Below are positions 1-64,000 of a DNA stretch of 64,000 bases, piece by piece. The DNA is taken from assembly GCF_026571515.1 (NCBI RefSeq), contig NW_026857242.1, positions 62,001 to 126,000 on the forward strand, read 5' to 3'. How positions within the stretch are numbered: position 1 is the first letter of the stretch; every line of letters starts with the position of its first letter. Both the position numbers and the translations under genes were made by a program. The notes under the pieces are model-generated. The model worked only from the letters and a program-made list of their open reading frames with translations. It was not told the DNA's origin and searched no databases. The DNA comes from Ruditapes philippinarum. Lineage: Eukaryota.

Positions 1-249
1 CTTTTCATTTTGTGTCATTTTTTTACAATTTGAAAAATTATTCAGGAAAAACAAAGTGCGGGAATGATCAGAAATTTTGCACAAAGATTAGTGGTCTAAA
101 CCTACATCAAATGGTACACTTATCTGGAAAAAATATTTTCAGTCTCATCATGTCAAAAAACCTCAGTGGAGTCCCTTAAAGTCATGATCATCGTATTGCC
201 CAATGTTAAACAAAGCACTTCCATCCATTAAGTGTTCATTGCCTTATTT

Positions 250-1024
250 TATGGTTATTAAATGTGTTGACCATGTAAGGGACTTGGGTGTTTGCTTTGA
301 TGCCAAACTTAGTTTTGACAGGCATATACGAAAAAAGTGTCAAATAGCCTACTCTCAACTTAAGAACCTTAAATCCATTCGTAAGCATCTGTCTCAGAAA
401 TCAACTGAAATACTAATTCATGGTTTAGTCAATTCCCACATCGATTTTTGTAATGGACTTTTTGCAGAAATACCAGTTTATCAAATAGATCGACTTCAGA
501 GACTCCAAAACCAGGCTGCTCGGGTAGTAATGAATGTGTATGACCAACCTAGTGCTGATCTCAGAAAATCTTTCCATTGGTTACCAGTCAAGGCATGGAT
601 TATGTTTAAAGTAATTCTTATTGTTTTCCGAGTAATACATGGAACAGCTCCAACGTATCTCATAACTTTGTTTAATTGTGTGAGAAGAAAATACAGTCTA
701 AGATCAGCTGATGATGACACGTGTACACAGTTTGTTGTGCCAAGACGCAGGACCAGACTTGCTGACAGATCTATTTCTGTTATGGGACCTAAATGGTGAA
801 ACGCCCTACCAAAAGAATTAAAGTGCATTGCATCGGAAATTGCATTCAGAAAAAGACTGAAAGCACACCTCTTTGAACAATTTTATAGATAAAAAGTTTC
901 GTCAAATGTGTATATAGTTTTAAACTGTGGAAATGACTTTGACATTATAGGATCTTGTGAAGCGCAACAGAATATAACTGTATAAAGTGTCGCGCTATAA
1001 AAATACCTTTGATTGATTTATTGA
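250..1024 (+). mobile_element. 5'-truncated L2/CR1-group LINE (RT C-terminal region, 3' UTR and short tandem tail)
   Basis: ORF 203-799 carries RDLGVxFDxxLSFxxHI, HIDFCNGL, LQRLQNQAARVV and HWLPV, typical of the L2 ORF2 C-terminus. The frame continues past a TGA (KW*NALP...FRKRLKAHLF). The element ends with cgctataaaaat followed by a (gatt)-like tail at ~1010-1024. Confidence 0.85.
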
Positions 1025-1197
1025 GTGATATTTTAGGGCAAAAACAACAATTTATATCCTTTGTCTTTGGTCAATTACATGATAAAATAATAATAAAATA
1101 TGTTAAAGAATAAACATAGGGCCTACTCAATCACTATTGAATACATTTAACATTTTCTACATAAATAGTTGTTAAACACAAAATAAAAAAAAAGGGG

Positions 1198-1308
1198 GGG
1201 GGGTGAAGTGTCTCAATCAAATTTCTTAAAATGAGGGGTGAAGTGTCTGAGGGATGAATTGTCTGCAAAAATGGGTCTTGGGTGAAGTGACTGGGGGTGA
1301 AGTGTCTG
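1198..1308. repeat. Cluster of short ggggtgaagtgtct direct repeats (possible subterminal repeats of a DNA element)
   Basis: Four to five copies of g(g)ggtgaagtg(t/a)ct within ~110 bp. Confidence 0.5.
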
Positions 1309-1919
1309 TAATATGGCATGTATGTAATTGTGAGGTCCCTGGTTCAAATCCCAGCCAATGCGTAGGAAATTATCAGGTTTACAAACAAATTTTAAATATT
1401 GAGCGAAAGAAAAACTTAAGCTGACATAATGGTATAAAACCCATAAAATTAATCTATTATAAAAGCGCACATAATTTTTCGGGAAGCGGAATTTTTTGTT
1501 GGTAACTATGAAAACAGGCGCTTTTATTAAGACTTATTACCATCCAAGCTCTTTCCCTAGCTCAAACAAGTCATGGAAAGATATGTCCTTGATGCTTTCG
1601 TGGATCCAATAGTCTTGCACTTCTTCCTTCGGCATATTTTCTGTTAAGAATACTTTATTATTGAATTTCTAAATTTTAGTTGTCAACCGTTTGAGAATTG
1701 TTTGTTTACTTCCGGTTTACTAAAAAGTTATGCACGAATAGAAATATATCGCTCTCATCTGCAAAGAGCGGAACGCCCCATTATTTGCTAAAAAAATCAT
1801 TATCCAAAACGTATTAGTTCTGATGTAATGATGCAATTCTTTTAAACGATTGTTAAGTTTAAAAATAAGTCAGTTAAATTATATTTAGGAGGATCTACTC
1901 CCCAATGTAGCGAGTACAG

Positions 1920-2260
1920 AAATTGTCTGTGAAATAACTTTATTAAGTGTAAACTTTCTTGGTGTTGAAATTGATTCTTTATTTAACTTTGACCTACCTG
2001 TATCCAATGTTTGCAAAAAGACTGCAAAACAAATCAACATACTGGCTAAATTTAGTAAATTTAACATCAAACACTCGAATCTTAATTACCAATTCTTTGT
2101 TCGCTGAAATTTTAACTATATATATATAGTATAGTCCATTTTATAGTTTCGCATTTCTGTAGCAAACTGAATACTGATAAACTTGAAAAACTGATATATA
2201 TATCTTTGAAGATAGTATTCGAAGATGGCAACTCACCATATGAATCCCTAGAGTGAAGAC
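1920..2260 (+). mobile_element. Degenerate CR1-type LINE RT fragment
   Basis: The + strand reads VNFLGVEIDSLFNFD..VSNVCKKTAKQINILAK, then frameshifted NFNY and HFCSKLNTDKLEK motifs typical of the post-RT region of CR1-like ORF2. Confidence 0.6.
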
Positions 2261-2400
2261 TACACAGATTATTTTTAAAAATTGGATCAAGGAACGAAAT
2301 TAGGTATCGGTCTATTTTCAGGTCATACCTATTTTCAAATTTAATTAGACAAAAATTGCGGCCAGCATGGAATACATGTACATACACAGATCTTGAACAA

Positions 2401-4065
2401 AATGGATGCAACCAGCGTGGCTTACATATTCACAGATTCCGAACTAGTGGATGCGGCCAGCATGGATTACATACTCGCAGATTCTGAACATAATGGATGC
2501 GGCCAGCATGGATTACATACTCGCGGATTCTGAACATAATGGATGCGGCCAGCATGGATTACATACGCAGATTCTGAACATAATGGATGCGGCCAGCATG
2601 GATTACATACGCAGATTCTGAACATAATGGATGCGGCCAGCATGGATTACATACTCACTGATTCTGAACATAATGGATGCGGCCAGCATGGATTACATAC
2701 GCGGATTCTGAACATAATGGATGCGGCCAGCATGGATAACATACGCGGATTCTGAACATAATGGATGCGGCCAGCATGGATTACATACGCAGATTTTGAA
2801 CATAATGAATGCGGCCAGCATGGATTACATACGCAGATTTTGAACATAATGGATGCGGCCAGCATGGATTACATACGCAGATTCTGAACATAATGAATGC
2901 GGCCAGCATGGATTATATACTCACATATTCTGAACATAATGGATGCGACCAGCATGGATTACATACGCGGATTCTGAACATAATGGATGCGGCCAGCATG
3001 GATTACATACTCACTGATTCTGAACATAATGGATGCGACCAGCATGGATTACATACGCAGATTTTGAACATAATGGATGCGGCCAGCATGGATTACATAC
3101 GCGAATTCTGAATATAATGAATGCGGCCAGCATGGATTGTATACTCACAGATTCTGAACATAATGGATGCGACCAGCATGGATTCCATACGCGGATTCTG
3201 AACATAATGGATGCGACCAGCAATGATTACATACGCGGATTCTGAACATACTGGATGCGACCAGCATGGATTACATACTCACTGATTCTGAACATAATGG
3301 ATGCGACCAGCATGGATTACATACGCAGATTTTGAACATAATGGATGCGGCCAGCATGGATTACATACGCGAATTCTGAACATAATGAATGCGACCAGCA
3401 TGGATTATATACTCACAGATTCTGAACATAATGGATGCGACCAGCATGGATTACATACGCAGATTTTGAACATAATGGATGCGGCCAGCATGGATTACAT
3501 ACGCGATGGATGCGAACAGCATGGATTACATACGCGAATTCTGAACATAATGAATGCGGCCAGCATGGATTATATACTCACAGATTCTGAACATAATGGA
3601 TGCGACCAGCAATGATTACATACGCGGATTCTGAACAAAATGGATGCGGCCAGCATGGATTACAAACTCACAGATTCTGAACATACTGGATGCGGCAAGC
3701 ATGGATTACATATGCAGATTTTGAACATACTGGAAGCGGCAAGCATAGGTTACATACAAATTTTGAACGGCCAGCATATATATTACATACGCAGATTCTG
3801 GACATACTGGATGCGGCAAGCATGGATCACATACAAATTTTGAACATAATGGATGCCGCCAGCATGGATTACACACTCAGATTTTGAACATAATGGATGC
3901 GTCCAGCACGATTCTGAACATAATGAATGCGGTCAGCATGACTTACATATGCAGATTTTAAACATAATGAATGCGGTCAGCATTGAGTACATACATATTC
4001 TGAATATAATGGATGCCGCCAGGAAGGCTTACATACTCATAATGAAATCAAATGGATGCAGCCAA
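2401..4065. repeat. Tandem satellite/minisatellite, 44- and 46-bp monomers, ~37 copies
   Basis: Consensus taatggatgcg(g/a)ccagcatggattacatac(tc)gcagattctgaaca. Unit starts at 2537, 2581, 2625 and 2671 give 44/44/46 spacing. The array is homogeneous centrally and decays at both edges. Confidence 0.97.
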
Positions 4066-4871
4066 TATATGCGATCATTAAAGATTGCTAAGCAGTCTAA
4101 CATTCCTTGATATAATAGGTGGGCAACATTTGACGTTTTCCCAAAGTGCAAAAAGAAAGCCACTTTTAACGCTGTTTATTTATTTATAAAACTTTTGAAG
4201 TCTTTACGACCTTTCTTAAACTGACCTGATTTAAGTTTTCTCAAGTTCTTATCCTAAATTAAATATGGCATCTACAACACCTTTAAAATACTTGACATTT
4301 TGGATAAGACAGCGAAAAGTTTAAAGTGACTGCACTCTTTGAATGACCGTTATCATAACTTTAAAAATGACCTCATTCTATTTCAATACTTGATGATGAA
4401 ATATTGCATTGGTTCTGACAGAACGCCAAGCCTTTCTTTTGAGGTTTAAATTTGAATTGAAATGTTTAGATAAGCTTTTTGTAATTAAACAGAGATTTAT
4501 TTTTCAACTAACCGCATTTTGCCATATCTTAAAATGAGTTGGCAGACAAATGGTTTTAACAAGGCCGGGTGACCAAACTTTATTTTTTTACTGCTATTTA
4601 TCTATAAGCTAGACTGTAACGAAAACTGGACAGACAAGAAAAAAAAGAAAACAAACACAGATATGGTTGGGAAAAAAGCACAAGTGTTGCATTTCTATTT
4701 ATTTAATTTTTTTATTTATTTTATGATTACAACGCAAATATTTTAGACTCAAGTTTTTGACTTGAAGAAACTTATCAATGTCAAGAACATTTCGAAAATG
4801 TGTGTTACAGGTTATCGATCGTCTGGCTGAAATAGAAGACTTACAGACTTACGTAAGTTTTGTTGTAATTA

Positions 4872-5452
4872 ATGCTTCCGAGGGATCACACTATTCAGAT
4901 TTTTATACTTCACAACAGCAGGTGTGGCAACTATAAAAGGCTGTCTGTACTATACTTCAGTGTTGTTGTTTTTTTGTGGTCCTTCGGGATCATTGATTCC
5001 AGCACTTTTAAGTGTACTGCTCAAGCCGGTGCTAGCTGGTGGCGTGAGGGATGTTGCACTTTTTCATTTGGCCTCATACACAGACTTAATCAAACCGAGT
5101 CTGCAATTTTCATGTAATTTGTTTTGATTTGTGCTTCCGAGGGGTCACACTATATCCAGATTTTTATACTTCACAACAGCAGATGTCAAGTGCTGTTCTG
5201 CAGCTGTAAGAAGTTGCCCTGTACTTCATTTCTGTGTCGTTCTTTTTTTTGGTCCTTCGGGATAATTGATTCCAGCACTTTTAATTGTTGAAAATTGAGT
5301 AACTCTTAAGTCGATGCTTGGGTGCGTGCGGGATGTTGCACTTTTTTTTATCATGCCTCATGTACAGACTAAATCAAACCGTGTCTGCAATTTTCATGTT
5401 ATTTGTTGTGATTTATGCTTCCGAGGGATCACACTTTATCCAGATTTTTACG
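4872..5452. repeat. Tandem duplication of a ~260-280 bp unit (2 full copies plus the start of a third)
   Basis: tgcttccgaggg(a/g)tcacact..cagattttt recurs at ~4873, ~5133 and ~5416. Internal blocks ggtccttcgggat..ttgattccagcactttt and ggatgttgcacttttt are shared. Confidence 0.85.
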
Positions 5453-5635
5453 TTTACTAAAGTGGCTCGAGGATTAGGAGTTCGAAACTCTACTATTCAA
5501 ACCAAGCTAAAAATGTTCTCGTAGTCCTATGACTGAGTAACCATGGATGCCCAATGTCATGTGACTTAAATTTTAAATTTATCCTGTGTTCCGTATCCAC
5601 GTCACTTTGTGACGAGATCAAGCGCACTTCTAATT

Positions 5636-5876
5636 TGAGCCGTGTCACGACAAAACAAATTAACATAGTGCGTTTGCGACCAGCATGGATCCAGACCAGC
5701 CTGCGCATCCGCGCAGTCTGATCAGGATCCATGCTGTTCGCTATCAGTTTCTCTACTTGTTATAGAGTTGGTAAGCGAACAGCATGGATCCTGATCAGAC
5801 TGTGCGGATGCGCAGGCTGGTCTGGATCCATGCTGGTCGCAAACCCATTATGTTGCTTTTGTCGTGACGCGGCTCA
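5636..5876. mobile_element. Full-length palindromic MITE (family M1)
   Basis: Termini tgagccgtgtcacgacaaaa...ttttgtcgtgacgcggctca. The ~105-bp arms are reverse complements around a ~30-bp spacer. Further copies occur at 28602, 45032 and 48926. Confidence 0.9.
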
Positions 5877-6874
5877 TTTATTGTTTTATTAAGATAGCTT
5901 CACATCGGTTTAGGCTCCCGTGTTGGGTTTCTTAAACAAATTTCCTCAGAAATAAATTTTGAGAGGGATTTTTCAGCACATTTCCGTGAATACAGAGACA
6001 CTAAATTATATTTCAGTATTTAAATCACATACTTATCATGTATATTACTGATAAATGGGCACTTAAAATCAACGCGTAATATATATTTTTTTATTACAAC
6101 CTAGTCTTTTACTACAGAATTGTTTATTTTTCGATAATGCCATTGTCGAAGACCATATAAGCAAAGTGTATTCTGTTGAAGAAATCGAATTAAGCAAGTT
6201 CATTTGTTAAATGCTTTCTTTATCACTTTCAAAACCAAACCATAAAATGGGCAACTTTCCTGTTTCTGTCGCTCCCATACATCATAAGAAGAACTCGTAT
6301 TAAACATGTTAGAGCCATTTAATGTATAAATTAAGTGCTCGGTTATCTCCGCCATTGGTGGCGTTATCGCTAATAACGACGTCAGCGGGGAGTCAATCAA
6401 GTTCTCTATAAATACTGGATCACAAAATTACAGAGATTTAATACTTTCCGGACTTAATAGCAATCATCATTTACGGATAACAGTCAGTTGATGTGATCAT
6501 TTTTCTGCTCTTTGCAAATGGCAAAGGTTAATGCAAATTTAATGTTTATAGCGATTTTAACATTTTTGACGTTAAATAAGTATTATGCTCGTATAATAAT
6601 TATCAAAATAAAGAAATAATTAATAGATATTTGATACACCCATCTAATCTGATTATAAGTCGACTATAAAAGAAGTCAATGGTGTAATTTGATAAAAATG
6701 CGTATAGTTTATAATTATAATAATTATAATAAATATTCATTTGTAAATTAACTTTCAATCTACGATATTTCATCTTATTATATAAATCTAGTAATTCATC
6801 CATACTAAACAAATACATTTCAAGTGAATATTAATATGAAACATGCTTAATTATATTAAAAATTATATTGAAAG

Positions 6875-9800
6875 ATTTCGTGGGTGCAACCTCGGTCAGC
6901 TGTACGTTCGATTCCGACCTATGCGGCTGGCATATTGTTGGGTCAGGCAAGTTCAGGTGGAAGAGGGGCAGTGGTATGACTGATGATCGATCTTCCGGTC
7001 CTCTTAACGACCATACATGTGCAAGTAAGTAAACAAATAAAAGTATTAATTGTCAACAGTATTTACACGTGCTTTAAAAAATATTCGGTAAACGAACAAG
7101 ATAATCTCTATTTTCATGTTTGTTTTTGTTGTTGTTTTTCTTGTTTGGGTTTTTTTGTATGATTTTTAAAAATGGCTATACGCTTTTTTCTGTATTCCTT
7201 CAGACGCATGCATATTTAATCAAATACACTGTATGTATACCGGAAATAGAAAAAAAAGACGCCGACATTTATATAACCACATCAAGCACATACTAGTATT
7301 CAGTACTTTTATTTAAATGAATGAAAAAAGGGCGATCCTTTATTTAAATTAATTTAATGTAAAGTCGTGTTGTTACTTTATGAGGACACGCCGTATTTGG
7401 AATGACAAATTCCCACGACATTGACCTGGACAGATAGTAATATCGTACGAGAAGAGGTGAGTCCTACTCTGTACAAAGGAGAAATGATGCTCGTAATCTT
7501 AACTCAAGATAAGATATCAGATTAAATAATCTTGAGTTTTTGTTATTCACGCTAGCACACTGTGGTACACATCGTGGTACATCAGTGTAAAAAAATCACA
7601 GAGAGCCACGCTCGTTACAGTTGGAATCATTGGTTAATGCGATTATCATTCAATTTAATTCATTTTCAATACCATTTATAAATACGGTAAATCTTATCAA
7701 AAATAACTTCAAATGTACTCGTACATACTCAGATAAGCAGCGACACCCGTGCCTTTTCCCGTCTATCTGCCCATCACAAGGTTCAAGTCGTGCAAACATT
7801 TGCCCCTTAATTCTTTCACCATTTTTCACCATTTTTTCATCAGCTTGCTTTTTTAATAATAAAAACAGTCGATGTTCATACATTTATTATATAATAGAAT
7901 TGCAAATTCGGTCCAAAATCCTAAAAACATACGATTTGAATATCTCAAATAGATCTATTGGGAAATATATATGCAAATAATTAAAGAAATATTGTGAAAT
8001 TATAACCGATCTGATTTTATGTTTTGAATTTTCATTCTTGGGTCATTTTACACATAAATTCTGAAAAAAAATTAGTGAATGAACTGCACACGGGTTATTG
8101 GAACAGACATGGCCTAAAAGGTACAAACCCGCCCTCCATTCCCTTGTTTCTTCCCCGCATTTTTAAAGTTTTAACTTGTTGCTCCAAGAAACCTCGGCGG
8201 ATCCCGCTAGTTTAAACATATTTTATTGCATTAAATACATGTTTACAAACATATCATACAAATAATTAGTATATATCAAAATGCAAATCGGTTGGGCAAC
8301 AAGTTCTTACAACATTAGATATACTATGCTCAAATTTGATTTTTAAAAATGTTAATAATTGCTACACAGTCTCTTTGTATGTATAAAATAAACATGTTTC
8401 GACTATATTTAAAGTAGGTATGTTATGTTTTGAACTCTATATACACACTATAGGTGGTCACAATATGAATATATAGTGTCATTAAAAAAACTGGCAGTTT
8501 TTTTAAGAAAAGACCAACTTAATTTGACCCGTAATAGGGAATGCAGCTTTCCATACATAGTTTATTCATTATTTTATTCAAATTAAAAATATTCAGTAAG
8601 AATTTTATGGATTTCAATACATTTCTAAGATAAAAATATTTTACCCAAAGATGTGCATAGTATATCTTTAAGCCCTTCCCAGGTGAAGCGGAGCCCGTTG
8701 AAGTTTAAATGTGTAAGTGCATTATTTAATTCTATAGAGATGAAATATAGTTGCGATATGTTTAGACTTTCTCTTTTTAGCAGCATGCAAATTTTCATAA
8801 ACATTTTGAAAATGTATTTCAAAGTGAACAAAGACATTGCACATGTAAATTACTAGAAGGAGGTCACATTTTCAAAATATGTAAAATAGCCATTTAATGC
8901 GTTAGTCACGCGGTAGAAATATGTTGATAAAAACTGCAATGTAGGTATTAATTGCATAAACCATGTGAATTATTATTTGAATCTTGTTACTGTTCTTTAA
9001 ATTTTAGAAAAGATTTCTCAATTTGATTAAAAAAATACATGTATTTTGGCTTAACTTGAAGTATGCAACTTTAAAAGCAGGAGGCAAAATTTTGTTTGTT
9101 TTAATTTTGATATTATTAAACGAACGCGTTTTATTACTACAGTTCTTTAATTTATTTTACTACAACTCATTTGTAAAATGATCTAATCTTACAAGTATTA
9201 AAGTATTATCTTTAGAATAAGATATACTCTACAAGTCAATGATAACTGTAAGTATTTTGACAATTACATGGAGGAAATATGCTCGTGTCATTTATAAAAT
9301 GCTTGTGGGTCAAGACAATGATAATGTAATGATAATTTTGATAGTTTCACTATGATAAGGAGATTCGAACTCGCTGTCATCTGCTTACAAGCACATAAGC
9401 AAAACACCCGAGACCAAGCCAAAGATTCGATTCACTGACGCAATTGTCGAGGATGTATCGAGATGTGAACAAGTACGCAGCACACCAATTTTATGGCGAC
9501 AGATTTTCAGAAATACTATAGGTTTCTATACACAGTCCTGTAAGAGCCTAATCTGAGAAGAATTTTGAATTTGTCATAAAAAATGCAATTCAACTACAAA
9601 AATACTATACTACGTAGGATTCTACCATCGGCTAACGAGCAAACTAAACAACACCTGAACGCTGTAAACAACTTAGCCAAATAATCTGTTGCCTGACAGA
9701 GTTGTCTGAGGTTATAGATATAGAAATCAAATATTTAACTCATACGTTACACCATCAATTATAGATATTAAATTGATTATCCAATATTTCAGATTACCAA

Positions 9801-12386
9801 GGCAAATATATGTTCATATCCGGAGGAGATGCCGAAAGCATCAATGACATTGCAGTATTGGAGAGTAAACAATTCAATATTAGTAAGGAGACAACATTTA
9901 CGTTTTGGTACACTATGAACGGTTATGGTTCTGGGTTATTAACGTTGACTATCATAGCGGACAACAAACCAACTGAAGTATGGAAGATAGAAGGAAGGCA
10001 GGGTAAAGACTGGCTCAATCATTCAGTCACACTTAAACCTGGGACGTTGAAGTTACAATTCAAATCAACCGTAAGAATTCCAGTTGGTAGTGACCTTGCC
10101 ATTGATGATTTACATCTTTTGTCAGAATATATCGAAGGTAACGTTAACTAAATTTATTCCAGAATAAATTACAAGTTTACATGTGATCGGTACTTCTAAA
10201 TTCTTTACTTTTATTTCCTTTTTTGTGTATTATCAATCATTTAATTGAAGTGGTTGTATAAAATTCCTCTAAAAAAGCTATATTCCCAAAATGAAAAACG
10301 TTATTTGTTTCATAAATGAAAACATGGTTATTATGTAGTGCTATTTAATTGAATTTAAATGTTCCTTTTAGAGAAGATCGTATTCGTGTTATTTGCTACT
10401 ATAGAAATAATGTTATCGAGATAAAACTCTTATTCTATACTCAAATTTCAGAGAAGAACAAAACTCATTGCCAAACTTCAACAACAACACGCACTGCGAC
10501 AACAACGCAATCGACAACTACGTCGACGACAACAACAACTTCTCTACCTACAACAACTACGGAGGAGCAAAAGAACAAAACTCATAAATTTTCATCTCTT
10601 ACAACATATGGTTCATCTTATCCGTCGTCGTCGGCATCACTTTGTTCCAGGTTTGCCGGGAGAACCAGGATAATGCCCGGCACGTGTGATTTTGAGAATG
10701 GTACGTGTGGTAATAAAATCATCGCCAGTCAAGCAAATCGAGAAGTGACATGGGAGAGAACGGATAAAATGGAAGGAAATAAATATCAAGATGACTTTAT
10801 TATTGGAGACCATACATTCCAAACAAGTATAAACATTAATGTATTTGTGCTTGTAAAAGTCTGTGATGATTATATCAATTGTTAAGCGACATTAATATCA
10901 ATCTTATGAATATAAAAAAAACTGAACATAACTCAAATTATAATACAATTATATTATAAGTATACATTGTGGAATTGCTTGATACCATTAAAGTGTATAA
11001 ATGTTTCCATTTGATTTTTCAGACGGTACCAGAGGGAAATATCTCTTATTTAAAAATTCATGGGGTTGGTCAAATCCAAAGCGTATTGCAAGCGTAGAAA
11101 CACCTGCCATTTACGCGACGTTCGCTTGTGTGACATTCTGGTATACTGTCCCATCTAAGTATTCTAATGTTAAAGTCTTAATCCGAGACTATACCGGCAG
11201 ATTGACAACACTGTGGGAAGTGGATAATTTTTTTCAGAATAAGAGAGCATCTAATATGACCGGCTGGCATAAGCAAATATTATCAGTGTTTGAGGATCCG
11301 CCATTTACGGTAATTGTCGTTTTGACTTATCCTATTATTTGCAAATGCACCTATAGCCACCGACTTAAGAAGATTTAAACAGTTTCTCCCATACAAAGAT
11401 AGAATTTATACTATTTTAATAATTCGGTTACCTTTTGCAGTCATTCTTTTGTCAATTGAGCATCTTTATTTCTTAGGCGACAAAACCGTATAAAAGGTGG
11501 CATATTAATTAACTTCATTGTCTTATTTAAAGATTTAAAAATGTTGTTGTGGAATATATGACATTAATTGTGTATGCTAGCAGATCATTTATTATTCTAA
11601 GCTATCTATTTGTAGGTAGTATTTCAGGCTTACAATAATTATCATTTGGCCAAAGTTGGATTAGATGATATCAAGATACTCGGTGCTAATATATCAACTG
11701 GTATGACAAGACCAGCCTCCGACAAAACAGTAGCAACACAGATGTCTCCTGGTACGACCAAAATGTTTACAACAACGACAGAATTACCAAAGTCAACGAA
11801 ACAAGCTGCGTCACTAACCTCAGTAAAGCAAACACCGCCCAACACACAAAATAAAATATCAACCAGTAGTCCATATGTGAGATCTACCGAGAAAGGACAC
11901 ACAAAGTCAACCGTAAGCCATACAAAGAAAGCAACTGAGATAAACGACGAGGAAAGTGATACTGAGAAGCAGTCAAAGGAGTCGGAGGACAATGGGAAAA
12001 CGTCTACTGTTGTCGGTGGTGTTGTTGGCGTTCTTCTAGTCTTGATTCTAATTATTGTTATTGCCTACGCCATAAATGATCAGAAACACAGACGAAACAG
12101 ACTAACACAAACACAAGAAAAGTTGAACGGAAAACACCACCAGAACTCAAATGGCAAAGTATCAAATGGGGCTTTAAATTCAGAAGTGCACTTACACGTG
12201 GATGTAGGCAATGAAAAACCAAAATCTAACGGACATGCAACAACTATCAATGAAACCACAGCTGCTTTCTGTGTGAATACAGTTTATTCTAATTTACAAC
12301 ATAGTGAACAAATGAACGGCAACGTAAATTTCAACAATCACCCACCACTTACTACAGATATCACAGAAATGTCTGTCAAATTGTAG
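6875..12386 (+). CDS. Gene A: two-MAM-domain type I transmembrane protein with Thr/Ser-rich linkers (5' start exon not identified)
   Basis: Phase-compatible GT-AG exons 6875-7024, 9793-10137, 10452-10826, 11023-11309 and 11616-12386. MAM1 reads SCTFDSDLCGW..FRWKRGSG..SGPLNDHT..GKYMF..FWYTMNG..DW..DLAIDD. MAM2 reads TCDFENGTCG..W.R..GDHT..GKYL..CVTFWY..W..VVFQA..VGLDDI. A mucin-like stalk, the TM segment VVGGVVGVLLVLILIIVIAYAI and a cytoplasmic tail follow. Confidence 0.88.
8321..8659. repeat. Dispersed repeat fragment, copy 1 (similar to 45883-46185)
   Basis: Colinear blocks atactatgctcaaatttgat, aattgctacacagtct, acccgtaata, agtaagaatttta and caaagatgtgcata occur at both loci. Confidence 0.75.
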
Positions 12387-13160
12387 CATTAAAACATTTA
12401 TTCTGTTTTCGTCTTTTTACAAACAAAAGGGTTTACTGAATGAATTGATTTGTATTTGCTCCGTATTTATTAGCTTGAGTGTGAACAAGTTAACATGACC
12501 CGATGTTTCACAAACAGAATAATTTAGAAAGTGCATAGTTTCCAGTTTAACTGACGACGTTGCAAATGAAAAATGTATGTGATGTCAATTGACTGATCAT
12601 ATGGCTGGTGTTGTTCTCAGGCTTCAAATTAAGCTCATGACCATTTGTATCATAAACTCTTTTCATTTTGTTACAAACTATTTCCATATATATTTTGTTT
12701 CGTTTTTATGTAAATTTTGTATTGACATTCTATTAAAACGCTTTGTTGTCTATTATGTTGTAGTAAGAGTGGCATCATATTTTTGGAACATATTTTTGAT
12801 TATATAACATTATATAAACATCATATCCGACTTGGGGTGATTGAGCGAAATGTTCCCCCGAAACGAGTGATATACAGCCGATGCGTTAGTCGATGTTGCT
12901 ATTATCTTGTAAAGGATGAACATTTTGTTCTATGGCACTCAATGGAATGTGGTATTTATTGTTTTATACAAAACAATTCAAAGGTCAAGATAGACATCTC
13001 AAACATAATTAATTTTAACTAAAACCCTGGCACCTGCTATGCTCGTGAGGGCCGCTTGACTATGCCAGCAAACCGAAACGAGGTACATTGCTATCATCTG
13101 ACGTCACATCATGTAATCGAGTACCACATGAATATACGTGTAAATATTCAAACATTCATA

Positions 13161-13640
13161 ATGCGATCTTATAAGTCATTATCTGAAGCAATATTTGACA
13201 ATGATTAAGCATGCACACAGGTACTACAAAGAATATCTTAATAAAACAAAAGTTCCATGAAATGTATATACAATCCAAATGTGCTAAAAATTGGATCAGA
13301 TGAGTCTCTTAATTGAAAATGCGATCTTGTAAGTAATTATCTCAAGCAATCTTTGACAATGGTTTATCATTCACACAGGCGTTTTTGGATTCTTCAAAGA
13401 ATATCTTAAACAAAAGTTCCACAATTACTTGTAACTGAAATTTATATACAATCCAAATGTGCTCAAAATTGGATCAGATGATTCTCTTAATTGAAATTGC
13501 GATCTTACAACTAATTATCTCAAGCAGTATTTGACATGATTAAGCATGCACACAGGCATTTTCGGAATTTTAAACAAAAGTTCCCCAATTACTTGCAACT
13601 AAAATTTATACACAGTCCAATTGTACTCAAATTTGAACCG
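13161..13640. repeat. Tandem repeat, ~160-180 bp unit, ~3 copies
   Basis: gcgatctt..attatct.aagca..tttgaca recurs at 13163, 13321 and 13499. caaaagttcc and tatacaatccaaatgtgct also repeat. Confidence 0.88.
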
Positions 13641-15677
13641 TCACCTCACTTATTTTTATGGACAGCTCAAGTAATAATTAAAAATGTTTCTCAAAACAAT
13701 CGATCTATTTTATTCTTTTATTATCAATGAATTCTAGAATTTTTTTTAAGGTTAACTTTAGCACAAATACCTGTTACCTTCTTACATATGCATTGCAAAC
13801 AAACAAACAAAAGGCGCCAAGACATGCATCAAATTAAGCAATCTTATCAAGTTACATTAGTGTTAACAAAATGACTTTTTTTAAACAATATAAAGAAATC
13901 AAAGAAACAGAAAGAACGTTTGCTCTAATCTTATGCTTTAGGCTGCATGTAAATAACAACAAAATGGATCTAGTCGGTTTGACGATTGCGCTCCGCCAAG
14001 TTGATTATCAAATATACAAAAGTCTTTAGATTAGTAATAAAACTTTCTTATTCAGATAAAAAATATATGCCATAATAAAAATGATTTAAATTACAATATA
14101 TATATAATCGTACAGATAAATTCAAGGTAAAACGAAATGCGTATTGCAACGAGGTGTGGTTTAGCTGTGATGGACATGTGATAAAAAGTTACATTTCTTT
14201 TGTTTTTCATTAGAGCGATACATCAACCATGTCCATGCCCTATCTCTATGACATTTTAGTTGTTATTGTACCTCAAGAGTTAAATTAAAAAAAACAGAAT
14301 ATGAGGAAATGTCACAATTTCTTAATAAGCCCGGTGTTCCAGAAATCGACTGTTATTATTACTCCCCAAAGATCTTTATCTTCAGGAAAATCAATTTAAC
14401 AATTTGACATGAACTTTTATTCTAAGATAAGAACTACGCTAGAACAGAATGACTCGATCTGTTGTTCAAGAATAGAATAATAATAACAAACAACCTGAAC
14501 AACACTCAACGTAAAACAAGATAAGGGGTTAACCCATTAATTGTTCAATAATCAAGTATGATTTTTACACGTCATCTTCATCGTAATGTATTCGGTATTC
14601 CACACACATATACGAGTACTGAGAAGTTTTGATATTAAAGTATAATGTGAAGTCTAGTACTTGATGGTACCATTACAATAATGTAATACAAAAAAACTGA
14701 TGCACTTTTGGCATTGTTCAATCAAGAATACTGGTTTCCGTAAACAACTGTCCATAGTTGGAAATAGCAAACATGTAAGGTTGTCTCTTGTAATTCTTAT
14801 ATAGAATGGCTGTGTACATGTTTTATGATATTGTTTGTTTGTAATATACTGTGTGTACATAGAAGAGACCCAAATAAACAAATACAAAAATGTATATACA
14901 TACATGTATATATGTATGTAAGGGTGATTTAACGTATAAATACTGTTACCACATTAACTGGTGGCGGTGTTGAAATACCCCATTAAGAAAATGTAACATT
15001 TTGGTAATAAACAAAGATTATGTATATTTGTGTTATTTTAGAATGACAAACGTATATATACCGCGTCTTAAAGATCCTGTATGTTTTGTGATTGAAATTG
15101 TTACTGTATGTATCACACACTTGCAAAATATTATATATGTATATAATTATGCAAATAAAACAATTTTCAAACATCAAAGAATATGTAAAATGTGTACTGC
15201 AAATATTTGTTCACATTTTATTTAATCAATAAGTTACATGCATTCATTTCTTATTGGAAAATTTGACTTGGAATTTATAGAAAATAAATTTCTAATTACC
15301 TCCCTTTATTTACGCAAAATGTTAAATTGGGTAATATCTTTATAAATAATGCTTATTTGAACTTACAAGATTGACAAATCTTAATTTGAGCATCATATTT
15401 ATGAAATAAAACCATGAAAAAAATGTGTTACAGGATCTTTAACGTTTTAATTATTGTTATATTAGGTAATTTAATTTACAAGAAACTACCTTCTTGATGA
15501 TATAGAAACTGATAAAGATGAAAAAAGGTAGGAAAAACCCACTAAAATGAGAAATATATATTTATTCTATTTTCAAAATCCTAGTTTAATTTGAAGTTTT
15601 TGAAAATACTGTTCAAGTACATGTTGTATAATTCTTTAATAGGAACGATCTATTTAAATAGTAGCAAATATAAAATT

Positions 15678-16420
15678 TTAAGATTCAAGATTCAAACTAT
15701 TTTATTTGGACGTTTCTTGCTACACAACACATATATACAATGATACAATATAACTTGTCAACATGACACAATTTATAGACAATTATATTAACAGAAAATA
15801 TTATACATATAGTCAAAACAAGAGAGAAAATGGAAGCTAGAAAACAAAGAGGTTGAACTAATGGAGAAATTGTATATTTTATGACTTACTGCTAAATCAC
15901 TGCCAAAATAAGTCAAATGTTTCATGAAATTATTGAATTATAACATGGACAATTTGTATATTTATTTGATTTAAAAAGGTAGATACTGTAATAAGCTTAT
16001 TCAGATATCATATTAACAATACCCTGACGTATTTCAAACGCTTCAAATATATATTTATATAATTTAAGTTGCATGTTGCATATTCTGCATAAGTTCAACG
16101 AATTTATGGACACTAGGTCTATAATAATATTACTTCTTTAGGTATTGTTTACGTATATCATCATAAGCATTACAAATACAAACAAAATGAAATTCGCCTA
16201 CTGACAGTCTGTATCACGTGAATTACAAATAAGACAATATCCCTCTTCTACAACATACATATGACAAACCTGCATTATCTAACAATGATTTCACATTAGA
16301 CAACCAGTTATTTTTTCCTCTATTAATATCATTTAACATTGATGTATATAAGTAACTGACTATAACATTATAACTGTTAACAATATTTGACCAGAATTTG
16401 ATAATCCGTAAAAATCATGT
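15678..16420 (-). mobile_element. Degenerate LINE 3' end (ORF2 C-terminal zinc-knuckle region plus tail)
   Basis: The minus strand reads YCLICNSR..VGEFHFVCICNAYDDIRKQYLKK*YYYRPSVHKFVELM (CxxC..ExHF..C knuckle). It ends aataaaatagt(ttgaatc)2 at ~15680-15710. Confidence 0.7.
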
Positions 16421-16430
16421 AATGGAAAAA

Positions 16431-16583
16431 GTACGAGTTTTTCTTCAGAAGTGTTTTCTTTCAGACGTAAAAAGACAGTTTGCTAGGATAAACAACAAAT
16501 TGTCCGAGGCGAAGCCAAGGATAAATTGTTGTTTGTCCTCTTCACGTCTGTTATAAGACACTTTTGAAGAAATTACGAGTAAC
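16431..16583. mobile_element. Degenerate palindromic MITE with a central ccgaggcgaagcc hairpin
   Basis: ggataaacaacaaattgtcc and ggataaattgttgtttgtcc are inverted around gaggcgaagccaa. The outer arms (cttcagaagtgt / acacttttgaag) also pair. Confidence 0.6.
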
Positions 16584-16880
16584 TGTATCTGAATATACGA
16601 CGTTTAAGTGTAAAGAACAGATAAATTGATTAACACATTTAATAATAAATAGATTTAATGTATGTTTACGTCGAAAATATAAAACTATAAAAAATGTTTG
16701 CCTGGCCTTTCAGCTTTGGGCAGTGAAAGGTGTAGGTAAATTGTATTCGCGCACTTATTTCAATCGGACATAATTAACTAACTTTCACTCATGATAAACA
16801 CCATTAAATGGCTGCCTTCATCAGAGAGATCAATTATATCAATCAACATTAAAACTGTCTCTGAACATGATTTGCGTTCT

Positions 16881-17121
16881 CCTGTTCATGGACGGTACTG
16901 GAAAGTGCAAGTTACCGTCCACGCCCCCTTGCACCGGCTTAAGCAGATGTCAACATTTAAACACGAAAATGGTGAAATTTTTAATTTAGAAACATCCGCA
17001 GATGTGATCATACGGCGGTTATCATAGAACCATCAATGTGACACAGTAGTGCCATTCCATGAAAAGCAGCGTATGGTCCCCAAATAAAAGAATGTGTGTG
17101 CCCTAAGCGAGAAAACAATGA
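16881..17121. repeat. Dispersed repeat family R2, inverted relative to the copy at 56061-56365
   Basis: ~240 bp of high similarity to the reverse complement of 56061-56298, e.g. ctgttcatggacggtactggaaagtgcaagttaccgtccacgcccc. Partial copies lie at 29400-29580 and 20181-20250. Confidence 0.88.
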
Positions 17122-17690
17122 AACAACTAAATAAAATTGAATTTTGAAAAGGGATCTGAGGCTATGAAGCCTGCATATCACAGACAAGACGTCAAAAGAC
17201 AATTTAAAAAGCTGGCAACATATCCTAAGGGTGATTATACAGCATTCAAGTAAGAATAGTGGAACCACCCAAGTTGAAAAGGCCAAATAGAAGAAACTAA
17301 AATTACAACATAACATGAATACACAACAATTATGTCGTGCTAAACGATCTTAAATTTTCTAGTTTCAACAAAATGATAGTGTCAAACTGATTCTGTACAA
17401 CGGTAACCCTTAATTTTTAATGTATACTTATACCCAACCACTAGATCGTTTTGCTCGCCGGTTCTGAAATTTACGATAGAAAAAAAGTTATATACCCATC
17501 TATATCAAAATTAGAATTTTTATAACCCCAAGTCTCAAACAAAAAAATAATATCATTATTACACAGTTTCTTTATAAAATCATTTCATAAAGTCCATTTA
17601 AATTTCATGATTATATGGACAGTCCAGCCTCATCGAGTTCCTACTTCCGGTTCCCGTTCTGCATCTGGCTTCTGCAGGACTCTTTATCGC

Positions 17691-18330
17691 TTAATGGTAC
17701 CCGTCAACAAAAGGGGTGTCGTAGGCTAACCAAGCTTGGCGACCTTGTTTTTTGGCATTTTTAAGTTTCGGTAAGAGTGATTTTCTCCGTGCTTCAATTT
17801 CCTGTAGAAATTGCTCGTGAAGATAAAACTGAGTGTCATTTTGCTTGGTTCTGATGCGACGCACCATTTCTCTATCTTTGTAAAAGGCAAATTTAGCAAA
17901 TATTTCGCGTGGATTACCGCTACGTTGATTGTAATCCCCCATGTGACGGACACAGAGCGATGTTCAAATGGTCAACAAAGAATCGAGGTAAAGTCTGCTC
18001 ACTATTTTCACACGTTTCTTGTTTTGGTTGAGGAATATTACCAAAAATTAGATTGTTACGAATGCTTTGTGATTTGACATACAATAAATCATCATTGACT
18101 TGAACTTCGGTTTGATGCATTTGATCCGATTCGCTCTGTGCATGACCAAAGGCAAATTGAAGGCTATCTATACCTTGCCATCCATTTTTCTGTCACTATC
18201 ATGCACAAAAGTCCATAATTTTTAAGGTCGATCGATCTCATCTATTGCTCGACTATGTCCAAGGTATTGAAACGCTGGTCAACATGATTTAGCTTGAAAA
18301 GCTCTATTTTACGCAAATATATAATGATAG
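17691..18330 (-). mobile_element. Degenerate LINE ORF1 (L1/transposase_22-like RNA-binding ORF1 of CR1/L2-type elements)
   Basis: Frameshifted ORFs give SQSIRNNLIFGNIP..ENSE, then HR/MG..PREIFAKFAFYKDREMVR..EQFLQEIEARRKSLLP..AKKQGRQAWL, the canonical ORF1 motif series. Confidence 0.8.
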
Positions 18331-18699
18331 CATCAGTATGTGTGCCAGTACTGGTAGAAATATACGCCGGAATAGGGAGCGGGGGCACTGATGGCAACGA
18401 AGATGTTGAATTGGGGGGGGGGGGCGGATTCTAACACATTTGGTATTAAACCTACATATTTACCAGTAAAATCAACTACCGCTGCCGATCAAAGTCTTGC
18501 ACAAGGTGAAATCTCTTTGCCCAACATTAGAGACAGCGAGATTAACGAAAACATAAAACTTCAAGTGTCAAAGATGTATATTTTAGAACAAAATATTACG
18601 CACATTAAAGGAAGAGAGACAGAAATATTTGGTGATTCGTCACAAACACACTTATGTTTACAGATGTAAAAATCAGAATTCATTGACCTCCTTCTAATA

Positions 18700-19620
18700 C
18701 AAGTGATTCTAAATGTGTTCAAGATAAAATGGGAGAAATGGTTATAAGATGGAGAGACATACAGATATTTTCCTGAACTGCGTGAAATATTCCGATACCA
18801 GTTATGTAGTTCGTCGTCTTCCCCTTATAATAAAACTGACCGGCGCTCAAATCTGGACTCGAAATGTGGCATCTAGGAAAGTGTATCTTTCACCAAATTC
18901 CAAGTGCAATGAAATACGTATTTGATTGAGGATCACTCTTGCAATTGATTCTTTGGTTAAGGAACAGTACATTTGCTGATATTTGTAGTGTATTTTGAGA
19001 AGATGTATATTCAACATAGGAAATGAGGTGCTATAGGTATTTTCTATGGTTATTCGTTTAGTCCAAATATCAAAGATTTGACGCACATTAGACAGGGGAA
19101 GAGTAATTTTTATACTTGTGTTAGGTTTCACTTGAAAAAAGGATAATTTTAAGCATCAAAGAGAAAATGGCAATTTGTTAAGCGTCTTGGTCAATATTTA
19201 ACATGTAAAAGACTTAATGTGATCCATGCTGAAGAAGACGAAGCTTGTCCTATAGGACAAACAACTATCTCTGAGAGTGCAATTCAATATGCTGCAGTGA
19301 AAGGTGAGGACACTGATCTATTGCAAATGCTTTGGTGTCATGCCATACTCTCACGATATATTTTTCTTATTAGACATTAAACGTCATGGATATTGTATTC
19401 CAAAGCTATGGTACATTCAGGAGACAAATCTGATGACAAGAAGTATATTACTATCCTCTCTCCCATTTATCTATCAAACTTTGTGATTCAATATCAAATG
19501 TGTATGGCGACAGTTAATCTAACGGTATTACATTTGTTCAAGAAGGATTCAAGATTTTTAGACGTTATACGAGTAGTTATGTTCCATGAATACTCGACAC
19601 GAGAAGAGGCTTTTAGTATC
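18700..19620 (+). mobile_element. Degenerate Academ(X)-like DNA transposon remnant (XPG/PIN-like region)
   Basis: Broken + frames read IFRYQLCS, KYVFD*GSLLQLILW..TFADIC, IFYGY..PNIKDLTHIR, HAEED, VKGEDTDLL and CDS. These match the YVLDGGxLL / VFDGY..STKD / DAD / GEDTDL / GCDT series of XPG-type transposases. Confidence 0.6.
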
Positions 19621-22600
19621 GCATTTGCGTTGTCGTGTGTCGAGTCAGGCGATACACAGGCCATGCCACTTGAAAACGTGAATTGACATCACCATGATGC
19701 GGAGTGACATTGTGCCAATGTCATGCAAAGCCGCTTGACAATAAGAAACAACTCTCAACAATCCAAAGTGAAATTGGATTATAAATGTCGCGATTTTTAA
19801 CGCAACAATGCCAAATAAAAGTGCGATCTTTTATTTGGAATTCTCGAGCTTCATATTGGTGAGCGTCACTTCGCAATATCGAGCTCTATTACGAACTGTC
19901 ACGGAAGACACATTTATGAAACAATCAGTACACTGCACCATACTATAAAACAATTAAATTAAATGAATTCAAATTCGGGTCTCATGTTTTAAATCAGGTA
20001 TTAAACTCGATTTAAACGACAAACCATTGTCGAATTTGAATGGCTCTTAAGGGAGTTAACTAAGGTTGGTATGATAGAATATGAAGAAGTATTATCGTTT
20101 ATTTGTCTGAGCTTTATATAATATTGAGAACTTTCGGGCGGATACAATTTCCAGTGTTAAAACACAGTGTCTGAGTTACAGACTCAATCAAACCGAGCCT
20201 GCAATATTTTTGATTTTGTCGTTTCGGGAGTTCTTTAGAGATTCCTTTTTTCTCTATTTTACTGTAAATCCAAGTATTGTTAGTACAATGCCATGTTGTT
20301 ACAAATAATATAATCAATATAATTTCGGAAGATCTGACGGCTTACTATTAGTCCCGTTTTAATGTTCAACGTTCGCACACACATAAATCTGTTAACTGTA
20401 CTGACTTGGCAATCATTGTCTTAGAATGCCTGAACACCCTTAAAATTTCATACATCACTTGAGCCTTGCATCAGCATTCGCCAACATTTTACTGTTTTAT
20501 TCGGCTAAAGTCATTCCTAGTTAATTCATTTATAGCAAAGTAAAAAAGAATATATATATATAGATCTAGTCAGGACGACGCTAATTCAGGGACAGACTCG
20601 AATGTTAGTTAAGTTACACATAGGGATGATACATTTGTTTGTTTTCCTTCAAACCTTAATCACTTTACAAGATTAAAAATTTTTGGGAGAGAAATTTATT
20701 TAATTTTGTGCAGATTGAGGAATATATTATTTTTATAAGTCGTAGCGCAATATGGTGAACTTAACAAACATTTTTTAAAATGTAATTTATATTTTATCAT
20801 AATGTAAATACTTGGTCGGATATTTGAGCAATTAACATTAAAATTAGAGTGTAAAATGCTAAACCCAACTGTTTGTCTCCATTAAATTCATTTCAATTCA
20901 ATGTTTGATATGAAGTGCAACTAATTGATTTTTCCTTCTCTGTAAATGAATAGCAAAACCTATTAAAATCAATATAATGTGATTTAGTTGATGGAGATAT
21001 TTGGATGTGTTTAATTTAGCACCAACCACGCGGTTATATCAATATATAAAGATTACACGCTCCGTGAGTTGTTCATTGAATGTTCTTTTGGCAACTTTCT
21101 TTAACTCCAGTGTCGCTTCAACAACCCTTTTGTAAGAGACTTTTTTAAAGTCAAAGAGTACCAGTGACGTTTTGTGTGTGTGTTATTTTACAAATGCATT
21201 GAGCATGATAAACATTTTTCTGTTTTATTTTTGAAACTTGAATATCGCATATCGTTTATAAATCAGAAAAATATGTTCTGTTGAATGACTTTACATAGGT
21301 GTATCGCGTTGCGAAGGGAAAAGTTATGCTATGTTTGCCAGTGATACGGGGAGAAAATAACGCTTTAGAAATATAGGAATCTTATCACTGGAGGGTAAAT
21401 AGGGCCAATAAATACTATATCATATAGTCTATACAAGAAAACATTGATTATATTTAACAAGGTAAAATTTTGTTGATACTGATTTTCACTGTGTACTCTT
21501 TTTGTTATTTATCAAGAAAAAATGTAATATGTTCACTATTTTTTTTATATGTTTAGAATAGGGCATTAACATCAAAACTATATTATTACGAAAGTTATAT
21601 GATTATTAGAGCGTTACTTAACATAGCATATATATGTGAGTGTGCAAGAAGGGATATATTTTATACTTACTGATTAACATATATACGTAAGTATTATGTT
21701 TCTTTATATTCACTTCATACTTCTAATATATTGACGGACAATCTTTTATACATTACCGAAATACATGAACTTGCGATAACAGCACGCGCCACTCATGCAT
21801 GTATATACTTTCGTTTTTCATTAAAATAAATAATACCGACTTAGAAGCACTACTTAGTTTTGCACTGAAAAATACATTGATTAACTTCAGTGGATATAAA
21901 CTTAAAGTTTAATGAGATTTCTATTTGATTTTCGGGCAGGGCGGGCGGGGTTCTTACTACGAGACATTGATATTTTATGCTGCGTATTTAAACAAACAGA
22001 CGGAAAATCAAACCACCATGATCTATGTTTTTATTTCATTTCTTTTTCATATATCAGTGTTGAACAATTTATTTGTTAACTTACTGAGAAATATATTTAT
22101 ACGGTTATGACACTATAGAGCACTTGTTTTGTGTTATTTGAATCAGTAAATTTGTATGATTCGTATGTGTGTCTAGTGACTAGGATATCGATGGGAGTAT
22201 AACAATAACTTGAGGCTCGAAGTCTGTTTTACTACATTTTGTATAAAACTTCTTAAAACTCGAATCACTGGATAGGATATATGTGTATCAGGTCTTATCG
22301 TTCTAAATTAATAGAAGTCAACTATAGTAAAAGTTATCAACTGCACAAACTTGTACATTAAGTGCATCATTGGGAACAAAATGAAGACTACATGCGCTCT
22401 TTCAATAGGATAATTTTCATACACTGACATAGATGTCATTTAAAAATTCATAATACAAATACATGTAGTTCTTTTTACAACAGAATTGACTGTGTTAGGC
22501 AGTTCTGTGCACATGGATACATGTATTTCATAAAATGCAGATCAAGAAAACATTCGATAATGTGTTGACGTGTTTGAACCTAGAAATACCTAAAATTTAA

Positions 22601-24593
22601 TGTTCTTTTTTTTTTGGACCAGATTTTGGAAATTATTAAAACAAAAATGTATTTATTGTAAATAATCTTCCAATACTACTGATTTTGGTGGTTTAATTTG
22701 GAACATTTTTAATATTCACTGATTATACATATCTTACGAAAAATTGATTTTAATTGGTTTTCATTCTATGAAAATAAGGGTATACATATTAGTTTAAGTA
22801 GGAGTTTGGTTTAAATCAGTACATATTGATGAAAATAGTTAAAAATTAAGTCAATCAATACCTAATCTATATGTTTTGTTGACACGTTACGGTAGTAGCA
22901 ATATTATTATTTACATAGCTGTGTTCAACATTTAACATGGTCCCTTTTATCTCAAACCATAGCTATTGTTTGAAGTCAATTGTAGTGGAAATTGATTTGT
23001 TTACACATTTAAGCAAAATCAAAACACTCATGAATACAATGTAAATCAAATTAATGTCCCCCTGAATGCCGTCCTGTATTCAATGAGAGCACATTTTCAA
23101 CAGCATGTTTTATTATGTGTTGAAGAAATTACAATTCTATACTGTTGTTGTTAAACCAACCTTTTGCACGTTGAAAAGAACTATTCAAAATTGGAGAAAT
23201 GACGTTATTTAAGATACATTGATCGCCTTTCATGAATATAAAGTGAATCACAAATGAGATTTAGATTGATATAGAGAATACATCCAATATGATTGATCCA
23301 ATATCAATAGAGTAAATAAAAGAAATATATTTAAATGTATAAACATCTTCACTACTAAAGAAATCACGTTAAATGTTTGAGAAAAATATTAATGTTATTT
23401 ATGTTATTCGTGTATAGGTACGGCCGCTTATAACTATTTCTTATAAAATGAAACGAATATCAAAATAATTGTCAGTGCGTAAGTCTAACTTTTATTTATT
23501 ATTTGAGCTAATTAAATATTTTTTTAAGTCATTTCAGAAAAGAAAGTAGTGAATGAAAACTCCGTCTTGTGTGTTAAGGTTATATTTTAGTCGTTTATAA
23601 TTTGCTATAAAAGGATGATATGAGAATATTACTGGATGTTGGCCTAGCGGGTTCTTAATTACAACAAGAGAAAATAATGGACATAATCTATCATATACGC
23701 TTCAATGAAGAAAAAAACGTGAAGTAAAACACTATTCAATTAACTGAATACCAAGATAATTACGAGATACTGTAAAAAAATTTATAGTACAAACAAACAA
23801 GAGACAGGGGAAACGTACTAATAGACAGAATAAGAAAAAAACCGCAAATGATATTGTCATAACATTTATTGCTGTTTATATGTAATGTATACAAACATTT
23901 ATCAGAAAAGAATCTCCTGAATATCTTTATATCCATATAGGATTGGCATACTTTCATATGATATAGAAAATTAGGAACCAAGTATACAAGGAGCATCTGT
24001 ACGAGTAAATCAGTTAACAATTGTATTACATGAATACATTTTAAAGCACCACTTCAAGTAAGGTCGGATAAACAACCCCCATAGGAAGTTTACTGATTTA
24101 ACTGACTTTCATTTATCTATCTTTAATAAAATTTAGTTTACAATAAATTTATATCGATTTCATTGAACGTTTATATGAATTCCTTCAAGTGAACTAGTTA
24201 ATGAAAATGATTATATACTACGTTCTCGGAAACGTCATGTCATAAAACAATATTTTTTTTAAATTCTTTAGCAAATTGAATATAAAACAGTGCACCGTTT
24301 TATGAATTCTAAAATGGCTAAAACGTGCAATTCATCGTTTATTGGCTGAAAAGTGACTTTAAACTAATACAATGTACGGGTCATTTAAAAGTTAAATTAT
24401 TTCTATGGTACAGTTCTGAAGGAATGGGACAAACCGTCTTCACGTGAACTATACTCAAATGTTATAATATATGTTTTATATATATTTCAGTTATTACATA
24501 AGAAATCATTACCAATAACCATGATATAGTCAATTTAGTCATCGTGCTTGACAAGGAAAATCTACGTCAGAAAGAAACTGTGAAGACAGACAA

Positions 24594-27500
24594 ATGGGTT
24601 GCGGAGGATCTAAGACCGCAGGAACGACTCCCAGAGGAGGGAGAAACACCAAGGTAATTATCTTGTCCTAAGTAATTGATTCCTGTAAAGAAGATACAAA
24701 AACTATTTGATAATGTAGGTTACAGTGTGTTTGTTAATATGATGTTTATAATTCCGTAATTTTCCACATTTTAGATCTTTAAATAGTAAATACTGAAATA
24801 TATTTGAAAATAAGGGTTTCCATTCCCCTTATTTCATCCTAAATGTTTATAACTGGGATAAGTTGTAGGCTCAATTTGAATTTGATAATGATTGAATGTT
24901 GAAAATAAGTTACATTTATTTTTTTTGACATGTGTTTAAGGACAACAAAAAAGGAAGGAACAATCAGGTATAATATATATAGCCAATACCACTAATAAAT
25001 AATTGTCACAACGCTTATTTCTTGTTTTCGTATCTATAACCTGTATCATCATTTGCTTATTAGTTTGAATATATGCATTCACTTATTCAGCACTGGTAAA
25101 AGAAACATAGCAAATGTTATAAATCCCATTGTTGACACCTATTAAATTGCCTTTTTGCGAATATTTCTACGCAGTGAACTTCACGCTTTTCGACCATTCT
25201 TCGCATATACAGTACATTTGGCACCTTTTGAGTGTTGTTCGTATAACATTTAACGTATACTATTTAAATCTGTTTACTTTAATGGCCTAAACATTACAAC
25301 AGTTTAGGAATTGTAGGATTATTATTATTTTATGTTAAAGGAAAATGCTCTACAAAGCCATTATGTCATTCTCCAACGTTAGATTTACTGCCGACATACT
25401 TTTGAGTTTCTTAATATATAATAATATGTTAGCCCTACTTTATGTATTAATACCACTTTTACTACTATACTTGCTTCGAGTTCATATTTTTGTTTTCCCT
25501 TCATTACAAACTAAAAGTTATAATAATGCACGGGTATTTTATGTACAGTTGACTCATGTTTAAGTGGTTAGACACCTTTGCATGCTGGTCGGTCTGTATT
25601 CGTTTATCTTAAAATACAGCAAAAATGCAGATACATAAAACAAGGGTCCACAAAAAAGTTAGTAAACAAACTTATTTTAAAAGTCACCATTTTTTCTTAT
25701 CTCTAGTCACTTTGCATAATACTTCTTAATACCCTGCTTTCATTTGCTTCACAAGTACCGATTGATGTATGGCATGCACTTAGATATTAAAATTCTAAAG
25801 AATTTAACTTTTACGACCGTCAACCTAACCAGGACGTGAATGGAACTTTGTCTTCCCTTTTTGATTATCACTTTTTGTGAACGATTAGTGCAAACATTTC
25901 TGTCTAATATACACAAGTAGCACTAAATATGGTAACCACAGAGAAGTTCCAATAGGTATAGCCGATATATTTAGCATGCAGTTCTAAACTTAAACCTTAA
26001 TCTGTAAAATAGTACCGGATTATCATATAAATCATGACTAAAATACTAATAGATATTATATTATATTATATACACTCATAAATGTAGACAATGTAGTAAA
26101 AGAAAATTGTGATGTTTTACGTATATTATTTTAAAAGGAATGCAAAAACATATTTCCATACATTTCTTTATCCATTTATATTTATTAGTCAATTTTGTCT
26201 CTGATCTGGAGTATGTATGTATTAAGCAAATGGATTGTATTACACATATTTCCTTGGTGAATTATTTTCATAATATGTTTACTTTTCTAATGAAATATTC
26301 TTTTGAATTATTTTAAAGGGTGGCAAAGGAAACAATCAAGGAAAAGGAAAGGGGAACAAAAACAAACAGCCCGTAAATGAGAAGGGTTATAAGGTAAACA
26401 CTAGAACCTTAACAAAATAAAACTTTGTAATTATTTTTAATGGAAGCGGTAAAAAGTAAATGCGGCCTTTATCTAAGTTTTCATCAAGACAATAAGTTAA
26501 AAAGGACAGTTCCATATTTATTCAGCAACAGATTTGAATGTGCACACATGTGCATGTATCTGATCGTTAACGATGGTGGTGTTGTTCGTAATTTTCACTA
26601 CGGATAAAGGCACCGCATCGTTCCTGGGCTGGCTGTTAAGAAGTTTACCAGTACTAGTTGCCTTCACTGATAAATTCTGCAGAGGTACAGTGTAAATATC
26701 CGTAGAAATGATTTCATTATCAATCACAACGAAAGTGCTCTGCGCCGTCCGGGAATCAAACTAGGGTCGCCCGATCCGAAGGACCAACGCTCTACCTATC
26801 GAACTAACCGGACAGTTACGGTCGTTTACGATTATCTGCAACTTAATTTTGTATATTTCAGAAACGTATTAGGGAGAATCTGCGTCATGCTGCGGCAGGT
26901 AATGATATAGATGAATTACAGAAATGTATGGAAATATTTGATAATAATCACATGGAAGACGGGGGAGACTACACCGAAGCTGAACAGAGACTAGACTTTC
27001 TTCAAGTTAGAAAAGGTAATTTTAACAAATTTCTGTTAAATATTCATTTACACATCTTTAATGCCTGGAAGCCTATGGCGAGTCCGGTGGCCTTTGCAAG
27101 CACAGTTAAGATCACCGTGGAGAAAAAGGGATGTACGTAAGACAACACAGAGGTGAGATACCAAAACGTGACAGAAATAATTGCCGGGGATGCCGAGTCA
27201 GCTTTTCACACTGTCAGAAAATTGTCACAGTAGCCACAGTGCGAATCGTAATAGGTTGAAGACAACGGTATAAAACACGAACGTTTGAAATAGGCAAACA
27301 TAAAATGTGTAGTAACACGATTGGCGTCGGTTCCAGTAAGGTGTGTAAAGAGCCACACCAAGCTGTAAAGTATTATTTTAGATGTGTGTCGAATATTGAA
27401 TAGCTGTTTCTGTAAACTGAGGTCAAATTTTTAAATAACACTAAGGAAGCGAGGAAGAATGAACAAAGATAGTTGAGTACAAAGAGTAGTCCGAATGTTC

Positions 27501-30500
27501 TCTTCTCAGGAAAGCACCACGCGATCTAGAGGCGTTTCCTGTTCTATCGTCTTCTTCGTTGGAATACATGTTTACCCGTCTTAAGTATCTTAATATGGTC
27601 GGGTGTTTTATTTAATACCAAAGCGAGGGCACACACATTCTCCAAAGCTCTCCCGAGGCATTGACAGAACATGAAAAGCATATCCAACCTGGATGAAGTG
27701 GTGAATAACGTGTGGTAACCAACCAGAACGCATCGGACCAGTGTGCCTTGTAGAAACCGCTTCCAATTGCTTGTCACGGGTAAAGTGATAAACTGTGAGA
27801 ACTCAGCACAACCTAACGTAAAAACTTTGGTATAAATACAAAGACATTTGAATTTTACACGGCGCAATACGTTTTAGAAAAAACAATACCGTTGGCTTTC
27901 ATTTATTTCACCATTAAAGCAAGAAAATGACCATAAAGGATAGATAGGTGAACAACCATCTAAGTTCAGTGATAAACAAATTACATGTTGTTTCCCATTT
28001 TTGTAGGAATTCTAGAGAAACTGAAGAATCATATAAAAGGTCAGACGCACTGATTATCTATTATATTTATTTGTTTTACTTCTTGCAGAGATCCGGGATG
28101 CATGTATGAGGCGACATCCGGTTGTGTTAGAGAAAGCAATACAGAGGGTGGAGGCATCTCCATATAAACGGCAACTGAATGCCTACCTTAACAGGGCATA
28201 TTACCTGAAAAAACATCAAAATGAACTTGATACGTATGTCCAACTATACGGTCTTACTTTTACTTTCATGAAAAAAATTAATTCAATTTGTTTACTTATA
28301 TTCAGATTTATTTATCTGGCATACCTATAATAATAACTATTCTTTAAAGATATGAATATACAAATTCTACATGTTGACCTGATTTTGATATTCTAAATAG
28401 ATTTAAAAATGCAATGGTTGTAAAATGATATGTATGTATTGTTAACATATGACAATCTCATGTATGATTTATCTGAAAGATAAAAATATTGTTGAAATAT
28501 GTATGTCTTAAGTTTAAGTAGATATACCGTTTGCCCGACAGCACCATATCTATCCAAAATAGAACAATCTATGTTCTGGGCACACTTTGAATATGATATT
28601 ATGAAGCCGCGTCATGACAAAACTAACATAATGCGTTTGCGACCAGCATGGATCCAGACCAGCCTGCGCATCCGCGCAGTCTGATCAGGATCCATGCTGT
28701 TCGCTCACCAACCCTATTACAAGTAGAGAAACTGATACCGAACAGCATGTATCCTGATCAGACTGCGCGGATGCGTAGGCTGATCTGGATCCATGCTGAT
28801 CGCAAACGCACTATGTTGGTTTTGTCATGACGCGGCTCATATGTAGTATTTGCAACTGATATAATGAAGCCATATTGAATATGACAATGCTTTTAAAATC
28901 ACTAAAGATACTTGTCAAAGCAAATAAATGAAACATGTTTACAGAACGGACGAGCCAAACAGGTAAATAGTAGAGATAGTAGACAGTTTTGTAACACAGT
29001 CAGGTTTCAGATCTTATTTATAGAAAAAAATGCACACATTTAATACATAGAAAAATATTTTTTACATTTGTGAACAAGATTACAAATTATGATACATGAG
29101 TCTATATAAAACGTGTTACCTCTTTAGATCGTACTCCTGCAAAACAAATCATTAACATTTTGCGCGAGGACGTTCTCTGGTGTAATACAAGTATTTGGAC
29201 CTGTTCTTCAGTCTTCAGGGATTTTCTTACTCTAATACTTAACACAGAAACTGTCTAATTAGATACTGGTCAAATTTTAAGACTGTGTAGTTTGGTTTGT
29301 ATCTAAACTGGTGACATAGTACTGTCGTCACCAAGAGATACAACATAAAAGAAAATTTCAAATTTGTCTTAGACATGTAGTATAATGGAATAGAGAAACT
29401 AAGATTCTCCAAAGAACGCCCCAAAACGGCAAAATTGAAAATGTTGCAGGCTTGGTTTGATTAAACCTGTTCCTAGACGGTACTGTCAAGTGCAAACAAC
29501 CGTTCACGTCCCCTAGCACCGGCTTGAGCAGAATTCAATATCTAAACATGAAATGGCAAAATTTTGAATTTAGTAACAGATGTGTTACAACAGCTACCAA
29601 GCTATCAAGCTTCTGTTTAGTGTGTTTACAATTGTCAAATTGCTTTGCAAATTCATGCATGTATGCTTGACATTGAAGTCGTCTGACATTTGAAAATAGT
29701 TATGGGCAACAACAGCGCAAGATTTATCAACAACTATAATGGCTTATAAATCTATGCAGAAATAATGATGCGTATCACTGAACGTATCAAGAGAAATTTG
29801 ATAATGTGCGAAAATGTATGAGTTCAGTTGACGTCATTTCCTATATCTTTGGAACTTTTTATTAGGATTCATCAAACAATAATTTAGTGAATATAATACA
29901 TTATTAGAATAAGATAAAACATCAAGCTTTCATTTATAGCTCAAAGTTCCAATTGAACTTTTCATTTATAGTAATCAATTAGCTTTTGCTAATCATTTGC
30001 TGATATTTTATGTGAATAATTTGCATAATATATAGCTAGATGTGTATATTTTATTTTGATTGTTTTCCTTGTTAGACATTGCTTTACTCTCAAATTGAGA
30101 TTCAATGCGTTAAACTGGCTGTTTTCTTTGAATAAATGACGAACTGATAAGAAAATTATATGAGATCTTTATCATATTTTTACTAATCTTGTTGTAGTAG
30201 ATGGGTATTGACTATTGTTCATCAGATTCCAAAATAGACTGGATGAAATTTCAAACAGTGTTCTACATTAATAATTGATACCCTAAAACATGCAATACTA
30301 TTGATTCTTTTAACGATTTATGATGGTTGAAGTATTCTGTACAAATATTTGGTGGATAACTAACATTTTGTATATTTATAAATTTTACAATAGTCTATTA
30401 TCACGTAAGCCATGTGTGATAAATAGAATATCATATTCGCGTAGGTCAATACTAAATTTATTGAGCTCGTTGGATAAAACAATATTTAAACAATATTATA

Positions 30501-33393
30501 TTCTCCAGAGGCTCGTATAATATGATTGTATTCAACTCGTTCAATAAATTTAGTATTACACCTTCACTCATCCAATATCCTCTATATACTACTAGAAAGA
30601 CATTTAATTTAAACTTCAAATGTGTGTATAATATCTCTTGCATACTCATAACAATCAGAATTTAAAGTTCTGGGTTTAGATACAATTGTTACATACATGT
30701 ATAATATTAGTGTTTTCCCATTTGTATTTTCAGATTTCGGCATGATATAAGTGACCTTGATCAGTCGACTATTTCAGAGATTCGTAGTTACCACCACCCT
30801 CCTAACGGTGTACATGAAACAATGTGTGCTACATATATGATAATTGGATATCCAGAAAAACACCTCCTGGTAAGTTTGTTTTATCCTATTAATGCACTAA
30901 TTGTGAGAGTATATTTACGAAATGTTAAGAAGAACTTCCACGACATTCAAATACCATGAATGAAGGTCTATGCCAAATTGTATTACATGTATGTAAATAA
31001 AGTAGTTTAGATGGCCCGATACTAGAGTTTTTAATCCAGTTACGTTTTTTTTTTAAATTAATAGAAAGCAAGTTGTAAACACTGTATGTATCTTTTATTT
31101 AAAAAATGAAGACGTTTGTGTTATTCAAATGAATCCATTCACATTTTACGTAATGTTTCGAGTATGACACGTTTACTTGTTGATAGATTTTATCATTGTT
31201 ATTATTTTTAATTGTGTCATGCTAATACAGAAGGTATGTTTATGAAATTTATATCATTTTACAATTATACTCCTTTTATCACATATATACACATATATAT
31301 TCAACTTCTATTTTATCTTTGCTATGACAGCAATTTTATAATTTGCTTACGTGAAACATTTGACTCTTGTTCTTGATTATATTCACCTGTTTATTTGTTA
31401 TACTATCACTATCACATTGTACTATATTCTGATCTTCTATGTTTATACTTTACCCAATATCTGTTCCACATATTTTCTTTCTGCTGTGTAAAATCTTGCA
31501 TATGCCTTCTCTCAATATAGTATAATATTCTAGACAAATCTTGAGTGAAGAATTCTGTCTTTGTTTTTTTATGTTATTTTTTTCAAACTAAAATTATTGT
31601 TTATTTGTGTTTGTTTAACAAAAAAAAAATCGCTGTGCCATTTATAAAATAACTATGCTGTATACATAAAGATTCCAGTTCGACAGAACATGTTCAGTTT
31701 CAGTTTCAATGCTATATTGCAAAACAGAATAAATTCTACTTTTTTACAGATTATTTAACAAAATATAAAAGATATATGTGAGTTGTTCAAAATTGAATAA
31801 TACAGAACTATCTATACTATATCATCAACAAAAGTAATATATTTTGTCTTATTAAAACTAATAATGACCAAGTTCTAAAACTGGATTAGAAATAAAGTGT
31901 TTAAATTGGATTAGTCTACAATGGGTACATAAGTATTTCAATTATTGATAAAAAAAAAACCAATATAAATGTATCTTTTGAATATTTACATAAAGTATTT
32001 CTCGAAACAAATGTTGGTAGAGTTTGAACATATTCATATTATAAATAATAATAATTTGTTCTAGAACACTTGCTATCAGATCATACATCTCACACGTGCA
32101 CTTACCAACAACATCTGCATATAATTATTTTATGGTTTGTTGTCATAATACTATAATACTATAAAAATAATTATTTATGGTATAACAGACTGTCAATTAT
32201 GGACCGATTCCCTAAACCATACGGTTCTTTTTTGTTGATAGTCTTATTATTTTTGTCTTCAGGACTGGACTGAAATAACAGCTTTGATGGGTCGCTATGG
32301 TAAAGACAGTTTGATAAGAGAGGTTCAAACAGTAGACCCCAACAAGATAGACAAAACAACAGCTTTAAGGGCGAGGAATTACTTGGGTCAGTACAGCTTG
32401 GAGGAGATCAGAGTAGGCAGTACTGGTGCAGCGGCATTTTATGTATGGGTAAGGAAATCCTTTATTATCAAAACAAGTCTTGCGTGCTGAAGAATGTTTA
32501 ATTTTTATTATAACTTGGCACAAAAAGAATACCTTTCCCAGTTATAACATTTAGATAAAACAATAGAAGAAGATGTATTTTCAATAGACGAAATGAAAAT
32601 GTTAGCAAAGGAAATTAAAGTTTCAGTCTGAAATACTGTGTTAGACTAAAATTAAAGTGTCAATATTAATAGATTCACACTTTAAACAATAAACAAAAGT
32701 ACAAATATTGGATGCTTAAATTGCTGTCTGTGAAATTTTAAACTCTTCTCTTCAAATTGTCCAAACATAAATGCCCTTTGTATCGTTAAAAAGGCTTTTA
32801 TATGTTAAGATTTATACGCATCCATTTTTTGTTGTTTATTTCTTATATATTTTTTTTATTTTTCATTGAATACTACTAGTATAGTGTTTGTATTTATGTA
32901 TAAATATTATACATGTATATACTTTTTATAAGTAAAACATTTATTTAAGTAATGGCTAATGTAATGGCTAAATAAATTGTATATTCAGGCATCAAAAATG
33001 GTCGGCAAGCCAGACGGCAAAGCCACAAAGGGTGAAGATACTTCTCCCAAAAAGTTAACTAACTCCGGCGGAAAAGGACAACAGGCGTCCAACAAAGGGG
33101 ACAATCAGCCGAAAACACCAACCGCATCAATGCGAGATGAAAATACTAAGCAAGCCAAGCAGCAATCGAATATGAAACAAAAGAATAACGCGCAAAATAA
33201 CGCCAAAAATAACACAAAGCAGACACAAAATACAGCAAAGCAGACACAAAATACCGCAAAGCAGACACAAAATACCGCAAAGCAGACACAAAACACCGCA
33301 AAGCAGACACAAAACACCGCAAAGCAAGGAAAAGACAATAAAACCAAACAAGCAAACGGCAGTGTCAAAGCAGGGTCTACAAAGAAGGGGTAG
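24594..33393 (+). CDS. Gene B: N-myristoylation/palmitoylation-motif protein with helical repeats, a dynein MTBD-like domain and a basic Q/N/K repeat tail (395 aa)
   Basis: Exons 24594-24653, 24941-24967, 26319-26393, 26862-27015, 28089-28233, 30734-30869, 32263-32448 and 32989-33393 all have GT-AG boundaries and join in frame (1188 nt). The protein starts MGCGGSK and is colinear with the C-terminal third of gene C. Confidence 0.85.
26560..26813 (-). mobile_element. tRNA-derived SINE (Meta/Deu-domain-like body) in a gene B intron
   Basis: The minus strand begins gtccggttagttcgataggtagagcg (box A-like), then gtttgattccc (box B-like), then gattgataatgaaatcatttctacgg. Confidence 0.7.
28602..28839. 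mobile_element. Full-length palindromic MITE (family M1)
   Basis: Near-identical arms to 5636-5876, ending tgacgcggctca. Confidence 0.9.
29400..29580. repeat. Dispersed repeat family R2, partial copy
   Basis: gacggtactgtcaagtgcaa..ccctagcaccggcttgagcagaattcaa matches 16890-16960. aaaatgttgcaggcttggtttgatt matches the reverse complement of ~56300-56330. Confidence 0.75.
30423..30584. mobile_element. Degenerate palindromic MITE
   Basis: aatactaaatttattgagctcgttggata and tattcaactcgttcaataaatttagtatt are inverted repeats around a gaggctcg core. Confidence 0.65.
33205..33326 (+). repeat. Coding 21-bp minisatellite (KQTQNTA x~5) in the gene B last exon
   Basis: aagcagacacaaaa(t/c)ac(a/c)gca repeated in frame within ORF 32977-33393. 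Confidence 0.95.
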
Positions 33394-36300
33394 AACATTG
33401 CATTCTAAATGAGTCATTTGACAATGATTGAATCATGAGATTACAGGCTACTATTTCTTTGTGATAAGTGTAGGGACAATAAATTCGTATCTTCGTATCA
33501 CATTGATCAGTTGTAATACTAATATGTGAGTTTATGCAAAGGAAAACACAAAACAAATATATACAAATGTTAGTTAAAAATTGTTAATGTATAATGGACT
33601 CAATAATTTGAGTTTTAAAATATCTTTCATTAAATCTAACTCAAAACATCTTAATATTTGTAAATTTATCTATGATTTAGTTCTGTTTGGTGGAACTTTA
33701 TTACCTTCTGTCATTGGTGAGGATATTTTGATTAAAATATGTTAACTGTCATAAAAGTAGTAACAGAAAATGGTCTTCTTGCACTAATTTATATATTTGA
33801 CGCGGACAATTACATTTTGTAAAATATGTATATTTTGAATAAGAAATCAGCTAAAGAGTTGATTTTAAATTGTTTATACATTTCTACAAGCGATTTTCAA
33901 CTCTTGAACTATTCCTGACTGTGTCACATAGAATTTACGAATTTCCGCTAACAATTCATGTTTTGTTAGTCATTCATTCACTCACATTTTGTTTTAGATT
34001 TAAATTGAATGTATTTATTTAATTGACTTAAGACAAATATATAACATGAAAGCATGACAATTAAGCAATTTGTGATATTTTTCCATGTCTGTGATATTTT
34101 ATTTGGGTTAGAGTAGGAATGATAACTCTAAATGTATTTCATATCATTGCACACTTAATTACCTCTCTTCTTATTTTAAGAAATATCAATTCGGATTTAA
34201 AATATATTTTTAGTGTTATGTTGTTACGTAGTTTTTTATTTTTATTAATTTTATGAAATGATAAAGTATTTCATATTTATGCACATATTTATTTATAAAT
34301 GTCATATCTTAGCCATAAGCTTATGCTTAGTTCTTTGAGCAATGTCCGTTAATTAAACCCAACGAGTAACATGTGCAAGCATCGATTGCCTTGTTCAAAG
34401 TACTGATACAAATATAGAGGTGTAGAAGATGGTTTAGTGATGACATTGAAACAATGTTTGTTTAGAGCTAGGATCGATAGATATAAGTAAACGATACGAT
34501 CATACCTTTTAAATCGGTATATACTCGGTACATACCTGAACCAACCCTTGTCATTCTAGTAGTGAAAGCTATACATTGTGCTTGAAGGTGCAAAAATAAC
34601 AACAAAATATATCAACGATGAATGTTTCATATTATATTCTAATTTGTGTTTTAAATTTTATTAAATTTCTCGTGTAGTTATTTTGTTCATTGTTGCCGTT
34701 ACCCATACTTTCTATTTCAAAACGATAACATGTTTCTTAGTGTATTTTATGTACAACAAACTGTATATTAATTTGATCATATTTAGAAAGAATATTTTAA
34801 TTCGCTCAGTTTTTGTTTGTTTTACATTTTACTTAATGCACATTTAGCACTTACAGAAATATTATTGATAAATACTTTTTGAGCAGAATCGGAAAATGAA
34901 AATGTGGATTGATTTTTATGGTATAATACATTTTGTTGTTGCATATAATTTCTCGTTATTTCTTCATATATTTAATGTTTTTCTCTTATACAACATTTTT
35001 AACATTTTGAGAGATGTAACTTGTGATCAAACAACAATAAATGAGAAATAAACTTGTTCATGAACCAATTACGATGCTCTGTTATTAATGTAGTTAGATT
35101 TAAAGCACAAACGGACGCCTGGATAAAATCGTTGACCTTCCGAGAGCTTTCTGACTATCTACTGTTGCTTAGTCTATGCTTAATGAGGGTCCATCCGCCC
35201 GATAAGGCACTAGATTAAGCTTTCGCTGTCGAGTACGGACACCGGATATGCCAATAGTCATGCGCTTAAAAGGTTATTTTGAAGTCCAAAGTGGCGATGA
35301 TTTAATTCTTTGCAACAATTTAATTCCTTGCAATTTTCACGGAGTATTAGCCAAAGATATGAATTTTGAGCCAAAAGAAGGTCACTGTACGACGGCCAAT
35401 GAGAACCTTAATGTACAGTAACCTCTGACAATATGAAAAGGAGGTAGCCCTGAAAAAAGCTGTTATGCCAACTAAGGACCTACCTTTCAAGCTGTCACAA
35501 TCACACTTTCTTCGTCGTCCATGCCTGTTTTGTAAGGCCAATCCCTCTAGTCAGGACATCGGCAGCTTTGTCGATGATGTCGATAGTAATTTAACTCCCC
35601 ATCGGAACAGTGGTATTTTGGTCACATGGACATACCATATATGTAATACAACAGCGCTGGACTCTTAACCTTAACGCGTCCTCGGTGATAAATCAGCTAA
35701 GCTGTCAAATCTTCTGTCTAAGCCCTGAGCCTTATGCACCGACGGGAAGAGAGAACTCAGAGAAGTTCTGAATATCTTCATTATCTGCAAGAACTATGTA
35801 CTAGCTAGAGCGAGTTCACAGAGTTTTGATATCAGCAGTCATGGTGTCCAATTAACAAAGTCGAATATTTGTCACTTATTCTTTTACATTCGCGGACGTT
35901 TGTTTAAACTTGGCTAACAATGCCTAATTTTAGTTGATTGGATGCTCAAAGTAATTTAAATCATAGAATATGGTCTGTAACCTGATACACCCTGTATGAC
36001 GTAAACTTTAGTCACGACTTGTGCAATAAATTAATTAGCACATATACATATGTAGAAAACTTATACATGTAATATCAAATATATATACATGTATATATAC
36101 ATATATATAGATGACATTCAACAGTGAGCTAATATGTATTTTAACTAGCACTATCATTTTTCTGAACTGATAAACTATCATGAGTTATATCGTGAAGTAG
36201 TTCGTAATCAGTATATCGTATTCAGCGCTTCTTGACCATCTCCTTTGTGGAAAAAAATCTCAAAAACAATCGGGTTCTCTTAGCTTCTTTTTGACACCCT

Positions 36301-38538
36301 AACACCAAATCAGACTGTTTGGAAGGTCACTGTGTTAACTAAAAAAGGTTTCAACAATATAGTGAGAACATACATGTGTTAAAACATATCTGTATCTATA
36401 TAAATACAATTTATTTGTGTCAATAAAAGTTGATAATAATGCTTCGCTCAGCTCATACTTTTCTGTGTTACCAAGTCCTTATGTACTTAATTTCCACTAT
36501 CTTTACTTTAATTGGCCGACATTGACAGTGTGTTTGAAATTTCTTCATTAGTATTGAGACTACTTCATTAGGTGCTTGGTTTTCTAAAGACTATACTCCT
36601 TGTAAACGTTCTAATAAAATTTCGCAATATTTTCATAGATAATATATATTCTTAACTAATACTATCATTTGTATTCAGAGGATACACTATTACAACTTGG
36701 CTAATCATATGATCTTTACCTATATAGCAAACATTTTTGAGACTTAAGTCGGTCTAAATATAATCTACAATATAAATTTAGATATGTTTTTAAAAATTGA
36801 ACTATTGGAAAGTATTCAAGTTCAAAAACAAAAACAATTACCTAATTGATAATCTAAAAAGCATGACCATTATAGCTGTAACTAATACATGTAGAACAAT
36901 CCTAGGTTTAATTGTTGACAACGCTGTTATAGTTTCTTTTGTTTTCTAGCTCGTCCAACAAAAGATAAAACACCTTTGAAGTGCGTCTTAATGTGCTAAA
37001 AAGAGAAAAGGTGAACTTGTCCTGACATTGACACATTTGTTTTAATCATTGCACCAGTATTATATTTCATATCTGTGAAAAGAAAAAATATGAATGCATA
37101 TATTTAACTTAATTTACCCTCCACGCATTAGTTCGATATTTGGATAAGACAACATCACTGCCTGTAAGTAAATTTGACTTGTTCTGTATATCTTTAAGGC
37201 CAAATATGCCTCAGAAATATTTTATTTTTATTTCTCAAAAGCTTTTTATTTTTGGTGTACTCCAATAGTTTCAATAAGTTACTCATTGACCAGAATTACC
37301 TGGACCATCTTTTGCTCCTGTTGCCTTTTGGATTTTTGTATTGTTAGAATGATTTCGTATTTTATATGAAAGTCAAAATACTGCATGTACCTTTTTATAT
37401 TTTATATATTTTTATGACTTATTATTTCACATTTATCGCTATTTCTTCAGGTTACAATCATCTAACATACTCTAGAACCATTATTCACATGTTATCAAAT
37501 TCATGTTTGCACTTTCTAAAGAAGTAAAACGCCATTTTAACAAAGAGACAATAAAACGGAAGAGTATACTGACCCCACCCCCACCCCTATATAATTTGTA
37601 TGTCTGATACATGATTACAGAATTGTTCGTAATGGTTTTTTTAAGTTATTAATAAAGTTCATATTGACTTTTTCCATCTTCTTTGGCTACTATACTATTA
37701 AAGATACGTATTTTAAACTTAAGACTTTCTTAAGAACTTACGTTTTAATAAGAATTATGTTGTTTTCTTCTTATCATTGAAATTCTTGCTTTTATTTAGT
37801 TTTCGGGGCATTATTTGTTCGATTATAATGACAGTTATAGAGATAAAGATATAATCACATTTATAATTATGATATACATTGTACCTGAGTTTTTAGCTTA
37901 GATGTATGTTTAATGTGTTTCACAAGATAGTTTGAGAATAAGCATCGAAGTCGGTGTAAGTGAACGCAAGATAAAATCTACATAACTAATAACATAAATA
38001 ATAACAAAAGGTGGATTTAGCATATCGGTCATTTTTATTTACATGGTTTTTAGTTAAGATCAAAACGAGAAAAGAACCATTTAATATTATTATAATAGAA
38101 GCGACTTATTATACCAAGTGAATCTAATTCAATTTATAATTTCATACATCTTTTTTCATGAGGTTCATATGATAAAGGCTAAAGTGCACATCTACTGTAT
38201 GTTAAGAAAAACATTCGGTTCTCTTAAATTTCCAACGATCATCGAAGAAACTATGCATGTTTGTGATTTAAGGTGTATAATAATAGATAAAACTTTTTAA
38301 GATCTTTTATATATATCATATAACCAATTTAGTCAATTTTGTCTCCATCACATTTGATATTTATATTCTTTTCGCATAATTATCAAAATTCACTAACATA
38401 GTTAATATTTTAAGTCACAAATATGACATATATATATACGCTCATGTTTTGTTCAAATGAACAACTTTAATAAACATTTTTGTTTATACATTCAACTTTA
38501 AAAAAACGTTTCATTTTTCAGTGACTAAAGCAGACACA

Positions 38539-41500
38539 ATGGGGAACGGTAATTATAAGTATAAACGACCTCGTTCACATATTCGGCTTCTTCCCAGAGA
38601 GCCATTACAAGAAAAGGTATACCGACAGTCTGTTTTATCAAACAACCAGATGAGTAACTATAAAACTTTAACAATTAACATTGTAGTACTTTTTGGTGGA
38701 CATCTGTTTCTGGTATTGACAAAGTCATACATGTATTTGTGACAATTGTTGAGCCATCCAAGTTCAGAATACTGACAAACATTCAGTTCAGATGAATTCT
38801 TCTTCTCTGTGTTACGTTAAGAGGAAAACTTTTTAAGATTATTTCGGAGTTTATTTCCAAAATTGATAAGAGTATTAATATAAAAGTACTGCTGCGGCGG
38901 GATAGCAGTGCTGAAATATTTCTATTTAGATGAAATTAATTGTATGTAACTTTAGCATTTTTTGTCTCTTTTTTCACAGTTTAATATTCCAGAAGTTGAA
39001 AATGGTTATCCGGTGCCAAAGAACGCATCTACACCAAAGAAAGATATTTACAACCCTAAAGACAATAGGGATATCTACTTTCATGCTTTAAATGTAAGTT
39101 TACTACAAGTAATGTGAGGTAATACAGACCAATTATACAACAAATAAATTTATTTATAAGTTGTTTCCCTTGTTCAATCATTATTATATAGAGACATACG
39201 TTAAAACTACCTTTGATTCACCATTCAGTTCTAGCAATTTTGCCAGATTAAAAGATTAAAATTGATTGTTGTATAATATAGAAACGGAAAGAGGACAATA
39301 AAAGTTTTGTGCTGACAGAGTTTCTACGGTTGCTGTATATTCGGATGTGTACGTGTTTGACTGTTTTTAATTAATTCCAGGCGCCTAAAGATATAGAGAA
39401 CTCCTGGGATGACCTCGTGCATTATTTAACCTCTATATATCGTACTGACATGATGAAAGTCCGATCCATCTTTTCCTGGCTAGGCGTGCAGGAAATAGAA
39501 AGCGAGAACTACTTTTTTGTGCCAACACCAAACAACATTGATGAAATAACTCCGCGGGGTTACAAAAAGATCATTCAGGACAGAGAAGGGTCATATGCAA
39601 CCTTGTTTGCCCTCTTATGCAGGTTTGCAAATTCGCATTATCTTTGAAAACTATTCCGTGGAAAAGTATGCTTTGGACAACTTAAAGTTTACAAATTGAA
39701 TAGTGTTTTTGTACCCAATTAAGCACAACGTTATTGTGACAGCAAACAGACCAAGTCAAACATTAATCTCTTGTTTATGAAAAATAAGGCAATTTTTTTT
39801 TAGTTTAGAAACACCAGATATATCAATTTTTCAAGGCAGTACTGTTTTACGTAACTGGTTTCATATTTTATACCAGGATGATTCATTGTTACAGCTATGA
39901 AGTAATTTGAAATGACAACTATCAAATCTCATAAATTGGGCTTTTATGGAAAGTAAAGAAATTTGGTATTTTCATACGAAACATTTTCTAGTTGATTGTG
40001 TTTCTTCATATTAGTTATCAACATAAAATGTGCTCTATTAACTTTCAATGGCTTAAATAGTTTCATTTTACGACTGACAGCAGGATGCTTTTAATGTGGG
40101 TGTATATTTTTACATATCTGTTTGTGCTTACAGTTTGATTTTGTTGAATGCACGGATGGTATAATAGTTCTTATGATTTATAATTGGAATCAAATAATAA
40201 AGAATTGAAATATGACTTCAGATTCTAATTTTGAATTATATTCTATACAGATTAAAATAAGCCAAGTCTATCTAATGTGATAGAATGCTTTCGTTGCATG
40301 CACATTTTGCAAAAAGGGGGAAGTATATGAAACTGGCAAGTTAAAAAAAAACCTCCCAACTGTTATAATTTTCCATCATTTCATGTTCTAGCATGCAAAG
40401 CTTTCCTTCTCAGAAAAAGTTGCTTTTGCGACATGTTTTCTTCATCAACCATGCATGTTAATTCTTTGGTAAAACACTTGTTTCCCACGTAACCAAAGAA
40501 TGTTCGTCAATATATCTTTAAACAGTTCATGAATAATTATTTTCATTATTTTTTTAGGAAAGCCGGTATAAGGTGTGCAATCATCAACGGTTTATCTAAG
40601 GGTTTTGGATATGATGTTGGTGAAACGGACGTATCTCACTTGAGGGATAGGTGGAATGCTGTGTACATTGACGGCTGGCGTTTGATACACCCGTTATGGG
40701 CTTTCAAAAATATCATTAGCTTTAAACGAGGGAAATGGGGACCTGAGAATGAACTTGATAAGGTCAAAGTTGAGGATATTGATGACGAGCAAGAAAAAGT
40801 CGTTCAGCACGATTTTAACGAGTATTATTTTATGGTTGATCCACTGGAACTGATAAATGTATGTTTGCCTGATGATGAAAGATGGCAGATGATCACACCA
40901 AAGATTTCGAAAGATAAATGGATAAACATTCCTTTTCTGATGAAGAGGTACCACATGGAAAAATTTAAAATCACAAGTGAGTTTAAGTCGACAATTAAGT
41001 CAAAACATGGCGTATGTGGGCTCGTAATTCACGCGCCATCAAACAAAGATAGGGACTACCAATTAGCATATGATCTTTTCTTTAATTATGCTGAACAAAA
41101 GGTTGAGCTGGATGATCCCATTCATTTGAACAGGTACGTGATGTTGGCGAGAGATAGTTCCAAAAATAACTGGTCATTGGAGGCAAGAATGCCTGTTGCC
41201 GGAGTTTACAGAATCACTGTCTATGGTGGACCAAGTATGAACTCAAAGCTGCCATGGATCTGCGATGTTGCAGTTAAATGTAACAAAACATACAAGAAAA
41301 TAAAGCCGTATCCAGACTGTCCTAAACTTGGTTTTGGTCCAGTGTATATGACAGAAAGAGCGGGACTCACTCAACCATCTCACCCGAACGGAATGCTTTT
41401 TGTAAAGCCAAGGTCGACCTACCATATCACCTTCAAACTTAAACAATCAATTAAAGAGAAAGCCAGAATAATCGGAGAAGGCGTAAAGGACAGTGAAATG

Positions 41501-44500
41501 GAGAAATGGGTCACAACAACCATAAATAACCAGTCGTCCTTAAGTATTTTAGATGTAGTTGTACAATTATTACACGAGGGAGAATACGCGTTGAAGATTT
41601 TCTCCAAACCAGCCATTGAAAGATCGAAATCGACATGGGAGAATGTTTGCAACTATTATTTGAGTACTGATCCACCTAGGGCAAATGGAGTTGAAATAAA
41701 AGATAAAGGATTTAAGGTATTTTATGTTTGCCGAGTAGGATTTTAAAAACAAGACTTTCAATGAAACTTCTATTATTCTTGTGTTCTTTTTTATTGATAT
41801 AGTTTGTCCACAGAATTTCCTGAAACTTTGGAAATTCCCTTTGAGTTTCTTATAATACTTTAATTTATCATTTGAATAAGATCAAATTTGTGTCAATTAT
41901 GTAATGATGTTGCATATGAATAGAACTGTCAAAACATTTAATACTTTACAATTATAATAATTGTTTCAACTTCAAATGATTATTACTGATTATTGTTTTC
42001 AGACTGCAAAGGAAATAAACGCACGGAAAGCTTTGCAAGAGGCCAGTAAAGGAAAGGACTTGCACGAACTGAAAGCAGCAGTGGCTGGGTTCGAGGAGGC
42101 AGGACTTTATGAGGAGGACGGTTCATTCGGTAAAGCCTCGGTAAAAATGGAGTATTTAGAGTTAGCAAAAGGTAAAAGACAATGATATAAGTCAGGAACA
42201 GTGTTCCTTCTTATAAACAAAACAATATTTAACAATTTAGTAGCTATTTTTGTATTTTTTGTACAGGCGCTAATATTAGTTGTGGTCACTAAATAACCTT
42301 GGAGAGGAACCGGCATCATTGTTGATACATGAAGTGGTATGAAGTTTTATGCAGTGTGGATTTATTATGTAATGATGTTGCATATGAATAGAAGGTGCGC
42401 ATGTTTGTAGGGTTGGTAATTCTTTATTTATTTTTCAACAAAATGAATGTTCATTATAGATAAAAAGTAGGTTGTGGCATACAAATTGCTGTGTATATGT
42501 ATGTAAAATATAGACACTATCTTTTTATTTTAGCTTTGAAAGATGCTATCAATCGTCGAAACTTTGACCTTTTGACTAAAGCTATAGACCAAGCAGAGCT
42601 ATCGGACCACGCCATTAAGCTCGGTAACCTTATAGAACAAGCCAAGGCTGAGCGAGAAAAGTTAGGACCATTCAACAAGTACATGCATGATGTGTTAGAA
42701 ATGAAACAATCAACTATTTCTGAACTGACAAGCTATTCCTATCCTACAGGGGTTATATTTGACATTCTGAAAGCAACTTTGATTCTATTAGGAGAAAGTC
42801 CTCTAGATATACAGGTAATGATTTTGTATGTGTCCTGTTCTTATATTCACTTATGTCGTTTAAATTACATTATTTAAAAACAAGCCTCCTTTATAAATGC
42901 AATTAAGTAAGTGTTTGTAAAAATTCAGTCAATGGTTATCTATAGTACATGTATATACTCGTATATTACCTGAAATGGAGAAAAACACACACTAAAAAGA
43001 TTAAGTGTATCGTGTAAGTATAAAATATCAACATCGTATAACAGCACAAGGAATGTCTGTGGCTGCACCCAGGAGCACCTTATTATAAGTCTTTCTCCAT
43101 CATTTAAGCTGGAAGGTGGTCATATGACCCTAAGTGTCGGTGTGACTTAATATTTCTCCTCGCATGCCCCCGCTCCACAAAAATATGAATAAATAGCAAA
43201 ATTAGATTAATAAGAAAGAAAAATAAAAAATAGATAAAATAAAATAAATTAGAAGCACTTCATGTTAGTAGAATTGCTAAACAACTAGACTAGAAACAAT
43301 TGGAATCTGACATTGTAGTTGTTTTGTTTTTTAAATTGTTTGATTAATAAAGTTGTTTCATTACATTGCTTTAAGAATCTTTTTAGCTTTTGTAGAAATT
43401 GTATTGTTTGTCAGTGTCTTGCTTTCAAGATATATAGATATGCTACTGAAATCATTTGTCATTTTGAGAAATGAACCAAATATAGATGTGGAGCTAACGA
43501 ATGTCATGAATCTCTCAAATATTTGCCCCACTACCAAAACAAATACTGTGGTATAACTCCTTTGTTCACATGACATAAACCTATTAGATATTTTGCATGA
43601 AAATACTGTAATCGATAGTGCAATGTTCCGTGCAAAGTTAACATAATTTATAAATAATTTCTTTGCAACTTGTTTATACAAATTAGTCATATACATTGTG
43701 TTGCTATAAATTTGAGATTGTATCACGCTTCTACAGTTTTCAAAACGCAGACAACCAAGAGAAGACACGGATTCCTGAACATACTCGATATTTTCTATTT
43801 CTTAATAGATATTATCTTGGTTTGACATGCAACATGTGGTCAATACATTGAATAAAACAGGAGATGACGTCATTAATCTCGCGTTAAGTCTTTGTCTTGG
43901 CATCCGACGATTACTATCTTAATTTCAGGATGCCAGAAAGCCATATTGAAGTAAAGAATATATTACACTGTAACACCTTTGATATTGGATGAAGCTGATT
44001 ATTGATTGAACAATTCTATTTTCTAGACATGGGAGGCAACAAAAGCTATATTCAAACGCACCGGAAGTGGAAGTATTATGCGCAGAGTGCGGGCATTTGA
44101 TGTGAGTAAGGTTTCAAACGATAAAATGATAGAAGTTGGTTCTATTATCTCAAAATATGACGATGACAGCGCACGAGCAGCGAGTGCCGGAGCCGGAACT
44201 TTCTATAAATGGGTAAAAGAATGAATTATAAATAATTTTGGCTTTGTAATAATTCTTATCGCATGGTTTGGAACTTTTCCCTTGTTCTTACTAACCCATT
44301 ATACTCAGTACACTTTGTATGAGCATTTGAAAACTGTATTGATATATAGCGGTACAGTTTTTTCATTGATTCATATAGGAAAAAAACTCGACTGCTATAT
44401 AGCGGTTGAGTTTTTTCGCACCTTCTTTATATCAGTGTAGTTTTTTTTTCACTGAGGCTCCATTGGGACAGCGGTAACGAAAATTCCCAGAAGCAATAAT

Positions 44501-45397
44501 AATAATAATAATAATGACAATAATAATGATAATAAGTAAGAAAGAAAATTAATGGAATGAAAATATTCTCATATAATTATGCAACTGCTGAAATCAAAAG
44601 GTACATCCACTGAATGAATAATTTGCACTGAAAAAGGCTGTAAGGTAGCTAACGACATCATTATCTGGGAGTGAGAAGGTGAAAAAGTGAAAGGGCACAA
44701 GAGAGAGAAATGCAATTTTTATTCTTGTATTTTTTTCTGTATTTTTTTCTGATTTCTGTTACAAAAAAATGAAAATGCGATAAAACAGTTATAGTATATG
44801 AAACTCGTTAGTAACGGGGTATAACAATGGCTGGGGCGACATTTCGGGATGTTTCATCAAAAAAATTGTCTCGGCCTAACGGCCTCGACAATTTTTTTAG
44901 CAGAAATACCCCACGATGTCGCCCAAGTCAGTGTTATATCCTCGTAACTAATTCGTTTCATATACTATAACTATTACATAGTTACTGTTGTCCGAATGTG
45001 ATATTAAGAAATGCGATTGACGTTAAAATTTTGAGCCGTGTCACGACAAAACCAACATAATGGGTTTGCAACCATCCGCGCAGTCTGATCAGGATCCATG
45101 CTGTTCGCTTACAGACCTTAAAACAAGTAAAGAAACTAATAGCGAACAGCATGGATCCTGATCAGACTGCGCGGATGCTAGTCGAAAACCCATTATATTG
45201 ATTTTAATTAAAGATCCGATTAACTTCCCACGCTTTTTTATAATTATAAATAAAGTCTTTAAACCGACTTCTGTTGTTATTTTTACATACAATAAGACTT
45301 ACTTTTCCCGTATATATTTCAGATTGACAGTGTTGTAAACGAAAGGACTGGTGGCGGAAGTGGGCTTCCGGAAAGTATAGAATATGAAAGCACATAA
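38539..45397 (+). CDS. Gene C: KY/hillarin/ltd-1-family transglutaminase-like protein (catalytically dead), two KY Ig-like domains and a C-terminal dynein MTBD-like domain (767 aa)
   Basis: Exons 38539-38616, 38980-39093, 39381-39622, 40558-41716, 42003-42171, 42534-42814, 44027-44212 and 45323-45397 join in frame (2304 nt). Family motifs include KVRSIFSW, YATLFALLCRKAGI.C.II.G.SKG.GY, WNAVYIDG-WRL, FNEYYFMVDP..I..CLPDDERWQ, P..G.Y and EGEYAL..VCNY. Confidence 0.9.
43045..43150 (+). mobile_element. SINE 3' fragment (RUDI-like mollusc SINE tail)
   Basis: ggagcacct..ttctccatcatttaagctggaaggtggtcatatgaccctaagtgtcggtgtgacttaa resembles, from memory, the 3' end of bivalve RUDI-type SINEs. Confidence 0.5.
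44786..44973. mobile_element. Palindromic MITE with a central ggcctaacggcc hairpin
   Basis: Termini agttatagtatatgaaac / gtttcatatactataact. aaaaaaattgtc / gacaattttttt flank tcggcctaacggcctc. Confidence 0.8.
45032..45204. mobile_element. Internally deleted MITE (family M1)
   Basis: Left terminus tgagccgtgtcacgacaaaa is present, both arms have deletions, and the right terminus is missing. Confidence 0.8.
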
Positions 45398-45503
45398 ACT
45401 AGTCAAATAGTTTTTGCATTATAACTTATCATGGCAAACAAATATTTCATATCGAAATATTTTTTACTGATAAATGGATTGACGTTTAAAAAGATTGGTT
45501 ACG

Positions 45504-45536
<33 letters not shown>

Positions 45537-45554
45537 AATTGATTGATTGATTGA
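45504..45554. repeat. (GATT)n microsatellite in the gene C 3' region
   Basis: ~12 tandem gatt units. Confidence 0.95.
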
Positions 45555-45882
45555 ACAATTATCTTTAAAAGGTTACATATAGTATAGAACTATTTGCTGG
45601 CTCTGGGGCATATTCAAATAGAGGCTACGGCAGACTTATTCCAAGTTTTTGTGTTAATTGTTGACTAACCAAAACAAAGATAATATACAGTGGAACATGC
45701 TCGCATAATTATGAGATCAGACTCAGCTTTTGTTTTGTTTTTTCTGAATACATACATTTTGATATATCTGCTTCAGTATTTGATCTAAAAAAACATCAGT
45801 CCATGAAATTATAGTTTTTGCATTTTTATACGTTTTCACGTATGCGCATGATAGAGTATCTCACCAATGAACTTTAAAAATA

Positions 45883-46185
45883 TACTATGCTCAAATTTGA
45901 TATGTGAAAATATTATTAATTGCTACACAGTCTTTTTGTAAATATAAAATAAACATATTTTGAATTCACACAAAGTAGTAATGGTATGCTTTAAATCACA
46001 CACACTATATATGTACACACTGTTTTTTTTAAGAAAGGAACAGTTTTACTTCACCCGTAATAAGGAACCCAGGTTCCTATACATAATTTGTACGTTCTTT
46101 TATTTAAATAAGACATGTCTAGTAAGAATTTTACAGATTTCAATAAGTTTCTGCAATAAAAATATTATACTCAAAGATGTGCATA
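45883..46185. repeat. Dispersed repeat fragment, copy 2 (similar to 8321-8659)
   Basis: Shares colinear blocks with 8321-8659. Confidence 0.75.
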
Positions 46186-48925
46186 AATATTTTTAACAAA
46201 ATTAAATTTACATTGTATAACATTTATCCTGTGTTCATGATACATGTATTATATATTCTTTATTCCATATGTGTAAATATGTGTATTATAGCGATTGTGC
46301 ATGTAAAATAGAAATCATTGTTGCCTTAATACAATTAAGTTATAGTTTCTTTAATTTTCATTTCATGGAAGGGCTTTTTACAATGTTAGAAGAACTTTCT
46401 TTTGTTGAACATTGTAAACATATCATTTGTATATTGGTGTTAACATGTACTTAAAACAATAAAATAATTTTAAACAATTATTTCTAGTTCAGAACAGACC
46501 GACAAATATTGACAATTTGAAATGTTTGTAGTTGTCGTAGATTTTTGTAATGTCTTTGATACTATTTGTAATCAATAATAATAACGTAGGAGGTCCAGAT
46601 GAAAAATACAACACAATAACAAAAAGATTATGCTGAAATGTGTTATGTATATATAAGACTTATTAAAGGGAGACAAAAACTGATGACCGTATCGCATTCA
46701 GTAGAATTCAATTATATTACTCATACACACACATATCCCAACAAATCCCATTGCAAATACTAATAGTTTTAAGTCTAGTATTAAATGCTAAGCGATTTAT
46801 CTTTTATTTAGAACCCGACAAGTCGTTGACACTAAAATATTGGGTCCTGTTTTAGATTAAAAAGCAATTTATTAGCTTACAATTTATTTTAATACATCTG
46901 TAAACTCGCTTATTTTTGTGGTAAAAACATTTCATTTGTAACAATATCACAATGAATATTGCAATTGAAAAAAAACCAGAGATTCTTTACTTCTTATACA
47001 TGTGTATGCATACTGTTCATAAATTTGTACAATGTATTGATTTGAAAATGGGTGAACTTTGATGTCTCCACATTTTCATTTGATATCCTTCTTTTTTTCA
47101 AGCATTTTAAAATCAAATGTTAATATTCTCAAATCTTTATGATTATAAATCCGCCTTAACTTAAGAATAAAAGTTCCAATGCACGAAAAATAGCAGTTTT
47201 ACAGTTCTGTATCTGACAACGATGCATGTCGACAAATATTCGTCAGCGGATTAGTGATCAATACCAGAAAATACGGGAAAATCTACAGAGTGATTTATCG
47301 TTATCCATCTACAGCTAACTATTTATGATTAACGATCATGGAGACGATTATATCAAACAGTTTGAGAACCCCTGTAATCTTTCAGCGTATTTTAATAAAC
47401 TGATAACACAGAGCTATCTAATACTCGTTTAAAAAGACAATCCATTAAAACACACTAGGCTAACATGAATGTGATGTACAAAAATCCAATCATTGTAATG
47501 GCTGTTTGAAAGGTTGTAAAATTTATTAAGTTAGCATTGTACTTCAAGTCTATAGTGGGTTCAATCCATAAAAGAATAGGGACCATAATTACTCGCATTA
47601 CAACAGTACCTAGCAGCTTTAAAATGACTAGAAAGTGATTAACATAAGTTGAATTTCGTTTTCATTTTCTAACATTTTAGATCTTTTCAATGTGTTCAAC
47701 CAGGAACGTGCATATTTAAATCTATATACCCTGGTTTAACTAATTTTTCCGAGAATATCTATAAAATCGACAATTTGCTCAATTCATTAGAATGGAAAAA
47801 TTGAATTTTGAATGTAATAAAACAAACAGTAGAGGAGTATTGAAATCATTAAATGCACAAACGCTTTCAAGACTTAAATAAATTCAAAGGCGTTCTTCTC
47901 CACCTCTCCAGCAATAAATTTTATACTCAACTACATAATATTTGATCAATATTTGTTTTCTGAATTTCATTTGCAATTCGTTTGTTGTTGGATGTTTTGT
48001 ATACTTTAAAAGGTGTAGGCTGATGTTTTGTGTAGCATTTCCATATTCAGCTTACATTTACAATGAATAGATTAAATTGACTTTGATAAAATGTGTGTCT
48101 TTCTTTAAAGGGAGAATATAAAAAATGGCGTCTGGATAAACAGATGAATAAATTAGATGATCTTTAAATACGAAGTACAACATTGAACGTATGAAAAGAG
48201 AAACAGTTTGTAAATGCCGCTGTCATAAAAGAAAACGCGTCTGAGTCTTTTTTCTGAAAATACAATGCATCTAGCAAAATATGTTTGAGCTCTACCATAT
48301 ACCTTCCAGGAAAAAAACTTAACACTAAAATTAAGAAATATGGATTAAAATATCATATATATTTTTCTTTTGAACTTCTTCATTATGATCAATTTACTTC
48401 AGTGTCAAAATATGCTCATGAGAAAGAACACATTTGTTACATTGTATAAGATGTCGAGCATGCATAATATTGTCCAGGCTGGAACAAATGATTATATTAA
48501 CATGATAAGTCATTCAGAGTGAAATGATTATCATTGTTCTGTTTAGTGCTTTGCTTTCAAATCAGAACAAATCGATATTAATAAACCCTGATTCAACACC
48601 AACAATTATAGTTGAAAAGAATTTCTATAAGAAGAACTATTTTACGGACCCTGGAATAAAGCAACAGATGCCATCAACTGTAAATTATATTGATGAAAGG
48701 TCTATATAAAAACAGGCACCTTTTCAAACTGTATCGATTATCTAAATATCTCGAAGTATAACAACGATATTTGTAGAAAAATATTTGTTACTTGAGTATA
48801 AATCACACATTATCTTGACCTGGATTTTTAACATTTTTCATTACAAAAAGAAAAGGAAAGAAGGGCATTGGTCTTGACAACATAAACCCGGAGCAAATCA
48901 CATGAGTTAGGATATAAAACATGAA

Positions 48926-49003
48926 ACTGCGCGGATGCTCAGGCTGGTCTGGATCCATGCTGGTCGCAAGCACACTATGTTGGTTTTGTCATGACGTGGC
49001 TCA
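48926..49003. mobile_element. Right-arm fragment of MITE M1
   Basis: actgcgcggatgctcaggctggtctggatccatgctggtcgc...tgacgtggctca. Confidence 0.85.
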
Positions 49004-50594
49004 TATGTGAAATTGATCAGGTATAGAAAATAAATTAATCAATGCATCAGATGAAGACAAATATATAGAAAAATATACCTGATTGACGGAACTTCATTTG
49101 TTGAATACGAGAGTCTGAAAAACAGGACAATAATAATTTCATACAAAGTGAATGAATTGTAAGGTTCTAGTCCATCAATGATTTGTTATGACAATTTTTT
49201 CATTATGATCTTGTGTGAACTCTTTTGTATTATAATGATCAATATATCATAGAGCTAATATACCCTATGTAAAATAACAGTTTAAAAAAACAATTGTTCT
49301 TATATTATATATATGACTCGTTAGAATGATATCAACATGCCTACAACCCTGACCTCGACACTTTTCAACTTTTGTTGAATTTTGAAATAAAGCCCCAAAC
49401 ACATCCGTCGATAAGTTGCTTTAATGCATTGTATTAATTTATATTTAAATTAACATCTTAAACAAACACAATATGTTATTTATAATCCTTTCTGTCATTC
49501 ATTGTAGTCATAATGATTTGTAGAATTAGTTAATGATAATCGATTAGGAGAATAGTTATATTAATTCCCTCGAGCTAAATAAAAACTGAAAAATATAATA
49601 TTTGAAAATTGCATAATTTATTTAATTGAGTCTGTTAATGACAGATATTGGAGAGTGCAATATATCTCATACCCCTTCCACAAGCCCCCCCCCCCAACCC
49701 CCAACCTCCCAACCTCATACCAGCACAATATTTCAACACTAAAGTATTAGAAATTATTGATCCTGAAGGACCTGAAGAAAAGATATCTGCCCAGAAATAA
49801 AGACATACACCACTTTAAATCGTTAATAATGATAACTTCCCATTATGATTATGCAATATAGAACCTTTTGCGTGGGAGGTGCATGTGTATAAATACATGT
49901 ATACGAAGCCTATTTCTCAATGAATACTTAAGTATTGGCCCGTTTATGTCAACACTCGTCATAATTTCTTCACTGTCAGAATGTTTGAATGTAGGGTTTT
50001 GAGGAAGATTTAGTGAGTTTTCTGATAGGAAATATCTTAGTGACAATGTTTGCCTACTTTATATATTTGTTTAAAACAACTAGCAAACATTGATATTAAA
50101 CATATGATAACCTCCTAATACAATCTCTAATATATACTGGCGTCTGAGGAAGAAATTAATGATATTCTACTACTACATCCAAAATAAACCGCAATTTTAT
50201 TGACAAAAGTCATATTTTTTTATTGTAGACATTTTGATTTCTAACAGACAGCCGTGTAATTTCCCTGTTATATAAACATTTCGCACTTTTCATTAAAGAA
50301 ATACTGTTTACGATACATAAAAAAACAAACTTATTTACACTGAAGATATAAATACTCGGATAAGTCGTTATCTGGTCTCTCTCAGTGTGTCTTTATGTGT
50401 CTCTGCAGAGATTAGTTTATTGACTCATGGTTCGTTTATTTAAAAAAAAACTTTCTTCTTGTAATTTAAATTAATAGACTTCAAACTTCAAAACTTCCTT
50501 TCCTGAATAAATTTTCTTGTTAAAGCTGCTAACTACCAATACCGCGGACATTTTCAAGTGAAAGTCAAATATTGTAAGTAACTGTGTAAAATGT

Positions 50595-50663
50595 GAAGAA
50601 GAAGAAGAAGAAGAAGAACTTTTATTTGCACTAAAGCCCTATAAAGAGCCATTGATGTGTCCC
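50595..50663 (-). mobile_element. (GAA)n microsatellite, probably the 3' tail of a minus-strand retroelement stub
   Basis: The minus strand reads ...gggctttagtgcaaataaaag(ttc)8, i.e. a polyA signal followed by a tandem tail. Confidence 0.4.
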
Positions 50664-51519
50664 TAAACGTTTTGCTTTCAATTACAGGTACATTGTATAT
50701 AACTGTTATGTTTGATGGAACTGCTTCAAGTCACATATCATTGCTGTTTGTTATGGTATATTCTAGTTTTATATTATCACCTAGATCTATACCGTTATCC
50801 GTGTAAACTGGTATTTAGTTCTATAGTGTAAACTATATAACAAAATCGTGTTTATTTTTTATGTAGACTGTCACAAAACCGTATGTTTTATTCACTACTT
50901 CGACAATTTACTTTAAACTGATTAGAGACGCCCATGTTTACATTTGAGAATAAAGAGCTACATAAAGTATAGAGAAGTGTCCTCGATTGATAACTTACCC
51001 TTACTTGAAATGATAAAGACAAACTGTTATCACGTTGAGATACATTTCTCTACAGCAAACAACTATCTAGTGACAGCCTTTATGTTATAGATTTGTTCAG
51101 TTATAGATTTGTTCACTTTAGTCATTGGTTTGTGCTACAATTTCATGCGATTTGCACATCACACTCGAAATTGATAGCGTGGTCTTATGGCTAACAATGA
51201 CACACAATATTGTACGACTTTTTGTTTAAAAAAAATTCAAATTCATTGTTTAACTAGATTATCAGAAAGAATAAGAATGTCCAGGTGCTTGTCGCATTAT
51301 GAAACAACTTGCCGAATAATTCACTTTTTCTTTTGTTTACATGCTGCTTTTCATGTCAAACACTGGTCAAATCTAAACTGTAATTTGATTTTGTTTATCC
51401 CGGGGATGGCATATATTACAACCCCTTTATTTAATTTTGTTAATTTTATATACAAAAAAAGTGAAAAGGCGTTCACGTTCTGTATACCATTCTGTAAATT
51501 AGCAATCATTTATCGCTTT

Positions 51520-51695
51520 AAGTGGTTAAGGTGTCTGCCTCTCAACTTAGGGATCATGGGTTCGAACCCTAATCGGGTCACACATGTCTCTTCATGACAC
51601 CAGTACTGGTTGGTTCCAGGAAGCAGACTCGAGAGTGATTAATATAAGTTGCAAGAACTTGTTCGCAATCTAGCTTAAATAGATATGTTTAAACT
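51520..51695 (+). mobile_element. tRNA-derived SINE (V-domain-like body)
   Basis: agtggttaagg (box A end) and gggttcgaaccc (box B), then gacaccagtactggttggttccaggaagcagactcgagagtgat, ending in an AT-rich tail. Confidence 0.75.
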
Positions 51696-52969
51696 TTAGA
51701 ATATCACGAACATTTAAAGCTGCGCGTTTCTGTCTTAATATACATTGTATTAAGAATATGTACATTAAACTTGGGCGGGATTATCTTAAAGTTTATTAGT
51801 AATATAAAAAGCTAAAAAAGATTGAAAGATACTAGATGAAGAAAAAAGTAAATAAAAGCATTAAGTGCGATAAGGGGAATATTTCATAAATTAACAATTA
51901 TTTGCGGGTGTATTGATATTCTGAATCTTCCGAATCTTGACTGGAGTAAATGAAAAAATATAAATGACATTTATAGTGTTAAAATCTGAGATACAATGCA
52001 TTGGTAATCGATTTCGAAACGTCGATCTATAATTATGCCGCGCCGTGCTTATAATTACAGAAACTTTTATTGAAGGGTTATCATGTTCTATACTGTATTT
52101 CAATATTTCTACGCTTATTCACAAAAGCTTCATATTTACAAGGTGAATATATAATTAAGGGTACAAATTCAAATAATTTCTTTTGTGAGAATGATTGGTT
52201 TTTGCCTTTTTGAAAAATGATCAACGGCACGATGTAGGAACTTATATACTTGCAATCGTCATAAGTGTTTGATTGGAGTAAAATAGTTTAAAATATGTAT
52301 GTTATTTCCAAAAGATATAAATCTGATGCAACAATGTGTTTATTCGCTCATTGAATGAAATACAGAGATAAGTTGAGGCCTGATGGATACGGTATCATAT
52401 AACAAACACGGATGGTTTTCTATCTAGAGGAAAACATCGATTGTGGTGAATTGAAAGCGCGGGCACGTACCGTAAATCATAGCAACACACTGTTTTGAAA
52501 TAAACACAAAACGGAAAATAGAGGGTTTCTGGGAAATTGAATTTAATAAACCAGAGGAAGTAAAAATAATTGGATCACTATTTAGCGTTAATTTTGAATC
52601 TGCTTTTATTGGATTTATCATTGTTTATGACATTAAGTATTTTTATGATATTAACATATTGAAGCCCAGCAAGTGAATTCAAGTACTCTTAAGTAAGGGC
52701 AAATATTTGATAATTCATTCAAAAAAGTAAAAAAAAAACGGTTTGTAAATCAAACGCACCATGGATACATCAATATTCATTATCGTTGAAAGAATGTAAA
52801 ACGGAAAAAGGAATATATGAATTTTAATTATAAAGAAAAGTGGCTTAAGAATTAATAACTTTAGTCCGGTTAAGTGCTTTATCTATATTGTCGGAGATTG
52901 AACGTGATAACGTTAAAATAAACGGTTTATATGTTAAGGGATATGGTTGACAATTGACAAATTAGAAAT

Positions 52970-55900
52970 ATGGGTTGCGGAAGTTCATCAGAGGCATCCG
53001 ATCCAAATAACAATGAAAAGACCGGCAAACAGACGACAAAACCAGTCCCGAGTAGATCAAACAAGACCGGGCAAGAAACTGGGAACGACCAGAATCAGAA
53101 TAAAGGGGAACGCGGAGCACTTCCGATTTTGAAGGACGAGCCAGAAATCGAAGATGTAGGTATCATTTTGTTTTCCTTATTTCTTTTCCTGTAATTTAAT
53201 ATGTTTTGGGTTTTTTTTTCATTAAAGTGTGATCTCGCTTTTGCGAATCACGCGGATTTAGTTTATCCATCAAGTGTCTTATAGTTTTGTTTTAGTAAGC
53301 ATTCGCTACTATAGAAAATTTAAAAAAAGACTGGAATACTTATTCAAAGACACTACAATTCAGTCGAGTTGTTAAAAATATTCCCGCCTTGATTTGAAAA
53401 AAAAAATGTGTTTCATTAATAAATGTATTTTTACAAGATAAATGGATTTTTAACAAATTCAACACATAAAAAAGTTAGATATTTGATAAGGCTGTAATTT
53501 TGTAAGCAATATCTATCTGAACAGCTACATTTAAATGTTCTTCGGCGCAAACTATTTCATTTAACTCCACGCGAGGTTAAATGTCTGACAATCCTGAATG
53601 TCTACTAATATACACAATAATAATATAAACATGCAAGTCGTCGAGTTTCTTAAACCACATTAAGATAAATACTAATGTATACATGCATGTCTGTCATATA
53701 GATATATGATATTATTTTATATCTGATTTTTTGTTTTGTTTTTAAAATGCAATCAGACATCTTGATCTTATGGGTGATAGAGTGTTGAATGTAAATAATT
53801 GTTAGATATTAATATAATATAGGTAGTTTATTATACCGGGATCTATCAAATATACATGTACAATGTCATGTACAACGTTATTAATTAAAGACCCGTTATG
53901 CTTAAGAAATGCTTTTCTTTTTATTTCTAAAAATATTATATTTTTGTTGTCCTGTTATAGTTATACACATTGGCCTAGTACCTGAAACATCTTTTGCGGC
54001 TGATGTTTTTGTTTAATTCGTATAGTTATAATGAGTTGGAACTTAAATTCTACATTGTTTACATTTTGCTACTTTTATGACAAATAATTTAGTGTCGTTG
54101 TCTTCAGGTGATAAGTTTAGTATCTAACATGCTTTCATTTAAGCATTATTAAACGCATGTTTACCATTTCAGTAAAAAGAATTATCAATTTCAATAAATA
54201 AATTGTTTCTTAGGCATAATATGCCTTTAAGTATACTAAAAATTGTTGCGTACAGTACGCTTTATTCATTACTCGTACATGTTCAGAAGGCAATTAATGA
54301 AAAATACAACTTTTCAGATTTTCCTTTGGGTTTAAGTAAATAAGTTCGACAGATATACAATGAAAAAAGAAAGTGCTCGCATGCTTTTACGTTAAATCAC
54401 ACTTGCTTTCAGATCGAATATTGTCTGATTTTATTGACCTGTCAATTATGAATACATTATAGCACTCATTTAAATATTCGACCCCACTTCGGTTTGGTCC
54501 GTGTAGTTTACGAGAATTAATGTGGAGTATAAAAGTCATATTTTGAAAGTCAGGCCAGCTTAATGTGAAGGGTTTCGTTAATTCGCAATAGCGCAGTCGG
54601 TTAAGAGAATGCCTGATAATTGAGAGGTCTGTGGTTCGATCCTTACTGATGACATTCTTTTAGGCTTTACTCTCTCTTTATTTTTGCAATATATTTTAAT
54701 GGAACCGATTTGTAGTGTGTTTTACGGCATTGTAAAGACATTTACTGATTTTAATCCGTTTTAATTTAAACATGAATTCTTAAAACATGTTATTTAAAAA
54801 GAGTATAGACTTTGCAAAATTAAGTAAAACATAATAAAACAAAACAAACAACATAAAAAATAATCATGTGTAGCTTTAATAATGTTGAAAGTATTAATAA
54901 GAAAAACAACAACATGGACCAACGCGGTCTCGAACTTAAAACATCTATGGCACTTATTATTGATTATAAACTCGTGCTTTACCCTATTGCGCTATAACGA
55001 TCAGTTCACTTAGTTCATACAAATTAAATTAAATTCCATCGTACAGCGTACATCTCACGGAGCTGACCGAAAATCTACCGAAGATTAATATATTGTGTGC
55101 ATCGACCGTGTAATCAGTATGTAATTGACAGGTTAATAAAACCAAACAATAGCTCATCAACACAATTGTTTTTTTAGTTTATCTATGCATGCTCTATAGT
55201 TCATGTGTACATTTACTGCATTAAGGTATATGTGTTCCATAAATGAAATAGAGAGTGAAGATTTACGATTTGAGTAAAAGTAAACGTATTCCATAGTTAA
55301 CAAGAAAAGCATTGATGCAAAGCATCAAAGGGCGACGCCAAAAGAATTTGATCCAGATTTGCACCTAAATACTTAACAAAAGATGTGTACTTTATAGCAG
55401 TACCATTACATGTGACCTGGAGGCTATGGCCAGGTTAAGTTGAAACTTAAACCAAAAAAGAATAGACTCTGTCTTGCCAAGATGCAAAGGCAATTTATAG
55501 TCAATTAAGCAATCTTATAAGACTCATGTTATAAGAAAGAATTTCTTCAGATTTCATTTATGAGACACAAGGATTCCTGAGTCATCAGCATATAATCACA
55601 GGCACGAGTATCAGACCTTGGATGAAAAAATATGGCCAGATTGATAAAAAAACCTGTGTTCATCTTAAACATCTTAAAAAATAAAATGTAAATAATGACC
55701 CCCTTTAAAAATATACTTCAAGTTGAAGTATATTTTTAAAGGGGGTCATTATTTACATTTTATTTTGGTTGTTGACACTTTTAAGATGAACACAGGTTTT
55801 TTTATCAATCTGGCCATATTTTTTCATCCAAGGTCTGATACTCGTGCCTGTGCATTATAATAAAAGCTTATTGCTTAGGGTTGAAGACATGTGATTGACA

Positions 55901-58900
55901 TATATTAGACATAAAAGAGGACCTAAAATGAACATCAGGGGGACAGCATAGGTACTCAGAGCAGTAGTAGAATAAGTACCAGCCACATCAACCAGCTACT
56001 ATCAGAGATAAGACTTAACCTCTGATCCCCGTTCAAAATTCCATTTTATTTAGTTCCGCCCATTGTTTTCTCGTTTAGGGCACACGCTTTTTATTACTTG
56101 GGGACCATACGCCGCTTTTCATGGAATGGCACGGAAGTGTCACATTGAAGGTTCTATGATAACCGCCGTATGAACACATCTGCGGATGTTTCTAAATTCA
56201 AAATTTTACTGTTTCGTGTTTAAACGTTGAATTCTGCTTAAGCCGGTGCTAGGGGGCGTGGACGGTAACTTGCACTTTCCAGTACCGTCCATGAACAGGC
56301 TCAATCAAACCGAGCCTGCAACATTTTCAATTTTGCCGTGTTGGGCTTTCTTTAGGGATTCTGTATTTATCTATTAAACCATGTAAGAATGTCATTATAT
56401 ATGGCAGATGCTTGAAGTTTCATGAAGAAGAAGAAAAACAACTTCTTCATGTGCAGGATAGTGTGTTTAACTGTATCAAATGCCCTTTGTAGATCTAAAA
56501 GTATCATGCAATACTGCCTTTGTCCATTTCAAATAATGCAATCTGTTAAATGAATCAAACATGTGTCAATTGAAAAACCACTTCTAAACCCTGACTGAAA
56601 CTGCCTGACCATGACTCAAACCCATGACTTTCAGAAGACCAACTGAGCTATCCGTCCTGCTACACATTTTCTCTTTAATAATGAAACAGTTCTAAAACCA
56701 CAACATATTTCCCCACTATATCGATTTGTGGTCGTGAATTTCTTATGTTACAGAGCATAGGAAATTGAACTCATGCTTATATGCAGTCATAGGATGAGAA
56801 AAACTTTGAGCTTGACCAGAAACTCATTAACCTGTGACCAACATAAGAAATTTTATGAAGGCTGATTTGTATTTTGCATCAAGGGCACCGGGCAAAAACA
56901 TGAAAAATGCAACAAACAAACCACTTTGTGGTAGATTGTATTTTCATGTTTTCATCTGGCGCCCAGTTACTTTTTGTACTATGTTGTTTTTCTTTTTCAC
57001 CATTGTTTTCATGTGGCACAAATCACCCACTATAAATTTAGTGCACAAATTTATTCAAGGGCAAGTAACAATCTACTCTATGTACAGTCTGTTGTCGCGT
57101 TGACTCAGGAGACCTGGAGGTTGAGACCGGTGTCTCTTCATTACAAATAGATAAGACAGAAGCTGTCCTTTTCAAACTATGCACATGTTAGGAAAAAAAT
57201 AGAATAACTATTCAGAATATGATTTTTTTTGAACTTTATTAATTATATTGCTTGATCCAAGTTTAAGGACATTTTCAATCAATACATGTTTATCATTTAT
57301 AAACTTTAAATGAAAGTCTCATCCCTTTAATAATAATGAATAACTGTATCTCTTAAAATGCAGAAAAATTATAAGTCTCAACATATCAATATACTACTGT
57401 CTAAGATATACATGTACATGCACATAACATTAATAATTCCCAGTTTATATTAAATTAATATGAAATCCTAACATTAACATTAACATGCTTTTGATGACCT
57501 TACAACTGGTGAATTATATACAACAAAAATAGTATTATAAGTAATACCTAAGATAGACAGAAAAGAACAAATAATTTAGTAAACATAAGTTTACTTCCCC
57601 TTTAAAATAAAGAAAACCTGAAACCCAAAAGAACACGATAAACAGCAAAATTATGAAATGTTGCAGGTTCAATTTTATCAAGCCATGCAAATTAATGGTA
57701 AAGTATTCATAAAAAAATAGATGGCCATGTGTCAGCAGTAATTGCAGAAAATCGGATAGCTTTCAACATCCGGATACTGGTACACTTGTAAAAAAAACAA
57801 CCATTCTGCGCAACAGATAAATGTAATAAGGATAAAATCAATAGGATAATCGTTTACAAACAGTTCCATTACCTATCCTTATACTCAATTGCAGGTGAAC
57901 TTTCTTCTTGTAGGAAAATTTTGAAAATGTATAAATGATACGGCCTCAATCTAGACCACAACGATATTCGAAATCCGGGTTTTAGTATTGTCATTAAAAC
58001 TAAGGGACAAGCTGTTAAACTTAACCCGCAATTTCGTGAAAATAATATCACAATGCACATGCTTTTTACATAAAGTTATTAAATACAAATATAACAACAC
58101 ATTTGTTTACTTGATTTTTACGAATCAAAATAAAACTAATTTACACAACATGAAATTAACTGCTAATAATAACAGCTCCTTCCATAGGCAAAAATAAAAA
58201 GCGTTCCATAATAGACGACGCCGCTCACCGGCGTCGCCAATGAACGACAATGAATTTGCATATTTACATGTACTTTTAAGTTAAGTATACGTGTTTCATA
58301 TTTTATAGATGAGATAGAAAGTGCACATCTACAATTTGGGTTAATTTATACGCGCATGTTCCAAATTTCATAAATGAAATAGAAAGTGCACATTTTCTAT
58401 TACATTAGTTAAAGTGTACGTGTTCCTTAGCTCATATATGCAATAGAAAGTGTACATTTACTATAAGATTAAAGTCTACGCGTGCCATACTTGGAAATAG
58501 AATGAAATAGAATGTGCGAATTTACAATTTGGGTTAACGTAAACATTTTCATAGTTAATGAACAACATTGAATATGCATATTTTCTATTAAGTTAAGTGT
58601 TTCATGGTTTATAGATGAAATAGAAAATGCACATTTACTATACGGTTAAAGTATTCGCGTGCCATAGTTCATCAATGAAATAGAAAGTTCAGAATTGTTT
58701 TTATGTTCAGTTTTTCCCGTCAATAGTTCAACAATAAAATAGAAAGTTCACAGCTGGTTTTACATTCAATCGATCAGAGATGAAAACGAAATTACTAACG
58801 CACATTTAACCGATTTGTCAAGCGACAATTACTTATTGTTCACTATTATATTTCATTTGCTCTTATATATAAGATATTCTGTCCGGTTGGGAACACACCG

Positions 58901-61900
58901 CATTTGAAATCTAGCGGCAGCCAGTCCGATCCTTGGGCGTGACGAAATTTCCCCTCAGACATAAAGATTTTATAGTCATTGAAATAGAAGCCTTTTACTT
59001 GCGGAGAACTAGGTAATTGTTGGTAGGTAATCCAGGAAATCCCGGTTGGAAGGCATAAAATGCAAAACAACCAAAAAAAGAATATGAAACTTAATTACAT
59101 ATTTATTTCAGTAAATTGTTCCCTTCTGATTACTTTATTCAGCTAATCAATATTATAATGCTATTGAAATATCAAATAATTATATGTTGCCTTATGTATA
59201 TTTAAATAATTTAAACATTGCATTATGTATGAGCTTGGATTCAGATACGCAGAAGCAAAATCATATTTATCTATGTGTTTGATTTTACGTATGTGTTTGT
59301 TTTTACATCAAAAAATAAATAATTAACGTCAGAATTACTCTAACAATGAGGTTTAACTTTAGAGAGCCTTTTTTATTAAACCAAGCGTTTAGTTTAGGGA
59401 CTACCTCAGAAGCGTAAACTATAAAGAAATAATGATATATAAATTTATAATATACGAGTACAAGGAACTGAACAATAAACAAACAAGAGCAAAATCAACT
59501 TCAGTGTAGTCCCGAATTTATTTACCTCATTGTACGTAGAGTGTTCTGATGTTGAAACATGTGTTATACATGTAATTTGAAAGCTCAAATGAACTCAGTT
59601 TGTGCGTATAATAAAACAAAAATCAATTAACAATAAAAACGGTTTCATATGATTTATTTTGTATCAAAGCCAGTATGTGAAACGATTTTAATAGCCAGTT
59701 TCTTAATTGGTCTTAAATGGCATTACGTTATGTCAATAAGTCGATGATAGCATGTTGGATAATATCAGACAAGAAGAGAACAAAATAATAAAGTCATTCC
59801 TAATCTATATTAATTTCAATCCCTTCTTAAATAAAGAATCATTTTTTATTTATGGTGTCAGATATTATAAATATATAGGTAAAGGTTACATATAAAGCAA
59901 ATGCTATAAATTTTATATACACAATGTAAATATATGTACTAATTACGATTATTCTGATAATTTTTAAACTTATCTAATTGCATTAATTTTGTGATCTAAC
60001 TATAGATTGTTATCATCTACATGATTTTTGTTGTTAACCTTTGTTCTATTTTGATATATAATGGTTTTGTCTATTTTGTTTGAATTCAGGTGGACGTAGC
60101 GAAGACAGAGGCAGGATATCCTGCCGTCAAAGTGCCAACAGAAAAAAGGGACGCCATCTTTAATGCCAGTAAAATGAAACATATTGATGAAAAAGCGAAA
60201 CAGGTAATGTTGTATCCGTCTATGTTGAGTACCTTGTTTACAATTTTTTGTTAAACAGGCAAATACATGTATCTTGAATAAGATGCAAATACAGCCAGGC
60301 ATGTGGAAAAGTAATCACATTCAAACCAAAACCCTTGAATCTAAACCATTACCAATAAAACAAATCATTCAGAACTTTAAATTCATCCTGTGATGTTGTC
60401 CATTTAAATTGAACAATCATGATAAAACAATCAATTTAAAACTGTATTTCAGACCCCTGCTGATAAGGCAAACGACTACCAAGAATTAATAACACACCTG
60501 ACATCATTCTGTAAGACTGATGTGGAAAAGGTCCGCTCCATCTTTTGTTGGATGACCTGTCAGGACGTGGACAATGCAGACTACTCTTCTGTTACCGATA
60601 GCGACACTCCATTAGGGTTTCTAAAGCTAATCCGAGACCACAGAGCATCCAAAGGTTCCTTCTTTGCAGTTCTGTGTCGGTAAAATATTAAATAATTATT
60701 TACAATTAGTATTACATTTCATGTGGAAGATTTAATCGATTAACAATCCTTTTATATAAAATGATACTTGATGTAGTCTAGGGCAAAACTAATCGTGATT
60801 TTGAGTATCATTTTCCATATTAGAGATACATTGATATATATTTGAGCCCATAAAATACATTTTTTATACTATATAGCTAGATAGTCCCCAAATATGTATG
60901 CATGTTTGACGTTTTTAAACTATTACCGAGCATTTCGGATATACATATAACAAGTTCAATGTGTTCTCATGCATAATTATAACATAATTATAACAATAGG
61001 CATGCGAACATACCGTGCGTTATTATCAACGGTTATGGAAAAAGTGTCTCCTATGATGTTGGCGATCCTGACGAGAAGGTGATGACACTAAATAACAACT
61101 GGAATGCCGTGTATGTGGCTGGGGGATGGCGTCTTGTGTTTCCTTTATGGGCAAGTTCTGGTGTTGTAGGACATTCCAGTGGGGCTTACACCAAAGTGGA
61201 GTCAAAAGGTAACACCGAGTAAATTAAATTTTTAAACATACACAATTTATAGATTTATGGCTGAATATATATTTTGTAGCACACAGTAGTCGTTGTCTCT
61301 TGATTATTATACAAAAATGGTTGAATTTGAAGAGTTCGGCAACATTTCTTATACTAATCAGCCAAGATTGTCAGGCTCCTTTACAAATATAAAGGTAAAA
61401 AGGAAGAACACCTTTAAGATGGTGACAGCTAGCTATGAGCATGTCAGATTTTGCGCATAGCAAGCCGATTGCGTTTATTTGAATTGATTCGTAGGACGAA
61501 TTTAAAAAGATTAGAAAGGATTAAAAAAAATTATGATATTTTATACAGATTGAACTATCATTTATTCCTGGCTTTACATACTTCTTCTTCTTATGATATG
61601 AGAAGACGCGTTCTGATAATCGCGTTTCACACGTCACACCTTTAATAACTAAACATTGCTATTATTTCTACAAACTGAAGTTGATATATGTTTGTGCTTT
61701 ATTCCAGACCCCATACCGGGTAACTTTATTCATTTTTAATTTCACGTGTAGAAAGATGATGACATAAAAAGTAGATAAAATTATAGGAGTAAAAAAACAA
61801 CAACAACAAAAAAAAAAACAAAAAAAAAACACGTAGATTTCTACTTTAAAAGTAGAAATATATTTAGTAAACGTTATTTTAAGTTTTATTCTTTTGGCCA

Positions 61901-64000
61901 GATAAAAAGTAAAAAACAGTGTTAGATAGACTGTATTTTCTATGGAATGTTCCGAACTCAATTTCTTTGATACGATCATAATTTCAGTATTTGCTATGTC
62001 AGTTTAGAAAGTATGCTTTCCTTCCTTAAATTCTTTCAAAACGAAAATATATATAATTATATATAGTTTACATCATAGTTTTATTAATTCTTTTTTTTTT
62101 TCTAAATAATTGCTGTAATAAATCGCAAACATTAATTTTTAAATATTTTGTATGCATTAAAATTTTAGTTTTTTTTTTTTTTCCCCAGTACTTTTTCCAA
62201 CTCTTTTTTAAATAGAAAAAACAAATCCTCCATGTTACTAAAACCACAAGGGAAGTTGAATATCATTAAACCCATCATTTTAAACCCGATTAGTCAATCA
62301 TACTTTACTTACTTTGAGTTTTCTACCAAAATAATGATTTCATTCTATATAATAATAATTTTATGATAAATGATGATTTCTTTCATCAATTTTTATTTTC
62401 TCCTGATTTCTTATGTTATTTATTTGTCATCAAATTCTGATAATTTTTGGATTTAACTTTTTATGGTTATATGACTTTTTTGACCACCATTATTAAAGGC
62501 TTGTACATAAACAGGCTTTATCAAAGCAATTTTACCGCTTTGTGCGTTCTTTGGGGATTTCGTTTTCTCTATTTTGTAGATTTTAATTTTTTTAGCTCAA
62601 GTTCGATTTTCTTATGTCTGTTTATTTAAGCAAACTTCTTACATTTAACTAACTTTTCGTATGTATTTAAGATTATGAAGAACTTCATAAATCTCTTGTT
62701 ATACAAATAAAGTTTCGTACCATACTTTTTATCATAACAGTCAAATATACATACACATGTACGAATCAACCATTTTCCTAGTTTTGTATAAACATAATGA
62801 GAATATACTGTTAAAATGTGTACAAGAAGATCAATAAAATATGTTTTAAATCTAAAATGCATGTACGAATATTAGCTAAATTATTTGTAATCAGGGTTAA
62901 TCTCGATATAAAAGACAAAAAAAAAGAAAAATAAAAACGTTTTTTAAAATTTTTTTGATATTTGAAAAAAATATGATTAAAGAAAAAAGGTATTAATAAT
63001 TTGTAATATTTCAAATTTCCCTAGTTCCCGGGCATCTTTTTAAAATAAAAATAGGGGAAAAACTGTTTTGTGAAAAAGGGAAAAGGAGGCTGCTGGAACC
63101 CATATTCAAAAATTGGACGATTACTATTTCTTTACCGACCCAGAAGACTTTGCATATGTGGCACTAGCAAAGGAGAAGCGATGGCAGCTTTTGGCTAGGC
63201 CTTGGACTGTGCAAAAATTTGCTGACGTACCGTTTTGTTCACGCTATTATTTTGAAAAAAAAAGTAAAGTTTTTAGTGTTTGTTTTGGGGGACTAAAAAA
63301 AAAAAAGGGAAAGGAAAAATGTCCCTGTGGGAAAATTTGGGGGTGAGGGAAACCCCAAAAAAATGGGATTTTATTACGAATTATATTACAACCCTAAAAA
63401 ATTTGGGGAAAAAAATATCGGGCAAACTTTGCAGCTAAATAATTTTGTACTGTTAAAAAAAGATCTGATTTTTAAAAGGGATTTTTTTGGGAAAACGGTT
63501 TTTTCCCAAAAAAGGAATTTTAAAGCTGGGAGATAGTAGGTGGAAGGCATTAAAAAAAATAAGAATGTGTTTCATTTTTAAAATTTTTGTAACGAAGTTC
63601 AGGAAAAACTGTCCCCATAACCCCTTTAAAACCGGGAAAAGTTGGGTATGGACCCCAAAAAGCAGATACTGAAATTGCCGGAAACAAAAACAACTTTACA
63701 TCAATCCGGAATAGTCAAAGTGTTTGCACGAAAGGAAATAGTTCTTAACTTCAACTTAACAAGAGACATACAAGTAAAAACCGAGCTAGTACACAATACT
63801 TTATCAAAAGAAGAATTATCGAAATATATAAAACAGACACAGTCAAACAGAAATGTTAACGTTCAAGTGAGCGTCCCGGAGAATGGAGAGTATGCTCTAA
63901 CAATGCATTCAAAGCAAAAGAATGAAAGCGAATTCAAGAACGTTTGCAATTATCTGCTCAGTTCAGAACATGGAAAGAAAAAGAGGATTCGAAATTGGGA
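52970..64000 (+). CDS. Gene D: second KY/hillarin-like transglutaminase pseudoenzyme with an MGCGSS N-terminus; 3'-incomplete, last visible exon has apparent frameshifts
   Basis: Exons 52970-53155, 60090-60203, 60453-60679, 61000-61208 and ~63055 to beyond 64000. Motifs include GYP, KVRSIFCW, FFAVLCRHANIPCVIINGYGK, WNAVYVAGGWRL, DDYYFFTDP..RWQLL and PENGEYAL..KNVCNYLL. The frame is broken in homopolymer runs at ~63250-63690. Confidence 0.82.
54421..55149. mobile_element. ~730-bp element with terminal inverted repeats and a tRNA-like segment in each arm
   Basis: The left end ttgtctgattttattgacctgtcaatta matches the reverse complement of the right end (ttgtttggttttattaacctgtcaatta). An inner pair tcggtttggtccgtg / cacggagctgaccga and box A/B-like motifs occur on both arms. 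Confidence 0.65.
55597..55852. repeat. Near-perfect 256-bp palindrome (young foldback/MITE-like element)
   Basis: cacaggcacgagtatcagacc...ggtctgatactcgtgcctgtg. The centre ...atacttcaa-g-ttgaagtat... has a 1-nt spacer at 55722, and there is one short asymmetric internal mismatch. Confidence 0.92.
56061..56365. repeat. Dispersed repeat family R2, longest copy
   Basis: Reverse complement of 16881-17121, plus an extension shared with 20181-20250 and 29400-29470. Confidence 0.88.
58245..58765. repeat. Degenerate ~60-bp tandem repeat, ~8-9 copies
   Basis: atgaaatagaaagtgcacat.. recurs at ~58308, 58373, 58437, 58501, 58557, 58614, 58674 and 58733. A related fragment lies at ~55180-55300. Confidence 0.85.

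Follow-up and report, generated by a model that had tools for sequence, protein, structure and literature searches.

A mollusc gene that joins a predicted lipid anchor to a dynein MTBD-like module and lacks the transglutaminase-like core of its paralogs

Gene B of Ruditapes philippinarum (locus LOC132749161) encodes a protein in which a predicted dual-acylation anchor is followed, after a basic linker and two helical units, by a C-terminal module that by profile and predicted fold is a homolog of the dynein MTBD. The transglutaminase-like (TG) and Ig core of its paralogs is absent. Sequence comparison places the gene in a mollusc-wide subfamily, which is not a local truncation of the neighboring gene C. 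The analysis covered a window of 64,000 nucleotides, the whole stretch of DNA under study. Gene B consists of eight exons with 395 codons in one frame and GT-AG boundaries at all seven introns, and by eye its product does not differ from RefSeq XP_060594843.1. The features of gene B and of the two genes downstream are as follows.

24594..24653, + strand: gene B coding exon 1, MGCGGSK start, predicted myristoyl-Gly2 and palmitoyl-Cys3
24941..24967, + strand: gene B exon 2, 27 nt, basic linker, alternatively skipped
26319..26393, + strand: gene B exon 3, basic G/K/N linker, ends EKGYK, phase 0
26862..27015, + strand: gene B exon 4, first helical unit, homolog of gene C exon 42003-42171
28089..28233, + strand: gene B exon 5, second helical unit and long helix into the MTBD-like domain
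28945..28962, + strand: gene B optional micro-exon, 18 nt, six residues including a proline, just before the MTBD-like domain
30734..30869, + strand: gene B exon 6, MTBD-like H1-H2 with Glu169
32263..32448, + strand: gene B exon 7, MTBD-like H3-H6, 186 nt, equal to its gene C counterpart
32989..33393, + strand: gene B exon 8, predicted disordered basic Q/N/K/T tail, then stop
38539..44212, + strand: gene C, seven exons modelled, last exon outside the model
52970..64000, + strand: gene D, MGC start, TG-like and Ig exons, continues past the window end

The MTBD-like module proposed in a preliminary description of this DNA is borne out by profile searches (E 1e-7 to 1e-14) and by the predicted fold (Z up to 13). 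A profile of the gene B core made from 11 sequences had dynein stalk tips as its best matches (E 1.2e-7), and one made from 43 sequences reached E 1e-14 against them; the single gene B sequence, at E 0.025 against Pfam MT, fell short of the cut-off. The predicted model (pLDDT 87) has the helical H1-H6 fold of the dynein MTBD. In a structure comparison (VIA) with 48,161 chains, the top five were all dynein stalk/MTBD structures with Z scores of 9.4-13.2 (8i3j, for example: Z 12.2, rmsd 2.9, 114 aligned), and the first row after them had a Z of 8.4. Foldseek returned no match that reached E 0.001, although dyneins made up almost all of the rows it listed. Two VIA matches that are not labeled as dynein, 9fqr_Xl and 9ya2_L (Z 7.9), were set aside as within noise; the available portions of their source papers (PMC11779644, PMC12819142) do not mention a dynein-like fold. 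The ESM Atlas contains mollusc clusters and one MT-labeled cluster at 0.77, which serve as a lead only. Among 27 other TG-less architectures examined, predicted transmembrane helices precede the module in nine, so that it appears to recur with different membrane anchors; the remaining 18 have no predicted transmembrane helix.

At the other end of the protein, the MGCGGSK start fits the rule for myristoylation and palmitoylation (Gly2, Cys3, Ser6), and we predict that Gly2 is myristoylated and Cys3 palmitoylated. The MGC start is present in 21 of 28 clade rows and stands at residue 1 in 13/16 further matches. The C-terminal tail of gene B has a net charge of +18, and exon 8 contains a 21-bp repeat in 5.8 copies. 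The tails of scallops, mussel, and gastropods have just 16-45 residues, so that a strong contribution of the tail to avidity is not a general feature.

The surface that contacts tubulin in dynein is partly retained. As given in the available portions of two studies (PMC7042235, PMC4298687), Glu-3122 of yeast dynein pairs with Arg-402 of α-tubulin. Glu169 of gene B occupies this position, which is a glutamate in 110 of the 111 family rows. The position of Arg-3124 is R or K in 24/28 B-clade rows, and those of Arg-3159 and Arg-3201 have a basic residue there or adjacent in 24-26 of 28; the Arg-3201 position itself is not basic. The position of yeast Lys-3117 is Gln in 25 of 28 rows, and that of Arg-3152 is not basic in gene B. 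Of the six yeast salt-bridge residues, two are in place, two are represented by a basic residue that is adjacent or ambiguously placed, and two are lost. The anchor and MTBD unit had been described as kept intact; homology and fold hold, but the contact surface is only partly kept.

Our leading interpretation, held tentatively and drawn from the sequence and the predicted model, is that gene B may encode an acylated membrane-microtubule tether of weak affinity that is helped by basic tails. The myristoyl and palmitoyl groups together with the basic linker would hold the protein at the cytoplasmic face of a membrane, and the two helical units would form a short rigid spacer that replaces the coiled-coil stalk of dynein. 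The MTBD-like domain would then dock weakly at the α/β-tubulin interface through the H1 glutamate and nearby basic residues, and the avidity missing from the acidic domain would come from the basic tail and from clustering on the membrane. A possible, though more doubtful, alternative is that the protein is membrane-anchored but that the MTBD fold was repurposed to bind something other than tubulin, for instance a septin, an actin-linked protein, or a ciliary protein. In its favor, basic contacts have been lost and 26/28 B-clade rows have a net acidic domain (-4 in gene B), compared with a net +2, by hand count, for the yeast MTBD stretch compared; there is also a family-specific insertion of three residues relative to dynein in the H3 region, and the available part of one report (PMC3718969) describes related pseudo-TG proteins acting with septins and Rho at the cleavage furrow. 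On the other hand, the residue best kept over the 111 rows is the one with which dynein reads α-tubulin, although its conservation could serve folding instead, and axonemal dyneins also lack an equivalent of Arg-3152, so that this loss is apparently tolerated.

The micro-exon offers a conceivable extension of the tether interpretation. It occurs in RefSeq isoforms X1 and X3 and is flanked by AG and GT in the window; it was not among the exon joints listed from two raw-read RNA runs. Comparison of models with and without it predicts that it breaks the helix before the MTBD-like domain. Dynein switches MTBD affinity by ATP-driven helix sliding. It is conceivable but unlikely that breakage of the CC1-like helix by the optional micro-exon switches affinity by splicing, and that these proteins form an undescribed class of invertebrate motorless dynein-tip tethers of which gene B has been the minimal form since the mollusc ancestor.

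Genes B and C are true paralogs. They share 28% identity over 219 amino acids (E 6e-23) and three introns in exactly the same position and phase; the C-terminal module of gene D lies outside the window, and the paralogy test of the module is that between genes B and C. The sequences EKGYK (gene B) and DKGFK (gene C) each close a phase-0 exon right before the first helix, and this had been called the same junction. The phase is indeed the same, but the intron is separated from the conserved Leu by 7 residues in gene B versus 11 in gene C, and a match requires a 4-codon indel.

Orthologs of gene B with 50-78% identity are found across bivalves, and the TG-less orthologs of bivalves, gastropods, and a chiton come together in a single clade that sits among TG-bearing paralogs. 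These short forms are monophyletic in a tree of 28 rows (SH-aLRT 99) and in a second of 15 rows (95/73); both trees were calculated with LG+G4 and midpoint-rooted without an outgroup. We favor, from these sequence relationships, an ancient loss of TG and Ig, in which a single duplication, in the mollusc ancestor or earlier, would have been followed by loss of the exons for the pseudo-TG and Ig domains. The phrase "stripped-down paralog" holds for the paralogy and the absent core; gene B is not a local truncation of gene C. The reverse history, in which gene B derives from an anchor-plus-MTBD gene that had no TG and its paralogs gained the TG core later, is quite unlikely. It would agree with the occurrence of TG-less proteins with the module in coral, amphioxus, tunicate, and hemichordate, and the trees are not rooted by an outgroup, with the branches that nest gene B among TG clades starred in neither. 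However, grouping gene B with the other TG-less architectures was rejected (p-AU 0.005 and 0.0045, for groups named after the first tree had been seen), and in each of the trees it lies between TG clades; a position as sister to gene C's own clade is not rejected (p-AU 0.12). In addition, all named B-clade matches are molluscs, yet a brachiopod has a TG-bearing form.

Gene C has an MG start (MGNGNY, without Cys3), a TG-like domain, KY-type Ig domains, and the helical and MTBD-like module, and the Pfam domains of the KY/hillarin family (PF01841 and PF23265) are present in genes C and D as well as in their relatives. The catalytic triad is missing from the TG domain of gene B's paralogs, so there is no enzyme for gene B to inhibit; gene B as an inactive decoy for a working enzyme is thereby ruled out, and the broader competitor idea of the preliminary description found no direct support. 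That gene B acts mainly via its full-length paralogs, by site competition or by pairing through the helical units, is improbable. Such a role would suit a protein with the anchor and module but without the TG-like interaction domain, encoded next to gene C in the window; in Potamilus the locus numbers of the B and C orthologs differ by three, and their scaffolds are equal in length. The ortholog identity, set against the 28% between genes B and C, is consistent with an independent function of gene B.

The absence of the core is seen in the DNA, as the preliminary description had held, and also in the transcripts. Family profiles run against 2889 six-frame segments of the whole window gave E values of 1e-16 to 1e-70 for the main gene C and gene D exons. 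They found no TG or Ig exon in the gene B introns, and the best match inside that gene was no better than E 3.3. Intron 2 measures 1351 nt, less than the 1515 nt of the three gene C exons that bear the TG and Ig core. Pfam has no family for the full-length gene B protein; Transglut_core is absent from protein and locus, and so are Ig-like_KY domains, which score E 1.6e-27 in the long exon of gene C. In contigs from all four runs (X1-X4), exon 4 directly follows exon 3, spliced at GT-AG sites (contig sides of 76, 19, 75, and 75 letters), and single contigs in runs X1 and X4 span the 5' UTR to exon 5 and include no TG exon. Gene B is expressed and spliced. Exon 2, absent from RefSeq isoform X3, is skipped in contigs of runs X1 and X3 and present in contigs of runs X2, X3, and X4. 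Nothing was found in favor of an assembly gap or a decaying truncated duplicate; two raw-read RNA runs, with a depth of about 0-3 on most gene B exon bins and no gene B joint among those listed, count neither way. Such an origin is refuted almost beyond doubt by the direct splicing, a window without any N, three RefSeq isoforms that all lack TG, TG-less orthologs in many genera, and allelic coding differences of which 13/14 are synonymous. This last ratio supports purifying selection on gene B.

Gene B provides a natural motor-free MTBD relative of ~220 residues, without the TG core across molluscs, and the simplest member for testing the module. If it binds microtubules, it would define a direct lipid-anchored tether and account for the C terminus that many KY-like genes of molluscs have, as well as for the amphioxus and hemichordate membrane proteins with the module. 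Orthologs are labeled "cytoplasmic dynein 2 heavy chain 1-like" or "kyphoscoliosis peptidase," and neither is correct. Our literature search found no description of the gene B protein or module, although mollusc proteomics tables may list orthologs under dynein-like names.

Among known systems, Src-family kinases and Gαi are dual-acylated MGC proteins that we take to resemble gene B in Gly2, Cys3, Ser6, Lys7, and a basic stretch, a likeness confined to the predicted anchor. With the KY/hillarin/LTD-1/Cyk3 TG-like family (PF01841, PF23265), gene B shares the C-terminal module and introns but has neither domain, and it is kin by descent rather than a member by definition. Catalytically inactive members with cytoskeletal roles exist in that family, according to the available part of one report (PMC3718969); no MTBD-like module was found described for it in the literature searched. 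A further likeness is to the dynein heavy-chain MTBD (PF12777 MT; PDB codes 6KIO, 6KJN, 3ERR, 8I3J, and 5AYH), with homology over about 105 residues, the same predicted helical fold, the H1 Glu and Arg kept, and a CC1-like long entry helix. Unlike the dynein MTBD, that of gene B is net acidic, has lost the equivalents of Lys-3117 and Arg-3152, and carries the 3-residue insertion after H3. The motor normally controls the dynein MTBD via the stalk. Gene B has neither an AAA+ ring nor an antiparallel CC1/CC2 stalk; the module is preceded by two helical units and a predicted lipid anchor and followed by a predicted disordered tail.

Gene B (24594 to 33393, forward strand) consists of eight exons with GT-AG borders at 7/7 introns and a single frame of 395 codons. 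By eye, its translation reads the same as the RefSeq protein XP_060594843.1 (LOC132749161, Ruditapes philippinarum, 395 aa), which was found through a search using exon 7. The only differences in the other two RefSeq isoforms are a skipped exon of 9 residues and a micro-exon of 6, and transglutaminase-like (TG) and KY-type Ig domains are absent from all three. The micro-exon lies near the domain that resembles the dynein microtubule-binding domain (MTBD).

28945-28962, forward strand: optional micro-exon, 6 residues including a proline, inserted in the helix entering the MTBD-like domain

In the model of this isoform, residues 155-164 are predicted as coil, in contrast to the helix of the shorter form. 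The insert is present in only one of 38 alignment rows, which makes this local prediction weak.

The preliminary description had claimed that the TG/Ig core is absent from gene B, and it is really missing. The window sequence contains no N. Family-built TG and Ig profiles match the main exons of genes C and D, the neighboring TG-bearing paralogs, with E 1e-16 to 1e-70, and across 2889 six-frame segments of the window the best value in gene B is E 3.3. The core of gene C comprises 1515 coding bases, compared with a length of 1351 for intron 2 of gene B. In 4/4 runs (four studies), contigs carry direct exon 3/4 and exon 4/5 joints where these were predicted; the three downstream joints are also present in two of the 4 runs. 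These runs had been guessed to be RNA, which is borne out because their gene B joints are GT-AG. Exon depth was low in two raw-read runs, and the rows listed for them show no exon joint. Most reads placed on the gene fall in a repeat of very high copy number within intron 5 (28605-28842). Among the matches listed, 13 of 14 coding differences are synonymous and the remaining one lies in the tail encoded by exon 8, in agreement with purifying selection on gene B. The TG/Ig exon of gene D (63074-63745) is broken across several frames interspersed with long homopolymer tracts, for which sequence error is a likelier explanation than a pseudogene. Elsewhere in the window, a MAM-domain gene with a segment that is likely transmembrane lies upstream (9777-12383), and an open frame (188-796) resembles a retroelement fragment.

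Gene B is a paralog of gene C, as proposed. The proteins align over 219 residues (28% identity, E 6e-23), and three downstream introns of C have identical place and phase in B. Exons 5 and 6 of B together measure 281 nt, as does exon 6 of C, and exon 7 is 186 nt in both. The junction before the first helix was also described as the same. It is phase 0 in both genes, after exon 3 of B and the long exon of C, but relative to C, exon 4 of B is missing four codons at its 5' end, and the DKGFK word is not kept in a freshwater mussel ortholog of C. The junction is probably the same intron, the weakest of the features common to B and C.

The MTBD-like assignment was upheld. Searched against the PDB, core profiles pick out the stalk tips of dyneins, with best E values of 1.2e-7 and 1e-14, and the AlphaFold model of the B module, helical units plus MTBD-like domain, has a pLDDT of 87. 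Its five highest-scoring structural neighbors each come from a dynein stalk or MTBD (Z 9.4-13.2); Foldseek returned no match at E 0.001 or better. In the full-length model, the linker preceding the module and the tail are predicted to be unstructured.

A search for TG-less forms in other lophotrochozoans had been suggested, and such forms occur in bivalves, gastropods and a chiton. TG and Ig domains are absent from 19/19 near-length matches, which span clams, oysters, scallops, mussels and an ark shell and are 50-78% identical to B over the core. Further relatives come from gastropods, a chiton and a freshwater mussel. Among the matches listed, all B-type members with a named organism are molluscs, and none is a cephalopod. 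A second, more diverged TG-less copy is seen in gastropods (profile-search rows P0039, P0044, P0050, P0212 and P0213).

The profile search matched 1200 cluster representatives with E values no higher than 0.001, and 150 of them were listed. The tree set contained 111 rows spanning 180 or more profile positions, with 8 near-copies and one fused model dropped and gene C added. In this tree, which has no outgroup, the 28 TG-less short forms make a single clade amid TG-bearing clades (SH-aLRT 99). In a 59-row subset, support is 95/73 for the 15 B rows and 99/88 for the main 11. Constraining B with other TG-less architectures was rejected (p-AU 0.005 and 0.0045); constraining it with the clade of gene C was not (p-AU 0.12). 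From these sequence comparisons, derivation of B by loss of the TG/Ig core is favored, not shown, because the constraint groups were picked after the first tree was seen and the trees lack an outgroup.

The likeliest reading, proposed tentatively, is that B is an acylated membrane tether. Judging from the MGCGGSK start, acylation and the basic linker would keep it on the membrane, the helical units are predicted to space the MTBD-like domain off it, this domain may bind tubulin dimers with low affinity, and avidity would come from clustering and from the basic tail. Consistent with a tether, the module is paired with predicted transmembrane anchors in 9/27 other TG-less architectures. The module also ends EF-hand-like, CD20-like, CLCA/VWA and EGF proteins (rows P0042, P0073, P0085, P0089, P0092 and P0095) from gastropod, amphioxus, tunicate and hemichordate.

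Salt-bridge residues of yeast dynein, taken from PMC7042235, were mapped onto the printed alignment, with numbering consistent with every residue named there; the H1-H6 layout follows PMC6629372. Yeast E3122 corresponds to Glu-169 of B and is Glu in 110/111 rows; in PMC4298687, this glutamate is regarded as the key partner of alpha-tubulin. R3124 corresponds to Arg-171, and for R3201 B has an Arg one position earlier. At the R3159 position there are 3 inserted residues, and basic residues occur at 210 and 213; K3117 and R3152 are replaced by Gln and Thr. A point against microtubule binding is the net negative charge of the domain in 26/28 B-clade rows; in B the net charge is +11 for the linker, -4 for the domain and +18 for the tail. 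The two exceptions, whose domain is not acidic, are both rows of the second gastropod copy. A non-tubulin partner for the domain is possible, though less likely than tubulin. In most bivalve orthologs the C terminus is a basic stretch with KG as its last residues (33370-33390 in the window), although tail length ranges from 24 to 336 residues.

At what we take to be the catalytic positions of the TG motif, the His two residues before the conserved Trp occurs in 0 of 53 TG-bearing rows, 52 of which have the motif, and a Cys lies near the nucleophile site in only two of the 53. By sequence, the TG-bearing paralogs are pseudo-enzymes, and the domain lost from B would therefore have served interaction rather than catalysis. 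According to PMC3718969, the TG-like group includes inactive members that act in cytokinesis. That B acts through its paralogs is improbable.

No description of a B-type protein or module was found in the literature covered, most subscription journals and supplements lying outside it. B is real, and this locus contributes the minimal, expressed, mollusc-wide form of the module. By domain content, gene B is not a member of the KY family. Nor is B a dynein; its mode of action, if it has one, would be that of a motor-free dynein MTBD.

What the first reader, a model, noticed from the sequence alone, without database searches (positions are those of the whole stretch)
24594..64000. Tandem family of lipid-anchored proteins carrying a motor-less dynein microtubule-binding domain: candidate membrane-microtubule tether system
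Seen in sequence: the spliced C-termini of gene B (ISDLDQSTISEIRSYHHPPNGVHETMCATYMIIGYPEKHLLDWTEITALMGR..LIREVQTVDPNKI..QYSLEEIRVGSTGAAAFYVWA) and gene C (VLEMKQSTISELTSYSYPTGVIFDILKATLILLGESPLDIQTWEATKAIFKR..IMRRVRAFDVSKV..KYDDDSARAASAGAGTFYKWI) are homologous to each other. Established knowledge: the dynein heavy-chain stalk-tip MTBD follows the pattern E-[VI]-[RK]-S-x3-PP..V..A..LLG(ES)..DW..I..[MF]..F..FD...I..Y..E.V..AS.A.G...[KV]W, and both proteins reproduce it in order and spacing. Gene C also has a Pro (KLGPFNK) near the position of the CC1 kink. There are no AAA+ modules. The proteins instead start with MG acylation motifs, and C and D carry a KY/hillarin scaffold domain. Inference: an MTBD was shuffled out of dynein onto a membrane-anchored scaffold and then expanded in tandem, giving static cortical or ciliary microtubule tethers. 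I am not aware of a functional description of such proteins.
Basis: partly seen in the sequence, partly recalled or inferred. Interest (0 to 1): 0.92.

Follow-up and report, generated by a model that had tools for sequence, protein, structure and literature searches.

The report
Motor-less dynein microtubule-binding domain proteins
Three neighbouring clam genes encode non-motor proteins that end in a true copy of the small domain dynein uses to grip microtubules, mostly behind a lipid-anchor signal, so they are probably passive membrane-to-microtubule tethers that nobody has described.

Summary
Three same-strand genes (B, C, D; Ruditapes philippinarum) lie in 24594-64000. B and C each carry a conserved two-exon module. 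D's copy lies about 1 kb past the window end.

**Homology to the dynein microtubule-binding domain (MTBD) is shown.**
- The exon-1 profile hits only dynein heavy chains in the PDB, 29 of 29, best E 7e-4.
- The exon-2 profile hits the adjacent part of the same chains.
- A 45-protein family profile gives E 2e-5.
- One relative passes Pfam's own cut-off for PF12777.
- An AlphaFold model of gene B's protein (pLDDT above 90) matches dynein stalk/MTBD structures at Z 12-17. Unrelated folds score 7.7 or less.

**What is absent.** There is no AAA+ motor and no return coiled coil. The KY transglutaminase core has lost its catalytic Cys and His.

**Anchor and range.** B and D start with a myristoyl/palmitoyl motif, as do 30 of 63 relatives. 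C's start is atypical. The module occurs across spiralians, a hemichordate, amphioxus (behind a transmembrane helix) and a coral, also in EF-hand proteins.

Microtubule binding and the tether role are inferred, not tested. I found no paper on these proteins. The scan flagged the same fusion on another piece of this genome (s1-810608).

The parts
24594..24653 (+). Gene B exon 1: start codon, MGCGGSK dual-acylation motif and the start of a polybasic linker
   Evidence: 100% match to P0024 residues 1-20. Residues 1-50 hold 12 K/R against 2 D/E.
24938..28234 (+). Gene B exons 2-5 (24938-24967, 26319-26393, 26862-27014, 28088-28234): polybasic linker and helical hairpins, with the start of the CC1-like helix. 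An alternative micro-exon lies at 28946-28963.
   Evidence: Exact mapping of RefSeq isoforms X1-X3. AF2 helices 50-160 have pLDDT above 90.
30735..30869 (+). Gene B MTBD exon 1: end of the CC1-like helix, then H1-H2 (..STISEIRSYHHPP..)
   Evidence: On its own it hits only dynein MTBDs in the PDB (7 of 7, best E 0.05).
32263..32448 (+). Gene B MTBD exon 2: H3-H6 (DW...FYVW)
   Evidence: Profile A2 aligns it to yeast dynein MTBD residues 57-119.
32989..33393 (+). Gene B last exon: 134-residue K/Q/N-rich basic disordered tail, including a 21-bp coding repeat at 33206-33326
   Evidence: The tail has 26 K/R against 7 D/E and pLDDT below 50.
38539..38616 (+). Gene C candidate first coding exon (MGNGNYKYK...). 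Gly2 is present, but the myristoylation context is atypical.
   Evidence: An AG acceptor lies upstream and a GT donor at 38617. No transcript or homologue confirms it.
39381..39622 (+). Gene C exon for the first half of the transglutaminase-like core. The nucleophile position holds Glu.
   Evidence: Paralogous to gene D 60426-60680 (7e-21). Splice phase fits the next exon. Catalytic position read.
40558..41716 (+). Gene C large exon: second half of the dead transglutaminase core plus the KY-type Ig-like domains
   Evidence: Pfam PF23265 Ig-like_KY, 2e-27. Boundaries.
42003..42171 (+). Gene C helical-hairpin exon
   Evidence: Open frame with an AG acceptor and GT donor. Phase 1 fits the next exon.
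42534..42814 (+). Gene C: helical hairpin, CC1-like helix and MTBD H1-H2
   Evidence: 51% identical to gene D's exon. More divergent than its paralogues, with no dynein hit on its own.
44027..44212 (+). Gene C MTBD H3-H6 (..FYKW). The terminal exon downstream was not found.
52970..53164 (+). Gene D first coding exon: MGCGSSSE dual-acylation motif
   Evidence: Aligns to the N-terminus of P0077.
60090..64000 (+). Gene D exons (about 60090-60206, 60450-60680, 60998-61213, 63056-63343, 63354 to the window end): dead transglutaminase core and KY Ig-like domains. The gene runs off the window. Its MTBD exons and stop are in L002 (L002:1501-1776, 1980-2165, last exon from 2845).
   Evidence: tblastn with P0077, 48-71% identity. 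PF23265 at 5.6e-11 on 63630-63998. L002 exons.

Best explanation
These genes encode non-motor proteins whose C-terminus is a true homologue of the dynein stalk-tip microtubule-binding domain (MTBD).

**Shown**
- The MTBD helices follow a single CC1-like helix and about 110 residues of helical hairpins.
- There is no AAA+ ring.
- The return helix CC2 is cut to about 5 turns in the gene D-like protein and is absent in B, so nothing like dynein's registry switch can control the domain.
- In C and D the module hangs on a KY/hillarin-type transglutaminase-like core plus Ig-like domains. That core has lost its catalytic Cys and His, so it is a scaffold.
- B is only anchor motif, polybasic linker, helices, MTBD and a basic disordered tail.

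**Inferred**
- Gly2 is myristoylated and Cys3 palmitoylated in B and D.
- With the polybasic linker, this pins the N-terminus to a membrane inner leaflet.
- The MTBD binds the tubulin lattice constitutively.
- The proteins therefore act as passive membrane- or cortex-to-microtubule tethers. Ciliary membrane-to-doublet bridges are one candidate site.
For: **Sequence**
- Exon-1 profile A1: 29 of 29 PDB hits are dynein heavy chains at helix H1, best E 7e-4.
- Exon-2 profile A2: the top hits are the directly adjacent MTBD residues of the same chains.
- Family profile A3: E 2e-5.
- P0171 passes Pfam's cut-off for PF12777 (33.5 bits against 24, E 3e-8).

**Fold**
- AF2 model of gene B's protein: pLDDT above 90 over residues 50-270.
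- Foldseek: nearly all of the top ~37 hits are dynein stalk/MTBD. TM-score is 0.68 and rmsd 2.8 A to the microtubule-bound mouse MTBD 6rzb.
- VIA-align: Z 12-17 for dynein, then a drop to 7.7.

**Anchor**
- 30 of 63 full-length relatives start with MG..x[STAGCN].
- B's residues 1-50 carry a net charge of +10.
- The amphioxus member has a signal peptide and a transmembrane helix ahead of the same cytoplasmic module.

**Microtubule-contact residues, mapped from yeast dynein (PMC7042235)**
- The E3122 equivalent is Glu in 113 of 117.
- The R3124 equivalent is R/K in 109 of 115.
- K/R sits at the K3160 equivalent in 171 of 178.
- Arg sits one residue before the R3201 equivalent in 178 of 209.

**Dead enzyme**
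- 0 of 33 have Cys and 0 of 34 have His at the catalytic positions.
Against: - No binding, lipidation or localisation data exist.
- The K3117 equivalent is Gln in 100 of 118.
- The R3152 equivalent is T, E and E in B, C and D.
- The R3201 position itself is usually Asp.
- Without CC2, the conformation of H1 that sets dynein's affinity is undefined.
- Gene C has a degenerate H1 (PT for PP, Thr for the conserved Arg), an atypical N-terminus, no identified last exon and no transcript-derived protein.
- About half of the relatives' models lack the MG start. Some of these may be truncated models.
- The nearest solved relative of the KY part, FAP246, is an axonemal central-apparatus protein, not a membrane protein.
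Confidence: 0.55

Rival explanations
1. The domain is a true MTBD homologue but no longer binds microtubules. It has been reused as a protein-protein interaction module for another partner, such as other filaments, septins or an axonemal complex.
For: - Three of the six yeast salt-bridge positions are not kept in B, C and D.
- CC2, which sets the high-affinity state in dynein, is missing.
- One non-dynein PDB chain, 7jtk_C in the Chlamydomonas radial spoke, also matches the model at Z 12.5. The fold may therefore exist in non-lattice contexts.
Against: - The most diagnostic microtubule-facing residues, the H1 Glu and Arg and an H3 Lys/Arg, are 95-97% conserved over phyla.
- The paper notes that real dyneins also vary at the H3 positions.
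- The module is 67-89% identical from molluscs to a hemichordate. That fits an invariant ligand such as tubulin.
Confidence: 0.25
2. They bind microtubules but are not membrane tethers. They are structural parts of axonemes or other microtubule assemblies, with the KY scaffold docking other subunits.
For: - The best solved match to the KY part is FAP246 of the C1b projection of the ciliary central apparatus (phmmer 1.4e-4; Foldseek 5e-16 over about 600 columns; its location from PMC9113940).
- About half of the relatives' models lack the acylation start.
Against: - The MG..S/T start is strongly enriched, is paired with a polybasic stretch, and is replaced by a transmembrane helix in amphioxus.
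- The FAP246 match is fold-level similarity of the KY part only.
Confidence: 0.15
3. It is a microtubule-targeted enzyme: a transglutaminase-like peptidase, like vasohibin, brought to tubulin tails by the MTBD.
For: - Vasohibins are transglutaminase-like cysteine proteases acting on tubulin (papers listed).
- Pfam Transglut_core is present in KY-type members.
Against: - None of 33 KY-type members has Cys at the nucleophile position, and none of 34 has the His.
- Gene C has E/D/H and gene D has R/N/F at the three catalytic positions.
- Gene B has no such domain at all.
Confidence: 0.03
4. The resemblance to the MTBD is chance or convergence of a small helical bundle, or the exons are not real coding sequence.
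For: - Single exons of gene C give no Pfam or PDB dynein hit.
- Helical bundles often reach middling structural scores.
Against: - Two independent exon profiles hit adjacent, collinear parts of the same dynein chains.
- The family profile gives E 2e-5, and one member passes Pfam's curated cut-off.
- Z 17 against 7.7 for the next fold.
- A RefSeq model exists with three isoforms.
- Intron-less transcript contigs of relatives carry the joined module.
- 745 sequence clusters match.
Confidence: 0.02

Closest known systems
Dynein heavy-chain stalk-tip microtubule-binding domain (Pfam PF12777 MT; PDB 3ERR, 6RZB, 6KIO, 5AYH)
   Same: - Same helix order and signature motifs: ..EIRS..PP..V...M.A...LLG, W..Q.L.GK, ..R.VS.GA..FY.W.
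- Same predicted fold (Z 12-17, TM 0.68).
- It is preceded by a CC1-like helix.
- The H1 Glu and Arg that contact tubulin are conserved.
   Different: - No AAA+ ring, linker or tail.
- CC2 is reduced to about 5 turns or absent, so there is no registry-based affinity control.
- The domain sits at the extreme C-terminus.
- The H6 Arg is shifted by one residue, and K3117 is replaced by Gln.
- Most members fall below Pfam's cut-off.
KY (kyphoscoliosis peptidase) / hillarin family: transglutaminase-like core plus Ig-like_KY domains
   Same: Genes C and D and many relatives carry Transglut_core and PF23265 Ig-like_KY in the same order. Databases name some of them 'kyphoscoliosis peptidase-like'.
   Different: - A C-terminal helical region and MTBD are added.
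- Many have an N-terminal myristoylation motif.
- The catalytic Cys and His are absent in all 33-34 members examined.
FAP246, C1b projection of the Chlamydomonas ciliary central apparatus (PDB 7N6G, 7SQC)
   Same: It is the nearest solved structure to the KY-type part: phmmer 1.4e-4 and Foldseek 5e-16 over about 600 columns. It is itself part of a microtubule-bound assembly.
   Different: - The paper describes FAP246 with a guanylate kinase domain and an EF-hand pair.
- No MTBD was seen in it here.
- The similarity is at fold and family level only.
Lipid-anchored microtubule-binding proteins such as palmitoylated MAP6/STOP and SCG10/stathmin-2 (from my own knowledge, not tested here)
   Same: Same logic: an N-terminal acyl anchor plus a tubulin- or microtubule-binding module in one chain.
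   Different: The binding modules are unrelated. None of those proteins uses a dynein-type MTBD.

Membership tests
Dynein MTBD (PF12777 MT / stalk-tip fold) | Sequence match to the family profile | tested here: met
   - Family profile A3 against the PDB: dynein MTBDs at E 2e-5.
- Profile A1: 29 of 29 hits are dynein.
- P0171 scores 33.5 bits against the cut-off of 24.
- Most members, including gene B's protein, stay below Pfam's cut-off: P0059 scores 16.3 bits, and 6 of 45 reach E<=1.
Dynein MTBD (PF12777 MT / stalk-tip fold) | Compact helical MTBD fold in dynein's helix order | tested here: met
   - AF2 model of P0024, pLDDT above 90.
- VIA-align Z 16.9 (5ayh), 16.7 (3err), 12.9 (6rzb, rmsd 2.7 A over 137 residues).
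- The next unrelated fold scores 7.7.
- This is a prediction, not a solved structure.
Dynein MTBD (PF12777 MT / stalk-tip fold) | Sits at the tip of a long antiparallel CC1/CC2 coiled-coil stalk | tested here: not met
   - A CC1-like helix of 25-28 residues is present.
- After FYxW only about 10-30 residues follow in most members.
- In B the chain turns disordered after 5 residues.
- In the D-like model the last helix ends at the C-terminus.
Dynein heavy chain | AAA+ ring, linker and tail | tested here: not met
   - No AAA family appears in Pfam scans of P0024, P0077 and other full-length members.
- The genome-wide PF12777 search finds the true dynein genes on other contigs, none on this one.
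Dynein MTBD (function) | Binds the alpha/beta-tubulin intradimer groove through H1, H3 and H6 salt bridges | tested here: inconclusive
   Of six yeast contact residues (PMC7042235):
- The E3122 and R3124 equivalents are 95-97% conserved.
- A K/R sits next to the R3159 position and one before the R3201 position.
- The K3117 equivalent is Gln.
- The R3152 equivalent is K/R in 65% of the family but T, E and E in B, C and D.

Binding itself cannot be tested here.
KY / hillarin transglutaminase-like family | Ig-like_KY domain (PF23265) after a Transglut_core domain | tested here: met
   - Gene C large exon: PF23265 at 2e-27.
- Gene D exon: 5.6e-11.
- The D-like protein P0077 has Transglut_core at 1.5e-7 and PF23265 at 2.2e-35.
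- Gene B has neither.
Transglutaminase-like cysteine peptidases | Cys-His-Asp catalytic triad | tested here: not met
   Alignment A4 shows Cys in 0 of 33, His in 0 of 34 and Asp in 20 of 34. I placed the three positions against the canonical transglutaminase motifs from memory, not against a solved structure.
N-myristoylated / dually acylated proteins | Met-Gly start, small or uncharged residues, Ser/Thr at position 6; Cys3 for palmitate | tested here: met
   - B starts MGCGGSK and D starts MGCGSSSE.
- 30 of 63 relatives fit the motif.
- Gene C's candidate start MGNGNY does not fit at position 6.
- Actual lipidation cannot be tested here.

The most novel reading that the evidence does not exclude
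An undescribed, phylum-spanning family of 'orphan MTBD' proteins exists in non-vertebrate animals, in which dynein's microtubule-binding tip works without a motor as a constitutive anchor. The lipid- or transmembrane-anchored members would be the microtubule-membrane bridges of cilia or the cell cortex, whose molecular identity is still poorly known. The strongly conserved EF-hand member would be a calcium-sensitive version.
Probability: 0.25. Interest if true: 0.85.

Novelty: new variant of a known kind. Interest (0 to 1): 0.72.

Why it matters
The MTBD has been treated as a part peculiar to dynein heavy chains, working only under control of the stalk and the ATPase ring. This family shows the domain surviving and diversifying without either. 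It is conserved at 67-89% identity across phyla and joined to membrane anchors, EF-hands or a dead enzyme scaffold.

If it binds microtubules, three things follow:
- It is a new class of microtubule-associated protein.
- It is a natural experiment on what the MTBD does when freed from registry control.
- It would occupy dynein's site on the lattice, so it could compete with motors.
- It gives testable candidates for membrane-microtubule links in ciliated epithelia of molluscs and other invertebrates.

Databases currently label these proteins 'uncharacterized', 'trichohyalin-like' or 'kyphoscoliosis peptidase-like'.

Tried and rejected
**Searches that gave nothing**
- Pfam on single exons gave no PF12777 hit.
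- Gene C's exon alone gave no dynein hit in the PDB.
- The genome-wide PF12777 scan did not pick up this contig.
- Literature searches for dynein/MTBD with KY, 'MTBD-like', PF12777, and hillarin with microtubule found nothing relevant. A spiralian ciliary-band gene paper was checked and is unrelated.

**RNA evidence**
- The look-up of sequencing runs listed candidate runs.
- I sent those places to no search tool afterwards and masked them in my local BLAST.
- No read evidence was obtained.
- A search for transcript-derived fragments of gene C found only single-exon DNA fragments of related species.

Only database proteins that already carry the joined module were used.
- Complex prediction with tubulin was not run.

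**Left unresolved**
- Enzyme hypothesis: rejected on the catalytic positions.
- The identity of PDB chain 7jtk_C could not be established.
- Which dynein class donated the domain is unresolved. Score differences between classes are small.
- A shared intron position with an axonemal dynein gene is only approximate: 4 nt away and in a different phase.

Full report
**What is in the window.** The region is AT-rich, intron-bearing animal DNA.

- Gene B is a RefSeq model, XP_060594843.1, 'uncharacterized protein LOC132749161 isoform X2' of the Manila clam Ruditapes philippinarum.
- Its 395 residues (P0024) map at 100% identity in eight exons, from the ATG at 24594 to the stop at 33393. Two further isoforms differ by micro-exons.
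- Gene C runs from about 38539 to beyond 44212. Gene D runs from 52970 and off the window end.
- Both are paralogues with canonical splice sites and compatible phases.
- D's last three exons are in L002, just beyond the window.

**The two-exon module.**

- B, C and D share a module split by an intron at the same place.
- Exon 1 ends in ..T-I-x-E-I-R-S-Y-x-x-P-P-x-x-V-H..L-L-L-G.
- Exon 2 begins D/E-W and ends ..S-A-G-A-A-T-F-Y-x-W.
- A six-frame search of the clam's own genome finds 14 places with it. Two pairs of these look like allelic duplicate contigs, so at least 12 loci are distinct.

**Homology with the dynein MTBD: sequence.**

- The 42-residue exon 1 of gene B alone hits seven PDB chains. 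All are dynein heavy chains at helix H1 of the MTBD (best E 0.05).
- A 13-sequence profile of exon 1 (A1) gives 29 hits, all dynein heavy chains at that position, best E 7e-4.
- An 11-sequence profile of exon 2 (A2) gives as top hits the yeast dynein MTBD residues 57-119. These lie directly after the 19-53 matched by exon 1.
- So two independent pieces hit adjacent, collinear parts of one domain.
- A profile of 45 database proteins with the joined module (A3) reaches E 2e-5.
- A single brachiopod member gives 15 dynein hits among 16.
- Pfam's MT model (PF12777) stays below its cut-off for most members: 16.3 bits for P0059, and 6 of 45 at E<=1.
- It passes for one member: P0171 from Gigantopelta, 33.5 bits against 24, E 3e-8.
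- An ESM Atlas cluster of such fragments is already auto-named after PF12777.

**Homology: fold.**

- AlphaFold2 on gene B's protein with a 45-row alignment gives pLDDT above 90 for residues 50-270.
- Foldseek against the PDB returns dynein stalk/MTBD entries for nearly all of the first ~37 ranks. TM-score is 0.68 and rmsd 2.8 A to the microtubule-bound mouse MTBD 6rzb.
- VIA-align gives Z 16.9, 16.7 and 16.3 for whole-stalk structures and 12-14 for isolated MTBDs. It then drops to 7.7 for unrelated helical proteins.
- The one non-dynein chain in the top group, 7jtk_C (Chlamydomonas radial spoke 1, Z 12.5), I could not identify.
- A model of P0077 (mean pLDDT 86.6) shows the same helix pattern at its C-terminus. 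P0077 is 75-79% identical to gene D in the module.

**What differs from dynein.**

- No AAA+ domain appears in any Pfam scan of full-length members.
- The true dynein genes of this genome lie on other contigs.
- The domain sits at the extreme C-terminus. After F-Y-x-W most members have only about 10-30 residues.
- In the D-like model these form about five further helical turns.
- In B the chain becomes disordered after five residues and continues as a 129-residue tail with 26 K/R against 7 D/E.
- The CC1-like helix is 25-28 residues long. It is preceded by about 110 residues of helical hairpins, not a long stalk.
- Dynein's control of affinity by sliding CC1 against CC2 therefore has no counterpart here.

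**The rest of the proteins.**

- B starts MGCGGSK and D starts MGCGSSSE: Gly2, Cys3, Ser6. This is the classic myristoyl-plus-palmitoyl context.
- B follows it with a linker of net charge +10.
- Among 63 relatives of 300 residues or more, 30 start with a myristoylation-type motif, across molluscs and a brachiopod.
- Gene C's candidate start, MGNGNY, is atypical.
- C and D carry a transglutaminase-like core and KY-type Ig-like domains.
- At the three catalytic positions, 36 aligned KY-type members have Cys in 0 of 33, His in 0 of 34 and Asp in 20 of 34. Gene C reads E/D/H and gene D reads R/N/F.
- I placed these positions against the canonical motifs from memory.
- The core is thus a scaffold, not an enzyme. 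This rules out a vasohibin-like, microtubule-targeted peptidase.
- The nearest solved relative of this part is FAP246 of the C1b projection of the ciliary central apparatus.

**Range and other architectures.**

- A whole-library profile search finds 745 sequence clusters at E<=1e-3.
- Named members come from many bivalves and gastropods, Lingula, nemerteans, annelids, a bryozoan, an orthonectid, a hemichordate, amphioxus and a coral.
- Besides the KY type there is a strongly conserved group of about 530-600 residues. It has EF-hands and a charged coiled coil and is mostly labelled 'trichohyalin-like'. Its module is 67-89% identical across most of these spiralian phyla (63% in the hemichordate). 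The clam's own copy is L005.
- The amphioxus 'CLCA1-like' protein has a signal peptide, CLCA and VWA domains, one transmembrane helix (722-740) and then the same module in its cytoplasmic tail.
- B-type short proteins with MG start and basic tail exist in the pearl oyster (P0150, 45% identical).
- So the module is old and mobile. B is an old subtype rather than a recent truncation. Only C and D (51% identical in the first module exon) look like a local tandem pair.
- Several relatives are encoded whole on contigs about three times their length. P0077, for example, has 768 residues on 3667 bases. Given the introns seen here, these must be transcripts.
- That is indirect evidence that the exons are joined in RNA.

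**Can it bind microtubules?** The yeast study lists six salt-bridge residues (PMC7042235). The HMMER alignments reproduce their numbering. Across the retrieved family:

| Yeast residue | Helix | Family equivalent |
|---|---|---|
| E3122 | H1 | Glu in 113 of 117 |
| R3124 | H1 | R/K in 109 of 115 |
| K3117 | H1 | Gln in 100 of 118 |
| R3152 | H3 | K/R in 115 of 178; T, E and E in B, C and D |
| R3159 | H3 | Gly, but the next residue is K/R in 171 of 178 |
| R3201 | H6 | usually Asp, with Arg one residue earlier in 178 of 209 |

The same paper notes that true dyneins also vary at the H3 positions. The pattern is compatible with binding but does not prove it.

**Best reading and rivals.**

- Shown: a true MTBD homologue without motor or return coiled coil. 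It is attached to a dead KY scaffold in C and D, or to almost nothing in B. Lipid-anchor motifs are present in B and D.
- Inferred: constitutive microtubule binding, membrane anchoring and hence a passive tether.
- The recurrence of a membrane anchor by two different means (acylation and a transmembrane helix) is the main support for the tether idea.
- Rival 1: the fold binds another partner.
- Rival 2: the proteins are parts of axonemal or other microtubule assemblies rather than membrane links.
- Rival 3: an enzyme role, contradicted by the catalytic positions.
- Rival 4: chance resemblance, excluded by the statistics above.

**Novelty.**

- Eight full-text searches found no paper on a dynein-type MTBD outside dynein, or on these proteins. 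A 2026 review of microtubule-associated proteins does not mention it.
- Traces exist only as automatic annotations.
- Another first-stage note of this scan reports the same fusion on another piece of this genome (s1-810608).

**Limits.**

I worked beside those places afterwards.
- Gene C's last exon, and its expression, remain unconfirmed.
- No complex prediction with tubulin was possible, because no full-length tubulin could be obtained.
- The donor dynein class is unresolved.

Noticed in passing
window 2379-4036: A 44-bp satellite array of about 25-37 copies at 83-89% identity. It gives spurious repeated open frames on both strands.
   Followed up: partly
window 5496-5932, 28496-28892, 44985-45298, 48806-49038: Copies of one interspersed repeat in both orientations, 65-100% identical at the translated level. 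They lie in introns and between the genes, and are probably a short mobile element.
   Followed up: no
window 33206-33326: A 21-bp repeat, 5.8 copies at 95% identity, inside gene B's last exon. It encodes T-Q-N-T-A-K-Q units in the basic tail. Relatives have tails of very different length (43-188 residues).
   Followed up: partly
PDB 7jtk chain C (residues 437-595), against model m30771c6e5bee: The only non-dynein chain among the top structural matches: Chlamydomonas radial spoke 1, Z 12.5, rmsd 4.7 A over 150 residues. I could not find which spoke protein it is, or whether it is a second non-dynein MTBD-like domain.
   Followed up: partly
PDB 7n6g_6E / 7sqc_X0 (FAP246), against P0059 and model m2baf37b56e27: The KY-type transglutaminase-like plus Ig part has its nearest solved relative in FAP246 of the C1b projection of the ciliary central apparatus (phmmer 1.4e-4; Foldseek 5e-16 over about 600 columns).
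   Followed up: partly
L035/L037 (G000:C3487) and L041 (G000:C11122): An axonemal dynein gene of the same genome has an intron between ..ILLGQK and TDW... That is 4 nt from the family's conserved intron before D/E-W, and in a different phase. It is suggestive of exon-level origin but not an identical position.
   Followed up: partly
L007 vs L008 and L011 vs L014 (G000:C12157 and C7543): Two pairs of family loci on different contigs are nearly identical at the protein level. These contigs are probably allelic duplicates in the assembly.
   Followed up: no
P0049 (Branchiostoma floridae XP_035689228.1): A CLCA/VWA protein with a signal peptide and one transmembrane helix carries the same coiled-coil plus MTBD module at the end of its cytoplasmic tail.
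   Followed up: partly
L005 (G000:C2847) and P0221: The clam's copy of the EF-hand / 'trichohyalin-like' member. Its MTBD is 67-89% identical across most spiralian phyla and 63% in a hemichordate. It is probably the most constrained and possibly the ancestral form.
   Followed up: partly
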